53,381 nucleotides of DNA from an uncultured Desulfuromonadales bacterium (GTDB lineage: Bacteria > Desulfobacterota > Desulfuromonadia > Desulfuromonadales > CAZYXS01): positions 1 through 53,381 of the forward strand of contig CAZYXS010000002.1 in NCBI GenBank assembly GCA_964650955.1. The letters are read 5' to 3'. Of this stretch, positions 1 to 53,381 are shown piece by piece. The translations under genes were made by a program, and so were the position numbers. Under the pieces are notes generated by a model, which was given only the letters and a program-made list of their open reading frames with translations, did no database searches and was not told where the DNA came from. Positions within the stretch are counted from its first letter, which is position 1. Every line of letters begins with the position of its first letter.

Positions 1-459
1 GGAGCCGCCGCGACCGAGGGTGGTGACGTTGCCTTCCTTGTCGACCCCCTGAAAACCGGCGACGATAAGAATCGTCCCGTTTTTCAGATCTTCCCGCATG
101 CTCTTGTCGTCGATCTTCTCGATGCGGGCCTTGGAAAAAACGCTGTCGGTAACGATGGGGATCTGGTGCCCCATGTAGCTCTTGGCCTTATAGCCCATGG
201 ACTGCAGGCACATGGCCAGCAGTGCGATGGTGACCTGCTCTCCGGTGGCAACCAGAACGTCGTATTCCCGCTCGCTGGGAAACTCGCACATTTCATTGGC
301 CATGGCCACCAGTTTGTTGGTCTCGCCCGACATGGCCGAGACGATTACCACCACATCGTTCCCGTCGTCGTAAGTCTTGGCGACGCGACGGGCCACATTG
401 CGAATCCGGTCGATGGTGCCAACCGATGTCCCACCGTACTTCTGCACAACGAGGGCCAT
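1..459 (-). CDS. lysC: aspartate kinase, N-terminal part (CDS runs off the window start)
   Basis: Not in the ORF track because it is open at the window edge. My reverse-complement translation from ATG (459-457) reads MALVVQKYGGTSVGTIDRIRNVARRVAKTYDDGNDVVVIVSAMSGETNKLV..., the canonical aspartokinase N-terminus (KYGGTS motif). An AAGGAGG RBS lies at 471-477 (minus-strand sense). Confidence 0.85.
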   Translation of the reverse strand, partial: MALVVQKYGGTSVGTIDRIRNVARRVAKTYDDGNDVVVIVSAMSGETNKLVAMANEMCEFPSEREYDVLVATGEQVTIALLAMCLQSMGYKAKSYMGHQIPIVTDSVFSKARIEKIDDKSMREDLKNGTILIVAGFQGVDKEGNVTTLGRGGS

Positions 460-484
460 AATTACCACATCCTCCTTTGGTCTG

Positions 485-508
485 AAAACGGCGGCCATCG
501 TGGCCGCC
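485..508 (-). terminator. possible intrinsic terminator downstream of lpdA
   Basis: The minus strand reads GGCGGCCA-CGA-TGGCCGCC (perfect 8-bp GC stem, 3-nt loop) followed by GUUUUCAGA. It starts 7 nt after the lpdA stop. The U-tract is short, so confidence is modest. Confidence 0.4.
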
Positions 509-515
509 GAACGCG

Positions 516-1931
516 TTATGACGACGCCGGGGCCTCCCCTCGCCCCTTGCGCGCCAGTTTATGCAGAGCCAGTCCGGCTACATCCTCGGCAGCTTCGAGC
601 AGGGCCTCGGGCAAGGTCGGGTGGGTGTGGATCACTTCCGAGAGTTGCTGGGCATCGAGCCCCTGCTGCATGGCCACCGCCGCTTCGGCAATCAGGGTCG
701 AGGCGCCAGCCCCGACCACGGTCACCCCGAGGATGCGGCCATCTTCACGGGCCGCTACCAGCTTGATATGGCCGGCGCTTTCGCCATCGCACAGGGCCTT
801 GCCCGAGGCGGAGAGACTGAAGCGACCAACCTCGACCTCTAGCCCATCGGCCTTGCACTGCTCTTCGGTGCGGCCGACCTGGGCCAGTTCCGGAAAGGTG
901 AAGACCACGCTCGGCAACACCGCCAGGTCGACCTGTTCATCCCCCCCCAGGGCATTGGCGACGGCTACTTCCGCCTGACGGCTGGCGACATGGGCCAGTT
1001 GCACACCGCCCGTCAGGTCGCCGATGGCGAAGATGCCAGCCACGTTGGTGCGCATACCGGCATCGACAGTCACCGCCCCTGCCCGGGTTGCCACTCCTGC
1101 CGCGTCCAGCCCGAGACCCTCGCTGTTGGGCTTGCGGCCGACGGCCACCAGCACCTTGGCCACCTGCAATTGCTGGCCGTCGGCGAGGCGCGCGGTGACC
1201 CCTGTGGGGCCAGGGGTCAAGGCTGCGACCTGGGTGCCGACCTGCAACGCCACCCCCAACTCGGCGAAGGTTTTCTCCACCTCCCGCACCGCCTGGCGGT
1301 CGGCGCCAGAGAGAATCTGGGGCATCTGTTCGACCAGGATCACCTGGGTGCCCAGGGCGGCAAAGATGGCGGCAAATTCGCAGCCGATGTAACCGCCCCC
1401 GATAATGAGCAGACGTTCAGGAAGCTCCTTCATAACAAGAATTTCATCACTGGTCAAAACATTTTTCCCGTCAATCGCGAGGGATTGCGGGCGCACGGGC
1501 ACAGCCCCGGTGGCCAGGATGATATTGCGGGCCTTGATGTGCCCAGTGACGTCGTCCCGGCGGATGCGCACCCGCCCCGGCCCTTCGAGCATCCCCCGCC
1601 CCCGGAAGACTTCCACCCCCCATCCCTTGAGCAGTTGTTCGATGCCGCCGACCAGTTTGGCCACCACCCCATCCTTGCGCGCCTGCATGCGGGCGAAATC
1701 AAGCTGGGGTTCCGCCACCTGGATGCCATGCTCCGCCGCTCCGCGCAGCTGCCGCAGCAGGTGGGCGGAGCTGTAGAGGGCCTTGGTAGGAATGCAGCCT
1801 CGATTGAGACAGGTGCCGCCGACGGTGTCCGCCTCCACCAGACAGACCCTGGCCCCCTGCTGGGCACCGCGGATGGCCGCGGCGTAGCCGCCGGGGCCGC
1901 CGCCGATAACGGCCAGATCGAATTCGATCAT
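516..1931 (-). CDS. lpdA: dihydrolipoyl dehydrogenase (E3 flavoprotein disulfide reductase)
   Basis: MIEFDLAVIGGGPGGYAAA (FAD GxGxxG) and GGTCLNRGCIPTK (redox-active CxxxxC), with full-length pyridine-nucleotide disulfide oxidoreductase architecture. I prefer ATG 1931 over the track start 1943: it makes an ATGA overlap with the tsaE stop and GGGAGGGA sits just upstream. Confidence 0.9.
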   Translation of the reverse strand: MIEFDLAVIGGGPGGYAAAIRGAQQGARVCLVEADTVGGTCLNRGCIPTKALYSSAHLLRQLRGAAEHGIQVAEPQLDFARMQARKDGVVAKLVGGIEQLLKGWGVEVFRGRGMLEGPGRVRIRRDDVTGHIKARNIILATGAVPVRPQSLAIDGKNVLTSDEILVMKELPERLLIIGGGYIGCEFAAIFAALGTQVILVEQMPQILSGADRQAVREVEKTFAELGVALQVGTQVAALTPGPTGVTARLADGQQLQVAKVLVAVGRKPNSEGLGLDAAGVATRAGAVTVDAGMRTNVAGIFAIGDLTGGVQLAHVASRQAEVAVANALGGDEQVDLAVLPSVVFTFPELAQVGRTEEQCKADGLEVEVGRFSLSASGKALCDGESAGHIKLVAAREDGRILGVTVVGAGASTLIAEAAVAMQQGLDAQQLSEVIHTHPTLPEALLEAAEDVAGLALHKLARKGRGEAPASS

Positions 1932-2407
1932 CGTCCCTCCCATGCCTGGGCCAGCCCTGCCAGCGCGGTTTCGGCCACGGTGCCGCGAGCCTGAAAATGC
2001 AGGCGCCGCTCCTCCGGCCCCGGCTGGCCGAAGCTGATTGTCAAGCCTTCACCGGCGATCCGGGCAAAACGGTCGGCCCACTCGATGACGGTGATGGCGA
2101 CCTGATCGAGGGTTTCCTCGAAGCCGAGGTCGATCAGGTCCTCCTCCTGCTGCAGGCGATAGAGGTCGAAATGGTTCAGTGCCAAGCGCCCGCGGTGCTG
2201 GTTGAGCAAAGTGTAGGAAGGGCTGGCCACCGGCTCCTCCTCCGGCACCCCGAGGCCGAGGGCCAAGCCTTGGGTCAGGCAGGTTTTCCCCGCCCCCAGG
2301 TCGCCGCACAGGCGGATGATCAGCGGCTCCCGCAACTGCTCGCCGAGCTTTCGACCGAGCAGGCGGGTTTCATCCGGTGTTCGGGTGGAGGCGTGCCAGC
2401 TCTGCAC
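1928..2407 (-). CDS. tsaE: tRNA t6A37 biosynthesis ATPase TsaE (YjeE)
   Basis: 159 aa. P-loop GDLGAGKTCLTQGLA and the downstream SPSYTL..Y....L.H.DLYRL pattern are typical of TsaE. It shows the classic synteny next to nnr (yjeF). Confidence 0.85.
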   Translation of the reverse strand: MQSWHASTRTPDETRLLGRKLGEQLREPLIIRLCGDLGAGKTCLTQGLALGLGVPEEEPVASPSYTLLNQHRGRLALNHFDLYRLQQEEDLIDLGFEETLDQVAITVIEWADRFARIAGEGLTISFGQPGPEERRLHFQARGTVAETALAGLAQAWEGR

Positions 2408-2411
2408 AGCG

Positions 2412-2861
2412 TTACCGGTTCATGGAGCGGATGATGTCCAGTCGGGCGACCACCCCCACCAGGGTCTTCCCATCCACCACAGGAACCAGGTGCGCCTTGT
2501 GTTCCACCATCAGCTCGGCGATGTCGCTGACCGGGGTCTCCGGGGAGCAGGTCACCACCTCCCGGGAGCAAAGGGATCCGACGGTGCGGGCGGTGATCTT
2601 GTCCACCTGTTCCTTGAAGTTCTTTTCGCTCTCCAGGTAGATCACCCAGTCGAAGATGCTGATCACCGTGGGGATGTGCAAAGGCTTGTCCTGTTCCACG
2701 AGGTCGGTCTGGGTGACGATTCCCACCAGGTGGCCGGACTCGTCCAGCACGGGCATGGCATTGACCCCCCGCTCGTCGAAAAGTCGGGCCAGTTCTTCTA
2801 CGCCTGTATCTTCCTGCACGGAGAGGACTTTGGTGGTCATGATGTCTTTGGCTTTAAGCAT
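2412..2861 (-). CDS. CBS-pair domain protein
   Basis: 149 aa with two CBS repeats (IMTTKVLSVQEDT...AMPVLDESGHLVGIVTQTDL and ...VVTCSPETPVSDIAELMVEHKAHLVPVVDGKTLVGVVARLDI). Confidence 0.85.
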   Translation of the reverse strand: MLKAKDIMTTKVLSVQEDTGVEELARLFDERGVNAMPVLDESGHLVGIVTQTDLVEQDKPLHIPTVISIFDWVIYLESEKNFKEQVDKITARTVGSLCSREVVTCSPETPVSDIAELMVEHKAHLVPVVDGKTLVGVVARLDIIRSMNR

Positions 2862-4422
2862 GGGACCCTCCTTGTTGAGTCAGTTCATGGCGCACGGCGG
2901 GCAGGGCACGGGCCAGGTCGGAGGCGCACAGGCCGGCCACCCCCTGCTCCCGCCCGAGGTGCTCGGCGGCCCGGCCGTGCAGGTAAACGCCGAGCACGGC
3001 GGCCGCCAGGGGCTCCAGCCCCTGGGCCAGCAGGCCACCGAGCAGGCCGGTGAGCACGTCGCCGCTGCCGCCGCTGGCCAGGCCGGGGGTGCCGCTGGAG
3101 TTGACGAAGATTTCCCCTTCCGGGCTGGCCACCAGGGTGCGTGCCCCCTTGAGGACCAACACGACCTGATGGTGCATGGCGAACTCGCGGGCGGTCGCCA
3201 CCCGATCGGCTTCTATTGCGGCGATGGAACGGCCGCACAAGCGTGCCATTTCCCCAGGGTGCGGGGTCAGGATGGTGCCCCGGCCCCGCCGCTGCTGCAA
3301 GAGTTCCGGCTGGTCGGCAAGGGCATTCAGGCCGTCCGCATCGAGCACCAGCGGCAGCGGGTACTCGACCAGCACCCGGCGCGCCAGGGCGCGGGCCTCT
3401 TCCCCCTCGCCCAGGCCTGGCCCCAGGGCCAGGGAGGCTTTCCCCGCCCAGAGGGCCCGCAATTCCCCCAGAGCGGCTTGGACAAGCTGGCCGTCGTGCT
3501 CGGCCAGGGGCGCGCTCATCGCTTCGAGCAGGGTCTGGACGATCACCGGCAGCAGGGAGGCCGGACCGGCAACGGTGACCAGGCCGACTCCGCTGCGCAG
3601 GCCACCGGCGGCGCTCAGGGCCAGCGCGCCGGACTTGCCGCGGCTGCCACCGACCAGAAGCAAATGTCCGAAAGTCCCCTTGTGGCCGGTTACCGGCCGG
3701 GGGGGGAGCAACGCCGCCGCCTCGGCGGCTTCCACCAGGGTATGGCGCTCGGCGGGAGGTAGCACCGGGGTCGGGGGCAGGCCGATTTCGACCACTTCCA
3801 GTGCCCCGCAGTGCAGCGCCCCGGGATGCAGCATCTGCCCGAGCTTGGCGGCACCGAAGGTGACGGTGGCGTCCGCCTGCACCGCGCAACCGAGCACCTG
3901 ACCGCTGGTGGCGTCAACTCCCGAGGGAATATCAAGGGCGAAAACCGGTACGCCGCAGCTGTTGAGCCAGGCGATGGCCTGCGCGTAGCGCCCCTGCACC
4001 GCGCTGGCGAGGCCGGTGCCGAGCAGGGCATCCACCGCCAAAGCGAATCCGGGCTGGCCGGCAAGGCCCTGGTCCTGAGCGGCTGCGTCGGCAAGGAAGC
4101 TGACCTCGCCGCCGCAGCGCTGCAGCAGTTGCAGATGCAGAGCGGCTTCCCCTTCCAGCGCGGCGGCCGGTGCCAGCACCATTGTCCGCACCTGCCAACC
4201 AGCAGCCAGCAAGGTGCGAGCGACCACATAGCCGTCACCGCCGTTGTTCCCTTTGCCGCACAATACCAGCACCGGGCCTGGATGCAACTGGCGGTAGCGC
4301 CGTTGCAGCACCGCCGCTGCGGCCCGGCCGGCGTTCTCCATCAGCAGCGCCCCGGGGAGACCGATTTCGTCGATGGCATGGCGGTCAAGGGCCCGCATCT
4401 GCGCGGCGGTCAGCAGCTTCAT
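2854..4422 (-). CDS. nnr: bifunctional NAD(P)H-hydrate epimerase / ADP-dependent dehydratase
   Basis: 522 aa. The N-terminal YjeF_N part has GKGNNGGDGYVVAR. The C-terminal carbohydrate-kinase-like part has HKGTFGHLLLVGGS...GSGDVLTG. Confidence 0.9.
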   Translation of the reverse strand: MKLLTAAQMRALDRHAIDEIGLPGALLMENAGRAAAAVLQRRYRQLHPGPVLVLCGKGNNGGDGYVVARTLLAAGWQVRTMVLAPAAALEGEAALHLQLLQRCGGEVSFLADAAAQDQGLAGQPGFALAVDALLGTGLASAVQGRYAQAIAWLNSCGVPVFALDIPSGVDATSGQVLGCAVQADATVTFGAAKLGQMLHPGALHCGALEVVEIGLPPTPVLPPAERHTLVEAAEAAALLPPRPVTGHKGTFGHLLLVGGSRGKSGALALSAAGGLRSGVGLVTVAGPASLLPVIVQTLLEAMSAPLAEHDGQLVQAALGELRALWAGKASLALGPGLGEGEEARALARRVLVEYPLPLVLDADGLNALADQPELLQQRRGRGTILTPHPGEMARLCGRSIAAIEADRVATAREFAMHHQVVLVLKGARTLVASPEGEIFVNSSGTPGLASGGSGDVLTGLLGGLLAQGLEPLAAAVLGVYLHGRAAEHLGREQGVAGLCASDLARALPAVRHELTQQGGSHA

Positions 4423-4802
4423 GGTCGCTCCAGAATCACCGTAGCGAAGGCATAATCGCCATCATGGCTGTAGGACAGATGCCAGGTCTCAATCCCCCGC
4501 TCGGCGAGGATTTCTGCGGCGCGGCCGGTCACCCGCAGGGAGGGAGCACCCAGTTCATCCCTCACGACTTCAATATCCTGCCAGCTGATCCCCTCCCGCA
4601 GCCCCAGGCCGAGGGCCTTGAGAAACGCCTCCTTGCTGGCGAAGCGGGCGGCCAGGTGGGGGGAGGGGTCTTTCTTGGCCAAGGCATAGGCCTGCTCTCC
4701 GGGGGAAAACAGGCGATCGAGCAGCCCCTGCTTCCCCTCCGCGACGAAGCGCCGGAAGCGGCTGACCTGGGCGACGTCGACCCCGAGGCCGGCCACCGCC
4801 AT
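4419..4802 (-). CDS. acpS: holo-[acyl-carrier-protein] synthase
   Basis: 127 aa. GLGVDVAQVSRF...FSPGEQAY...RFASKEAFLKALG...SYSHDGDYAFA is the AcpS pattern. ATGA overlap with the nnr start. Confidence 0.9.
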   Translation of the reverse strand: MAVAGLGVDVAQVSRFRRFVAEGKQGLLDRLFSPGEQAYALAKKDPSPHLAARFASKEAFLKALGLGLREGISWQDIEVVRDELGAPSLRVTGRAAEILAERGIETWHLSYSHDGDYAFATVILERP

Positions 4803-4803
4803 C

Positions 4804-5526
4804 TCAGCCCCCCCGCACCAGCGCGGCCATCTCCCGCACCGCCCGTTCCAGGCCGACCAGCACCGCCCGAGAGACGATGCTGTGGCCGATATTGAACTCC
4901 TCGATGCCCCCCAGAGCCACCACCGACCTTATGTTCTGGTAGTTGAGCCCGTGGCCTGCGTTGACGCCGAGGCCGATGCGGTGGCCGAGATGCACGGCGG
5001 TTTCGATCTTGTGCAGTTCTGCCCGGACGCTCTGGGGCGCAACCACCTCGCAGTAGGTTCCGGTGTGGATTTCGATGTAATCGGCGCCGGCCTGCTGGCT
5101 GGCCTCGATCTGGCCGGGGTCGGCGTCGACGAACAGGCTGACGATAATCCCGGCCTCTTTAAGCCGCGCAATCTGAGGCTCGAGCAGGTTGCGCTGACCA
5201 CAGACATCCAGCCCCCCTTCGGTGGTCAGCTCCTGGCGCTTCTCCGGCACCAGGGTGACGCAGTCGGGCCTGACCCGCAGGGCGATGGCGACCATCTCCT
5301 CGGTGGCGGCCATTTCCAGGTTGAGGCGGGTCTTGATGGTCTGGCGCAGCAGTTCCACATCCCGGTCCTGGATGTGCCTGCGGTCCTCCCGCAGATGTAC
5401 GGTGATGCCATCCGCCCCGCCGAGTTCCGCCAGGGCCGCCGCGGTGACCGGGTCGGGCTCGATGGTTCCCCGAGCCTGGCGCACAGTGGCCACATGGTCG
5501 ATATTGACGCCGAGTTTCGCCTTCAC
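4804..5526 (-). CDS. pdxJ: pyridoxine 5'-phosphate synthase
   Basis: 240 aa. [16 protein letters not shown]...[17 protein letters not shown]...EIHTG.Y...NAGHGLNY are PdxJ signature stretches. Confidence 0.93.
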
Positions 5527-6897
5527 TTAATGCTTCTCCTTCGCACCCAGCTGGGTCTCGATGGCCCCGGCAATCTCCTGAGCCATTTCGGTGATCTGGT
5601 ACTTATCCTGCCCTTCGATCATCACCCGCAGCAACGGCTCGGTGCCGGAGTAACGCACGAGGACCCGGCCGGTGTCGCCGAGGCGCTCCTCGATCGAGGC
5701 GATCACCTTCTGCACCGCCGGCACCTCCTCCAGCGGCTTGCGCTCCTCCACCCGGACATTGACCAGCACCTGCGGCAGGGAGATCATCACCCCCGCCAGG
5801 TCGGCCAGACTGCGGCCGCTGCGTTGCATGATCGCCAGCACCTGCAGCGCCGAAATCATGCCGTCGCCGGTGGTGTTGTGATCGAGGAAGATCATGTGGC
5901 CGGACTGTTCTCCTCCCAGATTGTAACCGTGCCGGAGCATTTCCTCCACCACGTAGCGGTCGCCGACGGCGGTCTTGACCACCTTGCCGCCGGCCTTGCG
6001 CAGGGCGATATCCAGCCCCATGTTGCTCATCACCGTGGCCACCAGGGTTTTTTTCGCCAACCGCTCCTGCTGGAGCATGTCGATGGCGCAGATGGCCATG
6101 ATATGATCGCCATCGACTTCGTTGCCGAATTCGTCGACGAAGATCACCCGGTCGGCGTCGCCGTCGAGGGCAATCCCCAGATGAGCCCGGTTGGCCACCA
6201 CCGCCTCGGCCAGCAATTCAGGGTGCAGGGAACCGCAGTTTGCATTGATGTTGGTGCCGTTAGGAGAAACCCCCATGGGAATGACCTGAGCGCCCAGTTC
6301 TTCGAGCACCGCCGGAGCCACCCGATAGGCAGCGCCGTTGGCGCAGTCGAGGACGATCTTCAAACCGTGCAGGTCGAGGTCCTTGGGGAAGCTGTTTTTC
6401 AGAAACACCACGTAACGCCCCCGGGCGTCGTCCAGGCGGAAGGCCTTGCCGACTTCCGAGGCGATCGGCCGCAGCGACTCGATTTTTTTTGAGAAGATCA
6501 GGTCCTCCAGTTCCAACTCCACCTCGTCGGGCAGCTTGAATCCGTCCTTGGAGAAAAACTTGATGCCATTGTCCTGATAGGCATTGTGGGATGCGGAAAT
6601 TACGACCCCGGCGTCGGCCCGCATCGACGCGGTGATGTAGGCGATGCCGGGGGTCGGCAGCGGCCCGACCTGCAGCACATCGACCCCCATGGAGCAGATG
6701 CCTGCCACCAAGGCGTTCTCCAGCATGTACCCGGAGAGCCGGGTATCCTTGCCGATGACGATGCGGTGGCGGCGATTGCCCCCCTTCATGAAGGTATAGG
6801 CAGCGGCCCGACCGAGCTGCAACGCCATCTCGGTGGTCATGGGATAGATGTTGGCGACCCCACGCACCCCGTCGGTGCCGAACAGTTTCTTTTTCAT
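5527..6897 (-). CDS. glmM: phosphoglucosamine mutase
   Basis: 456 aa. LFGTDGVRG, the active-site [16 protein letters not shown] and GGEQSGH are GlmM/alpha-D-phosphohexomutase motifs. Confidence 0.95.
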
Positions 6898-7580
6898 GGA
6901 TTCTGACTCCCGGTTATGGATTCACCCGCTGCCGCGGGCGGAGCGGTGACGGTTACCCGAACGTCCGCAGTCTGGTTATCTTTGAGCGAAGTGAAGCGGC
7001 CGCGGAAATTGAGCGGCACCACGATGCTGAAACTCTCCCGCACCCCCTCCAGGCTGACCGCCTCGGTCACCACCTCGCTGATGTCCTTGATTTCCCCCTC
7101 GGCCCCGGTCACCACAACCGTCTCGGGCAGCACGGCAACCCGCTCCACCGTCACCCCTTCAGGGGGTTTCCCGATCAGAGTCGCCACCACAGGCACGGTC
7201 TTCTCCTTGAGCCGGTCGAGCTTGACGTCGATGAAGGAAGGGGAAATCCGGGTCACCTTGAGGGCGCTGGGGATGTTGAGCCGTTCCTCCAGCCGCTTGA
7301 AGGAGGTCAGGCCCGGCTGCAGGTCCTTGAGATCGACGGCGATGCTGACATCGCTTGGCCGCAGGTTCATCAGCAAGGTGCGCGGGCCGCTGATGCGCAC
7401 GTCTACCACCGTGGGAACCTCGTTGGCAACCAGCAACCCCGGGGGGAGGTTGCGCAGTTCCAGCGGGATGGCGTACCCCACCTCGAGCTTGCGTTCCCCC
7501 ATGACGAAAAACCACAGGATCAACGCGAACACCACGGAGAGGATCTTCAAAAACCAGTTCTGGGCAAGGCTGGCGAGCAT
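6894..7580 (-). CDS. cdaR: YbbR-domain protein (CdaR-type regulator of diadenylate cyclase)
   Basis: 228 aa with one N-terminal TM helix followed by YbbR-like repeats. It sits between cdaA and glmM as in the conserved cdaA-cdaR-glmM module and overlaps glmM by 4 nt. Confidence 0.75.
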
Positions 7581-7582
7581 GG

Positions 7583-8362
7583 CTATTTCTTCTTCTTTTT
7601 GGCGGTTCGAGGCTCCAGCAACCGGGTCAGGACCCGCTTGAGGGAGACCGAATCCAGATCACGGGTGATCCTCCCCCCCACCACGACTCCGATTTTGCCC
7701 GTCTCCTCAGACACGATGATGCCGACGGCATCCACCAGCTCGGTGAGACCGATGGCGGCTCGGTGGCGGGTACCGAGAGTTTTGCTGACATCGGGATTCT
7801 GGGTCAGGGGAAGAAAACAGCCGGCCCGCTTGAGCCGCCCCTGCTGAATGACCAGGGCACCGTCGTGAATCGGGCTGTAGGGCAAGAAGATGGAGGTGAT
7901 CAGGTCGCTGGAAACCTTGGCGTCGATCTCCACCCCGACCTCGAGGAAGTCCTTCAGCCCCATCTCCCGCTCGATCACGATCAGAGCGCCGATGCGCTTG
8001 CTGGCCATGTTGACGCAGGCCTTGACCAGCTCATCCATGACCTCGGTCTCTTCCTGGTAGGAGAGGTCGGCGAAAAAGGGGTTGCGACCGACGTGGATCA
8101 AGGCCCGGCGGATGTCGTTCTGGAACAGCACGACGATCACCAGGATGATGGAGGAGAGGAAATTGTCCAGCAGCCAGTGCAGGGTGTAGAGCCCCCCCAC
8201 CTGGGAGGCAACGTAGACGCCGAGGATCACCGCCAGGCCGAGCAGCATCTGCACCGCTCGCGTCCCCTTGATCAGCAGCAGGATGCGGTAGATGATGAAG
8301 GCCACCAGGGCCACATCGAGCAGGTCGAGCAACCAGCGGAAATTTTTTAACGCCTCGAACAT
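7583..8362 (-). CDS. cdaA: diadenylate cyclase CdaA (c-di-AMP synthase)
   Basis: 259 aa. Three N-terminal TM helices, then a DisA_N/DAC domain with GALIVIE, the HDGA(L)V 'DGA' motif and the GTRHRAA 'RHR' motif. Confidence 0.9.
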   Translation of the reverse strand: MFEALKNFRWLLDLLDVALVAFIIYRILLLIKGTRAVQMLLGLAVILGVYVASQVGGLYTLHWLLDNFLSSIILVIVVLFQNDIRRALIHVGRNPFFADLSYQEETEVMDELVKACVNMASKRIGALIVIEREMGLKDFLEVGVEIDAKVSSDLITSIFLPYSPIHDGALVIQQGRLKRAGCFLPLTQNPDVSKTLGTRHRAAIGLTELVDAVGIIVSEETGKIGVVVGGRITRDLDSVSLKRVLTRLLEPRTAKKKKK

Positions 8363-8398
8363 GCTCCCCCTGCGACTGCCAATACAAACGCCTGCGGA

Positions 8399-9616
8399 TC
8401 AGGGCGACGGCAGTTCCCCCCGACTCACCGCCCAAGCCAGCAACGCCGCCTCCCGTGCCGCCCGCACGTCGTGCACCCGGAAGATCTGCGCTCCCCGCTC
8501 CACCCCGAGGGCTACGGTGCCCAGGGTGCCGAAGAGCCGCTCGCCGGGATCGGCCTGCCCCAGCACTCTGCCGATAAAACTCTTGCGGGAGGTTCCCAGC
8601 AGCACCGGGCAACCCAGGCTCTGCAACTCCCGCAACCGTTGCAGCAACAGGAGGTTGCCGGCTGCATCCTTGCCGAAGCCGATGCCCGGATCGACGGCAA
8701 TCTTTTCTCTTGGCACTCCGGCCGCAACCGCCTGCGCAACAGCACCACCCAGAAAGGCGATCACATCGCCGAGCAGATCGTCATATCCGGTTTCCTGCTG
8801 CATGACCTGGGGACGCCCCCGGGTGTGCATGAGAAACAACCCGGCTCCGCCTTGAGCCGCCGCCACAGCGAGGCCGGGGTCAAAGCTCAGGCCGCTGATA
8901 TCGTTGAGGAAGTGGGCACCGGCAGCGACCGCGGCGCGGGCCACTTCGCTCTTGGTGGTATCGACGGACAGGGGCAGATCGATTTCGCGGCGCAGTGCTT
9001 CGACCACCGGGATCACCCGGTCCAGTTCTTCACGGGCACTCACCGGGGGTGCTCCGGGGCGGGTGCTCTCCCCCCCCAGGTCGATCAAGTCGGCACCTTC
9101 CCGCACCATTTCCTGTGCCCGGCGCAGGGCCTGGTCCCGCTTCTGGTAGCGGCCACCGTCGGAAAAGGAATCGGGAGTGAGATTGAGCACCCCCATGATG
9201 CGGGGGCGGTCCAGCGCCAGGGTGCAGTCGCGCCCCTGCAGAGAGGTGGGCGCGTGATCGATGGCGGCCAGCAGCCCCCTGAGATCATCCGCCAATTCAC
9301 GCAGGCCGAAGGGTTGGTGGGGAAGGCGTTCGCAGAGTTGCCGCAACTGCTTGAGTGAGCCGATCAGCACGACATCGGTCTCGGGGATGGAGCAGGCCAC
9401 CGTCCCGCGCGCCACGGCGGCGTCGGCGCCCAGGGCCAGCATCTCCTGTTTCAGGACATTGGCGGCCCGACAAGGAACGGCGCTCAGATGTACCAGACGC
9501 CGAACCATCTTGGCCGCCATGCGGGCAACCCCGGCCGGATCGGCGCCCAACTCCTGAATGACCCGCCCGGCCGCCGCCTCGCTCTCGACCCAGAGCAGCC
9601 TCGGCGCGAACCCCAT
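8399..9616 (-). CDS. folP: dihydropteroate synthase with ~120-aa N-terminal extension
   Basis: The C-terminal ~280 aa has IMGVLNLTPDSFSDGG, DLIDLGGESTRPGA and GTSRKSF (pterin-binding DHPS). The N-terminal ~120 aa is an additional domain of unclear role. Confidence 0.9.
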   Translation of the reverse strand: MGFAPRLLWVESEAAAGRVIQELGADPAGVARMAAKMVRRLVHLSAVPCRAANVLKQEMLALGADAAVARGTVACSIPETDVVLIGSLKQLRQLCERLPHQPFGLRELADDLRGLLAAIDHAPTSLQGRDCTLALDRPRIMGVLNLTPDSFSDGGRYQKRDQALRRAQEMVREGADLIDLGGESTRPGAPPVSAREELDRVIPVVEALRREIDLPLSVDTTKSEVARAAVAAGAHFLNDISGLSFDPGLAVAAAQGGAGLFLMHTRGRPQVMQQETGYDDLLGDVIAFLGGAVAQAVAAGVPREKIAVDPGIGFGKDAAGNLLLLQRLRELQSLGCPVLLGTSRKSFIGRVLGQADPGERLFGTLGTVALGVERGAQIFRVHDVRAAREAALLAWAVSRGELPSP

Positions 9617-11494
9617 TCAGCCCTCGGCGCCGGTGGTTTCCGCCACGCAGGGCCCGGCCGCGGGGGACACGGTGCCCCCGCCGTTCGGACCACCCGCTAC
9701 GGGACCATGCTCGCCAAAGACCATCTCGCGGATTTCGTTTCCATCGAGGGTCTCCCGCTCCAGCAGGGCGTCGGCCACCAGCACCAGGCTCTTCCGGTTG
9801 GACTGCAGAATCTCCCGGGTTCGGGCGTGATTGTCCTGGACGATGCGGCGGATTTCGTTGTCGATTTCCACAGCGGTCGCCTCGCTGTAGTTTTTCATGT
9901 GGCCCATGTCGCGACCGAGGAAAACCTCCCCTTCCTTTTCGCCGTAGGAGAGGGGTCCCAGTTTTTCGCTCATGCCCCACTCACAGACCATCTTGCGGGC
10001 AATGGCGGTGGCCCGTTCGATGTCGTTGCTGGCGCCGGAGGTGATGGAGTTGAACACCAGTTCCTCCGCCACCCGGCCACCCAGCAGGGTGCAGATGCGG
10101 ATGTACAGCCCATCGCGGGTCTCGTTGTATTTCTCCTCCTCCGGCAGGTACATGGTGACGCCCATGGCCCGTCCGCGGGGGATGATGGAAACCTTGTGCA
10201 CCGGGTCGGCCCCAGGGAGGAACAGCGCCACCAGGGCATGGCCGGCCTCATGATAGGCGGTGACCTTCTTTTCCTGCTCGGTGATGACCATGGAGCGGCG
10301 CTCTGCCCCCATCATCACCTTGTCCTTGGCCGCCTCCAGATCACCCATGTTGACCTGGTCCTTGTTGGCACGGGCCGCCAGCAGGGCCGCCTCGTTGATC
10401 AGGTTGGCCAGGTCGGCACCGGAAAACCCGGGCGTCCCCTTGGCCAGCACCTCCATGTTGACGTCGGGGCCGAGGGGCACCTTGCGGGCATGCACGTTGA
10501 GGATTTTGAGCCGGCCCTTGACATCGGGCCGGGGGACCACCACCTGGCGGTCGAAGCGGCCAGGGCGCAGCAGGGCCGGGTCGAGAACGTCGGGGCGGTT
10601 GGTGGCGGCGATCAGAATGACCCCCTCGTTGGACTCGAAGCCGTCCATTTCCACCAGCAACTGGTTCAAGGTCTGCTCGCGCTCGTCATGGCCCCCGCCC
10701 AGACCGGCGCCGCGATGACGGCCGACAGCGTCGATCTCATCGATGAAGATGATGCAGGGGGCGTTCTTCTTGCCCTGGACGAAGAGGTCGCGCACCCGAC
10801 TGGCGCCGACGCCGACGAACATTTCCACGAAGTCGGAGCCGGAGATGGAGAAGAAGGGGACCCCCGCCTCGCCGGCGATGGCCCGCGCCAGCAGGGTCTT
10901 GCCGGTACCGGGAGAACCGACCAGCAGCACCCCCTTGGGGATGCGGCCGCCGAGGCGGCTGAACTTTTTCGGGTCCTTGAGAAAGGAGACGATCTCCTCC
11001 AGTTCATCCTTGGCCTCGTCGATACCGGCCACATCCTTGAACATGACCTGGGCCTGGTTGTCGGAGAGGAGTTTGGCCTTGCTCTTGCCGAAGCTCATGG
11101 CCTTGCCCCCGCCCGACTGCATCTGGCGCATGAAGAAGATCCAGACCCCGATCAGCAGCAGGATCGGCCCCCAGGAGACCAGCAGGGTGAACCAGAAACT
11201 GCGATCCTCGTCGGGCCGGGCCTGGATGATGACGCCCCGCTGGCGCAGTTCCGAGATCAGGTTCGGATCGTCGGGCGCAAAGGTCTTGAACATCACGTCG
11301 TCGTTGTATTTGCCTTCGATGTTGGAGCCCTGGACGGTGACTTCCCGCACCTTCCCCTCGTCGACGGCCTCGAGGAAGGCGGTGTAGGTGATCGGCTTCT
11401 GTTCCCGGTCCTTCTGGGTCATCATGTTGAAGAGCAGGATCATGACCAGCGAAATCACCAGCCAAAGTGCCAGGTTTTTATAGAATTGATTCAC
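9617..11494 (-). CDS. ftsH: ATP-dependent zinc metalloprotease FtsH
   Basis: 625 aa. Two TM helices, Walker [14 protein letters not shown], Walker [34 protein letters not shown], and the Zn site HEAGHAL. Confidence 0.97.
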
Positions 11495-11595
11495 GTATCC
11501 CCCTAAAACGACTTGTTTCGCTCGCTGGCGCCGGCACCGGAGGGCCGACCGCGGTCGTGGAACGACACCGGTAAGCTACCACAAACCCTCTGATT

Positions 11596-12999
11596 TCACA
11601 ACCGAATAGTCAAAGTTTCCGCCTGCAGCAAGGTGACCCGCAGCACCTTCTCTGCCGCCCCAGACGGGCGGTGCCCCCCGCAGCGGCGCAGACCGATCAC
11701 CCAAAGCAGTTCATCCCCCACCAGCAATGGCCACCCTCGCCGCAATTCCTGTGCAATCCGCTGTTCGGAAAACAGCTCCTTGAGCTTTTTCCTGCCGTTC
11801 AGCCCCGCAAGACTGATGCGGTCCCCGGGGCGGAACCCACGCACCTGAAGGGGAAACCGGATGCCCTCGAGGGATAATTCGATCCGGGTTGACGACTCCA
11901 GGCCCTCAGGAGGGAGAGTTTCAAGTCGCAGCACCCGCCCGTCGGGCAGGGAATAGTCGCCCGGCCCAGGTATCACGAGGTCGGGCGAAGCCATCGTCTC
12001 CGGCGGGAACTGGCGGACCACCACATCCCCGAACCGTACCCCCGCCCAGCACTGGGGCAAATGCATCTCCCCCTGGGGAGGACCGGACAGAATCAGGTCC
12101 AGCAACCGCTGGAGATGCCCTGAATCCACCCCGGCCAAATGCCCCCGCACTGCTTCCAGGGCTCGACGCAACACCCGCCGGGCCAGAGCGGGATGCAGCT
12201 TGGCCAGACCGGCGCGAGCCAACCGCACCCCTCCCTGCTCCGGCCCCAGCAGGGCCACCATGGCCCCATCGACCTGATCCTCCCAGAAGGACTCCTCCTC
12301 GGCGAGGCGCCCGGCGAGGGCAGCCAGATGACCATCAAGGCGGGGGTTGAACTCACGCAGCAGCGGCAACACCTCATGCCGCAGGCGGTTCCGGGTGAAG
12401 ACGGGCTCGGCGTTGCTCGGATCGCTGAGATAATCCTGCCCGAGTCGACCGAGATAGGACTCCAATTCCAGGCGGGAGACCCCCAGCAGCGGGCGGATGA
12501 AAAGGCCCTGCCGATAGCGCATGGCGGCAAGACCCGAGGCGGAACTGCCCCGCAGCAGCCGGTGCAGCACCGTTTCCGCCTGATCGTCCCGCTGATGCCC
12601 CAGGGCGACCACCTCACAGCCGAGCCGCTCGGCCTCGGAGCTGAGCAAACGCCTGCGGGCCATCCGGCCGGCTTCCTCGACCCCCATGCCCGACTCCCTG
12701 GCCAGGTTGGCCACCTCCACCCGCTCCATAGACAGCGGGATGTCCAAAGAGGCACAGAGCCCGGCCACCCAGCAGGCATCCGCAGCGCTGTCTTGCCGAA
12801 GGGCATGATCGAGATGGGTTGCGTGCAGCTGCAAGGGGTAGCTACTGGCGACTTCATGCAGCAGCCGCAACAGGGCCACCGAATCCCCCCCGCCGGAGAG
12901 GCCGACCAGCACCCGAGACCCGGAGGGGACCCGGCAGCGGTGCCGCAGGATGTTCATCAGCGCGTCAAGCATGGCAGGGCCGAAGACAAAAGCAGTCAA
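11596..12999 (-). CDS. tilS: tRNA(Ile)-lysidine synthetase
   Basis: 467 aa. N-type ATP-PPase PP-loop VLVGLSGGGDSVALL, followed by TilS substrate-binding-like C-terminal domains. tilS-ftsH synteny. The exact start is uncertain because several in-frame Met codons occur in the first 15 codons. Confidence 0.9.
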   Translation of the reverse strand: MTAFVFGPAMLDALMNILRHRCRVPSGSRVLVGLSGGGDSVALLRLLHEVASSYPLQLHATHLDHALRQDSAADACWVAGLCASLDIPLSMERVEVANLARESGMGVEEAGRMARRRLLSSEAERLGCEVVALGHQRDDQAETVLHRLLRGSSASGLAAMRYRQGLFIRPLLGVSRLELESYLGRLGQDYLSDPSNAEPVFTRNRLRHEVLPLLREFNPRLDGHLAALAGRLAEEESFWEDQVDGAMVALLGPEQGGVRLARAGLAKLHPALARRVLRRALEAVRGHLAGVDSGHLQRLLDLILSGPPQGEMHLPQCWAGVRFGDVVVRQFPPETMASPDLVIPGPGDYSLPDGRVLRLETLPPEGLESSTRIELSLEGIRFPLQVRGFRPGDRISLAGLNGRKKLKELFSEQRIAQELRRGWPLLVGDELLWVIGLRRCGGHRPSGAAEKVLRVTLLQAETLTIRL

Positions 13000-13037
13000 G
13001 CCCCCACCGGCATCCGGAGGGGGCTTGACTGGGTGAA

Positions 13038-13114
13038 TGGTGGCGGTGCAGAGATTCGAACTCCGGACACTGCGGATATGAGCCGCATGCTCTAACCAAC
13101 TGAGCTACACCGCC
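13038..13114 (-). tRNA. tRNA with CAU anticodon (elongator Met, or tRNA-Ile2 that needs lysidine; not distinguishable by eye)
   Basis: The reverse complement GGCGGTG-TA-GCTC-AGTTGGTTA-GAGC-A-TGCGG-CTCATAT-CCGCA-GTGTC-CGGAG-TTCGAAT-CTCTG-CACCGCC-A-CCA folds as a 77-nt cloverleaf with an encoded CCA. Confidence 0.85.
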
Positions 13115-13160
13115 AAACTGGGGCAAGAAAAACCTCCCCCTGGGGAGGTCGGTGCGTATT

Positions 13161-13237
<77 letters not shown>

Positions 13238-13274
13238 TCACGGAGGCGTAATCTAACCGGACGCCCCGGGGAAG

Positions 13275-14294
13275 TCAAGGACTTTTTTCGCACCCTGCGC
13301 ACATCGTCCGAAACCATGCAACGAACTGCGGCAAGCCCTCTTCCAGGGGCACCCGGGGATCGTAACCGAGGGCCTGGCGGGCCTTGGTAATATCGGCGAA
13401 GGTGCAGTCCACATCGCCAGGCTGGGGGGGCAGGCGTTCGAGCTGGGGAGCGATGCCAAGTTCGCCAGACAGACCGTCAACCAGCTCCTTAAGGGTCACG
13501 GTACGGGATTCGCCCAGGTTGAAAATATCGTAGCAGGGGGTGGCGGAGGCAGCCAACCACTTCAGCGCCCCAAGGACCCCCTGGAGGGTGTCGCTGATAT
13601 AGGTGTAGTCGCGGCGGGTGCTGCCGTCGCCGAAAAACGGCAGGGGCCGACCGGCGGCGAGCAGGGCGGCGAACTTGTGAATGGCCAGGTCCGGCCGCTG
13701 GCGCGGGCCGTAGACGGTAAAAAACCGCAGACAGGCCACCGACAGGCCATAGAGGTGATGCTCGTTGAAGCAGATCAGCTCCCCGGCCCGCTTGGTGGCG
13801 GCATAGGGGGAAATGGGCTGATCCACGGGGTCGCTTTCGGCAAAGGGCACCTTGCGGTTGTTGCCATAGACCGAGGAAGATGAGGCGAAGGCCAGCCGCT
13901 TGACGCCATAGGCGCGGCACCCTTGCAGCAGCTGCAGAGTGCCGGCGACATTGACGTCGTGGTAAAGCATCGGATCGGCAATGGAAGGGCGCACCCCGGC
14001 CATGGCGGCCAGATGCACCACGGCGGCTGCTGCCGGCTCTCCCAGGGAGCACAACGCCCGACCGACGTCGTCCGCGGAACGGATGTCCCCCTTGTGCACG
14101 ACCAGTTCGCCGCCGCACCCGCGGGCGGTCTGGCGGATGGCGGCGAGGTTGGTCTGTTTTATTTCCGGAGAGTAGAAGGCATTGAAGTTGTCCAGAAGCA
14201 CCACCCGGCGCCCCTGGCGCAGCAGGGCTTCGCAGAGGTGGGAACCGATAAAACCGGCGCCGCCTGTGACCAGAACGGATGCGATAGCAGCCAT
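13275..14294 (-). CDS. NAD-dependent nucleotide-sugar epimerase/dehydratase (SDR family)
   Basis: 339 aa. VLVTGGAGFIGSHL Rossmann motif and the YAATKRAGE (YxxxK) catalytic motif. It resembles UDP-glucuronate/UDP-glucose 4-epimerases, but substrate cannot be assigned from sequence alone. Confidence 0.85.
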   Translation of the reverse strand: MAAIASVLVTGGAGFIGSHLCEALLRQGRRVVLLDNFNAFYSPEIKQTNLAAIRQTARGCGGELVVHKGDIRSADDVGRALCSLGEPAAAAVVHLAAMAGVRPSIADPMLYHDVNVAGTLQLLQGCRAYGVKRLAFASSSSVYGNNRKVPFAESDPVDQPISPYAATKRAGELICFNEHHLYGLSVACLRFFTVYGPRQRPDLAIHKFAALLAAGRPLPFFGDGSTRRDYTYISDTLQGVLGALKWLAASATPCYDIFNLGESRTVTLKELVDGLSGELGIAPQLERLPPQPGDVDCTFADITKARQALGYDPRVPLEEGLPQFVAWFRTMCAGCEKSP

Positions 14295-14301
14295 GACCGG
14301 C

Positions 14302-15060
14302 CTAACGCTTGCGCACCAGAGCCGACAGCCGTTCTTCGGCGACTAGCCGCTCTACGGTCTTGCCGGCCGTGGCCGAATCGTCAAAGGGTCCGATATAGAC
14401 CCGGTGCCAGACCCCCTTGGCCCCCAGGTCAGCCTCCTGGGTATAGGCGCTGTACCCCTTTTTCGCCAAACGGTCCTTGAGGGACTGGGCATCGGAGAGT
14501 TGCTGAAAGGAGGCCACTTGCACCACGTAAGCCCCGCTTGCAGCGGGTTTGGCCGGGGCCGCGACAGGCGCGGCGGTGGTGGTCGCCGCCGGCGCCGGAG
14601 CGGCAGAAACCGGGGCAGGCTTGGCGACCGGTGCCGTTGCCGGCGGCGGGGAGGGGGCCGACGCCGGTGCGGCCGGCGAAGAGGATTGTGGCACGGCCGC
14701 CGCGGTTTCCGTTGCCGGTTTCTTTTCCTCCGGCGGCAGGTTGATGCCGCTTCCCAGGGGGGGTTGGTCCCCCTTGGGCAGGGAATCGTAGAAGGTGAGG
14801 TTTTCCCCCGGGCGAGGCTGCATGGTGGCCTCGCCGGGTACGGATTCCGCCGGTTTGGCCGCAACTTCGTCCTTGGCGACGGGAATACGGGCTGGCGCCT
14901 CCTGTGCCTGGGGCGGCTGGGTCGCTGGAGCCCCGCGACGGCCGACCATCACGCCAAGGGTAAAGCTGAGCAGCGAGACGGCGAGGACCAGAAAGAGCAG
15001 AAACAGGACCTGTTTTTTCTCCATACGGCGCTCCGTGCGCGAGGCAACCTGACGGTTCAT
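14302..15060 (-). CDS. SPOR-domain (septal peptidoglycan-binding) membrane protein
   Basis: Start set at ATG 15060 (MNRQVASRTERRMEKKQVLFLLFLVLAVSLLSF gives a TM anchor). A Pro/Ala-rich linker follows, then a C-terminal SPOR domain (YVVQVASFQQLSDAQSLKDRLAKKGYSAYTQEADLGAKGVWHRVYIGPF). The track ORF's additional 62 codons look like read-through. Confidence 0.8.
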   Translation of the reverse strand: MNRQVASRTERRMEKKQVLFLLFLVLAVSLLSFTLGVMVGRRGAPATQPPQAQEAPARIPVAKDEVAAKPAESVPGEATMQPRPGENLTFYDSLPKGDQPPLGSGINLPPEEKKPATETAAAVPQSSSPAAPASAPSPPPATAPVAKPAPVSAAPAPAATTTAAPVAAPAKPAASGAYVVQVASFQQLSDAQSLKDRLAKKGYSAYTQEADLGAKGVWHRVYIGPFDDSATAGKTVERLVAEERLSALVRKR

Positions 15061-15274
15061 ACAGAAACCTCCGGCCTCCCCTGGCCACCGTGCGTCGAGC
15101 GGCGCGCCCTGGGGGCTTGGCTTGAATTCAGTAGGCCATCCTGGCCGTCGAGGATTTGCATGGTAGCCCTCCGGTCCCGACCTGTCAAGGCGGGCCCAGG
15201 TGCACAAACGCCCCGGCCGGGGCCGAGGCGAAACGATCTCATCCACCCAGGAGGGTAGCCGGGGAAAACCAGGG

Positions 15275-15640
15275 TTATTCGGCCGGGGGATTTGGAACCG
15301 CGGTTGGAGCCGGCTCCTGGGTGGTCACCCCACCCTTGGCGGCAGGGAACTGGTAGACCAGTTCGTCCTCTTTGACCAGCCCCAGTTCCTTGCGGGCAAC
15401 TCCCTCAAGGTAGCGCCGGTCGGATCGCAGGGATTCGATTTCCTTGCGCAATTCCAGGTTGATGGCTTCGATGCGCCGGACCTCCGCCTCCAGGGCGGCC
15501 TTTTCCCGGTTGGCCTGAACCCCGCGCAGGATGCCCCGCTCGCCGAACAAGGCCGCAGCCAGCACCAGCAGCAGCAACAGGCCGGCCCAAAGGGGAAACC
15601 TGCTGGAAGGCTCGGGGATATCGACTTCGGGGGTGGACAT
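15275..15640 (-). CDS. ftsB: septum formation initiator FtsB/DivIC family
   Basis: 121 aa. One TM helix, then a coiled coil (NREKAALEAEVRRIEAINLELRKEIESLRSD) and the conserved YLEGVARKELGLVKEDELVYQF tail. Confidence 0.8.
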   Translation of the reverse strand: MSTPEVDIPEPSSRFPLWAGLLLLLVLAAALFGERGILRGVQANREKAALEAEVRRIEAINLELRKEIESLRSDRRYLEGVARKELGLVKEDELVYQFPAAKGGVTTQEPAPTAVPNPPAE

Positions 15641-15676
15641 GGGATCAGTTCCTTGCTCCCCCGGGGCCGGAGAAGA

Positions 15677-15979
15677 CTAGCGCACAGCGACCAGGGGCCG
15701 CAATTTCTCCAGTTTTTTCGGCCCAATCCCTTTGACCCGGAGCAGGTCGTCGACGGCGGTGAAGGGCCCTTGTTCGGTCCGGTAGGCGATGATCTTCTCG
15801 GCGGTCACCTTCCCCACCCCCGGCAGTGCAATCAACTGGTTGGCGGTCGCCTGGTTGAGGTTGACAGGCGCCTGGGCCTGGGAGCCTGAAGGGATCGACG
15901 CTCCTGCGGCCGCGGCCGGAACCGGCCCCACCGCCAGCATGACCAGCACCATAACATAAAGCACCAGCAGTTTTTTCAC
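15677..15979 (-). CDS. comEA: ComEA-type helix-hairpin-helix DNA-binding protein
   Basis: Start set at GTG 15979, with GGAGGGGG RBS directly upstream. Signal/anchor VKKLLVLYVMVLVMLAV, then VNLNQATANQLIALPGVGKVTAEKIIAYRTEQGPFTAVDDLLRVKGIGPKKLEKL (tandem HhH). The longer track ORF to 16183 is an upstream extension. Confidence 0.8.
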   Translation of the reverse strand: MKKLLVLYVMVLVMLAVGPVPAAAAGASIPSGSQAQAPVNLNQATANQLIALPGVGKVTAEKIIAYRTEQGPFTAVDDLLRVKGIGPKKLEKLRPLVAVR

Positions 15980-16083
15980 AATCCCCCTCCGCGACGAAAA
16001 AGTTTTTCCCCAAAAACCCCGCCCGCACCTCGATTGACCGAAACCAATTAACACAATTAAAATTTCAGCACAATGAGATTGTG

Positions 16084-16117
16084 AAAAAAACGGGGGAAGC
16101 GCACGCGCTCCCCCCGT
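16084..16117 (-). terminator. rho-independent terminator
   Basis: The minus strand reads CGGGGGGAGCGC-GU-GCGCUUCCCCCG followed by UUUUUUU. It lies 26 nt after the stop of the 16143-16784 gene and closes the minus-strand transcription unit that starts near 21.5 kb. Confidence 0.6.
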
Positions 16118-16142
16118 CGGGATGTCCAATCGGTCCGGTCGT

Positions 16143-16784
16143 TCAGATGAAGCGTCCGTTCTTGAGAAATTCCCTCGCGACAACGGCTGGATCTTTTTGG
16201 GCGGCCTGGGTCTCGAGAGCTTTCATCGCCTCCAGCGACAAGGCACCACCCAGCTTGTTGATCAACCGTGCGAGCGCGGGGAACTTTTTCAGGGTGTCCT
16301 TGCGCACGACCGGTGCGGCCTGGGCGGCCATGCCGGAGGGGGCGAGGCGCTGGTCGTCGAAGCCGAAGGGATCGAGCCAGACCAGGTTGAGATTCTGGTT
16401 GTAGCCCGACTTGACCGACTGGTAGAGGGCCTGGGGATCACTGATCGGCGCGGCTTTGAGTACCTGGGCCTGGCCAATGCCGGTATAGTCCACCACCATG
16501 TCGAGATCGGCTTTAAGAATCGCCTGATGGGCCGTGGCCAGATCGTTGAACTTCACCACTTTCACCGTAGTCCCGGTGCGTTCGGTGATCAGGATCGAGA
16601 GGATCTGGGCCAGGATTTCCTGCTGCAGGGAGCCGGCAGCTCCCACATGGATGGTTTTGCCGACACAGGCCCGCGCGGGGTGGGGCATCAGCCCCCCTAT
16701 CAGGACCAGCATCAGTGCGGCGAAGTAGACCGGTTTCAATCTGGGCATCGCTTTCCTCCTGGACTGCAGGGGTCTTCGGAACAA
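16143..16784 (-). CDS. OpuAC-like (glycine-betaine-type) periplasmic substrate-binding protein, orphan
   Basis: 213 aa. Signal peptide, then KTIHVGAAGSLQQEILAQIL...DMVVDYTG...GYNQNLNLVWLDPFGFDD, which resembles the ABC quaternary-amine substrate-binding fold. No permease or ATPase gene is nearby. Confidence 0.55.
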   Translation of the reverse strand: MFRRPLQSRRKAMPRLKPVYFAALMLVLIGGLMPHPARACVGKTIHVGAAGSLQQEILAQILSILITERTGTTVKVVKFNDLATAHQAILKADLDMVVDYTGIGQAQVLKAAPISDPQALYQSVKSGYNQNLNLVWLDPFGFDDQRLAPSGMAAQAAPVVRKDTLKKFPALARLINKLGGALSLEAMKALETQAAQKDPAVVAREFLKNGRFI

Positions 16785-16805
16785 GCGTCCGCCACCCCCC
16801 GGGGG

Positions 16806-17108
16806 TTAGTGATAATTTTCGCTGTCGTCCTGCAGGTGCAGGGCGGCGGGCTCGACGGGACCAAAACGCTCCTCGTAGATCCGCAGATTCTCCTGCCAGG
16901 CATGCAGCAGGCGTTTGAAATGTTTGGGCGAAGTGACCACCCGGCTGCGCACCTTGGCCCGCGGGGCCTGAGGCTGTACGAAAATGAAGTCGAGCACGAA
17001 TTCGGTGTCGGTATGATTGACCACCGCCAGGTTGGCATAGACCCCCTGGGCCTGGTCTTCGTCGATCTGGATCTCGAGCCTGATTTCTCCGGGCTTCTGC
17101 TCCGACAC
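16806..17108 (-). CDS. DUF3467-family protein
   Basis: 100 aa. GVYANLAVVNHTDTEFVLDFIFVQP...AKVRSRVVTSPKHFKRLLHAWQENLRIYEERFG matches my memory of the DUF3467 consensus. Confidence 0.7.
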   Translation of the reverse strand: MSEQKPGEIRLEIQIDEDQAQGVYANLAVVNHTDTEFVLDFIFVQPQAPRAKVRSRVVTSPKHFKRLLHAWQENLRIYEERFGPVEPAALHLQDDSENYH

Positions 17109-17183
17109 GCAAGCCTCACTTCTGTTGGGGTGGAGAATGGGCCCGGAACCTATGACCGGACAACGACTTCCATATTAACCCAA

Positions 17184-18683
17184 TCAGCGCAAAAAGAGCC
17201 AGTGAATTAGGGTGATGACGTAGATGCCCAGCAGCAGCGTCAGGTTGAGCGCCGCCGCAGGCAGAAACCCCCGCCCCCCAGCCCCTCCCCTGGCCATCTT
17301 CCAGGCGCCGGTCAGGCCGGCGAGGTACCCCCCTGTCAGCAGCAGGAGGGCTACCCATTTGAGCAGATCGATGGGAACCAGAACCCCGGGAGGGGGAACC
17401 ACCTGCATGACGTTGACCGCGAGGTAACTGCGCACCCCGCTCGGGTCGGCCAGCACCAGGGGGAGAAACACCCCCTTGGCATTGAGCTTGACCAGGGCCA
17501 GCACCAGATGGGCAGCCAGCAATAAGGGGACCAGGGGGAGGGTCAAGCGACCCAGGCAGGCCCAGAATCCCTCGCTCTGCCGGGAAGGGGGCAGCGCGGA
17601 GGGAGGCGCCAAGGAGGCCCCGTCCACATCGGCCACCTGCACCCCGCTCAGCCGCAGCAACAACCAGCCTGGGAGCACCAGCAGCAGCGGCAACCCCAGT
17701 GAGACCCAGAGCGCGGCCAGCAGTTCGAACCCGGCCACCTGCCAGCCGAGGACTTCGGCGGCCCGCTGCGGCAGCCACAGCAGTGCCTCTCGCAGGTCCA
17801 GGTAGACCTTGCTGAAGTTGGCGGTCAGCAGCCCCAGCAACACGACGAAGAAGAAGGCTTCGGAGGGCCGCAGGCCCCGCTGACCGAAATCCCCGAGCCA
17901 GGAGCGACGCCCGAGCAGGATGTTGCCTTTTTCGCAATTCTGCAGGCAATGCAGGCAGAGAGTGCAATCAGCGCTATCCTGCAGTTGGGCCGGAACCAGC
18001 CCGGCCGGGCAGTCCCGCCTGCGGGAAGGCCAGAACAGTTGCGCCCGCCCGAAGCTGAGCCGCCGCCATTGCTCTGCGCCACTGATGCAGTCCTGGCTGT
18101 CGCAGGCGGCGCAGGTCTCCGGGCATTTGACCCGCAATTGCAGCGGGGCGACCCGGGCATAGAGTCCGAACACGGCCCCGGCCGGACAGAGCAGGCTACA
18201 GAAGGAGCGTTTGCGAAACAGCAGTCCGAGACCAAGTGCGGTGGCCAGCACCAGGACCAGCAATACGGCAGTGTAATCCGGGTAGCGATGGATGGCCAGC
18301 AGATAGACAGCGACCTGCAGGGCGACCAGAGTCAGGGTCACGGGAATGAAATTGTCGAGCCAGCGCGGCAGCGGCCAGCCGAGGCCCATGCGGGCCACGA
18401 GGCCATTGAGCCACCCCAGTGGGCAGACTGTGCACCAGGCCCGGCCAAGCACCAGTGCCAGGGGCACCACCCCCATCATCCAGAGCACCCAGAACAGATA
18501 GGTGGCCAGGTTGGTGTACATCAAGGGGTCGCTCACCGCCACGCCGGGAATGCCGTGATGATGCCAGCCCGCGGCAATCATTGCCAGCAACACCAGCAGC
18601 CCGGCTATCTGCAGCAGGCGCCAGGGCCAGGCTGAATGCAGCAGTGATGCCAGGCCCCGGAACCGGGTCAGATCCCTCAGCAC
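17184..18683 (-). CDS. NapH/NosH-like membrane Fe-S protein with extra C-terminal multi-TM domain
   Basis: 499 aa. GTG start with GGAGG RBS. Polytopic, with membrane-edge WCTVCPLGW and FCSLLCPAG (CX2-3CP) motifs. Cys clusters CPETCAACDSQDC and CTLCLHCLQNC (ferredoxin-type). About 230 further hydrophobic residues follow. Confidence 0.7.
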   Translation of the reverse strand: MLRDLTRFRGLASLLHSAWPWRLLQIAGLLVLLAMIAAGWHHHGIPGVAVSDPLMYTNLATYLFWVLWMMGVVPLALVLGRAWCTVCPLGWLNGLVARMGLGWPLPRWLDNFIPVTLTLVALQVAVYLLAIHRYPDYTAVLLVLVLATALGLGLLFRKRSFCSLLCPAGAVFGLYARVAPLQLRVKCPETCAACDSQDCISGAEQWRRLSFGRAQLFWPSRRRDCPAGLVPAQLQDSADCTLCLHCLQNCEKGNILLGRRSWLGDFGQRGLRPSEAFFFVVLLGLLTANFSKVYLDLREALLWLPQRAAEVLGWQVAGFELLAALWVSLGLPLLLVLPGWLLLRLSGVQVADVDGASLAPPSALPPSRQSEGFWACLGRLTLPLVPLLLAAHLVLALVKLNAKGVFLPLVLADPSGVRSYLAVNVMQVVPPPGVLVPIDLLKWVALLLLTGGYLAGLTGAWKMARGGAGGRGFLPAAALNLTLLLGIYVITLIHWLFLR

Positions 18684-18710
18684 CGGGCACCTCCGCGGGT
18701 CGGCCTGCGG

Positions 18711-19613
18711 CTAGCGATAGACACTGTCAGGTGCAACCTGTTCTCCCTTATCGTTGCGGTAGGTGGTGGGCTGACCTGTGATCATCTCCAGGGAGCGGGC
18801 GGCCCATTCCCGCACGACCACCACTTCGTCGGCGAGGGCCGATCGCAACGGGGAGACGGCCGCCGCCGTACCCAGCGGGCCCAGAGCCATGGCAGCGTGC
18901 ATCCGGATCCGCTCATCGCTGTCGACCAAAGCTGCCAACAGGATCGACTCGGCGCGGGAATTCTTGAGTTTACCCAGAGCGAGAATCGCCTCGACCCGGG
19001 CCCCCCCCTCGGCTTGCGCCAGCAGCGCTTCCAGTGCCCGTGGATCGGCGATATCCCCCAGGGCTCGCACGGCCCCGGCGGCAGCCGTTGGGTTGGCCTT
19101 GTCGAGGAGGGCAATCAGGGGATCCACTGCGGCCTGGTTCTGCTTGATCAAGGAACGCACGGCCAATTTGCGCACTTCCGGGTCGGGATCGTCCAACGCA
19201 CCGAGCAGAGCCGGCACCGCGGCCGGATCGCCGATTTCACCCAGCGCCCAGGCGGCAACGTAGCGCCTGGTGTAGCTCCGGTCAGCCAGGACTCGGGTGA
19301 TGGCCGGCACCGCCTGGGTCACCTTCTGGTTGCCCAGCGCGGCGATGACATGTTCCCGGAGGTTGGCCGAGTCGGCTTCGACATGTTCCAGCAGCACGGG
19401 CACCGCGGCTGGCCCGGCTTCGAGCACCATGGCGTAAACCTTCGCATTGAGCGGCCGGTTCTCCTCCCCCAGCATTTGGACCAGAGTGCGGATGGCGGCC
19501 GGATCACCGCCACGGGCCCGCCCCTGCAGGGCATCCAGGTCGACCGGGCCGGACGGTTGGCAGGCCGTCAAATTGAAAAGCAGCAGCAGGGCCAGGGAAA
19601 TCCAGACTTGCAT
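18711..19613 (-). CDS. HEAT-repeat (PBS-lyase-like) lipoprotein
   Basis: ATG 19613 overlaps the upstream TAA (TAATG). Lipobox LLFNLTAC. Repeated ...A..ALG.IGDP.AVP.LL..L.D.D..VR..A... units. Confidence 0.75.
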   Translation of the reverse strand: MQVWISLALLLLFNLTACQPSGPVDLDALQGRARGGDPAAIRTLVQMLGEENRPLNAKVYAMVLEAGPAAVPVLLEHVEADSANLREHVIAALGNQKVTQAVPAITRVLADRSYTRRYVAAWALGEIGDPAAVPALLGALDDPDPEVRKLAVRSLIKQNQAAVDPLIALLDKANPTAAAGAVRALGDIADPRALEALLAQAEGGARVEAILALGKLKNSRAESILLAALVDSDERIRMHAAMALGPLGTAAAVSPLRSALADEVVVVREWAARSLEMITGQPTTYRNDKGEQVAPDSVYR

Positions 19614-20356
19614 TACCACACCTTGGTCACGGTGATGTTGACCTCCTTGAGAATCTCCCCGGTCTTGAGCACCACGGCGGAAGGCTCGATGGTTCCCTGG
19701 TCGTAGCGGCCGTAAAGGTCGCCCAGTTTGGGGGGACCGCCGAACTTGTCCCGGGCGGCAAGATAATAGGTGCCCCCGGCGGGAAGAAAGATCTGGTAGC
19801 GGCCGTCGGGGCCGGTTTTTTCCGAGACGTACTTGGGCCGCTCGGACATCTGCACATGGTCGTAGACATGCACCCGGGCCCCCTCCACCGGTTTACCTTC
19901 GCTGTCGGTGATCAACCCGGACAGCCCGGTGTCGGTAACCTGCGCCTCCTTGGTCAACTGCCGCACGTCCCCCACCTTGGGTGGCGCGACGATGGTAATT
20001 TCGCTCCCCCCCTTGCGAACGCTGATGGTGATGAATTCGCTCTTGTGGTCCCCGGCCACCACGGGGCCAGACGTATCACCATTGGCCCGGCGCCGCACCA
20101 CGGCAATATAATCTCCCTCCGGCAGGTCGATGGCGAAGGCCCCTTCCGGTCCGCTGGCATCGGTCATGGCGAAAGCCGGGCCGTACAGGTCGGCCCCTTT
20201 CTGGTAGAGGTAGACCCGCGCCCCCTCGAGGGGGGTCAGAATGGTGCCGCGCACCTGCCCGTGGGAGGTCCCGCCGGCGCCACTGCCGCCAGTTTCGGCG
20301 GTGCACCCGCCGAGGCCCAGAGCCAACATTGTCAAGCCAATCAACCACCGTCGCAC
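19613..20356 (-). CDS. carboxypeptidase-regulatory-like (transthyretin/Ig-like) two-module lipoprotein, paralog 5
   Basis: GTG start with GGAGAAG RBS. Lipobox LGLGGC. Two beta-sandwich modules; the second carries PAGGTYYLAARDKFGGPPKLGDLYGRYDQ, the same motif as module 3 of the four paralogs at 25964, 28221, 30615 and 36805. Confidence 0.7.
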   Translation of the reverse strand: MRRWLIGLTMLALGLGGCTAETGGSGAGGTSHGQVRGTILTPLEGARVYLYQKGADLYGPAFAMTDASGPEGAFAIDLPEGDYIAVVRRRANGDTSGPVVAGDHKSEFITISVRKGGSEITIVAPPKVGDVRQLTKEAQVTDTGLSGLITDSEGKPVEGARVHVYDHVQMSERPKYVSEKTGPDGRYQIFLPAGGTYYLAARDKFGGPPKLGDLYGRYDQGTIEPSAVVLKTGEILKEVNITVTKVW

Positions 20357-20382
20357 GTCTGCAACTTCTCCAATCGTCTGGG

Positions 20383-21498
20383 CTACCTTGACTTGGGCAG
20401 CAGTTCAAGCCGTTCCAGGGTCGTGGAAGCGAAATGTTCCCGCAGGGTGTGATCCATGATCGCCAGGCCGAATCGGGCCGCCTGCTCCGGCCCAGGGTGA
20501 AAGACGAGATCATGGGGATCGTTGGTATCCAGGGCGCGCCGCAAGACCACCGTCCAGTAACCGCCGGCATGACGGCTGTGGGCCCGTACGTCGGCTCGGT
20601 AACCGGCGGGTCGCTCCACCAGAAAGCCAGGAGCCCGCGTTCCCGGCGGTCGAAATTCCTTGCCCAAGGGCGCGCCTTCGCTATCATAGAGGGGGCGATC
20701 CCCTGGGGTAAAGGGGAAAGCGCTGCCGCCATCACGGACCGCCAGAGAGTTTTCCCGGAACAGGTCCCCGGGCAGATCGCCGTGCATCCCCTGGTCGTCC
20801 AGATAACGGTCGTCGGCAAAACCAAAGCGGCCGGTGCGCCCCGCCTTCCAGTGCCACAAGTCCAGGCTGGGCCCGGGCCTGGCCAGCTTCATCTTGCTCA
20901 CGGCGTGAAAATTGGCCCCGGAAACGCCAAAGTTGTCGATATGGCAGGCCATGGAACAACTGAAGCGGGGAAACTCTTCGGCCCCCGCCCAGAACAATCC
21001 CAAACTATCCTCAAGTGCCCCGGAGTTGCTCCACTCGGCACCGTCGAACTGCCATTCCATCATGGCGTCGTCCTGAGTGGCGTCGACCCAGGAAAGCCTC
21101 AGGTAGAGATCGGTGTCGGTGTAGAAGGCCCGCAGGTCGACCTCGATGGGGGTCGGCAGGGTGGCACCGTGGTGGCAGGCAGCGGTGGTGGCATGCACAG
21201 TGTCGTCGGCCACCTCCCCGGGAATGGTCATGCGGTGAGGACGACCACCCTTCACCGTGACCAGCCGCGGCAGGGCACTGCGCCACTCCTGCTCCGTCGG
21301 CGGTTGTTCCAGGTGCAGGGCATAGAGACGGTCCGCCGGCACCTCGCGACAGGCGGCCAAGGCAAATAGCACAAGGCAGAGAGCGACGAGGGAAGGCAAC
21401 CAGCGAATCACCAATTTAATTCTCCGTTTCGGCCACAACCAACGCTGGCCAGACAGCTCTTTCGGCATCGGCCCAAAAAAAAGCAAATACCGTACCAT
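20383..21498 (-). CDS. EB_dh-type (ethylbenzene dehydrogenase / DMSO-reductase gamma-like) haem-binding-domain lipoprotein
   Basis: The stretch DLRAFYTDTDLYLRLSWVDATQDD...LGLFWAG...FSCSMACH...LDLWHWKAGRTG resembles the EB_dh haem-binding domain. Lipobox LFALAAC. The start is uncertain (21498, 21468 or track 21681); I chose 21498 for its AAAGGA RBS. Confidence 0.6.
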   Translation of the reverse strand: MVRYLLFFGPMPKELSGQRWLWPKRRIKLVIRWLPSLVALCLVLFALAACREVPADRLYALHLEQPPTEQEWRSALPRLVTVKGGRPHRMTIPGEVADDTVHATTAACHHGATLPTPIEVDLRAFYTDTDLYLRLSWVDATQDDAMMEWQFDGAEWSNSGALEDSLGLFWAGAEEFPRFSCSMACHIDNFGVSGANFHAVSKMKLARPGPSLDLWHWKAGRTGRFGFADDRYLDDQGMHGDLPGDLFRENSLAVRDGGSAFPFTPGDRPLYDSEGAPLGKEFRPPGTRAPGFLVERPAGYRADVRAHSRHAGGYWTVVLRRALDTNDPHDLVFHPGPEQAARFGLAIMDHTLREHFASTTLERLELLPKSR

Positions 21499-21881
21499 CC
21501 CGCTAATCCTTTTTCGGCAACCCTGTGGGAAGGGAGCGGCCTGGCGGGCACTGGCCAATGGCAGAAACCTGCCAATCGGCGGACAGGTGAGAGACAAAAT
21601 TCCTTCCTTCGAGTTAAAAGGGGTGCCTTGGAATGCTTGAAGGGTTTCTTTCATCCGAACAAGTCCAACTTTTCGGAGCAATTATTGCATAGAATATCGG
21701 ACAAGCTTCCTTTCAGGTCCGCGCCTGCCTGGTACATAACTGCGCCGTGGACCGGCACAAGGTCTTGAATCCTTGGCGAAACTGACTTTTCCAAACCTGG
21801 TGGGGAACGCTGTTCCCTCCTGGAATCAATGGTTCATTGCAGCGTTTTCACTTGCCTTCCCCAGTGAAAAGGAGAGATTTG

Positions 21882-23360
21882 ATGCCACCGAGACCCATCC
21901 TAGCCCTGCTGTTTGCGGCCACCCTGGGATTAACTTCCTCCCCGGCGTTGGCCGGCGAATTTATTGACATCTCGAGTCTGGCCGGCGTCGCCGACGACGG
22001 CCTGGGCAAAGGGGTCGCCTTCGCGGACATCAACAACGACGGCCTGGTGGACCTGTACGTGTCCAACAAAGGGGGCAGCAACAAACTGTACCTGAACCAG
22101 GGTGGCGGAAACTTCCTGGACATCACCGCCGACGCAGGCACCGGCATCGACCATCCGGGCTTCACCATGGGGAGCGTTTTCGGTGACTTCGACAACGACG
22201 GGCTGATCGACCTCTACCTGGCCACCGGGGGCCGGAACGAGATCGAAGCCAACCGCCTGTTCAAGAACATGGGCAACGCCACCTTCATGGATGTGACCGA
22301 CAAGGCCGGGGTCGGCCTGAAGGCCTTCACCTACTCGGCGTCCTTCGTCGATTTTGACAACGACGGTTTTCTTGACATCTACTGCGCCAATTATGGCGTC
22401 GGTGCCAAAAACGTCCTCTTCCGCAACAATGGCAACGGCACTTTCAGCGATGTGACCGATGCCGCCGGGGTGGGGGACCCCTCCTGGAGCTGGATGGGGG
22501 TCTGGGCCGATGTCAACGGCGACAACTGGCCCGACCTGTACGTCGTCAATGGCCGCTACCCGGCCGGGGAACCCAACCGCCTCTATATCAACAACCGCAA
22601 CGGCACCTTCACCGAAATGGCGAAAAAAGCCGGGGTGGATGACCCCCACTGGGGTCTGGGCGCCGCCTTCGCCGACGTCGACAACGACGGCGACCTCGAC
22701 CTGTTCGTCTCCAACTATGTGGGGGGCAACAACCTCTATCTCAACGACGGCAAAGGGTTCTTCACCAGGGGGACGGAGCGGATCAAGGGTGGCCACGATG
22801 GCTGGGGCAAAGGCCCGACCTTCGGCGATATCGACCACGATGGCGACATCGACCTTTACGAAGGGGACTGCAAACTGGCCAATCAGCTCTACCTCAACGA
22901 TGGCAAAGGCAATCTGGCCAACGTGGCCGACAAGCAGCCGGTGCTCAAGTGCGAAACCGTGCGCACCAAAGGGACGGCCTTTGCCGACATCGACAACGAC
23001 GGCGACCTCGATCTCTACGTGATCAACTGGGGCGCCCCCAACAAAATGTTCGAGAACAAGCAGAACGACCGCAAGTGGCTCAAGGTCAAGCTGAGCGGCA
23101 CTGTTTCCAATCGTGACGCCTACGGCGCCAAGGTCAGGGTCTACGTGGCTGGCAGCAGCAAACTGGTCGCCATGCGGGAATTGCGCTCGGCCACCGGGTT
23201 CTGCGCTCAGGAGCCCCAGGTGCTGCATTTCGGCCTCGACAACGGCCGGAGCTACGACCTGGTGGTGACCTTCCCCAGCGGCATCGAGGTAAAGACCAGC
23301 GGCGTCCAGACCGGCAAACTGCTCGAAGTGACCGAGCCTCGCAAAACTGCCCGGCGCTGA
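21882..23360 (+). CDS. FG-GAP/VCBS-repeat protein with C-terminal ASPIC/UnbV domain (CRTAC1-like), secreted
   Basis: ATG 21882 with AAAGGAGAG RBS. Signal peptide ...SSPALA. There are at least 6 repeats of the F.D.DNDG..DLYV.N type. The C-terminal WLKVKLSGTVSNRDAYGAKVRVY...ELRSATGFCAQEPQVLHFGL is UnbV_ASPIC-like. Confidence 0.85.
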   Translation: MPPRPILALLFAATLGLTSSPALAGEFIDISSLAGVADDGLGKGVAFADINNDGLVDLYVSNKGGSNKLYLNQGGGNFLDITADAGTGIDHPGFTMGSVFGDFDNDGLIDLYLATGGRNEIEANRLFKNMGNATFMDVTDKAGVGLKAFTYSASFVDFDNDGFLDIYCANYGVGAKNVLFRNNGNGTFSDVTDAAGVGDPSWSWMGVWADVNGDNWPDLYVVNGRYPAGEPNRLYINNRNGTFTEMAKKAGVDDPHWGLGAAFADVDNDGDLDLFVSNYVGGNNLYLNDGKGFFTRGTERIKGGHDGWGKGPTFGDIDHDGDIDLYEGDCKLANQLYLNDGKGNLANVADKQPVLKCETVRTKGTAFADIDNDGDLDLYVINWGAPNKMFENKQNDRKWLKVKLSGTVSNRDAYGAKVRVYVAGSSKLVAMRELRSATGFCAQEPQVLHFGLDNGRSYDLVVTFPSGIEVKTSGVQTGKLLEVTEPRKTARR

Positions 23361-23387
23361 TTTCCTCTACTCAATATTTGCCACGCA

Positions 23388-23423
23388 GGGCTGTCCGGAC
23401 CGGGCGGCCCTGCTTTTTTTCTG
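23388..23423 (+). terminator. rho-independent terminator after the FG-GAP gene
   Basis: GCAGGGC-(15 nt)-GCCCTGC followed by TTTTTTT, 28 nt after the stop codon. Confidence 0.6.
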
Positions 23424-23493
23424 GCTGAAATCCGGCACAAAGATTGCTCTGAGACCTGGGGATTTCAGCCACTTCTGTTTCGCAGCGGAGACC

Positions 23494-25944
23494 ATGGAAC
23501 CAACACCGCAACTCGACCGTCGCACCTGCTGGGGGATGTTTTTCCTCTGCATGGCCACCCTGATGTACGAACTGATCCTGACCCGGATCTTTTCGGTGCT
23601 GATGTGGTATCACTTCGCCTCCATGGCCATTTCCCTGGCCCTGTTCGGCATGGGGGTGGCGGCCCTGACCGTCTACCTGCGCCCGGCCTGGTTTCCGCAG
23701 GAGCGGGTGCCATTCCTGGCCTCCCGCTTCGCCGCCCTGTTCGGCGTCGCGGTGGCGCTGTTCTTCGCCATCTTCGTGCTGTTCCGGTTGCAACCGCTCT
23801 TCGGTTTCAAGGTCCTGGCGTTTTTCCATCAACCCTTCTACCAGCCATTCCAGCAGGGTTTCTACGATCGGGCCCTCCCCACCGGTTTGCTCACCGGCCT
23901 GGCAGGGCTCTACCTGATCACCGCCCTCCCCTTCTTTTTCAGTGGGTTGAGCGTCACCCTGCTGCTCAGCCGTCACCTGAGCGGCATCAACCGCCTTTAT
24001 TGCTGGGACCTGCTCGGAGCGGGGGCCGGCTGCCTGTTGATCATCGCCGCCCTCAAGCTGCTGGGAGGCATCACGGCCATTCTGGCCATCGCCCTGATCG
24101 GCCTGCTTTCCGCCCTGCTGCTGATGCCCACCGGCACCTCCTCCATCCATCGGGCCGGCCTGTGGGCCGCAATGTTGCTGATGGTGGCGGCGGGAGGGGT
24201 CAACCTGGCGACCGATTTCGCGGAAATCCGCTTCGTGCGCGGCCGCTACGAGCCGAACCTGCTCTGGAGCAAATGGAACTCTTTTTCCCGCCTGGCGGTC
24301 TACCCGACCCAGGCCCAGGAAATGGACCAGGGGTGGGGCCTTTCCCGCACCTATCGGGGGCCGATCCCTGAGCAACTCGGCATGGTGGTGGACGATACCG
24401 GTTACACCTCCATGTTTCGCCGCGACGACGAACGTTTTCGCGAGTATTTCCGCGCCAACGTACTCGCCCTTCCCTACACCCTCTATCACCAGCCGACTTC
24501 CCTGATCATCGGCCCCGGCGGCGGCAAGGACGTATTGGTAGCCCTGGCCATGGAGTCGCGCCATGTCACTGCGGTGGAGATCAACCCCTTGATCGCCGAG
24601 GCAGTCAACCAGCGCTTCGCCCCTTTTACCGGAGCCCTGTACGACGATCCGCGGGTGGAACTGGCCCTCGACGAGGGGCGCAGCTTCATCCGCCGCTCGC
24701 CGCAGCGCTACGACCTGATCCAGGCCTCGGCGGTGTTCGGCCGCAACGCTCCGGCGGCCGGCGCCTTCACCCTCTCGGAAAACAACCTCTATACCGTCGA
24801 GGCCTTCCGCGACTACTGGAACCACCTCACACCTGACGGAATCCTGACCATTTCCCGGTTCATCTTCGAGCGGGAGACCCTGCGGCTGGTCTCCCTCGGC
24901 CTGGCGCTGCTGCAACAGGAGGGGGTAAGCGATCCGGCCGCCCACCTGGCGGTGATCAAGGAGCGGGGCCTGGCCAATTTCATGCTCAAGCGCTCCCCCT
25001 TCACCCCGCAGGAAATTCAGCAGTTGCGGGAAACGGCCAGGGCCCGGGCATTCGAAGTGGTCTTCCTCCCCGACCAGCGCAGCGGCGACAGCCCCTATGC
25101 CCGCCTGATTGCCACCGGGGGGAGTGAGGATTTTTATCAAAGCTTCCCCTTCGACATCCGCCCCACCGACGATGACCGGCCGTTTTTCTATTACATGTTC
25201 AAACCCCAGGATTTCGTGCGGCTGCTCGGCTTTCCGGAGCAGAGCAACTTCGAGGACCGGGCGGTTTTGATGCTGCGCAACCTGCTGGTGGTGGTCAGCC
25301 TGTTCGTGGCCCTGTTCCTGCTGCTCCCTTTGATCATCGCCAGCCGGGGCAGGCAACCGGCACCGGGGCGCGGTTGGCGCAACCTCTACTTCGCCTGCCT
25401 GGGGCTGGGCTTCATGCTGGTGGAGATCGGCCTGATGCGCCGCTTTGTTCTCTTCCTCGGCCCGCCAATCTACTCCCTGGCGGTGATCCTCTGCACGGTG
25501 CTGGTCTGCTCAGGCCTGGGCGCGCTGCTGGCGGGGCGAATTCCGCCCGGACGGGAGAAACGGGTCCTGCCGATGATCCTCTTGGCACTGGTTTTGCTCA
25601 CTGGAATCACCATATTGACCCTGCCGCCGCTGCTGCAGATGGGGATCACCGCGCCGCTGCCGCTGCGCTGCCTGCTGACGGCGGCGATTCTGGCTCCCCT
25701 GAGTTTGCTGCTCGGCATGCCGCTGCCCCTGGGGATGCGCCTGTTCCACCCGGACAGCGCCGAAGTTGCCTGGAGTTGGGGGATCAACAGCGCCACCAGC
25801 GTGCTCGGCACCATCCTGGCGGTGATCCTGGCCATGAATTTTGGTTTCAACCTGACCCTGCTGGGCGGGATGGCCGTCTACCTGGTCGCCTTGGCGCCGG
25901 TGCTGGCCTACCGGTCGGCACCTCACCTGGCCCCGACCCATTGA
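23494..25944 (+). CDS. fused polytopic membrane / spermidine-synthase-like (class I SAM-dependent aminopropyl/methyl-transferase fold) protein
   Basis: 816 aa. About 7 N-terminal TM helices. The central soluble domain has LIIGPGGGKDVLVAL...VTAVEINP...LDEGRSFI...YDLIQAS (SpeE-like). About 6 C-terminal TM helices. GGAG RBS. Confidence 0.75.
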   Translation: MEPTPQLDRRTCWGMFFLCMATLMYELILTRIFSVLMWYHFASMAISLALFGMGVAALTVYLRPAWFPQERVPFLASRFAALFGVAVALFFAIFVLFRLQPLFGFKVLAFFHQPFYQPFQQGFYDRALPTGLLTGLAGLYLITALPFFFSGLSVTLLLSRHLSGINRLYCWDLLGAGAGCLLIIAALKLLGGITAILAIALIGLLSALLLMPTGTSSIHRAGLWAAMLLMVAAGGVNLATDFAEIRFVRGRYEPNLLWSKWNSFSRLAVYPTQAQEMDQGWGLSRTYRGPIPEQLGMVVDDTGYTSMFRRDDERFREYFRANVLALPYTLYHQPTSLIIGPGGGKDVLVALAMESRHVTAVEINPLIAEAVNQRFAPFTGALYDDPRVELALDEGRSFIRRSPQRYDLIQASAVFGRNAPAAGAFTLSENNLYTVEAFRDYWNHLTPDGILTISRFIFERETLRLVSLGLALLQQEGVSDPAAHLAVIKERGLANFMLKRSPFTPQEIQQLRETARARAFEVVFLPDQRSGDSPYARLIATGGSEDFYQSFPFDIRPTDDDRPFFYYMFKPQDFVRLLGFPEQSNFEDRAVLMLRNLLVVVSLFVALFLLLPLIIASRGRQPAPGRGWRNLYFACLGLGFMLVEIGLMRRFVLFLGPPIYSLAVILCTVLVCSGLGALLAGRIPPGREKRVLPMILLALVLLTGITILTLPPLLQMGITAPLPLRCLLTAAILAPLSLLLGMPLPLGMRLFHPDSAEVAWSWGINSATSVLGTILAVILAMNFGFNLTLLGGMAVYLVALAPVLAYRSAPHLAPTH

Positions 25945-25963
25945 CCTCGCAAAGGACGACTTC

Positions 25964-27034
25964 TTGACCCGACGCCTTCTCATGACCTTGCTCCCCCTGC
26001 TGCTTCTGCTGGCCGCCTGCGACCGCGGCGAAAGAGGCCTGAGCGGCAGCATCATGTTCGGCGACCGGCCACTGGCCGGCGCCCAGGTGGAAATCTACCT
26101 GCGGGGGGAAAAGGATCGCAGCACCCTCCCCTTTGCGGTCACCAACAGCGACGACCGGGGCGGCTATCGCATCAGTCTGCCGCCGGGCCGCTATTATGTC
26201 ATCGGCAAGAAAAGGGAAGAGCTCCCCGGCGGTCAGGTGCGCATGCTGATGGCCGAGTGCCCGGCCAACCCCCTCGAGGTCGCCGCCGGCCTGACCAGTG
26301 TTCCCCCTTTCAGCCTGCGGGAGATGGGGCGGGACGGCGGCCTTGCTCCCGACGCCGACACCTACCTTCAAGGGCGAATCATTAACGAAGGGGCACCGGT
26401 GGCGGAAGCCTTCGTCTATGTCTACAGCGCCGATGCCACTGGGCTGATGGGGCCCTCTTACGGAGAGGCGGTGCAGAGCGACGCGGAGGGGAACTTCCGC
26501 ATCAACCTGCCCGCCGGGCAATGGTACCTGGCGGCGCGCAAACGGGCCGACGGAGCGCGCATGGGCGAACCGGCCCCGGGGGACCTCAACGGCAGCTTCC
26601 CGGGCAATCCGGTGACCCTGGCCAAGGGAAAAACCCTGGATCTGGGGGATTTCCCCCTGACCGTGGTCGACGCCAAGCTCCAGGCCAAACGCCAGGCGGA
26701 AGGGAAATTCCTGCGCACCGACACGGCCCTGCGGGGCCGGGTCACCGATCAGGATGGACAACCCCAGGCCCGGGTCTACGTCTTCGCCTACGCCGACAGC
26801 CGCATGGTGGGCAAACCGGCCTTCATCTCCGACCCTACCGACGCCGAGGGGCGCTACACCCTCTACCTCGGGCAGAGCGGTACTTACTACATCGGCGCCC
26901 GCAGCACCTTCGGCGGCCCCCTTGAGCCGGGGGAATGGGTCGGCACCTTCGACGGCCGGGCCGACCACGGGGCCAATGCGCCCCAGGGCAAGATCACGGA
27001 TTTGGCCGACATCATCGTCCGGGAGGTCTGGTGA
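25964..27034 (+). CDS. carboxypeptidase-regulatory-like three-module lipoprotein, paralog 1
   Basis: TTG start with AAAGGA RBS. Lipobox LLLLAAC. Three about 100-aa modules. Module 2 has AGQWYLAARKRADGARMGEPAPGDLNGSFPGNPV and module 3 has SGTYYIGARSTFGGPLEPGEWVGTFDG. The protein ends in ...REVW. Confidence 0.7.
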   Translation: MTRRLLMTLLPLLLLLAACDRGERGLSGSIMFGDRPLAGAQVEIYLRGEKDRSTLPFAVTNSDDRGGYRISLPPGRYYVIGKKREELPGGQVRMLMAECPANPLEVAAGLTSVPPFSLREMGRDGGLAPDADTYLQGRIINEGAPVAEAFVYVYSADATGLMGPSYGEAVQSDAEGNFRINLPAGQWYLAARKRADGARMGEPAPGDLNGSFPGNPVTLAKGKTLDLGDFPLTVVDAKLQAKRQAEGKFLRTDTALRGRVTDQDGQPQARVYVFAYADSRMVGKPAFISDPTDAEGRYTLYLGQSGTYYIGARSTFGGPLEPGEWVGTFDGRADHGANAPQGKITDLADIIVREVW

Positions 27035-28224
27035 TGCGGTGGATGCTGACCCTGCTTCTGCTGCTGGCGGCCGATGGAGTTCATGCCCAGAGCCTGACCA
27101 AGGACACCCGCTGGCAGGGGACGCGGCAAGTAAAGCAGACGGTCCGGGTCGAACCCGGAGTCGTACTGACCATCGCCCCCGGGACCAGAATCGATTTTGC
27201 GCCGGGCAGCGGTCTCGAAGTGGCGGGGAGCCTGCGGGCGGAAAAGGTCCATTTCACCGGCCTCGGTTGGCTGGGCCTCAGTCTCAAGGGAAGCAGTGGC
27301 AGCCAGCTCAGTGACTGCACCATCGAGGGGGCCCGCACCGGCCTCACCATCCTCGCCGGTTCCCCCCAGCTGCAGCGGCTGTTGCTGAAAAACAATGATG
27401 TCGGGGTGGAGTTGCGCCAGAAGACCGACGCCCGGCTCAGCGACAGCCGGTTCATGGGCAACCGCAAGGTCGGCCTGTTCGTCAAGGACGGCAGCACCGC
27501 CCGGATTACCGGCAACCGCTTCGAGAACAACGGCAAATACGGCGCTTACGTCTACCACGCCGAACCGGCCGAGTTCAGCGGCAACCAGTTCAGCGGCCAT
27601 GCCACCGGCCTGATGATCAGCCATTACGGCAGCGATCCGCTGGTGCAGGGCAACCGCTTCAGCGGCAACGAGGTCGCCATCCTGGTCGACCGGGCGGCCC
27701 GCCCGACGCTGCGGGGAAATCTCCTGCAGGAGAATGCCACCGCCCTGCACTGCTACCGCCGCGCCGACCCGCTGGTGGAGGGCAATCGCTTCGAAAACAA
27801 CCGCCTGGGGACCCTGGTGGCCTTTTCGTCCTACCCGCGGCTGCAGGGCAACGATTTTGTCGGCAACAAACTGGCCCTGCGCCTGGAATATCAGTCCTCC
27901 ACCTGGGAGACCGAACGGGGCGCCGCCACCCGGGCGGCAGAGAGCGGCGCCCAGGGGGCCTTCGGCAAGGGGGAACGGCCCGAGGTGGGAGAAGAACAGC
28001 GTCGCCCCGAACAGCTTACTGGACTGGTGGAGGCCCGTGACAACTGGTGGGGGGAAGCCGGCACCCGGGAACTGGAGCAGATCGGGCTCGACGGCAATCC
28101 CTCCTTCATCGCCGATGGCCGCGACACCCCGACCTTTCTGGAGGCAGGAAAAAGCTACCCTTTGGACCGGGTGCAGTTCGCCCCCTGGAGCAAGATTCCT
28201 CTGACTCGTGAGATGCAACCATGA
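27034..28224 (+). CDS. NosD-like right-handed parallel beta-helix protein (long type), secreted
   Basis: I set the start at ATG 27034 (1-nt TGATG overlap). Signal MRWMLTLLLLLAADGVHA. About 22-aa repeats of P.l.gN.F..N..G.. type. C-terminal ARDNWWG motif. The track start 26935 lies inside the upstream gene. Confidence 0.7.
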   Translation: MRWMLTLLLLLAADGVHAQSLTKDTRWQGTRQVKQTVRVEPGVVLTIAPGTRIDFAPGSGLEVAGSLRAEKVHFTGLGWLGLSLKGSSGSQLSDCTIEGARTGLTILAGSPQLQRLLLKNNDVGVELRQKTDARLSDSRFMGNRKVGLFVKDGSTARITGNRFENNGKYGAYVYHAEPAEFSGNQFSGHATGLMISHYGSDPLVQGNRFSGNEVAILVDRAARPTLRGNLLQENATALHCYRRADPLVEGNRFENNRLGTLVAFSSYPRLQGNDFVGNKLALRLEYQSSTWETERGAATRAAESGAQGAFGKGERPEVGEEQRRPEQLTGLVEARDNWWGEAGTRELEQIGLDGNPSFIADGRDTPTFLEAGKSYPLDRVQFAPWSKIPLTREMQP

Positions 28225-29267
28225 TCCGCTTTTTTCTGCTTCCGAGCCTGCTGCTGAGCCTCTGCGCCAGCGGCGCCCTGGCCGCCTCCGGGGTCAAGGG
28301 GCGGGCGGCCTGGCGTGGTGAACTGGTGCCGGATGTCCGGGTCTCGGCCTACCGCAGCATCGCGCACATCGCCGCCGGCAAGGTTGTCGCCGTATCCGCA
28401 CCGGCCGGGCTCGACGGCACCTATCGCCTCGACCTCGCGCCGGGTGACTATTACCTGGTGGCCCGGGATTTCACCGGCCCGCCCCGCCCCGGCAAGCACT
28501 TCTGCTACTACAGCGGCGCTCCGGTGCGGGTGGTGGCAGGCAGCTACACCAACGTCGGCTTCAACCTGATCCGCATCCCCGAGGAGGCCCCGCCCCAGGG
28601 CGCGCCGGCATCGGGGCTGCGCGGGGAGATCAGCTTCCAGGGAGAGCCGCTGGAGAAGGCTTACCTCTACGTCTACAAGGACCCGAGCAAGGATTTCAAA
28701 GCTCCCCCCTATTTCCTGCAGCCGGTGGAAAAGGGGAGTTTCCGCCTGCGCCTGCCCCCCGGGGAGTATTACCTGCTGGTGCGCAAGCGGGCCAAGGGGG
28801 GGCAGTTCGGTCCCATCGAGATCGGGGACTATTTCAACTATTATTACGGCAACCCGGTGCGCATCGCCGCCGGGGAGGTGCGGGAGGTCAAAATCGAAGC
28901 CATCACCCGCCTCTCCATGCTGGAGGAAGATGAGGAAACCGCCCCCTTCCAGGGTGTCCAGGGCCGGGTTCTGGGCCCGGACGGCAAACCCAGGGCCGGG
29001 CTCTACGTCTGCGCCTACCGCAGCGCGACCATGACGGGCACCCCCGACCACATTTCCCAGCCCACGGCCGCCGATGGCAGTTTCCGCCTCTCCCTGCCCG
29101 GACCGGGCACCTACCACCTGCTCGCCCGGGCCCAACTTGGGGGGCCCGCCGGGGAAGGGGAATATTATGGTAAATTCAAGGGGTCCGGCAATCATGCCCT
29201 GACCCTCGACAAGAAGACGCCGATTCGCGAGGTAATCATCCATGTGGCGAAGAATCCCGCTCCCTGA
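28221..29267 (+). CDS. carboxypeptidase-regulatory-like three-module protein, paralog 2
   Basis: ATGA overlap with the upstream stop. Signal peptide. Module 2 has PGEYYLLVRKRAKGGQFGPIEIGDYFNYYYGNPV and module 3 has PGTYHLLARAQLGGPAGEGEYYGKFKG. Confidence 0.7.
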   Translation: MIRFFLLPSLLLSLCASGALAASGVKGRAAWRGELVPDVRVSAYRSIAHIAAGKVVAVSAPAGLDGTYRLDLAPGDYYLVARDFTGPPRPGKHFCYYSGAPVRVVAGSYTNVGFNLIRIPEEAPPQGAPASGLRGEISFQGEPLEKAYLYVYKDPSKDFKAPPYFLQPVEKGSFRLRLPPGEYYLLVRKRAKGGQFGPIEIGDYFNYYYGNPVRIAAGEVREVKIEAITRLSMLEEDEETAPFQGVQGRVLGPDGKPRAGLYVCAYRSATMTGTPDHISQPTAADGSFRLSLPGPGTYHLLARAQLGGPAGEGEYYGKFKGSGNHALTLDKKTPIREVIIHVAKNPAP

Positions 29268-30618
29268 GGTCGCACTGCTGCTGATGCTGCTGGCCCTGGC
29301 GCCGCTGCGGGCGCTGGCCGAGGAACCGACCATCCTCTCCGGGGAAACCCGCTGGAGCGGCGAGGTCAAGTTGAGCAGAGCTGTCCAGGTCAACCAGGGC
29401 GCCACCCTGATCATCGCCCCCGGTACCCGGATCAGGCCGGCCAAGGCCGAGGCCCGGCTGCTCATCCGGGGACTGCTCAAAGCCCAGGGAACCAGCGCCG
29501 CCCCCATCGTCTTCGCCGGCACGGCCGACTGGCAGGGGATCGAGTTCTACGAATCCGACCCGGCCTCCATCATCGAACAGGCCCGCTTCGAAAAGGCCGC
29601 GACCGCCATCAGCAGCCTTTCGGCCAACTTCACCGTGCGCGGCTCGACTTTCCGCAACTGCGGCACGGCCATCAAGCTGTTGCGGGAGGCGTCCCCATTG
29701 ATCGAAAGCAGCACCTTCGCCGACAACCGCATCGGCATCGACAACGAAATGAAATCGGCCCCGACCATCCGCGGCAACCGCTTCAGTGGTCACAAGGAGA
29801 CCGCCATCCTCGCCTCCCACAACGGCACCGGGCCGATCGAGAATAACCATTTCGAGAAAAACCGCCAGGGAATCGGCCTGATGCAGCGTTTTCAGGACCG
29901 CATCACCGGCAACCGCTTTGTCGAAAACGGCACCGCCATCTTCTGCAATCAGACCCAGGCAACCCCCCTGATTCGCAACAACCAGTTCGAAAAGAACGAC
30001 CTGGCCCTGGTCAATTTTTCCTTCTCCTACCCGCTGGTGGAACACAATCGCTTCAGTGGCAATCGCATTGCCATCCGCAACGACCATTTCGGCTCCCCCC
30101 TGGTCAGCCACAACAGTTTCACCAATAATGAGACGGCCCTTTCCAACCAGCGCAAATCCAATCCGAAGTTGCAGAAGAATCTGTTGAAAAAGAACGGTCT
30201 GGCGATCTTCTGCGACTATTCCAGCTATCCGCTGGTGAAGCAGAACAATTTTGTGGACAATACCATGGCGGTGAAACTGGGGGATTTCCAGAGCGCCGAC
30301 TGGGAAAAAAAGGCGGGTTCGAAGAAGATCGTCATGGAAAAAGCCCAGGAGCGGCAAAGCCAGAACCCCCTGCTGGCCAAGGCGCCGACCCAGTTCGAGG
30401 ATTTCGTCGACGTGCGCGACAACTGGTGGGGTGCGGCCACAGCCGAGTTGGCCCGCGCCGGGGCGGAGGGGAACCTGCCGTTCTTCTATGACCGCCAGGA
30501 CAAACGCACCGTGACCTACGAGGGCTTTGGCAAGGAGGCCTATCTGCTCGACCGGGTGCTGTTCCACCCCTGGCTCAGCGCTCGGGTCGCCGACGCCGGC
30601 CCCAAGGAGGCGCCATGA
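29242..30618 (+). CDS. NosD-like right-handed parallel beta-helix protein (long type), secreted
   Basis: GAGG RBS and a 26-nt overlap with the upstream gene. Signal ...APLRALA. A long series of N.F..N..ai repeats (GNRFSGHKETAI, NNHFEKNRQGI, GNRFVENGTAI, NNQFEKNDLAL, HNRFSGNRIAI, HNSFTNNETAL, ...). VRDNWWG motif. Confidence 0.75.
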   Translation: MWRRIPLPEVALLLMLLALAPLRALAEEPTILSGETRWSGEVKLSRAVQVNQGATLIIAPGTRIRPAKAEARLLIRGLLKAQGTSAAPIVFAGTADWQGIEFYESDPASIIEQARFEKAATAISSLSANFTVRGSTFRNCGTAIKLLREASPLIESSTFADNRIGIDNEMKSAPTIRGNRFSGHKETAILASHNGTGPIENNHFEKNRQGIGLMQRFQDRITGNRFVENGTAIFCNQTQATPLIRNNQFEKNDLALVNFSFSYPLVEHNRFSGNRIAIRNDHFGSPLVSHNSFTNNETALSNQRKSNPKLQKNLLKKNGLAIFCDYSSYPLVKQNNFVDNTMAVKLGDFQSADWEKKAGSKKIVMEKAQERQSQNPLLAKAPTQFEDFVDVRDNWWGAATAELARAGAEGNLPFFYDRQDKRTVTYEGFGKEAYLLDRVLFHPWLSARVADAGPKEAP

Positions 30619-31652
30619 CGCGGATTGTCATCTGGCTGCTGCTGATTCTCGGCTGCACTGAGGCTTTTGCCGCCAACGTCGCGGGGCGGGTGGTGGAAGG
30701 GGACCAGCCTTTGCCCGGCATGCGCGTGGCCGCCTATAATGGTCTCGATTTTTCTGGAACTCCGCTGGCTGTCTCCCCCCCCAGTGATGCCGACGGCCGC
30801 TACCAGTTGGAACTCTCCCCCGGCCTCTATAGCCTCTTCGCCCGTGACGAGACCGGCAGCCGTTTCGCCTTCTGCGGCCGCAACCCCGTGGCGGTGGCGG
30901 CGGAACCGGTCTGGGCCGGGCTGCAGGCCGTGCCGGTGGTGGCGGCGACCAGCCAGCCCTACGATGATCCCGACAGCGCCGCCATTACCGGCACTGTGAC
31001 CTTGGGGGGCAAACCGCTGGCCGGTGCCTATGTCTACCTCTATCTCGACGCCGCCGAAGACCTCAAGGGGCAAGGCTACCGCATGTCCGCTCCCACCGGT
31101 AACGATGGCCGTTTCAGCTTCGATGGCCTGCCCGAAAGCGACTATTTCCTGGTGGCACGCCAGCGAGACAGCGGCGCCCGGGTCGGCCCGGTGCGGGAGG
31201 GGGATGCTCTCGCCATCTACCCCGGCAACCCCGTCCACGCCCGCACGGGCCAACAGTTGACGGTCAGCATGGAGGCGGTGCGCAAGGTGCAGGACGGCAA
31301 GGAGAGCGAGACCATTTCCCGGGCCACCGGCATGGCGATCCGCGGCCAGATCCTCGATCGTCAGCGCCGGCCGGTGGCGGGACTGCATGTCTTCGCCTAC
31401 ACCGACCGGGTGATCGGTCACAAGCGCCCGGAGGCCCTTTCGGCCCCCACCGGCCCCGATGGCCGCTTCATTGTCCATCTGCGGCAACCGGGAACCTTTT
31501 ACATCGGGGCTCGCCAGGAGTACGGCGATTCCCCGGCGCCAGGTGAACTGTTCGGCATGTACGACGCCAGTGCCGACCATGGCCTGGAAGTCGCCCCCGG
31601 ACAGAGCCACGACGACATCCTGATCCTGGTCGAACCGGTGACCCTGGACTGA
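30615..31652 (+). CDS. carboxypeptidase-regulatory-like three-module lipoprotein, paralog 3
   Basis: AAGGAGG RBS and ATGA overlap. Lipobox LILGC. Module 2 has ESDYFLVARQRDSGARVGPVREGDALAIYPGNPV and module 3 has PGTFYIGARQEYGDSPAPGELFGMYDA. Confidence 0.7.
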   Translation: MTRIVIWLLLILGCTEAFAANVAGRVVEGDQPLPGMRVAAYNGLDFSGTPLAVSPPSDADGRYQLELSPGLYSLFARDETGSRFAFCGRNPVAVAAEPVWAGLQAVPVVAATSQPYDDPDSAAITGTVTLGGKPLAGAYVYLYLDAAEDLKGQGYRMSAPTGNDGRFSFDGLPESDYFLVARQRDSGARVGPVREGDALAIYPGNPVHARTGQQLTVSMEAVRKVQDGKESETISRATGMAIRGQILDRQRRPVAGLHVFAYTDRVIGHKRPEALSAPTGPDGRFIVHLRQPGTFYIGARQEYGDSPAPGELFGMYDASADHGLEVAPGQSHDDILILVEPVTLD

Positions 31653-31666
31653 AACCGAGGCAGCCG

Positions 31667-32533
31667 ATGCGTCCCTTGTTCCCAACCCTGCTGCTGTTGC
31701 TGCTGACCGCCTGCAGTCTGCCAAGCCCGGCCCCGCCGGTGCTGGAACTGGAGGATGCGGTGATCCGCGATGAGCAGGTCTGGGGGGGCGAGGTGCGGAT
31801 CCGGGGGATCGTCACGGTGAAGAAGGAAGGGCGCCTCACCATCCTGCCCGGAACCCGGGTGGTCTTCGCCCCTCTCGACCGCGACGGAGACGGCATCGGC
31901 GACGGAGAACTGCTGGTGGAAGGGGCCCTGGTGGCCCGCGGGACGGCGGCCCAGCCGATCCTGTTCACCAGCGGGGCGGAAAAACCGAAAAAAGCGGACT
32001 GGAAATTCCTCTATCTCGATTTCGCCCGCGAGGCGCAAATCGAATACCTGATCTCCGAATACGCCTTCAGCGGGGTGCAGATCCATTTCTGCAAAGCGCG
32101 GGTGGCCAACTCCGTATTCCGTTACAACATCGATGGGCTGCGCTTCTCCACCGTCAACCTGGAGGCGACGGGCAACCTGATCCATGACAACACCCACGGA
32201 GTACGCTACGAGGAGCGCCGGGGCACCGCCCATCTGCATCACAACACCATCCGGGATAACGACATCGGCATCTTCCCCGTCACCCGGGGGGAGGACCGCT
32301 CGCTGTTCGAATACAACAACATCACCGGCAGCCGCCAGTACCAAGTGAAACTCGGTCTGGAGCAGGCAGGTGATGTCACCCTGCCCCGCAACTGGTGGGG
32401 CAGCAACGATCCGGCAGTCATCGAGTCAAGCTTTTTCGACCACCGCTTCGATGCGACCCTCGGCCGGGTCAGCGCCCCCCAGCCCCTGGCCGCGCCAGTG
32501 GCGCCGGCGGGCCCCGCAGGAGTCAAGCCATGA
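31667..32533 (+). CDS. NosD-like beta-helix lipoprotein (short type)
   Basis: Lipobox LLLLTAC. TILPGTRVVFAPLDRDGDGIGDGELLVEGAL.ARGT...PILFTS, then beta-helix repeats and LPRNWWGSNDP. It is collinear with the N-terminal half of the 34982-36811 protein. Confidence 0.7.
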   Translation: MRPLFPTLLLLLLTACSLPSPAPPVLELEDAVIRDEQVWGGEVRIRGIVTVKKEGRLTILPGTRVVFAPLDRDGDGIGDGELLVEGALVARGTAAQPILFTSGAEKPKKADWKFLYLDFAREAQIEYLISEYAFSGVQIHFCKARVANSVFRYNIDGLRFSTVNLEATGNLIHDNTHGVRYEERRGTAHLHHNTIRDNDIGIFPVTRGEDRSLFEYNNITGSRQYQVKLGLEQAGDVTLPRNWWGSNDPAVIESSFFDHRFDATLGRVSAPQPLAAPVAPAGPAGVKP

Positions 32534-33447
32534 GTATCGACCGCCGCCAATTCATTCTCGCCAGCCTGCGCGCCGCCCTGGCCGCGGCCGCCGCCGGCGC
32601 CGTCCCCGCCCTCTGGCTCCCCCGTCCCGCCGCCGCCACCTCCCCCGGGCCGCTGGTGGCCCTGCGCAAGGGGGGGGATATCCCCCGCCTGGTGGATGAG
32701 GTGCTGGCCGCCCTGGGCGGGATGAAACAGTTCGTCAAAACCGGCGAAACCGTGGTAGTCAAACCCAACATCGGCTGGGACCGCACGGTGGAACTGGCTG
32801 CCAACACCCACCCGCTGGTGGTACGCCGGGTGGTGGAGCACTGCCTGGAGGCGGGCGCGAAAAAGGTCCAGGTCTTCGACCGCACCTGTAACGACCCGCG
32901 CCGCTGCTACGTGGCCAGCGGCATCCAGGAGGCGGTGGAAGGGTTGCGCGCCGACCGCGTCAGCGTGGAGCACATGGAGCGCCGGGCCTACCAGGATCTG
33001 GACATCGGCCAGGGGGTGGAGCTGACCAGCTGGTCCTTCTACCAACCGGCGCTGCAGGCCGACCGCTTCATCAACCTGCCCATCGCCAAACACCACTCCA
33101 TCTCCCGCCTGACCCTGGGGATGAAGAACATCATGGGGGTGATCGGCGGCAACCGCGGCACCCTGCACCGCCGCCTGGAGGAGTCCCTCGCCGATATCAA
33201 CAGCGTGGTCCATTCGGACCTGACCCTCATCGACGCCACCCGCATCCTGGTGGCCAACGGCCCGCAGGGGGGACGAATTGAAGATGTCCGCCAGACCGAA
33301 ACCCTGATTGCTTCTGCCGACATCGTCGCCGCCGATGCCCTGGCCACCACTCTTTTCGACCTCAAGCCGGAGGATATTCCCACCCTGGTCACCGCCGCCC
33401 GACGGGGGCTGGGAGTGATGGACCTCGCCAAGATTCGCCGGGCATGA
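32530..33447 (+). CDS. TAT-exported DUF362-family protein
   Basis: ATG 32530 overlaps the upstream TGA. Twin-arginine signal MSIDRRQFILASL...AAAAAGA. DUF362-like blocks VVVKPNIGW, NLPIAKHHSISRLTLGMKNIMGVIGG and IDATRILVANGPQGG. The track start 32395 is an upstream extension. Confidence 0.7.
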   Translation: MSIDRRQFILASLRAALAAAAAGAVPALWLPRPAAATSPGPLVALRKGGDIPRLVDEVLAALGGMKQFVKTGETVVVKPNIGWDRTVELAANTHPLVVRRVVEHCLEAGAKKVQVFDRTCNDPRRCYVASGIQEAVEGLRADRVSVEHMERRAYQDLDIGQGVELTSWSFYQPALQADRFINLPIAKHHSISRLTLGMKNIMGVIGGNRGTLHRRLEESLADINSVVHSDLTLIDATRILVANGPQGGRIEDVRQTETLIASADIVAADALATTLFDLKPEDIPTLVTAARRGLGVMDLAKIRRA

Positions 33448-34985
33448 GAACGCGGCCGTTGCGCCGGTGGCGCCGCGCCACCCAATTACTGGCCCTGCTC
33501 GGGGTGATCTGGTTGTTTCTGCAGACCGACTACCAGGGGCAGGACGAGCTCGCCTTCCCCGTGGCCCTGCTGTTTCGTCTCGATCCCCTGGCCGCTCTGG
33601 CCGCAGCCCTGGCACCGGGGGACTTCCCCTGGGGCCTGCTCTGGCCGGCCCTGCTGCTGCTCGCCTTGACGGTGGTGCTGGGGCGGTTTTTCTGCGGCTG
33701 GCTCTGCCCCCTGGGCACCACCCTCGACGGCTGCGGCGCCCTGCTCGGCGCCGACAACACCACCCCCAGGCCTCGCTGGCGGCGGGTGAAATACCTGCTG
33801 CTGTCCGGCTTGAGTGCGGCGGCCCTGGGGGGTGTGCAACTGCTCGGGGTCTTCGACCCGCTGGCGATCTTCCTGCGCACCCTGACCCTGTCCCTGTTTC
33901 CGGCCTGGAACCTGGCCCTCAACGGCCTGTTCGAGCACTTTTACGCCAGTCAGACCCCCCTTGTCTCCCCCTTGCTCGACTGGGTCTATCCCTTCGCCCG
34001 GGATTACCTGATGGCTTTCCACCAGCCGGTGTTCACCCTCGGCCTGTTCACCCTCGGGGTGTTCGTCGCCATCGCGTTGCTGGAACGCTTCGAGCGCCGC
34101 TTCTGGTGCAAGAATCTCTGCCCCCTTGGGGCCCTGCTCGGCCTGTGCGCCCGCCACGCCCGCCTGCGCCACCTGCCGGCCCCCGATTGCGGCCACTGCG
34201 AGCAATGTACCGCCGCCTGCGCCAGCGGCGCCACCAACCGCCGGCATCATCAGCCCAGCGAATGTCTGCTCTGTTTCGATTGCGCCGGCCACTGCCCCGC
34301 TGCGGAGGTCCAGCTGTTCTGGCGCCGGGCCCCGGCGACGGCGGGGATCGACCTGACCCGCCGCGGCACCGTCGGCGCCCTGGCCGCAGGCGTCCTGCTG
34401 GCGCCGGTAGTGCGCAGCGCCCCGGCCCAGTACCGCCTCGAACCACTGCTGCTGCGCCCCCCGGGGGCGCTGGCGGAAGAAGAATTTCTGCGCCGCTGCG
34501 TCCGCTGCGGCGAATGCCTGAAGGTTTGCATCGGCGCAGCCCTCCACCCGGCCCTGCTGCAGGCCGGCGCCACCGGCCTGTGGACGCCGGTGGTGATGCC
34601 CCGCATCGGCTACTGCGAATACAACTGCACCCTGTGCGGACAGGTCTGCCCCACCGGGGCCATCCGGCGCCTGCCCCTGGAGGAGAAGCGCAAGGTGGTG
34701 ATCGGGTTGGCGGTGATCGAAAAGGATCGCTGCCTCCCCTTCGCCCGCGGCGAGGAATGCCTGGTCTGCGAGGAGCATTGCCCCACCGGCGAGAAGGCCA
34801 TCGTCTTCGAGGATAAGGACGTGCTGGTGCAGGGGGAGGTGCGGCGACTGAAGCTACCGCAGGTGGTCAAGGAGCGCTGCATCGGCTGCGGCATTTGCGA
34901 AACCCGCTGCCCGCTGGAGGGGCGCAGCGCCATCCGGATCTTCAACGACAAGGAGAGCCGCCGGGTCGAGCAGCGTTGGGATTAG
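33444..34985 (+). CDS. NapH/NosH-like membrane polyferredoxin
   Basis: 513 aa. ATGA overlap with the DUF362 gene. TM helices with FCGWLCPLG and WCKNLCPLG (2x CX3CP). Six Cys clusters: CGHCEQCTAAC, CLLCFDCAGHCP, CVRCGECLKVC, CTLCGQVCP, CLVCEEHCP and CIGCGICETRCP. Confidence 0.8.
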   Translation: MRTRPLRRWRRATQLLALLGVIWLFLQTDYQGQDELAFPVALLFRLDPLAALAAALAPGDFPWGLLWPALLLLALTVVLGRFFCGWLCPLGTTLDGCGALLGADNTTPRPRWRRVKYLLLSGLSAAALGGVQLLGVFDPLAIFLRTLTLSLFPAWNLALNGLFEHFYASQTPLVSPLLDWVYPFARDYLMAFHQPVFTLGLFTLGVFVAIALLERFERRFWCKNLCPLGALLGLCARHARLRHLPAPDCGHCEQCTAACASGATNRRHHQPSECLLCFDCAGHCPAAEVQLFWRRAPATAGIDLTRRGTVGALAAGVLLAPVVRSAPAQYRLEPLLLRPPGALAEEEFLRRCVRCGECLKVCIGAALHPALLQAGATGLWTPVVMPRIGYCEYNCTLCGQVCPTGAIRRLPLEEKRKVVIGLAVIEKDRCLPFARGEECLVCEEHCPTGEKAIVFEDKDVLVQGEVRRLKLPQVVKERCIGCGICETRCPLEGRSAIRIFNDKESRRVEQRWD

Positions 34986-36811
34986 GGACCTGGCTGCAGG
35001 GTGAGGGCGCGGATCTGGTGGTCGCGGCTGCCGAACAGAATCAGCCCGGCGAAGGGCACCGGGCGGCTCTGGATCGCCCCTCCGGCCTGAAAGCTGGCAA
35101 GCAGGTCGCCGCTGTCCCGGCCGACCACCGACAGCACCCCGCCGTTATCCCCGACCAGCACCCGCCGCCCCTGTACCAGGGGGGTGCCGTAACTGGGATG
35201 GGGCAAGGCCCGGCGCCAGACAGAGGTGCCGGTTGCCAGGTCGAGGTGGTGGAGGGCGCCTGCCGCCGTGGCCAGAAACAGGGCCTCGCCGTCGATCACC
35301 GGTGCGCCGTAGAAGCAGACTTCACCCAGCGGCCGCCGCCACAGCTCCATCCCTTCCCGATCGAAAGCGGTCAGGGTCCCCTCCCGGTCCACCACCACCG
35401 ACCCGACCGGCCCCAGGGCCGGCGGGGTCAACAGCGGCGCGGCCAGGCGCCGCTGCCAGAGCAGTTCTCCTTTCGGGTTCAGAACATTAAGACTGCCGTC
35501 GCCGGCGGCCAGGTAGATGCGTCCGTCGGCCACCACGGGGGTGGCCCTTAGGGGCCCGGCGGTGCCGAACTGCCAGCGCAACGCCCCGCTGGCCGCATCC
35601 AGGGCGTAGAGGGTGCCGTTCCAGGCCGGCACCAGCAGCAGATCGTCGACCCGCGCCAACCCGCCCTGACGGTGGTCATCCGCCGGCGAAGGGGCGTAGC
35701 GGAAGCGCCAGAGCACCCGTCCCCTGCCCCGCTCCAGGGCCAAGACCTCCCGCCCCCAGGTCTGCACGTAGACCCGTTCAGCATCCAGCGCTACGGCACC
35801 GTCGGCCACCTCCCCCAAATCCGCCTGCCACCGCAGCCTGCCCTTGGCATCCAGGGCGTAAAGGCGGCCATCCCAGCCGGGAATGAACGCCTCCCCGGAC
35901 GCCACCATGGCGGTGGCATCGACAAATCCCGCCGTCGGCAGTTGCCAGGCCGGCTGCAGGCGCAGTCCGTCCCGGGGGCCGGTCCCATCGATCCAGGCGG
36001 GTGCCGGGGTCAGGGTCACCGTGCCGATGCCGGGATCCTGGCGGCGATCGAAGATCCCCTCGGCCACCTGCTCCGGGTCGGCACTCCCCCACCAGTTCTC
36101 CCCCAGCTGGACGTCGGCGGCATAGAAATCCCCGAGGCGGAAGTTGTCCCGGTTGAGCAGGATGTTGTTCTCCTCCACCACCGAGGTGCGGTCGCTTTCG
36201 AACAGGAAGATGCCGGCGCCGTTGCGACGGATGAGGTTGCGGCGGATCTCCACCTTGGCGTTGCGGAAGTTTATCCCCTTGCCCTGGTTGTTTTCGATGA
36301 GGTTGTGGCGCCAGGTGAAGGTCGCCTCCCCAAGGCGGCAGCCGTCGATATTGTTGTGGATGTGGCAATCCTCGACGAGGCCGCGGGTGAAATGGGCATG
36401 CAGGGTGTAGGCGCTGTCGCGGATTTCGCAGTAGCGCAGGTGGATTTCCTTGGAGAAATCGGCATGGATTTCCAGCCAGTCCCCTGGCTGGGGATGCTCG
36501 GCCGCGGAGCGGAAGCGGATCGGTGCCTCGGGGGTCCCCAGGGCGCGCAGCCGCCCTTCGATGTTGAGGGTGCCGTCCCCCAGGCCGTCCTGATTGAGGT
36601 CCTTGGGCACAAAGGCGATGTCGGTGCCGGGTTCGATGGTCAGCACCGCCCCCTTGGCGACCTTGACCTCGCCGTCGATCAGGATCGAGCCGCGCCAGAC
36701 CGTATCCTCGGTGAGGACCAGATTGTGCAGTCGCTGCACCACCGGCGCCTTCGCCAAAGGGGCGCAGGCGGTCAGGGCCAGCAGAAAAACAGCGGCCAGG
36801 GCCTTTACCAC
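34982..36811 (-). CDS. NosD-like beta-helix (short type) fused to PQQ-like beta-propeller, lipoprotein
   Basis: GTG start. Lipobox LLALTAC. The N-terminal half parallels the 31667 protein (TIEPGTDIAFVPKDLNQDGLGDGTLNIEGRLRALGT...LGENWWGSADP). The C-terminal ~330 aa has repeated G.lyALDa.tG...W propeller blades. Confidence 0.75.
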   Translation of the reverse strand: MVKALAAVFLLALTACAPLAKAPVVQRLHNLVLTEDTVWRGSILIDGEVKVAKGAVLTIEPGTDIAFVPKDLNQDGLGDGTLNIEGRLRALGTPEAPIRFRSAAEHPQPGDWLEIHADFSKEIHLRYCEIRDSAYTLHAHFTRGLVEDCHIHNNIDGCRLGEATFTWRHNLIENNQGKGINFRNAKVEIRRNLIRRNGAGIFLFESDRTSVVEENNILLNRDNFRLGDFYAADVQLGENWWGSADPEQVAEGIFDRRQDPGIGTVTLTPAPAWIDGTGPRDGLRLQPAWQLPTAGFVDATAMVASGEAFIPGWDGRLYALDAKGRLRWQADLGEVADGAVALDAERVYVQTWGREVLALERGRGRVLWRFRYAPSPADDHRQGGLARVDDLLLVPAWNGTLYALDAASGALRWQFGTAGPLRATPVVADGRIYLAAGDGSLNVLNPKGELLWQRRLAAPLLTPPALGPVGSVVVDREGTLTAFDREGMELWRRPLGEVCFYGAPVIDGEALFLATAAGALHHLDLATGTSVWRRALPHPSYGTPLVQGRRVLVGDNGGVLSVVGRDSGDLLASFQAGGAIQSRPVPFAGLILFGSRDHQIRALTLQPGP

Positions 36812-37839
36812 ATCTCCTCCACCAGGATCTCGACCCCCTTGAGGGCCTGCCCCTCCTTGACGATCACCGCGCGGTCCGGGCGCTTGTCGTAGGTGCCGTA
36901 AAGTTCACCGGGGGCCGGGGCGCCGCCGAGCTCGCTGCGGGCCACCAGGTAGTAGGTGCCGCCGCGGGGGAAGGAGAGCACGAAGCTGCCGTCCTTGCCG
37001 GTGGGCTGGGAGACGTACAGGGGGCGATTGAGCATCTGCGGGTCGTCGTAGAGCATCACCCGCAGGCCGGCCACCGGTTGTTTCTTCTTGTCGAGCACCC
37101 GGCCATGGATGCTGGTCTGGCCGAACAACTGATCGGCCAACCGCTCCACCTTTTCCGGCACCTCGAGCATCGGCAGCGCCAACCGGGCCACCGCTCCCTC
37201 CTTGAGCACCAGGGGATTGCCCGGGTAGTAGCCGATGAAGTCGCCGGCCTGCAGCGGCCCCATGGCCGCCCCGCTGTTGCGCTGGCGGGCCAGCAGGTAA
37301 TAGGTGCCGGCGGGCAGGTCCAGCTCGAACATCCCCTGGTCGTCCGTCGGCCCGGCGATGCCCAGCCCCATCCCTTTGAACTGGCTGGTCAGATCGGTAT
37401 AGACGTAAACCAGGGCACCGGCCAGGGGTTTGCCCTCGGCGCTGACCTGCCCGAGCACGCCGTTGGAGATCAACGCCTTCTGCTGGGGCAGCGGCAGTTT
37501 CTCCGGGACCAGGCCGAGGTTCATCTCCGTCAGGCCGGCGGCGGGAACATGCACCGGGTTGCGCCCGTAATAGGCGAACAAGCCCTCCCCCCGGGCCAGG
37601 AAATAGTAGTCCCCCGGCGGCAGCTCCAGCATGAACAGGCCGTCGGCCTTGGTGGGGAGGGAGGTTGCCGTCGGCGTGCCGGTCAGGGTGGTGGCCGAAA
37701 GAGGATAGGCCTGGACGGTCACTCCGCCGACCCCCTTGGTGTTGACGGCGGCCTTGCCGGACACCGGGGCGGCCTGGGCGCCGAGGGGGGTCAGGAGCAA
37801 AAAAAAGAGGAGCAGCGGGAGGGAGTGGCAAAAGCGCAT
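36805..37839 (-). CDS. carboxypeptidase-regulatory-like three-module protein, paralog 4
   Basis: Signal ...TPLGAQA. Module 2 has AGTYYLLARQRNSGAAMGPLQAGDFIGYYPGNPL and module 3 has GGTYYLVARSELGGAPAPGELYGTYDK. It ends in ...EEMW and overlaps the downstream beta-helix gene by 7 nt. Confidence 0.7.
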   Translation of the reverse strand: MRFCHSLPLLLFFLLLTPLGAQAAPVSGKAAVNTKGVGGVTVQAYPLSATTLTGTPTATSLPTKADGLFMLELPPGDYYFLARGEGLFAYYGRNPVHVPAAGLTEMNLGLVPEKLPLPQQKALISNGVLGQVSAEGKPLAGALVYVYTDLTSQFKGMGLGIAGPTDDQGMFELDLPAGTYYLLARQRNSGAAMGPLQAGDFIGYYPGNPLVLKEGAVARLALPMLEVPEKVERLADQLFGQTSIHGRVLDKKKQPVAGLRVMLYDDPQMLNRPLYVSQPTGKDGSFVLSFPRGGTYYLVARSELGGAPAPGELYGTYDKRPDRAVIVKEGQALKGVEILVEEMW

Positions 37840-37921
37840 GAAGAAACCTCACGAAAGGAGGGGCCGCGCGGAGGAGCGGCAGAAATCCGTCTGCCAACCG
37901 CCTGGCGCTGCCGGATGTCTT

Positions 37922-38878
37922 TCAGTTCAGCAACTGCCAACCCCAGCCAAGCAGGATGGCAATCCCCAGGCTGGAGGCCAGGAACACCCCGACCACCCGG
38001 GGCCGAAACAAACCGTAAAGGGCGATGGTGGCAGGAATGCTGGAAACGGGGCCGGCCAGCAGCAAGGTCAGGGCGGCCCCCGAGTCCATCCCCCGTTGCA
38101 GCAACCCCGCCAGGATCGGGATCAGGGGAATCTGGTTGACCGGCAACGGCAGGCCGATCAGGGCCGCCACCAGCACCGAGCCGAGGTTGTCTGCGCCGAC
38201 CAACCCCAGGATCCAGGAGGGTGGAACCAGGGTCACGATCACCGCCTCGAGGAGAATGGCCAGCAGCAGGAATTTGCCGGTGAAGATGGCCGCATCGAGG
38301 GTGCGGTCAAGGATGAAATGGAGGCGGCTGTCCCGGGGGACGATGATCATGCTCTTGACCCGGATGCCGCCGGCGGCGCCGATCACCCGCGCCGGGGCGA
38401 GGCTGCCGTCGGGGTTGTAGATTGGGGCGAGGCGCACCTGGGGCCCCGCCAGGTAGCCCTGTTTCTCCAGCAGCAGGGTGATCAGGCCGGCCCCCAGGCC
38501 GAGCAGGCCGGCACCGACAAATTTGAGCAGTGCCCAGTCGGCCCCGAGGCCGCGCCAGGTCAGCAGCAGGGCGTCGGGCCCCATCACCGGGGAGGTCACC
38601 AGCAGCGCCAGCAGCGGCGCCAGCGGGGTGCCGACCATGGCCAGGGAGATGGCGATGGGGAGAATGCCGCAGGCGCACAGGGGACTGACCATACCGACCA
38701 TGACCGCCAGCACCACCCCCCAACCGCCGGCGCGGCTGAGCAGGTCGCGAATCTTCAGGTCGAGCTTGTACCCCTTGATGATCCCCACCAGCAGGCAGGC
38801 CAGGAGGAAAAACCACCACATCTTGGCGATTTCCGTCCAGACCACGTCCAGCATGCGGGCGAGCAGGGATTCAGGCAT
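37922..38878 (-). CDS. ArsP/YraQ-type (DUF318) predicted permease
   Basis: A protein of about 318 aa with 8-10 TM helices and the family-typical vicinal Cys motif MVSPLCACGILPIA. I prefer ATG 38878 (ATGCCTGA overlap with the FmdE stop) over track start 38908. Confidence 0.65.
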   Translation of the reverse strand: MPESLLARMLDVVWTEIAKMWWFFLLACLLVGIIKGYKLDLKIRDLLSRAGGWGVVLAVMVGMVSPLCACGILPIAISLAMVGTPLAPLLALLVTSPVMGPDALLLTWRGLGADWALLKFVGAGLLGLGAGLITLLLEKQGYLAGPQVRLAPIYNPDGSLAPARVIGAAGGIRVKSMIIVPRDSRLHFILDRTLDAAIFTGKFLLLAILLEAVIVTLVPPSWILGLVGADNLGSVLVAALIGLPLPVNQIPLIPILAGLLQRGMDSGAALTLLLAGPVSSIPATIALYGLFRPRVVGVFLASSLGIAILLGWGWQLLN

Positions 38879-39308
38879 CAAACTTCGACTCCTCGCTTGT
38901 CTCGGCAACGATCACCAGTTCCGCCAACGGGGCCTGGCGCAAGTCGGCCAAGGCCGCCTCCGCCGCCGGATCGCCGGCATCGAGCAGCCGCCGGCAGGCG
39001 GCGGCCCGCTCCAGGGCGGCGGGGGTCAACTCGGCAGCCACCTGGGTGCCGCCACTATCGGTCAGCAGCAGCCGATGGCGCCCTTGCGGGTCCACCTCCA
39101 GGCGCCCTTCTTCGGGCAGGCAACCGGTGACCAGGGCGATGCCGTCGACGGCGCAGGTCTCCATCTGGTAGCAGGCCCGCAGCCCCTCTTGCCCGTCGCC
39201 CAAGGCCAGCAGCGCCGCCTCTGCCAGGCGCGCCCCCAGGGTGCTCATCGGGCAGTAGTGGCCGTGCCGCTGGCGGATACGCAGGAACAGTTCGGGAATC
39301 TCGGCCAT
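38871..39308 (-). CDS. FmdE/FwdE-domain protein
   Basis: 145 aa. RHGHYCPMSTLGARL and CAVDGIALVTGC match the FmdE-family Cys/His signature. Confidence 0.7.
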   Translation of the reverse strand: MAEIPELFLRIRQRHGHYCPMSTLGARLAEAALLALGDGQEGLRACYQMETCAVDGIALVTGCLPEEGRLEVDPQGRHRLLLTDSGGTQVAAELTPAALERAAACRRLLDAGDPAAEAALADLRQAPLAELVIVAETSEESKFDA

Positions 39309-39365
39309 GGCGAGGGTATCGCTACGGCTGCAAACCGCGGGGTCCCCCCCGCGATTTGGCCGCGG

Positions 39366-40247
39366 TCAGAATTCGTAGTGATGGGGGCAGTCGGTGTCGC
39401 GGATCTCGTGATACTTGGCCGTCATGTCCGGGGTCAGGAAGCAGCGCACTTCCTTGAGCGCCCGCAGAAAGTGCTCCGTGGTGACCTGGGGAGCGTCCTG
39501 CTTGATGGCATTGACGGTGGCCCGCTTGCACAGGCTCTCGATGTCCCAGCCGACATACCCTTCGCTCAACTCGGCCAACTGGTCGCGGTCGATCCCCGGT
39601 GCCAGGTTCGGCATCTTGTCCATGTAGATGTCGAGCATGCCGCGGCGGTCGACGGCCCGGGGCGGATGGACGAAGACCTTGCGGTTGTAGCGTTTTTTCT
39701 CCTTGATCAGCGCCTGGTCGACGGTGTCGATGCGGTAGCAGGAGCCGAGCAGCGCCACCCCCGGAACCTGGTTGATGCGATCGACCTGCTCGATGAACAG
39801 GCGGCTGAGTTCCTTGTCGGCGAAGGTCGGCGGCACCGCCCGCCGGTTGCCCCGGCTCCACTCGTAGTCGCAGCCGGCCCGGGGGCAGAGCCATTCGCAG
39901 TCGGAGATGAACAGCACACAGGGTGCCTCGTGGACGGCGCAGTCGAAGGCCTCCACCAGCTCCGGCCCCTTGCCGAGCATCTCCTGGCCGGAGATGTAGA
40001 CGAAGGAGACGCCGGCCTCCTTGGCGCAGGCCTCGGCGAGCATGGTGATGCCGGTGCCGAGGGGCCCCCAGAGCATCACCCCGGCAGGAATGCCGAGGTT
40101 GTGCATTTTGAGCATTTCCGGCTTCTTCAGCGGCAGGCAGACCATCTCCTTGAGGGTCTCCTTGACATCGGCATAACCGCCGATATCGTCCCAGCCCAGG
40201 ACCGGGTCCCGAACCTCGTAAAAGATGTTTGCCAGTTTTCTGTGCAT
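39366..40247 (-). CDS. AAA+ family protein with degenerate Walker A/B, sensor-1 and Arg-finger positions (probable pseudo-ATPase)
   Basis: 293 aa, clearly alignable to the classic AAA (CDC48/FtsH) module. GVMLWGPLGTGITMLAEA aligns with Fts[29 protein letters not shown] with [19 protein letters not shown] with IAATNRPD, and KEKKRYNRK with LRPGRFDR. Confidence 0.75.
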   Translation of the reverse strand: MHRKLANIFYEVRDPVLGWDDIGGYADVKETLKEMVCLPLKKPEMLKMHNLGIPAGVMLWGPLGTGITMLAEACAKEAGVSFVYISGQEMLGKGPELVEAFDCAVHEAPCVLFISDCEWLCPRAGCDYEWSRGNRRAVPPTFADKELSRLFIEQVDRINQVPGVALLGSCYRIDTVDQALIKEKKRYNRKVFVHPPRAVDRRGMLDIYMDKMPNLAPGIDRDQLAELSEGYVGWDIESLCKRATVNAIKQDAPQVTTEHFLRALKEVRCFLTPDMTAKYHEIRDTDCPHHYEF

Positions 40248-40334
40248 CGGCTCACTCCGCCGTGGAAGATGAGAAGAAAGACAACGCTAGGCCTCCCAGC
40301 ATTTTAGCAACATACATGCCAGCTGCGCAAAGGC

Positions 40335-40652
40335 TCAGAGGTCGTTGAGCAGCCGGTAGATCTTTTGCTCCAGGTCCCAGACCGCCGCCCCCTGGTCCTC
40401 GGCCCCGGCCTCCTCGAACAACAGCCGGGCCCGGTCGAGCTGACCGTGGGCCTTGAGCAGCACCGGGGTCAGTTCCGCCTCCAGACGGATGCGGGGGATC
40501 TCTCCCACCTGCTCTTCCAGTTCCGCCAGGCCCTGCAAGGCCTGCTGCAGGCTGCGCGCTTCCGGGTCCGGTTGCTCTCCGGCAGCGGGCAGGCCGGCAC
40601 AAAATGCTCTGACGTCCGCCACCACGCCGCGGTAACGCTCGGAAATACTCAT
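40335..40652 (-). CDS. hypothetical helical protein (105 aa)
   Basis: ATG 40652 with AAGGAGAA RBS. MSISERYRGVVADVRAF... is predicted all-helical. I recognise no family. The 189-aa track ORF extends upstream across the thi promoter/riboswitch region and is unlikely. Confidence 0.5.
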   Translation of the reverse strand: MSISERYRGVVADVRAFCAGLPAAGEQPDPEARSLQQALQGLAELEEQVGEIPRIRLEAELTPVLLKAHGQLDRARLLFEEAGAEDQGAAVWDLEQKIYRLLNDL

Positions 40653-40756
40653 GGATTGCTTCTCCTTGGATTCGGCGCCAGAGGACTCCCTGGCAATGGA
40701 ATTTTCTATCTTAGGAGAAAGCCGGGGGGAAGACAACGCCAAAGCCGGAAAAAAAG

Positions 40757-40786
40757 TTGACTTCACCGGCCACTCGCTGCTAGCTT
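40757..40786 (+). promoter_or_regulatory. possible sigma70-type promoter of the thi operon
   Basis: TTGACT (40757-62), an 18-nt spacer, then TAGCTT (40781-86), preceded by an A-tract (ggaaaaaaag). The -10 element is weak. Confidence 0.3.
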
Positions 40787-40806
40787 GATCGTCTACATCA
40801 CTGATA

Positions 40807-40895
40807 CGCCCTAGGGGAGTTTCTGACTGAGAGCCTTGCTGCGGCAAGGCGACCCTTTGAACCTGATCCGGATCATACCGGCGGAGGGAAGCGGC
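40807..40895 (+). promoter_or_regulatory. TPP (thiamine pyrophosphate) riboswitch aptamer
   Basis: CGCC-CUAGGGGAG...CUGAGA...ACCCUUUGAACCUGAUCCGGAUCAUACCGGCGGAGGGAAGC-GGCG. The invariant THI-box elements CUGAGA and ACCUGAUC.GGAU.AU.CCGGCG.AGGGA are all present, directly upstream of thiF. Confidence 0.9.
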
Positions 40896-40925
40896 GCACG
40901 ACATCGGGGGGATCTCCTCTGATCG

Positions 40926-40957
40926 AAGGCCGCCCTGTCAGCGGCCTTTTTCATTTT
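40926..40957 (+). terminator. riboswitch expression-platform terminator
   Basis: AAGGCCGC-CCTGTCA-GCGGCCTT followed by TTTCATTTTT. It ends 13 nt before the thiF ATG. Confidence 0.65.
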
Positions 40958-40969
40958 TCGGGGTTCTCC

Positions 40970-41776
40970 ATGCGCATCCAGCTTAACGAACAGTGGACGG
41001 ACATCAACCCGGAGACGACCCTCTTCGCCCTGCGGGAAAAGGTCAAACCCGAGGCCGACGTGGTCATCCGCAATGGCTTCCCCGCCACAGCGGACCAAGT
41101 GCTCGCCGAGGGGGACTGCATCGTGCTGATCCGCCGGGGCGAACAGCCCACGGCAGCGGAGTTGGAGGCGCTGATGGTGGCCCGCCACACCCCGGGGGTC
41201 CACAGCCGGCTCAAGGCCGCCTGCGTCGGCATCGCCGGGGCCGGCGGGCTCGGCTCGGCGGTGGCGGTGGCCCTGGCCCGTAGCGGCGTCGGCCGCCTGA
41301 TCGTCGCCGACTTCGACCTGGTGGAGCCCTCCAACCTCAACCGCCAGCAGTATTTCGTCGACCAGCTCGGCCTGCCCAAGGTGGAGGCGCTGCGGCAGAA
41401 CCTGGAACGGATCAACCCCTACGTGCAGGTGGTCCCCTGGCACCAGCGGCTGACCCCCGACAACATCCCCGAGCTGTTCGGCGAGGTCGACGCACTGGTG
41501 GAGGCCTTCGACGCCGCCGACCAGAAGGCGATGCTGGCCGCCACCTTTCTCGGCCGCTGCCCCGGCAGGCCGCTGGTGGCCGCTTCGGGGCTGGCCGGTT
41601 TCGGCCCCTCCAACAGCGTCACGACCCGGGCCGTGGGGCGCAACTTCTACCTGGTCGGCGACCTCGAATCCGCCGCCCGACCCGGCGAGGGGCTGATGGC
41701 ACCCCGGGTCGGCATTGCCGCCCATCACCAGGCCAACGCCGTGCTGCGCCTGCTGCTGGGGGAAACCCCGGAATAA
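40970..41776 (+). CDS. thiF: ThiF-type sulfur-carrier adenylyltransferase with N-terminal ThiS/MoaD-like beta-grasp domain
   Basis: 268 aa. The C-terminal E1-like domain has [41 protein letters not shown]. The first ~65 aa ([24 protein letters not shown]...[10 protein letters not shown]) looks ubiquitin-like. Confidence 0.8.
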
Positions 41777-41791
41777 CCCAAAGGATCGGAT

Positions 41792-41992
41792 ATGCAGATC
41801 ACCGTCAATGGCAAGCCCCGCGACATCGGCGCCTCCGCCAACCTCGCCGCCCTGCTCGAGCACCTCGGTCTCGACCCGGCCCGGGTGGCGGTGGAACACA
41901 ACCTCGACATCGTCCCCCAGGCGCAGTTCGCCGCCACGGCTCTGGCCGAGGGGGACCGGCTGGAAATCGTCCAGTTCGTCGGCGGGGGGTAA
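41792..41992 (+). CDS. thiS: sulfur carrier protein ThiS
   Basis: 66 aa. [12 protein letters not shown]...[13 protein letters not shown] has the C-terminal Gly-Gly. AAGGA RBS. Confidence 0.9.
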
Positions 41993-41998
41993 ATCTTC

Positions 41999-42033
41999 AG
42001 AAGTCAGAAGTCGGAAGTCAGAAGTCAGAAACC
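41999..42033 (+). repeat. 5 x 7-nt tandem repeat (CAGAAGT) in the thiS-thiG spacer
   Basis: The read is cagaagt cagaagt cggaagt cagaagt cagaaac, located directly after the thiS stop. Confidence 0.9.
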
Positions 42034-42066
42034 CTCTCCCTTCTCTATCAAGGTGGAAATAAGATT

Positions 42067-42837
42067 ATGGATGATTTGATCATCGGCGGACGCCGCTTCC
42101 GCTCCCGGCTCATGGTCGGCACCGGCAAATTCGCCTCCAACGCCGCCATGGTGGACGCCATGGAGGGCTCCGGCTGCGAGATCGTCACCGTGGCCCTGCG
42201 CCGGGTGGATATCGACAACCCCGCCGACAGCCTGCTCTCCCACATCGACCGGGAAAAATACCTGCTGCTGCCCAACACCAGCGGCGCCCGCGACGCCATC
42301 GAGGCGGTGCGCCTGGCCCGCCTGGCCCGCGCCGCCGGCTGCGAGCCCTGGGTGAAGCTGGAGGTGACCCCCGACCCCTACTACCTGCTGCCCGATCCCA
42401 TCGAGACCTTCAAGGCGGCGGAAATCCTGGTGAAGGAAGGTTTCACCGTGCTCCCCTACATCAATGCCGACCCGGTGCTGGCCAAGCGCCTGCAGGAGAT
42501 CGGCACCGCCACCGTCATGCCCCTGGGGGCGCCTATCGGCACCAACAAGGGGGTCCGCACCCGGGAAAGCATCGCCATCATCATCGAGCAGGCGATCGTA
42601 CCGGTGGTGGTCGACGCCGGCCTTGGCGCGCCGTCCCACGCGGCTCTGGCCATGGAGATGGGAGCCGACGCGGTGCTGGTGAACACGGCCCTGGCGGTCA
42701 CCCCCAATCCCCGGGCCATGGCCGTCGCCTTCCAGAAGGGGGTCGAGGCGGGGCGCGAAGCCTTCCTCGCCGGCCTCGGCGAGCGCCGCGAGCGGGCCGA
42801 GGCCTCGAGCCCCCTGACCGGTTTTTTGAGGGATTGA
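42067..42837 (+). CDS. thiG: thiazole synthase
   Basis: 256 aa. F.SRL.VGTGKF, LLPNTSG, VLPY...DPV.AKRL...G...VMPL.APIGTN.G and [24 protein letters not shown] are ThiG motifs. Confidence 0.93.
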
Positions 42838-42847
42838 CCGCCTTTTC

Positions 42848-42885
42848 ATAGGTCCCATGGGACCTATAGGATCTATGGGACCTAT
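42848..42885 (+). repeat. perfect 20-nt palindrome plus a third half-site in the thiG-thiH spacer
   Basis: ATAGGTCCCATGGGACCTAT (42848-42867) is self-complementary. After a 6-nt gap, TATGGGACCTAT (42874-42885) repeats the right half and overlaps the thiH ATG (42884). Confidence 0.9.
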
Positions 42886-44011
42886 GAGCTTTCTCGACTT
42901 GATCAACCAGTACGACCCAGCCCAGGTGCTCGACTCCATCGAAGGGGCCAGCGCCGCCGACGTGGAGCGGGCCCTGCACGCCGACCGGCTGCGTCCGGAG
43001 GATTTGCAGGCGCTCCTTTCTCCCGCCGCCCGCGCCTACCTCGAACCGATGGCCGCACGGGCTCACCGCCTCACCCAGCAGCGTTTCGGCAAGAACATCC
43101 TGCTCTACGCCCCCCTCTACGTCTCCAACCTCTGCACCAATGGTTGCCGTTATTGCGGCTTTTCCGCCACCAACAAGGTGCCCCGCCGCACCCTGACCCT
43201 CGACGAGGTGGAACGGGAGGCCCAGGTGCTGCACGACCAGGGGTTTCGGCACATCCTGCTGGTGACCGGGGAAGCCCAGGGGAAGCTGACCAACGACTAC
43301 CTGGCCGCCTGCGCCCGCCGCATCCGCCACCTGTTCAGTTCCATCTCCATCGAGGTCTGGCCCATGGAGACCGAGGGTTACCGGCAGATGGTGGAAGCCG
43401 GTGTCGACGGCCTGACCATCTATCAGGAAACCTACGACCGGGCCCTTTACAGCGAGATGCACCCCTTCGGCAACAAGCGGGACTACGAGTTCCGCCTGCT
43501 GACTCCCGAACGGGGGGGGGCCGCCGGCATCCGCCGCATCGGCCTCGGCTTCCTGCTCGGGCTCGGTCAGTTCCGCGCCGAGGCCTTTTTCCTCGGCCTG
43601 CACGCGCTGCATATGAGCCGCCACTACTGGCGCACCCTGGTGAGCGTCTCCTTCCCCCGCATCCGCCCCGCCGACGGCGGCTTCGCCCCGCTGCACCCCG
43701 TTTCCGACCGGGACTTCGTGCAGCTGATCTGCGCCCTACGCCTGCTGCTGCCCGATGCCGGCCTGGTCCTCTCCACCCGGGAGAGCGCCACCCTGCGGGA
43801 CAACCTGCTCCCCCTCGGCATCACCCAGATGAGCGCCGGTTCCTGCACCGCCCCCGGCGGCTACGCCGAAAAGGACGACAGCGGCCGCCAGTTCGCCATC
43901 GACGACGACCGCTCCCCCGAGGAAGTCGCCCGCATCATCCGCGCCCGGGGCTACGAAGCGGTCTGGAAGGATTGGGACAGCGCCTTTCTCGACAAGACCG
44001 TGCACGCCTGA
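42884..44011 (+). CDS. thiH: 2-iminoacetate synthase (tyrosine lyase), radical SAM
   Basis: The start MSFLDLINQYDP... is chosen for length and collinearity with known ThiH (ADVERAL...LLSPAA..YLE.MA..A..LT.QRFG). Radical SAM motif CTNGCRYCGF. Track start 42857 lies inside the palindrome. Confidence 0.88.
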   Translation: MSFLDLINQYDPAQVLDSIEGASAADVERALHADRLRPEDLQALLSPAARAYLEPMAARAHRLTQQRFGKNILLYAPLYVSNLCTNGCRYCGFSATNKVPRRTLTLDEVEREAQVLHDQGFRHILLVTGEAQGKLTNDYLAACARRIRHLFSSISIEVWPMETEGYRQMVEAGVDGLTIYQETYDRALYSEMHPFGNKRDYEFRLLTPERGGAAGIRRIGLGFLLGLGQFRAEAFFLGLHALHMSRHYWRTLVSVSFPRIRPADGGFAPLHPVSDRDFVQLICALRLLLPDAGLVLSTRESATLRDNLLPLGITQMSAGSCTAPGGYAEKDDSGRQFAIDDDRSPEEVARIIRARGYEAVWKDWDSAFLDKTVHA

Positions 44012-44014
44012 GCC

Positions 44015-44683
44015 ATGCCGGCGCCGGGGAAGGTCGACTTTTCGCTCTACCTGATCACCGACCGCCTCGGGCTCCCTCCGGGACGCTCCCTGGTGGAGGC
44101 CGTGGCCGCCGCCCTGGCCGGCGGGGTACGGGCCGTGCAACTGCGGGAAAAGGATCTTTCCCCCCGCGAGCTCTACCCCCTGGCCCGCGAGCTGCGCGCC
44201 CTCACCCGCCGCCACGGCGCCCGGCTGCTGATCAACGACCGCATCGACCTCGCCCAGGCGGTGGCCGCCGACGGTGTCCACCTGGCCGGCACCTCCCTCC
44301 CCACCACCGTGGCCCGCGGCCTGCTCGGCCCGCAGCCGCTGATCGGCGTTTCCACCCATCACCATGACGAGGTGTTGGCCGCCGCCCGCGACGGCGCAGA
44401 TTTCGTCACCTTCGGTCCGGTCTACGCCACCCCCTCCAAAGCCGCCTACGGTCCCCCGGTCGGACTCGACGCCCTGCGCGCCGCCTGCGCCGTCGCCCCC
44501 CTGCCCGTCTTTGCCCTCGGCGGGGTCAAGGCCGAGCACATCCCCACCCTGCGAGCCGCCGGCGCTTTAGGCATCGCCCTCATCTCCGCCATCCTCGCCG
44601 CCGCCGATCCACAGCGGGCCGCCTCTGCCCTGCTCGAACACCTGCAGGAATCGGCCCCTCGCAGATCCGTCCGTCCCTCCTAA
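44015..44683 (+). CDS. thiE: thiamine-phosphate synthase
   Basis: 222 aa. LYLITD, VQLREK, LLINDRIDLA...ADGVHL, IGVSTH, GADFVTFGPVYATPSK and FALGG are ThiE motifs. Confidence 0.9.
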   Translation: MPAPGKVDFSLYLITDRLGLPPGRSLVEAVAAALAGGVRAVQLREKDLSPRELYPLARELRALTRRHGARLLINDRIDLAQAVAADGVHLAGTSLPTTVARGLLGPQPLIGVSTHHHDEVLAAARDGADFVTFGPVYATPSKAAYGPPVGLDALRAACAVAPLPVFALGGVKAEHIPTLRAAGALGIALISAILAAADPQRAASALLEHLQESAPRRSVRPS

Positions 44684-44820
44684 CCCCGCCAGTGCCGGAT
44701 CCGGCAACATCCGCCGCGGTTCAGCCAAGGATCGAGAGCCATGCAACGCCTGCACGAAAAGGATTTCATGGTATATTTTCCTCTGCAAATGTTCCAGCGC
44801 CCCCGCGCGAAGGAGTTTTC

Positions 44821-46914
44821 ATGCCGGCCAAGTCCTCCCGCATCCCCCCCGAGCAGAATACCAATCTCGACTGGATGACCCGCTGGCCGCAACCGGTCCT
44901 GCTGCTGGATGGGGTCGGGCTGGTCCACACCATGAATCAGGCGGCGCAGCAGCTGCTTGGCTGGTCCACTGAGGAACTGATCGGTCGCCCCCCCCCGGTA
45001 TCGGCGCTGGTGGGCAACAGCGCACCGGCACTACCCTTGTCGCGGATGCTGCACCATGGCAGCCTAGGGCCCATAAGCGGTTTTGCCCAGCACCGGGACG
45101 GCCGCTCCCTGGCGGTGGAATTGACCGCCGCCCCCTTGCATGGCAGCGTCACCTCCAACCCCAGCTTCCTGTTGATGGTCAATCCCGCCCCGCCGCGCCC
45201 GCAAGGGGCAAGCTGCAACCTCTCTGGCGACCAGTTCGCCCGGGAAGCCCTTGACGCGCTGCCCCAGCACATCGCCATTCTCGATTCCGAGGGGGTCATC
45301 CTCAACGTCAACAAGGCCTGGCGCCAATTCGCCAGTGCCAACGGCGGCAGCCCTGCCGCCACCTGCGAAGGGGCCAACTATCTGCAGGTCAGCCTGGCGG
45401 CCGGCCAGGAGGGGTGCCAGGAGGGCACGGCCTTCGTGGAGGGTATCCGTGCGGTGCTCGACGGGGTGCTGCTGGAGTTTTCCCTGGAGTACAGCTGTCA
45501 CACCCCCGAGCATCCCTGCTGGTTTCTGGGGGTGGTCACCGCCATGCCCGGGCCGGGACAGGCCCGCATCGTGGTGGCCCACGAGAACATCACCCAACTC
45601 AAGCAGGCCGAGAGCGCCATCGAGCGACTGGCCTACTACGACAGCCTGACCAAGCTCCCCAACCGCTGGCTGTTCCAGGACCGCCTCAACCAGACCCTGG
45701 CCCAGGCCCGCCGCGAAAATCAGCTGGTGGGGCTGGTGTTTCTCGACCTGGACCGGTTCAAGAACATCAACGACACCCTCGGCCATAGCGCCGGCGACGA
45801 ACTGCTCAAAGAGGTGGGGCGGCGGCTCAAGGGGTGCATTCGCCGCAGCGACACCATCGCCCGCCTGGGAGGAGACGAATTCGTCATCATCCTGCCGGCC
45901 ATCAACCAGACCGAGGATGCGACCCTCATCGCCCGCAAGATCCTGCAGGCCTTCACCCCGCCGGTGGACCTCTCCGGCCACGAGGTCTTCATCACCACCA
46001 GCATCGGCATCGCCATCTACCCCAACGACGGCCAGGACTCGGAAAACCTGGTGCGCAACGCCGACACGGCCATGTACCAGGCCAAGGAGCTGGGGCGCAA
46101 CAACTACCAGTTCTTCTCTCCGGAGATGAACCGCAAGGTGCAGGAGTTCCTCAACCTGGAAACCTCTCTGCGGCGGGCTCTTACCCGCCAGGAATTCCTG
46201 CTGCACTACCAAGGGATCTACGACCTGACCAGCGGGGCACTGACCGGTATCGAAGCGCTGCTGCGCTGGCAGCATCCCGAATGGGGTCTGGTTTATCCCC
46301 TGGAGTTTTTGACGGTGGCCGAAGAGACGGGGTTGATCCAACCGCTGGGGGACTGGGTGCTGAGTACCGCGGCCAGGCAATGGCGGGACTGGCAAAAGGA
46401 AGGATTCACGCCGCCACCGATGACCGTTCGGTTGGCCCTCAAACAGGCCCGGCACCCGCGCCTGGTCGAAACGGTGGGACGGGCTTTGGAGGAATGCGGG
46501 CTGAGGGCGGAATCTCTGGTGCTGAGACTGGGGCCTGGAACCCTGGCGGACGGTGATGGCACACTGCAGAACAACCTGCGCCTGCTGCGGGCCCTGGGAG
46601 TACAGCTCTACCTGGATGATTTCGGCAGCGGAGAAAGCGCCTTCGCCGCCCTGCGGCAACACCCGGTCAACGGGGTCAAGATCGATCAGAGTTTGATCCG
46701 CGACCTGCCGGCGGACGCCGACGCTGCGGCCATCGTGCATACCGTCATCGACCTGGCCCATGCCAGGAACATCCGCATCATCGCCGAGGGGATCGTCGCC
46801 GAGGAGCAGCTGAGTTTTCTACGTCAGCACCATTGCGACGAGGGGCAGGGGTACATCTTCGGCCGCCCCCAATCCGCCAATGAATTCGCCAAGGCCCTGG
46901 CGTCCCCCCCGTAA
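44821..46914 (+). CDS. PAS-PAS-GGDEF-EAL signalling protein (c-di-GMP turnover)
   Basis: ATG 44821 with AAGGAG RBS; track start GTG 44692 is an extension. GGDEF domain: RLGGDEFVIIL. EAL domain: GIEALLRW, YLDDFGSGES, KIDQSLI. Two N-terminal PAS-like segments. Confidence 0.85.
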   Translation: MPAKSSRIPPEQNTNLDWMTRWPQPVLLLDGVGLVHTMNQAAQQLLGWSTEELIGRPPPVSALVGNSAPALPLSRMLHHGSLGPISGFAQHRDGRSLAVELTAAPLHGSVTSNPSFLLMVNPAPPRPQGASCNLSGDQFAREALDALPQHIAILDSEGVILNVNKAWRQFASANGGSPAATCEGANYLQVSLAAGQEGCQEGTAFVEGIRAVLDGVLLEFSLEYSCHTPEHPCWFLGVVTAMPGPGQARIVVAHENITQLKQAESAIERLAYYDSLTKLPNRWLFQDRLNQTLAQARRENQLVGLVFLDLDRFKNINDTLGHSAGDELLKEVGRRLKGCIRRSDTIARLGGDEFVIILPAINQTEDATLIARKILQAFTPPVDLSGHEVFITTSIGIAIYPNDGQDSENLVRNADTAMYQAKELGRNNYQFFSPEMNRKVQEFLNLETSLRRALTRQEFLLHYQGIYDLTSGALTGIEALLRWQHPEWGLVYPLEFLTVAEETGLIQPLGDWVLSTAARQWRDWQKEGFTPPPMTVRLALKQARHPRLVETVGRALEECGLRAESLVLRLGPGTLADGDGTLQNNLRLLRALGVQLYLDDFGSGESAFAALRQHPVNGVKIDQSLIRDLPADADAAAIVHTVIDLAHARNIRIIAEGIVAEEQLSFLRQHHCDEGQGYIFGRPQSANEFAKALASPP

Positions 46915-46925
46915 TCCCACCGTGA

Positions 46926-47813
46926 TCAGAAAAATTCCTCTTCGTAGTCGGGAACTTCGGCAAACCAGCGAGGATGCCGGCGCGCCTCGGCCAGGGCCAT
47001 TTCGGCCTGGGCGACGATGCGTTCCCGGTCCTTGGGATAACTTCCGGCCAGGTGCAGGATGTTGGAGACATGGTTGGAACGCAGAATGGTGCGCTGGGGG
47101 GCGAGACGGCGGACGATGGCGAGGGCCTCCTCGATCACCTGGCCGTTGCTCAAGGGGCGGATTTCCTGGAAATAGCTGTCGTTATGCCGGCGGAACATGG
47201 TCAGCAGGGAGAAATATTCCGGAGAAAGAGCATTGATCCAGTCGGCGGTGGCCTCGGCATGCTCGAGGCTGCGCTCCTGCCCGGCCAGACCGAGGATGGC
47301 AGTGACGGAGAGTTTGAGCCCGGCCAGTTGGGCGGTGCGACACAACTCCAGCATCTGCTCCGGTGCGAAGCCTTTGCGGGCCAACCGCAAGGTCTCGGCA
47401 TCGCCGCTCTCGAGGCCGAAATAGAGGATACGCACCTTTTTCTGCCGTAGCACCTCCAACTCCTGCAGCGACTTGGTGGTCAGGCTGTTGGGGGAGGCAT
47501 AGAGACCGACCCGGGTCAGGTTGGGGAAATTGCTGGCCAGTGCATCCAGCAGTTCAACCAACCCCTGCTGGGGGTAAACCAGGGCATCGCCATCGGCCAG
47601 AAATACCCGCTGAATGTGCTGGCGATGGTGAGCCGGTACGCTGGCGATCTCCCGCAGGATTTCATCCACCGGCCGGATGCGGAATTGTTTCATCTTGTAC
47701 ATTCCGCAAAAACCGCAGCTGTTCTGGCTGCAGCCGATGGTGATCTGAAAAATCAGGCTGCCGGCCTCGCTGGGAGGACGAAAAACCGGTTCCTGGTAAT
47801 CGAAGTAATACAC
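46926..47813 (-). CDS. radical SAM-like protein with CX4CX2C cluster motif
   Basis: GTG start with AAAGGA RBS. ITIGCSQNSCGFCGMY, VFLADGDAL and LYFGLESGDAETL are radical SAM core-like. The Cys spacing is one residue longer than canonical. Confidence 0.7.
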   Translation of the reverse strand: MYYFDYQEPVFRPPSEAGSLIFQITIGCSQNSCGFCGMYKMKQFRIRPVDEILREIASVPAHHRQHIQRVFLADGDALVYPQQGLVELLDALASNFPNLTRVGLYASPNSLTTKSLQELEVLRQKKVRILYFGLESGDAETLRLARKGFAPEQMLELCRTAQLAGLKLSVTAILGLAGQERSLEHAEATADWINALSPEYFSLLTMFRRHNDSYFQEIRPLSNGQVIEEALAIVRRLAPQRTILRSNHVSNILHLAGSYPKDRERIVAQAEMALAEARRHPRWFAEVPDYEEEFF

Positions 47814-47826
47814 ACCGGGTCCTTTC

Positions 47827-50799
47827 TCAAGACGGGGTCGGGGGCAGCGCCTCCGGCAACCAGCGACCGATCATGGCCAGCAGTTCCTTCTGTTTGAAAG
47901 GCTTGCCGAGGTAGTCGTTCATGCCGGCCTGGCGGCAGAGCTGGGGGTCATCCTTCTGGGCACGGGCAGTCAGGGCGACAATGGGTGTTTCGCAGCCCAA
48001 TGCCCGCAGCCGCCGGGTCGTTTCGAGCCCGTCGATGCCGGGCATCTGGCAATCCATCAGCACCAGGTCAAAGGCATCGGCCCGCCATTGGGAAAGAGCC
48101 TGCTCCCCGCTGGCCACGGCGGTCAGATGGCATCCCAAGCGGTTGACCATGGCCGCGACCAGATCGCGGGTGACGGCATTGTCCTCCACCAACAGGATCC
48201 GGTTGCCACCCTGGCCAGACCAAGAACTCCCCAGAGCCTGGGGGAAAACCGCTTCGGCAGTCTTGGCCTGGCCGCCCAGCAACACCTCCACCAAACCCGC
48301 CAGGTGGACCGGTTTGGGCAAAACCTTGAGGGCGGGATCCAGGTCGCGGTCCAACTTGTCCAGCTCTCTTTGCGAACCGAGCAGGGCAACCGGCCGCCTA
48401 GTCTCGAGCAGGCCGCGGCAGAATTCCACCAATCCGCTTCCATCGGAAGTCCGCTCCTGGGCCAGATCGACCAGCACCACGGACCAACTTCCGGCGTCCG
48501 CCGCCAAACGCGTCAAGGCGGAAAAACGATCGGAAACCCGGATCAGACTCTGGTCCAGCAGGCGCAACTGGTCCCGCAACCCCTCCTCCAGAGAGGCATT
48601 GCCCGTCAGCAAAAGCACCCGCCCCGGCAGCCTGGGCCTGATGGGTGGTCCGGTGCTGGCCAACAATTTCAGCGGCAGGTTGAACCAGAAACTGCTGCCC
48701 ACCCCAGGTTCGCTTTGCACACCGAGGGTCCCTCCCAGCAAGTTCACCAATTGCCTGACAATGGCCAACCCCAAACCGGCCCCGCCGTAGGAACTGCCGA
48801 GGGAAGGATCGCCTTGGGCAGAGTTCTCGAAAATGGTCCTTTGAACCGCAGGCTCGATACCAATGCCGGTATCGCTCACGGTAAACCGAATGGTGACCTT
48901 GTCGGCCCCCAGCTGCAACAGTTCGGCCCGCAGCACCACCTCCCCCTTGGAAGTGAACCTGATGGCATTGTTCACCAGGTTCAGAAGCACCTGGCGCAAC
49001 CGCCGCGGATCCCCTTCCACCTCCAGTCCGGCCAAAGCCGCCAGCTGGTAGACAAACTCGAGGCCTTTGGCCTGCGCTGCCACCGCCGCCGACTGCAGCT
49101 CGGTTTCCACCACCTCCAGCAGGGAAAACTGCTGACGCTCCAGGACAAGACGACCCGTCTCGACCCGGGAGAGGTCCAGAAGATCATCGAGCATCCCCAG
49201 CAGTTGCTTGCCAGTTTCCCGAATCTGCAAGGTCAACTGTTGCTGCGAAGGCTCCAATACGCTTTCGAGCAGTTGCTCGTTCAATTCCAGCACCCCCGTC
49301 AACGGAGCGCGAATTTCATGACTCAGGTTGGCCAGCAACCGGGTTTTTGCCAGGTTTGCCCCTTCGGCCCGTTCCGCCAGTTCGTTGGCGGCCAACAGGG
49401 ATTCCCGCAGATCGGCGGTGCGCAACCCGACCTCCTCCGACAGGGCCTGCCGTTGTTGCGCCATTTCCAACAACAACCGATGGTTGTGAATGTGCATCCC
49501 GATTACCGGTGCGACCCCGAGCAACACGCTGATGTCGCTCTGCAGCAGCACCCTGTCGCTGGGCAATCGATCGACCACCAGCAGCCCGACCAAGGCCTGG
49601 TGCGCCAGGATGGGACATGCCACCAGACTGTCGAGGTGGAGGGATTTGCGCAAACCGGGAGTCAGAGCGGAAATCAATGCCTCCAACTCCCCCTTGCCCG
49701 CCACCAGCACCGCAGGACTGGCAGCCGGGTCCCTCCAGGCGGCCGCAGGGGTCATAACGAAGCGGGCCTGGCCCAATCCGGCCAGTTCAGCGGATGACCA
49801 ACCGTACCCCCCCCGGAAACTCAAACGGCCGCCCTCCTCCGCCAGGAACAGCATGCCTCGGGCAAAATCGGTCTTTTCGGCCAGGACCTTCAAAATGCCC
49901 TCGAGGGTCTGGTCGAAATCCGCATCGAAATTGACCACCCGCCCGAGTTCGGAATTGAGCTGGGCATTCTTGTAGGTAAGGTCGATCTGGTCGAGTAGTT
50001 TGGCATGGACATCGCGCTGATCGTCCAGATGGGCATGAAACCGCCTACGCTCCCGCCGCGAGACCAGCACATTGAGACCCAGCGCAATGGTCGGCAGTGC
50101 CACCATGACCAACCAGAAGAGGTTCCCGGACAACAACCAGGTTGCCAGCAACCCCGCACAGACCAGGCCCGCATAGGTCAGCAATTGCCCCCTTTTGGAG
50201 GGGAATCCCGGGGCATCCTCCCAGGAGATGTCATAGCGGCAGCATTTCCCCCCCTCGAACAGGCACTCGGGATGATCGATTTTAGGGAGGGCGCCATGGA
50301 AAAACAGCGCCGGGGATTCGAGAAAACCCTTGCGGTTCAAACACTGGAACGGATTTTCGGCCACACCGAGATAGGGGGTCACGGTGATTTCCACCCGGTT
50401 GGGTCCTAAAGTCTGGCAACTGTAGGCCGAAGATCTGGTCACCTTGCCGGCCAGCTTGCCCACCATGGCATAGACCTGGGACAGGGACAGAAAACTGAGC
50501 AGATAATGGCGAAAGGCCCCCATACCCTCGGAGCTGATGACGAACCGGCCCACTTCCCGGGGAATGTCGGTATTACCGGTCAGCTGCCCCATGCGTTCAT
50601 GGAACCGGTTGATCTGGCTCTGGCTGAACCAATGGCCCTGATCGGCCACCTGCCAGGATTCCATGCCGGCATGGGCGAACAGCTCCTCCGGGTCGACCTG
50701 GGGATAATACTTCTCCAGGTACCTGACATAATTGTTGACGATCCGGCTGTTGTACAGCAGGGGCTCGGGCCGGATGGTCTTAGGATCAGCGGGTTTCAC
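47827..50799 (-). CDS. hybrid sensor histidine kinase / response regulator (V4R-like N-domain, 2 TM, GAF, HisKA, HATPase, pseudo-REC, REC)
   Basis: 990 aa. GTG start with GGAGA RBS. H-box SHEIRAPLTGV, ATPase GGAGLGLAIV, C-terminal REC RILLVEDN...LVLMDCQMPGIDG...KP. The N-terminal ~190 aa ends in HPECLFEGGKCCRYDISWED. Confidence 0.9.
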   Translation of the reverse strand: MKPADPKTIRPEPLLYNSRIVNNYVRYLEKYYPQVDPEELFAHAGMESWQVADQGHWFSQSQINRFHERMGQLTGNTDIPREVGRFVISSEGMGAFRHYLLSFLSLSQVYAMVGKLAGKVTRSSAYSCQTLGPNRVEITVTPYLGVAENPFQCLNRKGFLESPALFFHGALPKIDHPECLFEGGKCCRYDISWEDAPGFPSKRGQLLTYAGLVCAGLLATWLLSGNLFWLVMVALPTIALGLNVLVSRRERRRFHAHLDDQRDVHAKLLDQIDLTYKNAQLNSELGRVVNFDADFDQTLEGILKVLAEKTDFARGMLFLAEEGGRLSFRGGYGWSSAELAGLGQARFVMTPAAAWRDPAASPAVLVAGKGELEALISALTPGLRKSLHLDSLVACPILAHQALVGLLVVDRLPSDRVLLQSDISVLLGVAPVIGMHIHNHRLLLEMAQQRQALSEEVGLRTADLRESLLAANELAERAEGANLAKTRLLANLSHEIRAPLTGVLELNEQLLESVLEPSQQQLTLQIRETGKQLLGMLDDLLDLSRVETGRLVLERQQFSLLEVVETELQSAAVAAQAKGLEFVYQLAALAGLEVEGDPRRLRQVLLNLVNNAIRFTSKGEVVLRAELLQLGADKVTIRFTVSDTGIGIEPAVQRTIFENSAQGDPSLGSSYGGAGLGLAIVRQLVNLLGGTLGVQSEPGVGSSFWFNLPLKLLASTGPPIRPRLPGRVLLLTGNASLEEGLRDQLRLLDQSLIRVSDRFSALTRLAADAGSWSVVLVDLAQERTSDGSGLVEFCRGLLETRRPVALLGSQRELDKLDRDLDPALKVLPKPVHLAGLVEVLLGGQAKTAEAVFPQALGSSWSGQGGNRILLVEDNAVTRDLVAAMVNRLGCHLTAVASGEQALSQWRADAFDLVLMDCQMPGIDGLETTRRLRALGCETPIVALTARAQKDDPQLCRQAGMNDYLGKPFKQKELLAMIGRWLPEALPPTPS

Positions 50800-50864
50800 T
50801 TGGTCTCCAGGCGATTTTCAAAGCAAGGGGTAGCTTGGCGCAGGGGTCTTTCCACCGCGGCCGT

Positions 50865-53381
50865 TCAGGGATGGGGGCCAGCATGGACTTCGTGGGCGGC
50901 GTCCGGCAGAGTCGCTCCGGGCAACCAGCGACATATCATTGCCAGCAAATCCTTCTGCTTAAAGGGTTTGCTCAGGTAATCATCCATGCCGGCCTGGCGG
51001 CATTTTTCCTGGTCCCCCTTTTGTGCCCGGGCGGTCAGGGCAATGATCGGCACCTGGCAACCGGCAGCGCGCAACCGGGCGGTCGTCTCGACACCATCAA
51101 TACCCGGCATCTGGAAATCCATCAACACCAGGTCGAAAGTTTGGGCCACCCAGGCCTCCAGGGCCTGCTCCCCGCTCTCAACGGCGGTAAATCGGCAGCG
51201 CAGCCGTGCCACCATGGCCTCAACCAGGTCACGGGTGACGGCATTATCCTCCACCAGCAGGATGTGGCGGTCGGGCAGTCGGGGCAGCTCGGCGCCGCCA
51301 TCGCCCTGACACTGATCCGGCGGGGCGGGCACAGGCACCGTGCGTTGATCGAGCAGCCGGGTCAGTTCCTCCTGCAGCACCGGCTTGGCCAGAAATCCCG
51401 CCGAGAACTCGAGGCGGGACTGGACCTGTTGCCACTGTCGGCGGGAGCCAATCAGCGCCACCCGGCATCCCTGCCTGTCCAACTCGGCGCAGCCCTCGAC
51501 CAAATTCGTGACGCCGAGCCTCCTCTCGATACTCGCATCGACCAGAACCAACGCCCCGCAACCAGGCTCCAGGCGCCCAAGCCAGTCATGCCCCCCGGGC
51601 AGGTCCCTGGCCCATTGGGCCGGTCTGCCGAGCAGGTCGAACCAATCCTGCAAACCTTCCGCCAGGGAGGCGCAATCGCTGACCAGCAACACCGGAGATG
51701 TTTCGCTGGCCCCCGCCGCACCCCCTTCGGCCCCGGCCACCAGTTGCAACGGCTGGGTGAACCAAAAGGTGCTCCCCCGTCCGAGCTGACTTTGCAGCCC
51801 CAGAGCCCCTCCCATCAGAGTGATCAGTTGGCGGACGATGGCCAAACCCAACCCGCTGCCGCCGAAGTGCCGGCTGGTGGAATTGTCGGCCTGGGAGAAA
51901 CTGTCGAAGATATTTTGCTGGGCTGATTCGGCGATACCGATCCCCGTGTCGCGCACGGTAAAACGGACCGTCACCATTCCGCCGGCAAGATTGAGCAGTT
52001 CGGCGCCAACCACGACCTCTCCCTGCCGGGTGAACTTGATGGCGTTGCCCACCAGGTTGACCAGCACCTGCCGCAAGCGCAGCGGATCACCGGCCACCTC
52101 CAGGTTAGCCAGAGAGGCCAATTGGAAAACCAGTTCCAGTTCCTTGGCCTGGGCGGCTTCCGCCAGGGGTGCGACCGCCTGCTCCACCGCGGACAGCAAG
52201 GAAAAGTGCACCTGCTCCAAAGCCATTTTGCCCGCTTCGATGCGGGAAAAGTCGAGCAGATCGTTCAGCAAATCGAGCAGGGTCTCCCCCGATTGTTGCA
52301 CAGTGGTGGCAAGGCTGCGCTGTTGAGCGTCGAGGGGAGAATCGAGGAGCAGTTCGTTCATGCCCAGCACACCGATGAGGGGGGTGCGAAGCTCATGGCT
52401 CATATTGGCCAGAAACTGGGATTTGGCCAGATTGGCGGCTTCGGCCCGGCGGGCCAGTTCGTTGGCCGCACTGAGAGCTTCGCGCAACTCGGCGGTCCGC
52501 TCCCCAACCTGGGCCGCCAACTGGGCCTGGTGGTTGGCCATGGCTTCTATCAAGCGGGCATTGCTGATGGCCACGCCGATAGCCGGCGCCACCCCCATCA
52601 GCCGATTGAGGTCGCTGCGTTCCAGGATCCGCCGTGACACCTGGTGGTCGACCAGCAACAGGCCAAGCAAATCCCCTTCGGCGGCGATGGGGCAGAGAAT
52701 GAGAGTCTCGGCCTGCATCGCCTCCCGCAAGACCTCGATGGCAGCGGTCACCACCTCCGCAGCCTGCTCCCGCTCGTCCCACACCAGGGGTTCCCGTCGT
52801 TGGCGGAAGAAGGCCGCCAGCCCTTCGGGGTTTTTCGAGTCGAGCAGCCAGTGGATGTTGCGCACCCGGGAGACCGCCCCGGAGGAAAAGCCGAAATTGC
52901 CCCGGTAGTGCCAGCCCGAATGGTCCGGGTCGAGGAGCAGCAGCATGACCCGCTGGTCCCGCAGGTAGCGCTGCAGACTGAGCAGGACCAGGCTCAGGGT
53001 GGTTTCGATATCCCCGCCCTGGCTGATCACCTGACCGATTTCCCGGGTCAGGGCGGCACTCTGGTAATCGTGGTCGATCTGGTCCATGGCGCGGGAGTTG
53101 GCATCCCCCAGGCTCTCGATATATTGCAGCATTCGATGGCGACCGAGGTTGCCGCTGACCAGGGCGATCAAACCCAGCACGCCAATAGCGACGGGGGCCA
53201 CCACCGGCAGGGCGTAAGTCGGCTCCGCCACCATGGTCGCCAGGGCCGCCACCGCCACCGCCACCATGCTGTGGTTGCGCCGCCGCTCGAGCCGCAGGAC
53301 CTGGTTATCCTCCCAACTGATCTCGTAGCGGCAGACCTCGGCCCCGGCGAACATGCATTCGTCATGGCGGATGGTGGGCAG
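50865..53381 (-). CDS. hybrid sensor histidine kinase / response regulator, paralog of 47827-50799 (5' end beyond the window)
   Basis: The frame stays open to the window edge; my read upstream of the track Met is [25 protein letters not shown]. The architecture is the same: H-box [32 protein letters not shown]...[13 protein letters not shown]...KP. Confidence 0.9.

Follow-up and report, generated by a model that had tools for sequence, protein, structure and literature searches.

The question raised by this locus is what an uncultured Desulfuromonadales bacterium may do with a dense array of genes for exported and membrane proteins, described in the initial annotation as about 20 kb (17184-37839) of nos-type accessory machinery without any recognizable catalytic enzyme. 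In the window (the whole 53,381-nucleotide stretch of contig CAZYXS010000002.1), the cluster was found to span approximately 16143-40652 and to comprise about 22 genes, in which a scaffold of exported proteins is combined with components of the respiratory-chain type (Table 1). The extent first proposed was too small, as the system reaches about 40321/40652 and includes, beyond the former limits, an ArsP-like permease, an FmdE-domain protein and an AAA-fold protein. A Pfam search reproduced every domain call made previously, and these genes for exported and membrane proteins do constitute a single functional cluster, of which no published description was found in a literature search. The translations of the exported products show signal peptides and lipoboxes; the DUF3467 protein has no export signal, so that the claim of export for every soluble product needs qualification.

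Table 1. Features of the cluster, with positions in the window and the scores or motifs that support them.
Feature	Position	Strand	Support
Intrinsic terminator, end of minus unit	16089-16118	-	13-pair stem, 9 G-C pairs, then T run
OpuAC-like short binding protein	16143-16748	-	Pfam OpuAC 73 bits; conserved N-terminal Cys (ARAC/VGKT)
DUF3467 small protein, no signal peptide	16806-17108	-	Pfam DUF3467 90.8 bits
NapH1, NapH-like polytopic Fe-S protein	17184-18683	-	Fer4_5 40 bits
HEAT-repeat (PBS-lyase type) lipoprotein	18711-19619	-	HEAT_2 131.6 bits; conserved lipobox Cys20
CPD0, transthyretin-like (CarboxypepD_reg) lipoprotein	19613-20356	-	Pfam 48.6 bits
EB_dh (DOMON-like, haem-type) lipoprotein, probable start	20383-21411	-	EB_dh 89.4 bits
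Sigma-54-type -24/-12 element, 5' of EB_dh unit	21482-21497	-	TGGTACGGTATTTGCT
FG-GAP/ASPIC (CRTAC1-like) secreted beta-propeller	21882-23360	+	FG-GAP_3 208 bits, UnbV_ASPIC 38 bits
Sigma-54-type element, 46 nt upstream of membrane-protein gene	23433-23448	+	CGGCACAAAGATTGCT
TM816, 14-helix membrane protein, central SpeE-like domain (~241-588)	23494-25944	+	weak Pfam Spermine_synth match
Perfect sigma-54-type element within TM816 coding region, 366 nt before CPD1	25583-25598	+	TGGCACTGGTTTTGCT
CPD1, transthyretin-like lipoprotein (LAAC/D)	25964-27034	+	CarboxypepD_reg 67 bits; conserved Cys19
NosD1, long (type A) secreted right-handed beta-helix	27034-28224	+	Beta_helix 96 bits, Pfam NosD 90 bits
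CPD2, secreted transthyretin-like domains	28221-29267	+	CarboxypepD_reg 47.8 bits
NosD2, long (type A) secreted beta-helix	29242-30618	+	Beta_helix 141 bits, Pfam NosD 96 bits
CPD3, secreted transthyretin-like	30615-31652	+	CarboxypepD_reg 67.5 bits
NosD3s, short (type B) beta-helix lipoprotein	31667-32533	+	weak Beta_helix, NosD
DUF362 protein, twin-arginine signal (IDRRQF)	32530-33447	+	Pfam DUF362 160 bits
NapH2, NapH-NapG fusion polyferredoxin	33444-34985	+	NapG 104 bits, NapH 54 bits
NosD-PQQ lipoprotein, type B beta-helix + PQQ_2 (BamB-like) propeller	34982-36811	-	PQQ_2 133 bits
CPD4, secreted double transthyretin-like	36805-37839	-	CarboxypepD_reg 60 bits
ArsP/SO_0444-like permease	37922-38878	-	ArsP_1 129.5 bits; conserved SPLCACG
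FmdE-domain protein (HGHxCP...C)	38871-39308	-	FmdE 64.5 bits
AAA-fold protein without ATPase motifs	39366-40247	-	AAA 57 bits
Sigma-54-type element, 59 nt upstream of AAA-fold gene	40306-40321	-	TGGCATGTATGTTGCT
Small protein, ~105 aa, weakly TPR-like	40335-40652	-	matches in about 11 loci

The gene overlaps and convergent layout noted previously were borne out. Junctions in the plus operon measure, in nt, a gap of 19, then -1, -4, -26, -4, +14, -4 and -4. This operon begins at 23494, because the FG-GAP gene in front of it is a separate unit closed by its own strong terminator (23385-23413, plus strand); that gene is monocistronic in the window and lies within the operon in loci L001, L005 and L053-L057. 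As for the minus unit formerly drawn from 21498 to 16143, the terminator end stood and the start probably did not: the EB_dh gene is likely to start at GTG 21411, given that a conserved sigma-54-type element occupies 21497-21482.

All four modules of the proposed system are present in the window, in a rearranged order and as several units on both strands. In most related Desulfuromonadales, the same genes form one co-directional operon, and the set is held together in many sediment and vent bacteria. Desulfuromonas carbonis (L001) has such a single operon from FG-GAP through polyferredoxin, in the order FG-GAP, CPD, NosD-PQQ, 815-aa membrane protein, two CPD/beta-helix pairs, CPD, DUF3467, short beta-helix, OpuAC, DUF362 and polyferredoxin. 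Most of the 68 loci surveyed for synteny, anchored on the 14-helix membrane protein, have this order with the AAA, FmdE and ArsP genes in front, and L053-L057 share it though their anchor is only 33-35% identical. Where enough flank was available, all 14 close relatives kept the six genes that follow the one for the membrane protein, and 13 of them kept DUF362; most of the set was kept in 7 of 10 distant loci, in which the genes overlap or nearly abut as in the window. In Geothermobacter (L003/L025), the scaffold and the second NapH module are present and no DUF362 or polyferredoxin gene was found within 10 kb, so that the redox pair is not always adjacent to the scaffold. A minimal cluster (L051) keeps the DUF362, polyferredoxin and short beta-helix genes; its AAA, FmdE, permease, propeller and long beta-helix genes were not detected. 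This neighbourhood comparison, the co-occurrence check that had been advised, indicated that the components travel together across genomes.

Promoter-like elements were also shared by the units. Five sigma-54-type matches with at most one mismatch occur in the window, all within the cluster, against ~1.2 expected by chance. Three stand at the 5' ends of units; these and the one internal to TM816 are conserved in relatives. The EB_dh element also precedes EB_dh in six related loci that retain the whole gene, a similar element occupies the same place before the membrane-protein gene in L003, L030 and L035, and TGGCAT-N5-TTGCT precedes the AAA-fold gene in 24 related loci (TGGCAC in one). The element inside TM816 uses the same codons in about 45 loci, distant ones included, with a third-codon conservation of 0.74-0.82 versus a gene mean of 0.53. 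Such promoters would control one single envelope system; no enhancer-binding protein gene was found in the window. A chance juxtaposition of unrelated exported-protein genes might be read from the several units on both strands of the window, but is excluded by their co-occurrence as one operon, in the same order, in many genomes down to the most distant anchors, and the common sigma-54-type elements argue against it too.

What, then, may the system do? We tentatively favour a quinol-linked periplasmic redox system combined with a lipoprotein scaffold and a branch for a thiophilic metal. NapH-type polyferredoxins are indeed present, as previously stated (the Fer4_5 proteins at 17184 and 33444). 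NapH2 scores below the cutoffs of both the NapG and NapH models. Ahead of its fifth membrane helix, the least hydrophobic one (KD 1.56), it carries an internal twin-arginine motif, DLTRRG (302-307), which is conserved as DL[TSQ]RRG. The twin arginines R5 and R6 of the DUF362 protein are invariant in homologues, as are K78, C120, C126, K187, H189, K199 and H213, and only three cysteines are conserved. Its best AF2 model was of moderate confidence (pLDDT 76.5; the other four, 52-64), and its best 18 Foldseek matches were all LarA-family enzymes (E 1e-6 to 2e-4), a family placed in the same Pfam clan; among solved structures, searches by sequence gave no match. Proteins of the DUF362 family recur in association with Fe-S domains and with CBM9, a member, like EB_dh, of the DOMON-like group. 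Contrary to the view that no catalytic enzyme could be recognized, Tat export, the LarA-like fold of the model and translational coupling to the NapH-NapG fusion (-4 nt junction) make the DUF362 protein a plausible candidate for a catalytic subunit.

From a mechanistic point of view, NapH2 would exchange electrons with the quinone pool, in either direction, through its NapH-like membrane part, and its Fe-S chain would pass them to four [4Fe-4S] clusters in the NapG-like domain, which would reach the periplasm by Tat-dependent insertion of helix 5 and serve the exported DUF362 protein. The OpuAC-like lipoprotein, whose match covers only the C-terminal part of the profile, would accompany this pair; in 12 of 14 close loci its gene immediately precedes DUF362, and the DUF3467 gene lies between CPD3 and the short beta-helix gene in 11 of 14. 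A second input line may consist of NapH1 with the EB_dh, HEAT and transthyretin-like lipoproteins, a module found in the window and in about six related genomes. NapH1 carries about six extra C-terminal membrane helices according to hydropathy, conserves CxxCP, CX3CP and [4Fe-4S] cysteines, and scores 33 bits against NapH models, below cutoff. Also conserved are CHHG and C-x3-C-H in EB_dh (C181/C185/H186, numbered from start 21498), and Cys18 and an R.R..G..GP..GD motif in CPD0.

The core of the scaffold would be TM816 (816 aa, 65-70% identity across genera), modelled with a pLDDT of 84.9 and a pTM of 0.87, and matched by Foldseek to spermidine synthases only (TM-score ~0.55 on target). Its K/R-rich loops alternate consistently, and the SpeE-like domain is predicted, from the positive-inside rule only, to face the periplasm. 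The glycine loop of nucleotide type and the acidic residues that this domain retains would better suit a cytoplasmic SAM-type ligand; decarboxylated SAM is not expected in the periplasm. Homologues are annotated by JGI as 'membrane-bound spermidine synthase', proteins that we take to be COG4262. Around this core, in whose SpeE-like domain the catalytic aspartates are missing, transthyretin-like/beta-helix pairs and two beta-propellers would hold either a substrate that is large or attached to the surface, or the redox enzyme's client. CarboxypepD_reg/DUF4198 domains were called at 19613, 25964, 28221, 30615 and 36805; CPD2 conserves RKR..GG..GP...GD...GNP, and the lipobox formerly assigned to CPD3 is doubtful since its cysteine is not kept in homologues. 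The long beta-helix proteins NosD1 and NosD2 have no Cys, His or Met at 90% conservation and conserve polar and aromatic residues (SSYP, QSxxWE, NWWG), not metal ligands. NosD3s falls just under the Pfam cutoffs (Beta_helix 22.3 versus 25.9, NosD 21.3 versus 23.6) and shows a DxDGDGIGD motif and a conserved His, calcium-type DxDGDG motifs being found in the short beta-helix proteins; NosD-PQQ (Beta_helix 40 bits, NosD 34 bits) conserves Cys16, His138 and His140.

In the metal branch, the permease conserves C78 and C80, a CxC of the kind that a preprint gives as the signature of SO_0444/SaoE metal exporters. In L043 and L060, its gene has HEAT and CPD lipoprotein genes as neighbours. The FmdE protein conserves H15, H17, C19 and C52 and weakly matches the FwdE-like structures 2glz and 3d00. 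The AAA-fold protein is closest to the VAT/p97 D2 domain; in all 26 homologues its Walker A (GPLG[TV]G[IM]T) and Walker B (SDC[ED]W) are degenerate and its C-terminal tail, DCPHHY[EAT]F, is invariant. This ATPase-dead protein with its Cys-Pro-His-His tail, FmdE and the CxC permease would handle a thiophilic metal, either exporting it to the periplasmic machinery or maturing the DUF362 protein before its export. The small protein encoded upstream of the AAA gene in about 11 loci, with a conserved Met85, is a syntenic neighbour whose membership in the cluster is uncertain; its longer ORF overlaps a TPP riboswitch on the opposite strand. As to the substrate of the whole system, we would guess at a metal or metalloid species outside the cytoplasm, or else a polymer of the envelope.

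The cluster is not nitrous-oxide machinery, and the nos-type label was not borne out. The Pfam NosD gathering score is exceeded by three of the four beta-helices that had been called NosD-like (89.8, 96 and 34.4 versus 23.6 bits), the protein at 31667 remaining just under, but all four reach only 17-66 bits against the NCBIfam NosD cutoff of 300 (NosD1 66, NosD2 49), and the family profile built on NosD2 reaches no better than E = 0.14 against solved NosD. The reported absence of NosZ, NosF/NosY, multihaem cytochromes and molybdoenzymes was upheld for the window, and a Pfam scan of 94 flanking ORFs of related loci revealed none of them; NosL was likewise found in neither. A nos-like machine, building a metal or metal-sulfide centre in a periplasmic client encoded elsewhere, with beta-helices corresponding to NosD, lipoproteins to NosL and NapH-type proteins to NosR/NosH, could draw thiophilic metal from the CxC permease and the cytoplasmic Cys/His proteins, and its NapH-type proteins are there; it is improbable, however, in view of these scores and absences, of long beta-helices devoid of conserved Cys, His or Met, and of the fact that no candidate client recurs near the cluster.

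Modification or export of an envelope polymer, also raised in the initial annotation, is unlikely, though it deserves consideration. The beta-helices would then be CASH-type carbohydrate enzymes or binders, like the epimerase AlgG, and the transthyretin-like proteins carbohydrate-binding modules, two assignments that seem rather doubtful; it is just as doubtful that the 14-helix protein translocates or modifies a glycan or lipid-linked polymer and that the redox pair performs an oxidative or reductive tailoring step. In line with it, NosD2 lies just above the Pfam Pect-lyase_RHGA_epim threshold (29.3 versus 27 bits, C-terminal part of the profile only), the residues conserved in long beta-helices are of the polar/aromatic kind, stand-alone 14-helix relatives of Anaerolineae adjoin GT-C-type proteins (PMT_2, PTPS_related/YfhO) in 2 of 4 loci, and cellulolytic consortia contain fusions of DUF362 with CBM9 and dockerin modules. 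By contrast, glycosyltransferases, sugar-nucleotide enzymes, acyltransferases, outer-membrane porins and Wzx/Wzy/Wza are absent from the cluster and do not recur in the 94 flanking ORFs, the searches matched neither a family nor a solved structure of polysaccharide lyases or hydrolases, and the conserved metal-type branch and two NapH-type proteins would be left unexplained. The cluster consists largely of transthyretin-like (five), beta-helix (four) and propeller (two) proteins, and this, with calcium-type motifs in the short beta-helices and no assignable active site in the long ones, would suit a mainly structural or adhesive assembly anchored by the 14-helix protein, whose redox and metal modules merely serve its folding or upkeep. 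Both parts of this proposal are improbable: two NapH-type quinol-linked proteins and a Tat-signal enzyme-like protein are tightly, often translationally, coupled to scaffold genes, and minimal L051 retains the redox pair.

The redox system that we favour resembles several known systems in part. With NosDFY/NosL/NosR(NosH) it shares periplasmic beta-helices matching Pfam NosD, lipoprotein partners and CX3CP Fe-S membrane proteins, but its beta-helices are of two types, each beside a transthyretin-like protein, the long ones lack conserved thiophilic ligands, and a 14-helix SpeE-like protein takes the place of an ABC transporter as membrane partner. In the alginate scaffold, the beta-helix epimerase AlgG works with AlgK and AlgX on a polymer; a periplasmic beta-helix with lipoprotein and beta-sandwich partners is common to both, while redox and metal modules take the place of polymerase, glycosyltransferase and porin. 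TM816 has the SpeE fold, a glycine-rich GPGGGKD loop, a conserved Glu after strand 2 and a gatekeeping-loop-like PxAG...LYT.EAF segment, but Thermotoga Asp170 and Asp173 align to Gly and Ala, and seven membrane helices lie on either side of the domain, which is predicted to be periplasmic. The permease has the Pfam ArsP_1 fold with Cys-x-Cys in a membrane helix; it scores below the SO_0444 (87 bits) and SaoE (80 bits) equivalog cutoffs, and, unlike those proteins, shares an operon with FmdE and ATPase-dead AAA-fold genes. The DUF362 model shares fold, clan and invariant Lys/His with the LarA superfamily (nickel-pincer nucleotide racemases/epimerases, DUF2088), and the spacing H189-K199-H213 may recall His174-Lys184-His200 of LarA1, a possible correspondence of cofactor-binding residues; unlike LarA, it belongs to another Pfam family, is ~100 residues shorter, and has a Tat signal and Fe-S partners. 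Finally, NapH2 has, like NapGH and the polyferredoxin of delta proteobacterium MLMS-1, two CX3CP, cytoplasmic [4Fe-4S] motifs and four C-terminal [4Fe-4S] motifs, and, as in MLMS-1, its twin-arginine motif directly precedes the weakly hydrophobic fifth helix. For the MLMS-1 protein, a requirement for both Sec and Tat has been demonstrated by experiment (Tooke et al., 2017; PMC5449189), and NapH2, having the same architecture, may by analogy be of this dual type, its partner being, unlike the NapC/NapAB of NapGH, a Tat-signal DUF362 protein.

Co-occurrence of the components across genomes, on which the initial annotation had made its proposal depend, was found by locus comparison. With the 14-helix, 816-residue membrane protein TM816 as the anchor, 68 loci were fetched and all window proteins were mapped onto their ORFs; relatives of the long beta-helix protein 29242 (NosD2; proteins are numbered by their start in the window) are common in Desulfuromonadales. 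The canonical order runs AAA, FmdE, ArsP, (FG-GAP), (CPD4), NosD-PQQ, TM816, CPD1, NosD1, CPD2, NosD2, CPD3, (DUF3467), short beta-helix, OpuAC, DUF362, polyferredoxin, with overlaps at most junctions (CPD1 to CPD4 are the transthyretin-like proteins 25964, 28221, 30615 and 36805; NosD1 and NosD-PQQ are the beta-helix proteins 27034 and 34982). In Desulfuromonas carbonis, a single co-directional operon comprises 14 cluster genes, FG-GAP through polyferredoxin, and in Geothermobacter hydrogeniphilus the EB_dh-CPD-HEAT-NapH module diverges from the membrane-protein operon, an arrangement shared with the window; between these genera, TM816 has 65-70% identity. Among the 14 close loci with sufficient flank, the six downstream scaffold genes were present in all 14, DUF362 in 13, the polyferredoxin in 12 and the AAA-FmdE-ArsP trio in 11. 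The canonical order is held, minus the long beta-helix gene NosD1 and DUF3467, even in low-G+C metagenome genomes (loci L053-L057) where the identity of the anchor protein is just 33-35%, and a minimal form (L051) comprises TM816, three CPDs, the short beta-helix, DUF362 and the polyferredoxin. In two loci (L043 and L060) the permease gene lies among HEAT and CPD lipoprotein genes. Among the carriers are Desulfuromonas, Geothermobacter, Geopsychrobacter, Geoalkalibacter and Trichloromonas, and also unrelated sediment and vent lineages.

Within the window, where G+C is about 65%, frames with a high third-position G+C reproduced the initial gene set, and Pfam bore out all its domain calls, with 31667 just under the cutoffs (see table). 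The signal peptides, lipoboxes and IDRRQF twin-arginine signal were seen in the translations, the plus unit of nine genes had the overlaps and short gaps reported (junctions of +19, -1, -4, -26, -4, +14, -4 and -4 nt), and the strong terminator of the minus unit, which runs from EB_dh to OpuAC, was present, as was another 3' of the FG-GAP gene, which is monocistronic here. The absence of nosZ, nosF, nosY, multihaem cytochrome and molybdoenzyme from the window also held. Other points had to be amended. The genes of the cluster stood as listed, while its right edge was moved outwards, the cluster running on to about 40321/40652. The EB_dh gene, previously started at 21498, probably starts at GTG 21411, since a conserved promoter element occupies 21497-21482; the Cys of the lipobox assigned to the 30615 product is not conserved; and DUF3467 is without an export signal, contrary to the statement that every soluble product is exported.

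Features of the window, with positions in nucleotides
Feature	Position	Strand	Basis or remark
Upstream housekeeping: lipoamide-type dehydrogenase, tsaE, nnr, acpS, pdxJ, glmM, cdaA, folP, ftsH, tilS, two tRNAs, epimerase, SPOR protein, ftsB
tRNA genes (two)	13041-13114, 13164-13237	minus
Terminator of minus unit	16118-16089
OpuAC-like	start 16143		Pfam
DUF3467	16806-17108		Pfam
Fer4_5 polytopic proteins	starts 17184, 33444		Pfam
HEAT	start 18711		Pfam
CarboxypepD_reg/DUF4198	starts 19613, 25964, 28221, 30615, 36805		Pfam
EB_dh	start 20383 (20383-21411)	minus	Pfam
FG-GAP/ASPIC	start 21882		Pfam
Terminator 3' of FG-GAP gene	23385-23413
816-aa membrane protein	start 23494	plus	Pfam, weak Spermine_synth match
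Sigma-54-type element inside TM816	25583-25598	plus	motif search
NosD/Beta_helix	starts 27034, 29242, 34982		Pfam
NosD/Beta_helix	start 31667		Pfam, slightly below both cutoffs
DUF362	start 32530		Pfam
PQQ_2 propeller	start 34982		Pfam, fused to beta-helix in one protein
ArsP_1 permease, FmdE protein, AAA-fold protein	between 37922 and 40247 (AAA-fold 39366-40247)	minus	belong to system
Long ORF	40335-40904	minus
TPP riboswitch	40803-40906	plus	64.9 bits
thiS-like/thiF fusion gene	40970-41776
Downstream: TPP riboswitch, thiS/F, thiG, thiH-like, thiE
Right end: PAS-GGDEF-EAL protein, radical SAM protein, two GAF-containing hybrid histidine kinases	44692-53354

A long minus-strand ORF, whose product probably starts at Met85 (40652), is overlapped in its 5' part by the TPP riboswitch upstream of the thiS-like/thiF fusion gene; in an Rfam scan this element of the adjoining thi genes was the sole riboswitch, and none belonging to the cluster itself was found. 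A total of 94 ORFs flanking the related loci were scanned with Pfam and their 25 most frequent families considered. Only FGGY kinase and thi genes recurred, c7-type cytochromes occurred twice, and nos genes, ABC transporters and molybdoenzymes were absent from these 25 families. The FGGY-family sugar kinase genes (7 of the 94 ORFs) appear by position to be those that lie divergent and just upstream of the AAA gene in seven loci (L009, L012, L018, L024, L028, L039 and L064), which is probably mere conserved synteny. In four of the low-G+C loci (L053, L055, L056 and L057), the gene immediately preceding the cluster codes for a product of about 430-500 aa that carries a zinc ribbon of the MJ0042 type (MIIxCDxCxxKFK), and def and fmt come after the cluster. 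In Desulfuromonas carbonis (L001, 16805-17440), a DUF3047 protein (226 bits) is encoded directly 3' of the polyferredoxin gene; none was seen in the window.

Expression of the units was approached through a motif search for TGGCAC-N5-TTGCW with GG and GC fixed and at most one mismatch. Five sigma-54-type matches were found in the window, all within the cluster, against about 1.2 expected per whole window. Three of these lie in the correct orientation at unit 5' ends, before EB_dh (21482-21497), TM816 (23433-23448) and the AAA-fold gene (40306-40321), and are conserved in related loci; given this shared placement and conservation, the units of the window appear to be under common sigma-54 control. 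The TM816 coding region itself contains a fourth element, the perfect -24/-12 match TGGCACTGGTTTTGCT, which spans codons L697-L702 and precedes the next gene by 366 nt. Its codon position is shared by about 45 loci, among them the distant low-G+C genomes, and the third-codon positions of its GG, A and GC are 0.74-0.82 conserved versus a gene mean of 0.53, so that on sequence grounds it may be an internal promoter. No gene for an enhancer-binding protein was found in the window, the regulators of its right end included no sigma-54 activator, and scans for Fur-box and FNR/CRP-type patterns gave nothing useful.

The "nos-type" label of the initial annotation was not supported by the curated NosD model or by the gene content. 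Against the curated NCBIfam model TIGR04247 (cutoff 300), the 27034, 29242, 31667 and 34982 proteins scored 66, 49, 17 and 18 bits. Three beta-helix proteins did exceed the gathering threshold of Pfam PF05048 (89.8, 96.0 and 34.4 bits versus 23.6) and the short one, 31667, was slightly below it (21.3 bits), in a family permissive enough to be matched by generic beta-helix repeats too. A profile of the 29242 family (38 sequences) matched solved NosD with E = 0.14, and a single beta-helix sequence matched it (7o0y) with E = 0.0085 over 55 residues; in these searches of solved structures, no lyase and only this insignificant NosD match appeared. Neither nosF/nosY nor nosL or nosZ was found in the window, in the Desulfuromonas carbonis and Geothermobacter loci (L001 and L003), or among the 25 flanking families. 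A characterised lyase, hydrolase or epimerase family was also looked for with Pfam, and no match with catalytic residues was obtained, the sole lyase-type match (Pect-lyase_RHGA_epim) being borderline and partial (29.3 bits versus 27).

The beta-helix proteins are of two types. The long secreted ones (27034 and 29242) have in common the motifs SSYP, QSxxWE and NWWG...D..D, with no Cys, His or Met at 90% conservation, versus a short lipoprotein type, made up of the 31667 protein and the N-terminal part of the 34982 protein, which carries a DxDGDGIGD motif and conserved histidines. The transthyretin-like proteins contain two or three CarboxypepD_reg repeats each and an additional common motif, R-x-R..GG..GP...GD...NP. 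A sulfur or polysulfide relay, considered as the main idea, was rejected because the periplasmic proteins are without conserved cysteines.

The AlphaFold2 model of TM816, a confident one (pLDDT 84.9), has seven helices, a soluble domain (about 241-588) and seven further helices. Lys/Arg-rich and Lys/Arg-poor loops alternate consistently, from which we infer that the soluble domain is periplasmic. The protein matched PF01564 (spermidine synthase) at 25.1 bits versus a gathering threshold of 22.9, and Foldseek with the full model returned SpeE only among the 50 matches listed, with a target TM-score of about 0.55. In the alignment with the Thermotoga enzyme (1inl), the catalytic/amine-binding Asp170 and Asp173 fall opposite Gly and Ala, and SpeE equivalog scores were 16-35 bits versus cutoffs of 249-472. 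An MFS-like internal duplication was tried and rejected, hhalign finding no repeat (probability 0.5%), and Pfam assigned the isolated membrane halves to no family. The TM816 family is large, with 13,816 of 1.84 billion cluster representatives matching at E <= 0.001 and 3,746 clusters (50% identity) at E <= 1e-30; nearly all of the best 150 matches listed are about 780-830 aa long, and a literature search found no description of its function. Four Anaerolineae loci encode TM816 relatives (33-37% identical) without other cluster genes; in two of them (L068 and L070) the relative adjoins GT-C-like membrane proteins (PMT_2, PTPS_related/YfhO), joined in L070 by an alpha-2-macroglobulin-like protein.

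The polyferredoxin 33444 and the second NapH-like protein, 17184, do have the polytopic CX3CP and [4Fe-4S] motifs for which they had been called NapH/NosH-type, with Fer4_5 domains and conserved cysteines (C84/C88 and C222/C226 plus the [4Fe-4S] cluster motifs in the former, C162/C166 and others in the latter). They do not reach the NapH equivalog/subfamily cutoffs of 213-234 bits (54.5 and 48.9 for 33444, 33 for 17184). The 33444 product is NapH-like at its N-terminus and NapG-like at its C-terminus (residues 304-502); DLTRRG stands at 302-307, kept as DL[TSQ]RRG in relatives, and is followed by a fifth helix (310-328) with the lowest hydropathy (1.56) and by Arg323 after it. In these sequence features it has the same NapH-NapG fusion and twin-arginine-before-helix-5 architecture as the MLMS-1 polytopic polyferredoxin, which was shown to be jointly inserted by Sec and Tat, with four clusters outside the membrane (Tooke et al., PMC5449189). 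An exact-sequence look-up with the 33444 protein returned no match. As for the EB_dh lipoprotein, its CHHG and C-x3-C-H motifs (C181, C185 and H186, counted from the originally reported start 21498) are kept in seven homologues and may constitute an atypical covalent haem site; that the adjoining PBS-lyase-type HEAT lipoprotein assists tetrapyrrole attachment to it is pure speculation. CBM9 is related to the EB_dh/DOMON fold.

The DUF362 protein begins with MSIDRRQFILASLRAALAAAAAGA, which matches an S/T-R-R-x-F-L-K-type Tat motif and leads into a hydrophobic region; alignments of 21 and of 32 sequences show R5 and R6 to be invariant. Its AlphaFold2 model (pLDDT 76.5) is predicted to adopt a LarA-like fold: the top 18 Foldseek matches were all of the LarA family (probability 1.0, query TM-score 0.35-0.49), and these nickel-pincer enzymes were the sole matches at E <= 2e-4. 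Invariant residues include K78, D117, R118, C120, C126, K187, H189, K199 and H213. LarA1 has cofactor-binding Arg75, Lys184 and His200 and catalytic His108 and His174, and H189-K199-H213 may correspond to His174-Lys184-His200, which they resemble in spacing. In Pfam, the protein matches PF04015 (DUF362) and not DUF2088, the domain of the LarA superfamily; DUF362 and the LarA domain are placed in one clan, and DUF362 has served as outgroup of the LarA tree. DUF362 has been reported alongside Fe-S domains and as a fusion with CBM9. DUF362 had no match among solved structures, whether searched by sequence or by profile.

The three proteins beyond the former right edge would form a metal branch. 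The AAA-fold protein (AAA 57 bits, AAA_lid_3 46 bits) most resembles the D2 domain of VAT/p97 (E = 6e-70 with VAT D2). It has the fold and lid of the Cdc48/VAT-type AAA+ ATPases, but their Walker A lysine (GxxGxGKT) and Walker B Asp-Glu are missing: in all 26 homologues, Walker A reads GPLG[TV]G[IM]T, with Ile/Met replacing the lysine, SDC[ED]W replaces DE in Walker B, and the C-terminus is DCPHHY[EAT]F. These motifs suggest a pseudo-ATPase whose tail may bind metal. The FmdE protein conserves HGHxC...C. The permease scores 129.5 bits with ArsP_1 (threshold 32.3) and conserves SPLCACG, the Cys-x-Cys being a signature common to the SO_0444 Cu/Zn exporters and SaoE; it misses the SO_0444 equivalog cutoff (86.9 bits versus 300).

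Taken together, we tentatively favour, at somewhat below even confidence, a model in which a quinone-linked redox pair is combined with a periplasmic scaffold and a metal branch; it starts from the observed composition, conservation, motifs, folds and promoter elements, and all the functional roles in it are proposals. The polyferredoxin would connect the quinone pool with periplasmic [4Fe-4S] clusters serving DUF362, which is the sole enzyme-like, cofactor-type exported protein and always has translational coupling to the polyferredoxin; the window and about six other genomes additionally encode the second NapH-like protein together with the haem-type EB_dh lipoprotein. TM816, the CPD/beta-helix pairs and the propellers would form a periplasmic scaffold holding a bulky substrate or client, and the pseudo-AAA protein, FmdE and the CxC permease would handle a thiophilic metal, either exporting it or maturing DUF362. 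A more specific reading, unlikely as a whole, makes DUF362 a new periplasmic redox enzyme with a LarA-type organometallic (nickel-pincer-like) or other unusual metal cofactor, quinone-fed via the dual Sec/Tat polyferredoxin and matured or supplied by the pseudo-AAA protein, FmdE and CxC permease, with the beta-helix/transthyretin scaffold presenting an insoluble or polymeric substrate. If true, this would be a previously unrecognised respiratory or detoxifying module of metal- and sulfur-reducing bacteria.

A chance juxtaposition of the genes is refuted by the synteny and has virtually no likelihood left. An expanded conventional nos locus, envisaged in the initial annotation, was rejected because flanking nos genes were not found, there being none in the window or among the most frequent flanking-ORF families. 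The modification of an envelope polymer accords with the beta-helix and beta-sandwich content; it is a fairly unlikely explanation, as it leaves the metal and redox branches unaccounted for and the cluster encodes neither polymerase nor glycosyltransferase nor porin. Maturation, in the manner of nos, of a distant client enzyme appears distinctly improbable: it requires a client, of which none was found, and membership of NosD fails. A structural assembly is very doubtful, the redox pair being retained even in the minimal cluster.

The Desulfuromonadales are an order known to reduce iron, manganese and sulfur and to respire on electrodes. The cluster is widespread among them, yet it has none of the cytochromes and molybdoenzymes to which their respiration is usually ascribed. 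The favoured model would offer a first functional context for DUF362, DUF3467 and the 14-helix "membrane-bound spermidine synthase" family, and would give dual Sec/Tat polyferredoxins a physiological partner; the AAA-fold member is notable for having lost the ATPase motifs and gained an invariant Cys-Pro-His-His tail. As the carriers include named species (Geopsychrobacter electrodiphilus, Geoalkalibacter halelectricus, Desulfuromonas carbonis and Geothermobacter hydrogeniphilus), the system is testable if these can be grown and manipulated. A literature search found no description of a system with this composition, and the cluster fails the defining tests of the nos system; we therefore rated the ensemble, by its composition, as a new kind of system, whose individual modules can be likened to NapGH, the dual Sec/Tat polyferredoxins, the LarA fold, the SpeE fold and the ArsP/SO_0444 permeases.

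What the first reader, a model, noticed from the sequence alone, without database searches (positions are those of the whole stretch)
25964..32533. Tandem triplication of a two-gene cassette (three-module Ig-like protein + beta-helix protein) with a conserved YY(L/I)xAR...G(P)...GD/GE..G.Y loop motif
Three consecutive, translationally coupled pairs lie here (25964/27034, 28221/29242, 30615/31667). A fourth pair is inverted at 36805/34982 and a solo two-module copy is at 19613. Each CarbopepD-like protein has three about 100-aa modules in the same order.

Module 2 aligns across the paralogs:
- AGQWYLAARKRADGARMGEPAPGDLNGSFPGNPV
- PGEYYLLVRKRAKGGQFGPIEIGDYFNYYYGNPV
- ESDYFLVARQRDSGARVGPVREGDALAIYPGNPV
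- AGTYYLLARQRNSGAAMGPLQAGDFIGYYPGNPL

Module 3 aligns across the paralogs:
- SGTYYIGARSTFGGPLEPGEWVGTFDG
- PGTYHLLARAQLGGPAGEGEYYGKFKG
- PGTFYIGARQEYGDSPAPGELFGMYDA
- GGTYYLVARSELGGAPAPGELYGTYDK
- GGTYYLAARDKFGGPPKLGDLYGRYDQ (19613 protein)

The internal triplication therefore predates the gene-pair duplications. Three of the five proteins end in Trp (REVW, TKVW, EEMW). The beta-helix partners fall into a long type (27034, 29242) and a short type (31667, and the N-terminal half of 34982), and all carry an NWWG motif near the C-terminus. Maintaining so many diverged copies of a cognate pair suggests specificity diversification, for example different clients or substrates per pair, or assembly into a hetero-oligomeric array.
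Basis: seen in the sequence. Interest (0 to 1): 0.7.

Follow-up and report, generated by a model that had tools for sequence, protein, structure and literature searches.

The report
Alternating Ig-like and beta-helix envelope proteins
A Desulfuromonadales genome carries an old, conserved run of alternating secreted three-domain Ig-like proteins and beta-helix proteins that probably form one envelope complex in an uncharacterised redox or metal-handling gene cluster; its function is unknown.

Summary
Four A/B gene pairs and one two-module A copy sit at the stated coordinates. A is a secreted protein or lipoprotein with three CarboxypepD_reg-type beta-sandwich modules. B is a secreted right-handed beta-helix with an NWWG cap.

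The pairs are not a recent tandem triplication:
- Paralogues are only 31-40% identical, and no DNA repeat exceeds 52 nt.
- Each paralogue has its own orthologues (50-82% identity) in the same gene order in other Desulfuromonadales.
- A4 and B4 are under purifying selection (dN/dS 0.13 and 0.21).

The Arg/Gly/Pro/Asp loop motif marks a distinct subfamily of about 350-aa three-module proteins. It is not the generic domain core.

Natural fusion proteins (B2-like+A3-like, and A3-like+B3-like+two modules) indicate that A and B bind each other. Start/stop coupling also runs through the whole ten-gene operon. I therefore favour one hetero-oligomeric array over independent cognate pairs.

The cluster also encodes NapH/NapG-type Fe-S membrane proteins, a Tat-exported DUF362 protein, a haem-domain protein and a Cu/Zn-efflux-like permease. 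In other genomes, A4-like and B3-like genes lie beside giant multihaem cytochromes.

My best guess is a non-catalytic envelope scaffold for an electron-transfer or metal-handling module. Function is inferred, not shown.

The parts
16143..16784 (-). OpuAC-like small periplasmic binding protein; left end of the cluster
   Evidence: ORF. It takes the position that the 201-aa PF04069 gene holds after DUF3467 in L002, L055, L057 and L064. 80% aa identity to the L064 orthologue.
16806..17108 (-). DUF3467 small protein; lies between A3 and B3 in most other genomes
   Evidence: 65-73% identity to DUF3467 genes in L002, L044, L055. Pfam label.
17184..18683 (-). NapH-like polytopic Fe-S membrane protein (Fer4_5), copy a
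   Evidence: PF12801 E 3.6e-10. Weak NapH/MauN hits.
18711..19619 (-). HEAT-repeat (PBS-lyase-like) lipoprotein
   Evidence: HEAT_2 E 1.3e-38. Lipobox LTAC in the translation.
19613..20356 (-). A5: two-module A paralogue (modules 2+3), lipoprotein, ends in TKVW
   Evidence: Has its own orthogroup at 60-79% identity, always in the order EB_dh-A5-HEAT-Fer4_5.
20383..21468 (-). EB_dh haem-binding-domain lipoprotein with a conserved CX3CH. The ORF runs to 21681; the likely start is near 21468.
   Evidence: PF09459 E 4.9e-25. CSMACH conserved as CSYACH in L059 and L060. Orthologues are 342-351 aa.
21837..23360 (+). FG-GAP/ASPIC beta-propeller protein
   Evidence: FG-GAP_3 E 2.2e-62. Sits next to A4-type genes in 18 of 51 related loci.
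23494..25944 (+). 816-aa polytopic membrane protein with a spermidine-synthase-like domain
   Evidence: PF01564. Conserved between B4 and A1 in L014, L031, L032, L034, L040, L055 and L057.
25964..27034 (+). A1: three-module Ig-like lipoprotein, ends in REVW
   Evidence: Orthogroup bootstrap 1.0.
27034..28224 (+). B1: long-type secreted right-handed beta-helix with an NWWG cap
   Evidence: Beta_helix E 1.5e-27 and NosD E 1.6e-25..
28221..29267 (+). A2: three-module Ig-like secreted protein
29242..30618 (+). B2: long-type beta-helix. B2-like domains are fused to A3-like proteins in other organisms.
   Evidence: Beta_helix E 3.9e-41. Fusions P0280, P0290 and P0316.
30615..31652 (+). A3: three-module Ig-like lipoprotein
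31667..32533 (+). B3: short-type beta-helix lipoprotein with a DRDGDGIGDGE insert. The most conserved member, with orthologues at 62-82% identity.
   Evidence: AF2 pLDDT 93.5.
32530..33447 (+). Tat-signal DUF362 protein (MSIDRRQFILASL). Its ATG overlaps the B3 stop codon.
   Evidence: PF04015 E 8.3e-47. Junction sequence. Orthologues of 304-306 aa.
33444..34985 (+). Fused NapH-like membrane domain and NapG-like polyferredoxin (Fer4_5, copy b)
   Evidence: NapG E 8.8e-30 and NapH E 1.2e-14.
34982..36811 (-). B4: short-type beta-helix fused to a PQQ/BamB-like beta-propeller; lipoprotein
   Evidence: dN/dS 0.21 against L064.
36805..37839 (-). A4: three-module Ig-like secreted protein, ends in EEMW
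   Evidence: AF2 pLDDT 93, pTM 0.81. dN/dS 0.13.
37922..38878 (-). ArsP_1-family permease related to SO_0444 Cu/Zn efflux and SaoE; carries a CAC motif
   Evidence: PF03773 E 1.8e-37. NF033936 and NF040736 hits. 92% identity to L064.
38871..39308 (-). FmdE-domain protein
   Evidence: PF02663 E 1.4e-17.
39366..40247 (-). AAA+ protein with degenerate Walker A (GPLGTGIT) and Walker B (SDCE); right end of the cluster
   Evidence: dN/dS 0.08.

Best explanation
The region is the expanded part of a gene cluster of about 24 kb (16143-40247) that is conserved in Desulfuromonadales.

A proteins are exported and have no conserved Cys, His or Met. Each has three transthyretin/CarboxypepD_reg-type beta-sandwich modules packed into one compact body. 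Modules 2 and 3 carry a subfamily-specific loop (R-x-R...G...G-P...G-D/E..G-x-Y). B proteins are exported right-handed beta-helices whose family-wide invariant residues are only structural: an N-terminal Trp cap, an Asn ladder and an NWWG cap.

The A and B paralogues arose by ancient duplications and are all kept under purifying selection. Because they are made in fixed proportion from one translationally coupled operon, I propose that they bind each other and form a single hetero-oligomeric A-B-A-B array in the periplasm or on the cell surface. The lipoprotein members A1, A3, A5, B3 and B4 would anchor it to a membrane.

I propose that the array is a non-catalytic scaffold or adaptor. It would position partners of an extracytoplasmic electron-transfer or metal-handling module. 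Those partners are the NapH/NapG-type Fe-S membrane proteins, the Tat-exported DUF362 protein and the EB_dh haem protein. In other genomes they would include giant multihaem cytochromes.

Shown: the anatomy, the age and conservation of the paralogues, their linkage and the fusions. Inferred: the physical array, its location, and any link to electron transfer.
For: - Anatomy.
- A4 model: pLDDT 93, pTM 0.81, three beta-sandwiches. B3 model: pLDDT 93.5, a beta-helix.
- Conserved residues: no Cys, His or Met among the invariant A residues. B invariants are W, an Asn ladder, R, NWWG and D only.
- Conservation: each paralogue has its own orthologues in the same order in L014, L031, L032, L034, L040, L055 and L057. 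Orthogroup bootstraps are 0.87-1.0. dN/dS is 0.13 for A4 and 0.21 for B4.
- Coupling: overlapping start and stop codons at the junctions, conserved in L055.
- Fusions: B2-like+A3-like (P0290, P0316), B2-like+A4/A3-like (P0280), and A3-like+B3-like+two modules (P0259).
- Redox context in the window.
- Cytochrome context elsewhere: A4-like genes sit next to cytochromes of 14-52 CxxCH in 13 of 51 loci, with TPR and ResB genes. The B3 orthologue in D. acetexigens is directly upstream of a 21-CxxCH, 2395-aa cytochrome. The P0259 fusion follows an 8-haem cytochrome-HEAT-TPR protein.
Against: - No c-type cytochrome is encoded in the window.
- Canonical clusters in other genomes also lack one within the stretches read.
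- The cytochrome link rests on paralogues or orthologues in other loci, not on this cluster.
- No A-B complex was modelled or measured.
- Fusions prove a functional link but not the proposed alternating array.
- The core module (CxC permease, FmdE, AAA) points to metal handling as much as to electron transfer.
- A-like genes in other phyla sit next to PMT_2 glycosyltransferases, so the A fold may serve several systems.
Confidence: 0.4

Rival explanations
1. A NosD-like extracytoplasmic trafficking or assembly line. The CxC permease, with FmdE and the degenerate AAA protein on the cytoplasmic side, exports a thiophilic metal or metalloid. The beta-helix B proteins, helped by the DUF4198-like A proteins, carry or insert it into a periplasmic target such as the Tat-exported DUF362 protein. 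NapH/NapG-type proteins supply electrons, as NosR/NosH do for N2O reductase.
For: - B1, B2 and B4 pass the Pfam NosD cutoff.
- Two Fer4_5 proteins of the NosR/NosH/NapH class are present.
- The permease is related to SO_0444 Cu/Zn efflux and SaoE and has a CAC motif (preprint 10.1101/2022.07.06.499078).
- AAA-FmdE-permease-A4-B4 is the invariant core of every cluster variant.
- A proteins hit the C-terminal domain of DUF4198. Secreted DUF4198 proteins accompany extracytosolic iron-reductase-like PepSY systems (preprint 10.1101/2021.01.07.425746).
- The sister A5 operon elsewhere carries a YeeE-type sulfur transporter and a cysteine-desulfurase-like gene.
Against: - B proteins score 17-66 bits against the NosD family model, whose cutoff is 300.
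- B1 matches the solved NosD structure only at E 0.003. B3 matches it structurally only at E 0.057.
- No nosZ, nosF, nosY or nosL was found in the window.
- No His, Cys or Met is conserved across the B paralogues or in A.
- Four to five paralogous sets are hard to explain for a chaperone.
Confidence: 0.22
2. Independent cognate A/B pairs, each specialised for a different client or substrate.
For: - Each pair is a separately conserved orthogroup.
- A1/B1, A2/B2 and A4/B4 adjacency and overlaps are conserved.
- Reduced clusters keep just A4/B4 plus one long B.
- The weak A3+A4 grouping mirrors the B3+B4 grouping.
Against: - B2-like+A3-like fusions cross the pair boundary.
- B1/A2 and B2/A3 are coupled as tightly as A/B within a pair.
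- A3 and B3 are separated by DUF3467 in most genomes.
- The block A1 to A3 is gained or lost as a unit between close relatives.
Confidence: 0.18
3. Cell-surface glycan or exopolysaccharide machinery. The B proteins are CASH-type beta-helix glycan lyases, epimerases or binders. The A proteins are carbohydrate-binding Ig-like partners. FG-GAP, TPR-like and propeller proteins act as periplasmic scaffolds, as in the alginate AlgG/K/X system.
For: - The best structural match of B3 is the alginate epimerase AlgG, followed by other polysaccharide-active beta-helices.
- There is a weak Pect-lyase_RHGA_epim hit for B2.
- A-like genes in other phyla overlap PMT_2 (GT-C) glycosyltransferase genes.
Against: - The AlgG match is marginal (E 9.5e-4, TM 0.33).
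- No acidic or His catalytic residues are conserved across the B family.
- No glycosyltransferase, polymerase, flippase or export gene lies in the cluster.
- The neighbours are Fe-S and haem proteins.
Confidence: 0.1

Closest known systems
NosD and the NosDFY-NosL assembly machinery of N2O reductase, with NosR/NosH
   Same: A periplasmic right-handed beta-helix with PbH1 repeats (Pfam NosD/Beta_helix hits). It is encoded with Fer4_5 (NapH/NosR-class) membrane Fe-S proteins and a lipoprotein partner.
   Different: Scores lie far below the NosD family cutoff (17-66 bits against 300). The match to solved NosD is E 0.003. The window has no NosZ, NosF/Y ABC transporter or NosL. The partner is a three-module Ig-like protein. 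There are four paralogous beta-helices, not one.
CarboxypepD_reg (PF13620) transthyretin-like domains, and the secreted DUF4198 (PF10670) proteins of Ni/Co-uptake and PepSY-type systems
   Same: The same beta-sandwich fold. A proteins pass the PF13620 cutoff, and A1, A3 and A4 pass the PF10670 cutoff through its C-terminal domain.
   Different: Only about 60-70 of the 209 DUF4198 profile positions match. A has exactly three modules in a fixed order. Modules 2 and 3 carry the Arg/Gly/Pro/Asp loop, which generic multi-repeat CarboxypepD_reg proteins lack.
NapH-like extracytosolic electron-transfer gene clusters (Meheust et al., preprint 10.1101/2021.01.07.425746)
   Same: A PF12801 membrane Fe-S protein is encoded together with secreted proteins and lipoproteins of unknown redox role.
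   Different: No FMN-binding or ApbE flavinylation component was detected in the window. The secreted partners here are A/B arrays, a Tat-exported DUF362 protein and an EB_dh haem protein.
The alginate periplasmic scaffold (AlgG beta-helix epimerase with AlgK and AlgX)
   Same: A periplasmic beta-helix working with repeat-protein and beta-sandwich partners. AlgG is the top structural match for B3.
   Different: The similarity is marginal (TM 0.33). No catalytic residues are conserved. There are no polysaccharide synthesis or export genes.
Multi-domain CnaB/prealbumin-like pilins and NOMO of the BOS complex
   Same: Tandem transthyretin-like Ig domains. These are the best structural and sequence matches for A4.
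   Different: TM is only about 0.2, so the match is at the level of a single domain. A has no sortase or isopeptide features. A is compact (pTM 0.81) rather than an extended stalk.

Membership tests
CarboxypepD_reg (PF13620) | Score above Pfam's gathering cutoff (32.3 bits) | tested here: met
   A1 67.2, A2 47.8, A3 67.5, A4 60.0 and A5 48.6 bits.
CarboxypepD_reg (PF13620) | Match over the whole 82-position domain profile | tested here: not met
   The best stretches stop at profile position 55-57 of 82, just before the subfamily-specific loop. Generic repeat proteins in turn match mostly positions 4-60 of the A-module profile.
DUF4198 (PF10670) | Full-length match to the 209-position profile | tested here: not met
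   Only positions about 135-207 match. A1, A3 and A4 pass the 34-bit cutoff on this C-terminal domain alone; A2 and A5 do not.
NosD (TIGR04247 NosD_copper_fam) | Score above the curated cutoff of 300 bits | tested here: not met
   B1 66, B2 49.4, B3 16.9 and B4 18.1 bits. B1 against solved NosD 7o0y gives E 0.003.
NosD (TIGR04247 NosD_copper_fam) | Operon context with nosZ, nosF, nosY and nosL | tested here: not met
   None appeared in Pfam or NCBIfam scans of the window's large ORFs.
Right-handed beta-helix (PF13229 / PF05048 domain level) | Pfam domain hit above cutoff, and a beta-helix fold | tested here: met
   B1, B2 and B4 are above both cutoffs. B3 is just below them (22.3 against 25.9), but its model is a beta-helix with pLDDT 93.5.
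AlgG-type C5-epimerase / polysaccharide lyase | Close structural match, and conserved catalytic acid/His residues | tested here: not met
   The best match is E 9.5e-4 with TM 0.33. No conserved acidic or His column runs across the B paralogues.
BamB (TIGR03300) | Score above the 285-bit cutoff | tested here: not met
   The B4 C-terminal propeller scores 122.9 bits, which shows a PQQ_2-type propeller only.
NapH-like flavinylated extracytosolic electron-transfer system | A PF12801 protein together with an FMN-binding domain or ApbE in the cluster | tested here: inconclusive
   Two PF12801 proteins are present. No FMN_bind or ApbE hit appeared among the scanned ORFs, but small ORFs were not all scanned.
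Porin-cytochrome / multihaem EET clusters | Multihaem c-type cytochrome genes in the cluster | tested here: not met
   No ORF in the window has more than one CxxCH. Cytochromes are adjacent only to paralogues or orthologues in other genomes.

The most novel reading that the evidence does not exclude
The alternating A/B proteins would be the building blocks of a previously undescribed envelope structure of Desulfuromonadales. This would be a non-haem protein scaffold, anchored by lipoproteins. It would dock giant multihaem cytochromes or Fe-S/haem partners and link NapH/NapG-type quinol oxidation to an extracellular or periplasmic acceptor. On this reading it is a new architectural class of electron-conduit accessory machinery.
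Probability: 0.2. Interest if true: 0.8.

Novelty: new variant of a known kind. Interest (0 to 1): 0.55.

Why it matters
Desulfuromonadales are model metal-, sulfur- and electrode-respiring bacteria. Their envelope electron-transfer machinery has so far been described almost only in terms of cytochromes and porins.

This work defines a conserved but uncharacterised set of about 20 genes. It includes a distinct three-module Ig-like subfamily that runs to hundreds of clusters at 50% identity, and its beta-helix partners. It also identifies natural fusions that predict direct A-B binding. Members of both families recur next to giant multihaem cytochromes.

If the scaffold idea is right, it gives a testable handle on how very large extracellular cytochromes or periplasmic Fe-S enzymes are positioned. 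If the NosD-like idea is right, it would extend beta-helix-mediated cofactor trafficking beyond N2O reductase. Either way the cluster can be studied in cultured strains: D. versatilis has the reduced form, Desulfuromonas sp. DDH964 has the A5 operon, and D. acetexigens has B3 next to a cytochrome.

Tried and rejected
- The genome scan with the five-paralogue alignment failed because no stretch was conserved enough. I repeated it with an alignment of A4 orthologues.
- A Biopython bootstrap timed out. I replaced it with a numpy/NJ bootstrap.
- The tree of the window's 14 modules alone was unresolved (bootstraps 0.08-0.43). Adding orthologues to reach 109 modules resolved module 3.
- The context tags in the A4-like tree were partly unreliable. 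Stop-to-stop ORFs in alternative frames had joined the 'B4' cluster, so I relied on the BLAST-labelled contexts instead.
- A recent tandem duplication or gene conversion is rejected. No DNA repeat exceeds 52 nt, and those found are motif-level only.
- NCBIfam has no family for A1-A4.
- The PDB sequence search and Foldseek searches gave only generic Ig-like or beta-helix matches.
- The literature searches and targeted reading of individual papers found no description of this cluster. The library covers open-access papers only.
- dN/dS between paralogues was not attempted, because at 31-40% aa identity synonymous sites are saturated. I measured it on orthologues instead.
- A conserved His cluster on B3 (H140, H173, H177, H191) looked like a possible metal site. 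It is not shared with B4, B1 or B2, so I did not use it as evidence.

Full report
**1. Observation**

- On the + strand: A1 25964-27034, B1 27034-28224, A2 28221-29267, B2 29242-30618, A3 30615-31652, B3 31667-32533.
- On the - strand: A4 36805-37839, B4 34982-36811, and the two-module A5 19613-20356.

Every A passes the Pfam CarboxypepD_reg cutoff and hits the C-terminal domain of DUF4198. B1, B2 and B4 pass the Beta_helix and NosD cutoffs. B3 is just below them, and B4 adds a PQQ/BamB-like propeller.

A paralogues are 31-41% identical. B1/B2 are 28.5% identical and B3/B4 are 37.7% identical. The five A proteins align over their whole length, and A5 corresponds to modules 2+3.

All nine proteins start with signal peptides. 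A1, A3, A5, B3 and B4 have lipoboxes, read by eye from the translations.

The junctions are TGATG, ATGA, a 26-nt overlap, ATGA, and a 14-nt spacer with GAGG. The same ATGA coupling continues at B3/DUF362 (ATG at 32530) and at DUF362/Fer4_5 (33444). Coupling is therefore a property of the whole operon and is not specific to the pairs.

**2. Anatomy**

An AlphaFold2 model of A4, built on 77 homologues, has pLDDT 93 and pTM 0.81. It shows three beta-sandwich modules (about residues 24-109, 127-226 and 242-339) and a short helix at 230-238. The high pTM implies a compact, fixed arrangement of the modules. Foldseek finds only generic CnaB/pilin-type Ig domains at TM about 0.2, and a PDB sequence search finds only NOMO weakly.

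The motif lies on the strand G-x-Y-Y-L-x-A-R and on the long loop that follows, before the next strand (R-x-R..G...G-P...G-D..G-x-Y-x-G-N-P in module 2; a loop four residues shorter in module 3). Across 77 homologues the invariant residues are Gly, Pro, Arg, Asp, Asn, Tyr and Ser, with no Cys, His or Met.

The B3 model has pLDDT 93.5 and pTM 0.88 and is a right-handed beta-helix. Its best structural match is AlgG at E 9.5e-4 and TM 0.33, and solved NosD appears only at E 0.057. B1 matches solved NosD at E 0.003. Across 33 B-family sequences the conserved columns are an N-terminal Trp/Gly cap, an Asn ladder, one Arg, NWWG and one Asp. This is a structural pattern with no sign of a catalytic one.

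**3. Is the motif generic?**

I searched a profile of the ten module-2 and module-3 sequences against 1.84 billion representative proteins. It gave 50,705 hits at E<=1e-3 and 471 at E<=1e-30.

Giant proteins with 10-33 repeats mostly match only profile positions about 4-60. Proteins of about 330-430 aa with exactly three matched stretches match positions 2-104. A regular expression for the loop scores 2 in each window A and a mean of 1.5 in the 88 proteins of up to 460 aa, most of them three-module. It scores 0-1 in multi-thousand-residue repeat proteins and 0 in every non-A protein of the cluster.

The motif defines a subfamily.

**4. Age and evolution**

- No DNA repeat longer than 52 nt links the copies.
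- A4, B3 and A5 each have hundreds of close homologues: A4 at 52-83% identity, B3 at 62-82% and A5 at 60-79%.
- In neighbour-joining trees with orthologues from 12 other loci, A1-A4 each form clades with bootstrap 1.0 and B1-B4 with 0.87-0.94. B3+B4 separate from B1+B2 at 0.895. A3+A4 is the best-supported deep A grouping, but only at 0.445.
- With 109 modules, module 3 is monophyletic (0.82) and modules never group by protein. The three-module plan therefore predates the paralogues.
- Against the closest relative (L064), dN/dS is 0.13 for A4 and 0.21 for B4.

**5. The cluster**

Pfam and NCBIfam scans bound the cluster at 16143-40247. Housekeeping genes lie on one side (ComEA, FtsB, SPOR, an epimerase, TilS, FtsH) and unrelated genes on the other. 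Its members, in window order, are:
- an OpuAC-like protein and DUF3467;
- NapH-like Fer4_5a, a HEAT lipoprotein, A5 and an EB_dh haem-domain protein with a conserved CX3CH;
- an FG-GAP/ASPIC propeller and a membrane protein with a spermidine-synthase-like domain;
- A1-B1-A2-B2-A3-B3;
- a Tat-signal DUF362 protein and a fused NapH/NapG-like protein;
- B4, A4 and an ArsP_1 permease related to SO_0444 Cu/Zn efflux and SaoE, with a CAC motif;
- FmdE, and an AAA+ protein with degenerate Walker A and Walker B motifs that is nevertheless 84-92% conserved.

Other Desulfuromonadales carry the canonical order AAA-FmdE-ArsP-(FG-GAP)-A4-B4-SpmS-A1-B1-A2-B2-A3-DUF3467-B3-OpuAC-DUF362-Fer4_5-DUF3047.

A reduced form, AAA-FmdE-ArsP-A4-B4-B(long)-DUF3467-OpuAC, occurs in D. 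versatilis and others. It also occurs in the closest relative of the window (A4 82% identical), at the same chromosomal site. The window therefore differs from that relative by a block of about 17.9 kb (17184-34985).

The first part of that block (EB_dh-A5-HEAT-Fer4_5) is, in other genomes, the start of a separate operon. That operon continues with two beta-helix genes, a PhnD-like gene, a YeeE-like gene, PqqD, radical-SAM/SPASM genes and an aminotransferase.

**6. Do A and B work together?**

Adjacency and overlaps are conserved across genera. Natural fusions also exist:
- P0316 and P0290 are B2-like+A3-like.
- P0280 is B2-like+A4/A3-like.
- P0299 is a truncated copy of the same type.
- P0259 is A3-like+B3-like+two further modules.

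These fusions reproduce the gene orders B2 to A3 and A3 to B3. In most genomes DUF3467 separates A3 from B3. This fits a chain or hetero-oligomer better than isolated pairs.

**7. Other contexts**

Of 51 genome loci found with the A4 profile, about a dozen are the cluster described above. In 13 loci the A4-like gene lies by a giant multihaem cytochrome with up to 52 CxxCH, together with a TPR protein, an unknown lipoprotein, often an FG-GAP protein, and ResB.

The B3 orthologue of D. acetexigens is directly upstream of a 2395-aa, 21-CxxCH cytochrome. The P0259 fusion follows an 8-haem cytochrome-HEAT-TPR protein.

The window itself has no multihaem cytochrome. In two MAGs, one of them assigned to Candidatus Poribacteria, an A-like gene overlaps or abuts a PMT_2 glycosyltransferase gene.

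**8. Mechanism**

My best reading (confidence 0.4) is that A and B are non-catalytic. They are made in fixed proportion and assemble into a lipoprotein-anchored hetero-oligomeric array in the envelope. This array would organise an extracytoplasmic redox or metal-handling module.

The anatomy, conservation, linkage and fusions are shown. The physical array and its role are inferred.

Rivals:
- A NosD-like trafficking line fed by the CxC permease (0.22). This is supported by the invariant AAA-FmdE-permease-A4-B4 core. It is weakened by the failed NosD membership tests and the lack of conserved metal ligands.
- Independent cognate pairs (0.18).
- Glycan machinery (0.10).

**9. Comparison and novelty**

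The domains are known. The three-module loop-bearing A subfamily, its beta-helix partners and the cluster of about 20 genes are not described in any paper I could find, though the search was limited to open-access literature. It is not a Nos system, not a DUF4198 transporter component, and not an alginate-type system; the membership tests give the details. I rate it a new variant of known kinds, with a 0.2 chance that it is a new class of envelope machinery.

Noticed in passing
window 39366-40247 (-): This AAA+ protein has Walker A GPLGTGIT (Lys replaced by Ile) and Walker B SDCE (Glu replaced by Cys). Both changes are identical in the L064, L002, L014, L031 and L043 orthologues; in L040 the Walker A change was seen but the Walker B pattern was not matched. 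The protein is nevertheless 84-92% conserved with dN/dS 0.08. It looks like a strongly constrained pseudo-ATPase.
   Followed up: partly
window 17184-34985 compared with L064 13128-14492: The closest relative (A4 82% aa identity) has the same flanking genes. It carries a single long beta-helix gene where the window has a block of about 17.9 kb: EB_dh-A5-HEAT-Fer4_5 plus FG-GAP through Fer4_5b. The expansion block is gained or lost as a unit, and in the window it is inverted relative to A4-B4.
   Followed up: partly
L059 8953-20759; L060; L061: In other Desulfuromonadales the EB_dh-A5-HEAT-Fer4_5 genes begin a separate operon preceded by a sigma-54 response regulator gene. The operon continues with two beta-helix genes, a PhnD-like binding protein, a YeeE/Sulf_transp gene, PqqD, radical-SAM/SPASM genes and an Aminotran_5 gene. 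This suggests a peptide or cofactor maturation step.
   Followed up: no
window 20383-21468 (-): The EB_dh haem-domain protein carries a CX3CH motif (CSMACH) that is conserved as CSYACH in orthologues. This may be a covalent haem attachment site in a family usually treated as binding haem b.
   Followed up: partly
window 33444-34985 (+): A single polypeptide combines a NapH-like membrane domain (Fer4_5) with a NapG-like polyferredoxin. It is translationally coupled (ATGA) to a Tat-signal DUF362 protein (32530-33447). This looks like a candidate quinol-linked redox pair of unknown substrate.
   Followed up: no
window 31667-32533 (B3 residues 69-81) and B4 34982-36811: The short-type beta-helices carry an insert, DRDGDGIGDGE in B3 and DLNQDGLGDG in B4. 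It resembles DxDxDG calcium-binding loops and is invariant in 47 B3 orthologues.
   Followed up: no
L010 1009-8001; L027 34-7899; L039 1407-9359; L054 11168-18355: Giant multihaem cytochromes of 2300-2650 aa with 14-52 CxxCH lie next to A4-like or B3-like genes. Nearby are a TPR protein, an unknown lipoprotein of about 270 aa (for example L010 11106-12035) and ResB.
   Followed up: partly
L062 353-2897; L063 8001-10455: In two MAGs, one of them assigned to Candidatus Poribacteria, a three-module A-like gene overlaps or abuts a PMT_2 (GT-C) membrane glycosyltransferase gene. This is a different partner from the beta-helix proteins.
   Followed up: no
window 22004-23033: Seven direct DNA repeats of 52 nt, spaced about 159 nt apart, encode the FADIDNDGDLDLYV calcium-binding repeats of the FG-GAP propeller.
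   Followed up: no
window 40811-44539 (-): Four consecutive long minus-strand ORFs (267-362 aa) have no Pfam family. In 67% GC DNA they could be real unknown genes or spurious ORFs.
   Followed up: no

Follow-up and report, generated by a model that had tools for sequence, protein, structure and literature searches.

A conserved AAA-like protein, very probably non-hydrolysing, encoded in a metal-handling-type operon of a Desulfuromonadales bacterium

What can a protein of the AAA fold do for the cell when its nucleotide-handling residues have been exchanged? The question is raised by a gene found in a 53,381-nucleotide stretch of DNA (the whole stretch analysed, referred to below as the window) from an uncultured Desulfuromonadales bacterium. 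A sequence-only reading had taken the gene product for an AAA+ module with replaced catalytic positions and new Cys/His-containing stretches, that is, for a conserved pseudo-ATPase, perhaps repurposed as a metal-binding or scaffold protein, rather than for the product of a decaying gene.

The AAA fold and its nucleotide-handling positions

The open reading frame had been delimited exactly, comprising 293 codons and a stop on the minus strand, and all the strings quoted from it (GPLGTGIT, ISDCE, SCYRID, KEKKRYNRK, SDCEWLCPRAGCDYEW, DTDCPHHYEF and GYVGWDIESLCKRATVNAI) were found there (Table 1). The assignment to AAA+ proteins was confirmed by Pfam, where the only P-loop/AAA families matched were AAA (PF00004; 3.7e-15, 57 bits vs. 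a gathering cut-off of 21.2) and AAA_lid_3 (PF17862; 3.3e-12, 46.2 bits vs. 27.2), as well as by a single-chain AlphaFold2 model with a pLDDT of 90.6. The lid match and the confident predicted fold also agree with the earlier view that the fold and the C-terminal lid are retained. Among PDB chains, the closest solved structures revealed by HMMER were VAT/p97 D2, and the top Foldseek matches of the model were p97 D2 and PAN (identity 25–30%, TM-scores 0.73–0.82). The ‘WDDIGG..VK’ linker motif at the N-terminus is kept, and the NCBIfam models for CDC48, PAN, FtsH and CdvC give 75–135 bits, all below their cut-offs of 500–1008. As judged from these matches, the protein is a classic-clade AAA module. 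The anti-phage ATPase IetA/IteA was rejected as a candidate: its 43 bits vs. a cut-off of 510 reflect generic AAA similarity only, the PADLOC IetA model (41 bits) covered the lid alone, and no gene resembling IetS, the partner of IetA/IteA, was found in the operon.

Table 1. Features of the AAA-like gene, its product and its neighbours (positions in the window)
Feature	Position	Strand	Basis or remark
AAA-like pseudo-ATPase gene (P0001)	39366..40247	(-)	293 aa; stop codon 39366-39368
Walker A remnant G61-P-L-G-T-G-I67-T68	40044..40067	(-)	canonical GPPGxGKT; VAT GPPGVGKT, FtsH GSPGTGKT
Pore-loop-1 deletion site G92-K93-G94	39966..39974	(-)	5 residues gone, including the aromatic-hydrophobic-Gly motif
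Walker B remnant V-L-F-I-S115-D116-C117-E118	39894..39917	(-)	canonical hhhhDE, then I-D; three alignments
Enlarged pore-loop-2 region P122-D144	39816..39884	(-)	exceeds that of Cdc48 D2 and FtsH by ~10 residues
Sensor-1 region G168-S-C170-Y171-R-I-D	39726..39746	(-)	canonical ATNRPD; three alignments
Second-region-of-homology remnant I181-K-E-K-K-R186-Y-N-R-K190	39678..39707	(-)	basic patch at the arginine-finger site
Lid motif G230-Y-V-G-W234-D	39543..39560	(-)	Trp for the Ala in ‘GAD’ (sensor-2 position, classic clade)
C-terminal tail D286-C-P-H-H-Y-E-F293	39369..39392	(-)	conservation in 76 orthologues; archaeal types A, B, C
Ribosome-binding site GGAG	40255..40258	(-)	8-11 nt before ATG; read from sequence
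Sigma-54-type -24/-12 element TGGCATgtatgTTGC	40307..40321	(-)	59 nt upstream of ATG
Upstream ORF, 189 aa as listed	40335..40904	(-)	at least the C-terminal ~106 aa conserved
FmdE-domain protein, 145 aa (gene 2)	38871..39308	(-)	Pfam FmdE 1.4e-17
ArsP_1/DUF318-type permease, 328 aa, CAC motif (gene 3)	37922..38908	(-)	Pfam ArsP_1 1.8e-37
Secreted Ig-like protein, CarboxypepD_reg/DUF4198-like (gene 4)	36805..37839	(-)	domain match; synteny
NosD-like beta-helix fused to PQQ-like beta-propeller (gene 5)	34982..36811	(-)	domain match; co-occurrence

Residue equivalences were taken from three alignments, namely by HMMER to VAT/p97, by BLASTP to the FtsH encoded in the same window (9617–11575, minus strand) and by MAFFT with Cdc48 D2 domains, and conservation was counted in 76 aligned full-length orthologues (53–91% identity). 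The FtsH, used as an internal reference in the sequence-only reading, can be aligned at 31% identity, in the same register as the other alignments. All three agreed on the equivalences, and none contained a register shift restoring Lys or Glu at the catalytic positions. In the Walker A motif, the replacement of Lys by Ile67 was borne out and found in 75 of the 76 orthologues, while the P-loop Pro has become L63 in all of them; the resulting GPLGTGIT departs from GxxGxGK[ST]. One Actinomycetota orthologue keeps Ile67 but carries GIKM in place of GITM. The Walker B motif had been read as having its Asp kept and the catalytic Glu changed to Cys; with ISDCE aligned to IDEID, C117 lies one position past the motif, so that this reading was one residue off. 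In fact, Asp is replaced by Ser115 (75/76) and the catalytic Glu by Asp116 (76/76), C117 being present in just 60/76, and VLFI-S115-D116 does not conform to hhhhDE.

At sensor-1, the end of beta-4 bears Tyr171 rather than Asn or Thr, in accordance with the Asn-to-Tyr exchange proposed earlier (76/76; the adjacent C170 in 72/76). The arginine-finger stretch RPGRFDR corresponds, as had been suggested, to the basic segment K182 to R186 with a one-residue insertion: K182 aligns with the first Arg of RPGRFD and R186, after the insertion, with the second, and K182, E183, R186, N188, R189 and K190 are each found in 76/76 orthologues. Three further features had escaped attention, namely Trp instead of Ala at the sensor-2 position (W234, 76/76), the lengthening of pore loop 2 and a five-residue gap after K93, where VAT has KWVGESE and FtsH has MFVGVGA. 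The protein thus lacks the aromatic-hydrophobic-Gly motif in pore loop 1 that marks an unfoldase/translocase. The enlarged pore-loop-2 region, predicted with a confidence of 82–86, is invariant in the orthologues at R123, Y128, W130, N134, R136 and P139-P140-T141.

Taken together, the alignments indicate that the nucleotide-handling residues are all exchanged for fixed alternatives (Lys to Ile, DE to SD, Asn to Tyr, Ala to Trp and Pro to Leu). We infer from this that ATP binding has been lost, and the protein is very probably a conserved non-hydrolysing pseudo-ATPase. One could instead imagine a nucleotide-binding or slowly hydrolysing switch, in which phosphate would be coordinated by the P-loop backbone and T68, with D116 serving as the base and a Lys or Arg located elsewhere standing in for the Walker Lys. 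The invariance of G61, G64, G66, T68 and D116 and the Lys retained in archaeal relatives of type C (see below) are in line with this idea, which we nevertheless regard as very improbable: four independent sites of nucleotide contact (Lys of Walker A, Asp of Walker B, and the sensor-1 and sensor-2 positions) are jointly replaced, with hydrophobic or aromatic residues coming in, all the replacements are fixed, and the sole orthologue without Ile at the Lys position carries Met.

Conservation, the C-terminal tail and archaeal relatives

The orthologues come from Desulfuromonadales, Deferrisomatales, Nitrospirota, Desantisbacteria and Actinomycetota MAGs, and in all this material the substitutions in the ATPase motifs are fixed. 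The dN/dS values vs. the window copy (0.04–0.24) point to strong purifying selection on the protein. Homologues form 362 protein clusters in 108 GTDB species, and their length is constant (~293 aa in the best 120 of the 362). Gene decay, a degenerate copy confined to one strain or an artefact of sequencing would account for the missing motifs and for nothing else; this explanation is refuted by the spread of the homologues, the conservation in the 76 orthologues and the dN/dS values, along with the intact frame, the constant length and the confident fold, and has practically no probability left. The view that the gene encodes a conserved pseudo-ATPase and is not decaying is thus upheld at the level of sequence evidence, which includes its conserved position in the operon. 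No published description of the family was found in the literature on pseudo-ATPases, inactive AAA+ proteins, FmdE/AAA/permease combinations and Hydrothermarchaeota with corrinoid.

The Cys and His residues of the stretches noted earlier differ in their conservation. The tail residues D286, C287, H289, Y291 and F293 are present in 76/76 orthologues each, and H290 and H2 in 75/76, so that they are practically fixed; in contrast, C117, C121 (26/76) and C126 (65/76) are not universally conserved. A CxxxCxxxxC metal site in SDCEWLCPRAGC was rejected as a family feature, C121 being Ala in 49/76 orthologues and C117 and C126 being lost in several lineages; a lineage-specific site made up of C117, C126 and C170 in the former gamma-phosphate pocket is possible. 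In the AlphaFold2 model, the pLDDT averages 80 at residues 281–290 and 54 at residues 291–293 (the N-terminus is also of low confidence), and because of this low confidence the tail is probably flexible.

The closest relatives of the bacterial family are three single-domain AAA paralogues (types A, B and C) carried by Hydrothermarchaeales. In the tree, the bacterial family and the archaeal types form one clade vs. canonical AAA proteins (support 100/100), the bacterial family being sister to type C (100/99). Type A has an intact Walker A motif (GPPGGGKT), keeps ‘GAD’ and bears Tyr at sensor-1; type B has a degenerate Walker A motif but keeps the sensor-1 Asn and both Arg residues; type C, encoded in tandem with type B, has GPLGTGKG and hence the Walker Lys. 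All of them share with the bacterial proteins the pore-loop-1 deletion, which the MAFFT alignment shows to be common to the whole clade, the pore-loop-2 insertion, the tail with the consensus [DE]C.H.Y.[FY] and FmdE genes nearby. The tail had been viewed as a novelty accompanying the loss of ATPase function, which is contradicted by its presence in the archaeal relatives, one type of which has its Walker A intact. As far as this distribution indicates, the tail and both pore-loop changes are older than the loss of the ATPase motifs, a finding that is new here, and the graded, complementary motif loss in types A, B and C makes a route from motor to scaffold traceable. Moreover, the tail is found in Nitrospirota and Actinomycetota loci without FmdE and ArsP; together with its occurrence beside an intact Walker A motif, this means that it is not specific to a hand-off between FmdE and ArsP.

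The archaeal paralogues also bear on the possibility that the protein belongs, as an inactive subunit, to a hetero-oligomeric AAA machine, intercalating with an active partner which it would regulate or supply with contacts, e.g., through R186. Such pairs are known from LAP1/LULL1 with Torsin, clamp-loader delta-prime, BchD with BchI, Pex1/Pex6 and FtsHi. The complementary motif loss in the three paralogues, the tandem arrangement of types B and C and the invariance of R186 and K182 in bacteria favour such a machine. However, a search of the bacterial genome (94% complete) for an active AAA paralogue revealed ftsH as the only other classic AAA gene and nothing of type A or type B. The conserved operon yielded no AAA partner gene either, and each of the 36 positive genomes among the 201 of the class has a single copy of the family. 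Furthermore, FtsH is universal, in contrast to the accessory AAA-like gene with its patchy cluster. We consider a hetero-oligomeric role quite improbable.

The operon and its promoter

The AAA-like gene opens a widespread operon in which it is followed by the genes for the FmdE-domain protein, the CxC-containing ArsP-type permease, the secreted Ig-like protein and the NosD/PQQ protein; the earlier placement upstream of an FmdE-like protein and an ArsP-type permease on the same strand was correct. This synteny is kept in about 60 loci. Among the syntenic FmdE partners, HGHxC is present in 65/65 and CxxDG in 63/65; both motifs provide metal ligands in FmdE crystal structures, where metal is bound by His-His-Cys-Cys, and FmdE is frequently linked to metal transporters (PMC2954224). 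The permease shows weak similarity to the Cu/Zn efflux protein SO_0444 and to SaoE, and its C[AS]C motif is kept in 63/65 syntenic partners; the ArsP/SO_0444/SaoE family is read as effecting soft-metal efflux via a C-x-C motif (bioRxiv 10.1101/2022.07.06.499078). The operon thus looks as if built for handling a thiophilic (sulfur-loving) metal. Of the 201 genomes of the class, 36 have both the AAA-like and the NosD/PQQ genes, one has NosD/PQQ alone and 164 have neither, so that the two genes co-occur in 36 of the 37 positive genomes. Judging by gene order and co-occurrence, the AAA-like gene is, with high probability, an integral part of an envelope and metal-handling cluster.

The sigma-54-type element in front of the gene bears one mismatch to TGGCAC-N5-TTGC, and in 46 of 75 loci the same element precedes the orthologue by 40–135 nt, with seven looser matches in addition. 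The upstream ORF is matched by tblastn in most Desulfuromonadales loci, likewise upstream and in the same orientation, and has no match in Pfam, NCBIfam or PADLOC; it probably belongs to a separate transcript because it is located before the sigma-54 element. Genes for DUF362 and polyferredoxin proteins are found nearby in the window and in several other loci.

The composition of the cluster admits another role, in which the protein would be no partner of FmdE and ArsP but would serve the exported part of the cluster from the cytoplasm, as a regulator or a chaperone of maturation, e.g., by holding the DUF362 protein while its cofactor is inserted or by feedback on sigma-54-dependent expression. 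In the Nitrospirota loci L068–L070, where FmdE and ArsP are undetected, the AAA-like gene is still accompanied by those for the Ig-like and NosD/PQQ proteins, and this role would also suit its almost perfect co-occurrence with NosD/PQQ and the closeness of the DUF362 and polyferredoxin genes. On the other hand, FmdE and ArsP directly follow the AAA-like gene in about 60 loci, with some of the genes overlapping (by 11 nt in the Deferrisoma operon), and in genome G002 NosD/PQQ occurs although the AAA-FmdE-ArsP block is absent, which shows that it does not require this block. We give the chaperone or regulator role a small but appreciable chance.

A possible scaffold role and comparison with known systems

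The dead motifs and the first place in a metal-handling-type operon make it most likely that the protein works as a scaffold or adaptor and not as a motor, and the metal-binding or scaffold role suggested earlier fits this context. We consider it somewhat probable that the protein is a catalytically dead AAA module which, independently of nucleotide, serves as a scaffold in the trafficking of a thiophilic metal; its specific task in scaffolding or metal hand-off can be put forward tentatively. The bulky L63, I67, Y171 and W234 would fill the ATP cleft and lock the lid, while the basic patch K182–K190 and the acidic E72, D116 and E118 may replace nucleotide-mediated subunit contacts, such that a constitutive, nucleotide-independent assembly could form and act as a cytoplasmic scaffold or adaptor. 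A client would be held by the enlarged pore-2 surface (Y128, W130, N134, R136 and PPT) and by the flexible D-C-P-H-H-Y-x-F tails. The likeliest client may be FmdE or the thiophilic metal it carries; this would be handed over to the permease, to be exported to the Ig-like and beta-helix proteins of the periplasm.

A bolder version, which we find unlikely, envisages a nucleotide-free, stand-alone AAA ring as a static cytoplasmic docking platform, whose six Cys-His tails and reshaped pore face would pass a thiophilic metal or metal-sulfide from FmdE to the CxC exporter. Here, the same four side chains would fill the cleft, the subunit contacts would be rewired as salt bridges, and the exported metal would build a periplasmic metallo-complex of beta-helix and Ig-like proteins. 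Under this version, an ancestral hetero-oligomeric AAA machine of three paralogues would have left only this one protein in bacteria while persisting in Hydrothermarchaeales, an equally doubtful proposition.

To our knowledge, inactive AAA+ modules are almost always domains or subunits beside an active ATPase. The present protein is free-standing, belongs to the classic clade and has no active paralogue in its genome; its ‘dead’ state is fixed across several phyla and its gene tightly tied to a sigma-54-controlled envelope/metal-handling cluster of metal- and sulfur-respiring bacteria. The family offers a clean natural test of the AAA fold without nucleotide, as well as a handle on three poorly understood parts, namely FmdE domains, ArsP/DUF318 CxC permeases and NosD-like beta-helix arrays outside N2O reduction.

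With VAT, the D2 domain of p97-Cdc48, PAN/Rpt and FtsH, the protein has in common the alpha/beta core and the four-helix lid, but lacks their Walker A Lys, Walker B DE, sensor-1 Asn and pore loop 1, and differs from them in its enlarged pore loop 2 and in having Trp as the sensor-2 residue. Its 293 aa make up a single domain without N-domain, protease or coiled coil, and the clade-specific [DE]C.H.Y.[FY] tail sets the family apart from these classic AAA proteins. Unlike the bacterial genes, which are accompanied by ArsP permease and NosD-like genes, those of the three archaeal paralogues directly follow corrinoid-methyltransferase-type genes (URO-D, B12-binding, URO-D). Inactive AAA+ modules acting as scaffolds or regulators include BchD of Mg-chelatase, which works in a metal-insertion machine, clamp-loader delta-prime, the D1 domains of Pex1/Pex6, chloroplast FtsHi and LAP1/LULL1; all of them, as far as we know, act in complex with an active AAA+ partner that is encoded nearby or fused. 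The AAA-like protein would share with them the use of the AAA+ fold for assembly or regulation without catalysis, and differs in being a stand-alone member of the classic clade with no AAA partner but FtsH in the genome. The AAA+/P-loop assembly factors of metal centres, such as the MoxR-type CoxD and NorQ, CobS/CobT and the G3E GTPases, are active NTPases from other clades; the genomic setting of the AAA-like gene likewise suggests metal-centre maturation or trafficking.

Fold and nucleotide-handling motifs of the AAA-like protein

Pfam recognized in the AAA-like protein P0001, whose residue numbering is used throughout, an AAA core (PF00004, residues 57-193, 3.7e-15) and a lid of the classic clade (AAA_lid_3, residues 219-260, 3.3e-12). 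The NCBIfam models for PAN, CDC48, FtsH and CdvC scored below threshold (75-135 bits, cut-offs 500-1008), and none of the curated family models searched captures the family. According to HMMER, the nearest solved structures are VAT D2 and p97; an AlphaFold2 model computed from 24 family members was confident (pLDDT 90.6, pTM 0.88), and Foldseek placed it nearest to p97 D2 and to the ATPase domain of PAN (TM 0.73-0.82).

Residue equivalences were taken from three independent alignments (HMMER with VAT, BLASTP with the window FtsH, MAFFT with canonical Cdc48 D2), which were all concordant. Every string quoted in the sequence-only reading is found in P0001, and the alignments upheld its replacements in Walker A (GPPGxGKT to GPLGTGIT, with Lys to Ile67 and Pro to Leu63), in sensor-1 (Asn to Tyr171) and in the RPGRFDR stretch (now K182-E-K-K-R186-Y-N-R-K). 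Its Walker B assignment, Asp kept and Glu replaced by Cys, was one residue off: DE corresponds to S115-D116, such that Asp became Ser and Glu became Asp, while the Cys occupies the position after the motif. Further changes had been overlooked. A five-residue deletion has removed pore loop 1, whose aromatic-hydrophobic-Gly motif normally grips the substrate, the pore-loop-2 region is about 10 residues longer, and Trp234 takes the place of Ala in 'GAD', the sensor-2 position of the classic clade.

Conservation of the family and its archaeal relatives

A search of 5.8 billion proteins yielded 362 homologues; among the best 120 of the 362, nearly all are 293 aa long, and identity is 62-93%. The family was found in 108 species in a GTDB species-genome scan, from which 80 loci were retrieved (Desulfuromonadales, Deferrisomatales, Nitrospirota, Desantisbacteria and Actinomycetota MAGs) and 76 full-length orthologues (identity 53-100%) were aligned. 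Present in 76/76 are L63, D116, Y171 and W234, then K182, E183, R186, N188, R189 and K190, as well as Y128, W130, N134, R136, P139-P140-T141, D286, C287, H289, Y291 and F293; S115, H290 and H2 are each kept in 75. I67 is also found in 75 of the 76, the exception being Met, in a set biased toward the Ile form by one scan pattern, GITMLAEA.

P-loop variants were seen at locus L083 (GPLGVGMT, Met at the Lys position) and at L080 of an Actinomycetota MAG (GPLGTGIKM, Lys one position after the canonical one). The L080 copy has a His-rich N-terminus as extracted, and its gene lies near peptidase U32 and ABC-2 transporter genes, away from FmdE/ArsP.

Pairwise dN/dS of the orthologues against the window copy was 0.04-0.24. 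Together with the fixation in 76 orthologues and the 362 homologues, this bears out the earlier view of a conserved rather than decaying gene; given also the near-constant length among the best 120, decay or an artefact has practically no probability. Taken together, the results show that P0001 is a folded, selected AAA module devoid of any canonical nucleotide-handling residue and of a threading loop, and its sequence makes it very probably a pseudo-ATPase.

The Cys/His stretches described as new are indeed present, but the cysteines of SDCEWLCPRAGC are not universal (C117 in 60, C121 in 26 and C126 in 65 of the 76 orthologues), so that SDCEWLCPRAGC was rejected as a family-wide metal site; the C-terminal tail is older than the Walker Lys loss. 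When 1.84 billion representatives were searched with a profile, more distant single-domain relatives emerged; like those gathered with one of them as a query, they belong to Hydrothermarchaeales archaea, and they form three types. Type A has an intact GPPGGGKT, Walker B 'NE', sensor-1 Tyr and lid 'GAD'; type B has a destroyed Walker A (GPPKTSMRT) and retains sensor-1 Asn and both Arg; type C has GPLGTGKG, Walker B 'MD', YRID and lid 'GWD'. All of them lack pore loop 1, have the insertion in pore loop 2 and carry a C-terminal [DE]C.H.Y.[FY] tail. In the maximum-likelihood tree, the whole bacterial and archaeal clade is split from canonical AAA (support 100/100), and the bacterial family is monophyletic (100/98) with type C as its sister (100/99). 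This sharing and the tree indicate that the tail and the pore remodelling predate the Walker Lys loss, and even type A, seemingly ATP-competent, lacks the threading loop.

In the archaea, tandem B and C genes (or B and a second copy) lie directly 3' of URO-D, B12-binding and URO-D genes of the corrinoid-methyltransferase type, with type A and FmdE genes a few genes beyond. The Hydrothermarchaeales contigs L084/L085, L086/L087 and L088 carry A/B/C paralogues with several FmdE genes, an ABC-2 transporter gene and radical-SAM genes nearby. Because motif loss is complementary among the types, their sequences suggest a hetero-oligomer, which may be an uncharacterised AAA complex tied to corrinoid/metal chemistry. 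No type A or B paralogue was found in the bacterial genome of the window, where ftsH is the sole other classic AAA gene. If P0001 were to join an active AAA partner as a regulatory subunit, that partner could here only be FtsH, and we hold this to be distinctly unlikely.

The operon and its putative sigma-54 control

Positions of the features discussed
Feature	Position	Strand	Remark
AAA-like gene (P0001)	39366-40247	-	ORF, 293 residues
GGAG ribosome-binding site	8-11 nt 5' of AAA-like ATG	-	read in sequence
Sigma-54-type -24/-12 element TGGCATgtatgTTGC	40307-40321	-	59 nt 5' of AAA-like ATG
Conserved upstream ORF	40335-40904	-	189 aa as listed; same strand in most Desulfuromonadales loci
Perfect sigma-54-type element TGGCACtggttTTGC	25583-25597	+	~370 nt 5' of Ig-like/beta-helix array
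Ig-like/beta-helix array	starts at 25964	+	
DUF362 and NapH-like polyferredoxin genes	32395-34985	+	converge on operon
FtsH, internal reference	9617-11575	-	31% identity to P0001 (BLASTP)
Neighbourhood in L068 (Nitrospirota MAG)	5458-6663 and 8180-13994		class-V aminotransferase 5'; Ig-like, FG-GAP, Ig-like, NosD/PQQ directly 3'
Upstream ORF counterpart in G002 (genome of the class)	locus L089, 10471-11048		directly 5' of NosD/PQQ

The placement of the AAA-like gene 5' of FmdE-like and ArsP-type permease genes was confirmed by tblastn with the window proteins as queries: it always leads the operon, followed by the FmdE-domain protein, the ArsP_1/DUF318 permease, a secreted Ig-like (CarboxypepD_reg/DUF4198-like) protein and a fusion of a NosD-like beta-helix with a PQQ-type propeller, an order seen in about 60 loci among those with enough flank. 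FmdE partners have HGHxC in 65/65 and CxxDG in 63/65, and permease partners C[AS]C in 63/65. Crystal structures of FmdE show Zn or Ni bound by the His, His and Cys residues of these FmdE motifs, and their authors noted that FmdE genes often lie beside metal transporters (PMC2954224); the ArsP/SO_0444/SaoE family is read as soft-metal/organometal efflux via its C-x-C motif (bioRxiv 10.1101/2022.07.06.499078).

Of 75 loci, 46 have the TGGCATgtatgTTGC element 5' of the orthologue and a further 7 match it more loosely; both cluster arms may be RpoN-dependent. The AAA-like gene is genetically integral to a predicted sigma-54-controlled cluster with a putatively metal-binding FmdE and a CxC permease.

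FmdE and ArsP were not detected by tblastn with the window proteins in the Nitrospirota loci. On the 3' side, these loci retain genes for Ig-like, FG-GAP and NosD/PQQ proteins; immediately 5' of the AAA-like gene they encode a class-V aminotransferase (cysteine-desulfurase-type), which in L068 hints at sulfur mobilisation. L068, with Ig-like and NosD/PQQ but no detectable FmdE/ArsP, shows that the AAA-like gene is tied more constantly to the envelope module. Across the class, the AAA-like gene occurs in 36/201 genomes, always in a single copy, and the NosD/PQQ gene in the same 36 and one more; 164 have neither. In the exception, G002, NosD/PQQ is directly preceded by the conserved upstream ORF, for which a search gave no family match, and there is no AAA-FmdE-ArsP(-Ig-like) block. 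An alternative explanation, which we consider unlikely, is that P0001 acts as a chaperone or regulator of the exported cluster components.

In Deferrisoma and several other loci, the DUF362/polyferredoxin genes lie on the same strand 3' of NosD/PQQ, which makes them probable members of this system.

Proposed role and relation to known pseudo-enzymes

The four nucleotide-contact replacements (L63, I67, Y171, W234) are all toward larger hydrophobic or aromatic residues and co-vary between clade types: P,K,Y,A in type A, L,K,Y,W in type C and L,I,Y,W in the bacterial family. From this pattern, we infer that the protein's own side chains would fill the nucleotide cleft, fixing the lid; a non-canonical nucleotide switch seems very unlikely. 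The invariant basic stretch K182-K190 lies at the usual place of arginine fingers, which normally contact the neighbour's ATP, and three new acidic residues, E72, D116 and E118, could stand in directly for that contact. Clients or partners are likely to bind at the pore-2 insertion and at the probably flexible Cys-His tail, since among the novel surfaces these two are the best conserved. On these grounds, we tentatively favour, at less than even confidence, a nucleotide-independent scaffold or adaptor that would organise FmdE and its thiophilic cargo at the permease; FmdE and the CxC permease make up the cytoplasmic/membrane parts of the cluster.

A literature search found no paper on the stand-alone family or the operon. 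New results are the set of archaeal A/B/C paralogues and the tree, a tail that is older than the loss of ATPase, the dN/dS values, and the NosD/PQQ phylogenetic profile. AAA+ pseudo-enzymes as such are a known kind (BchD, delta-prime, Pex1/6 D1, FtsHi, LAP1/LULL1). These are known to work beside an active partner, whereas the family described here is stand-alone.
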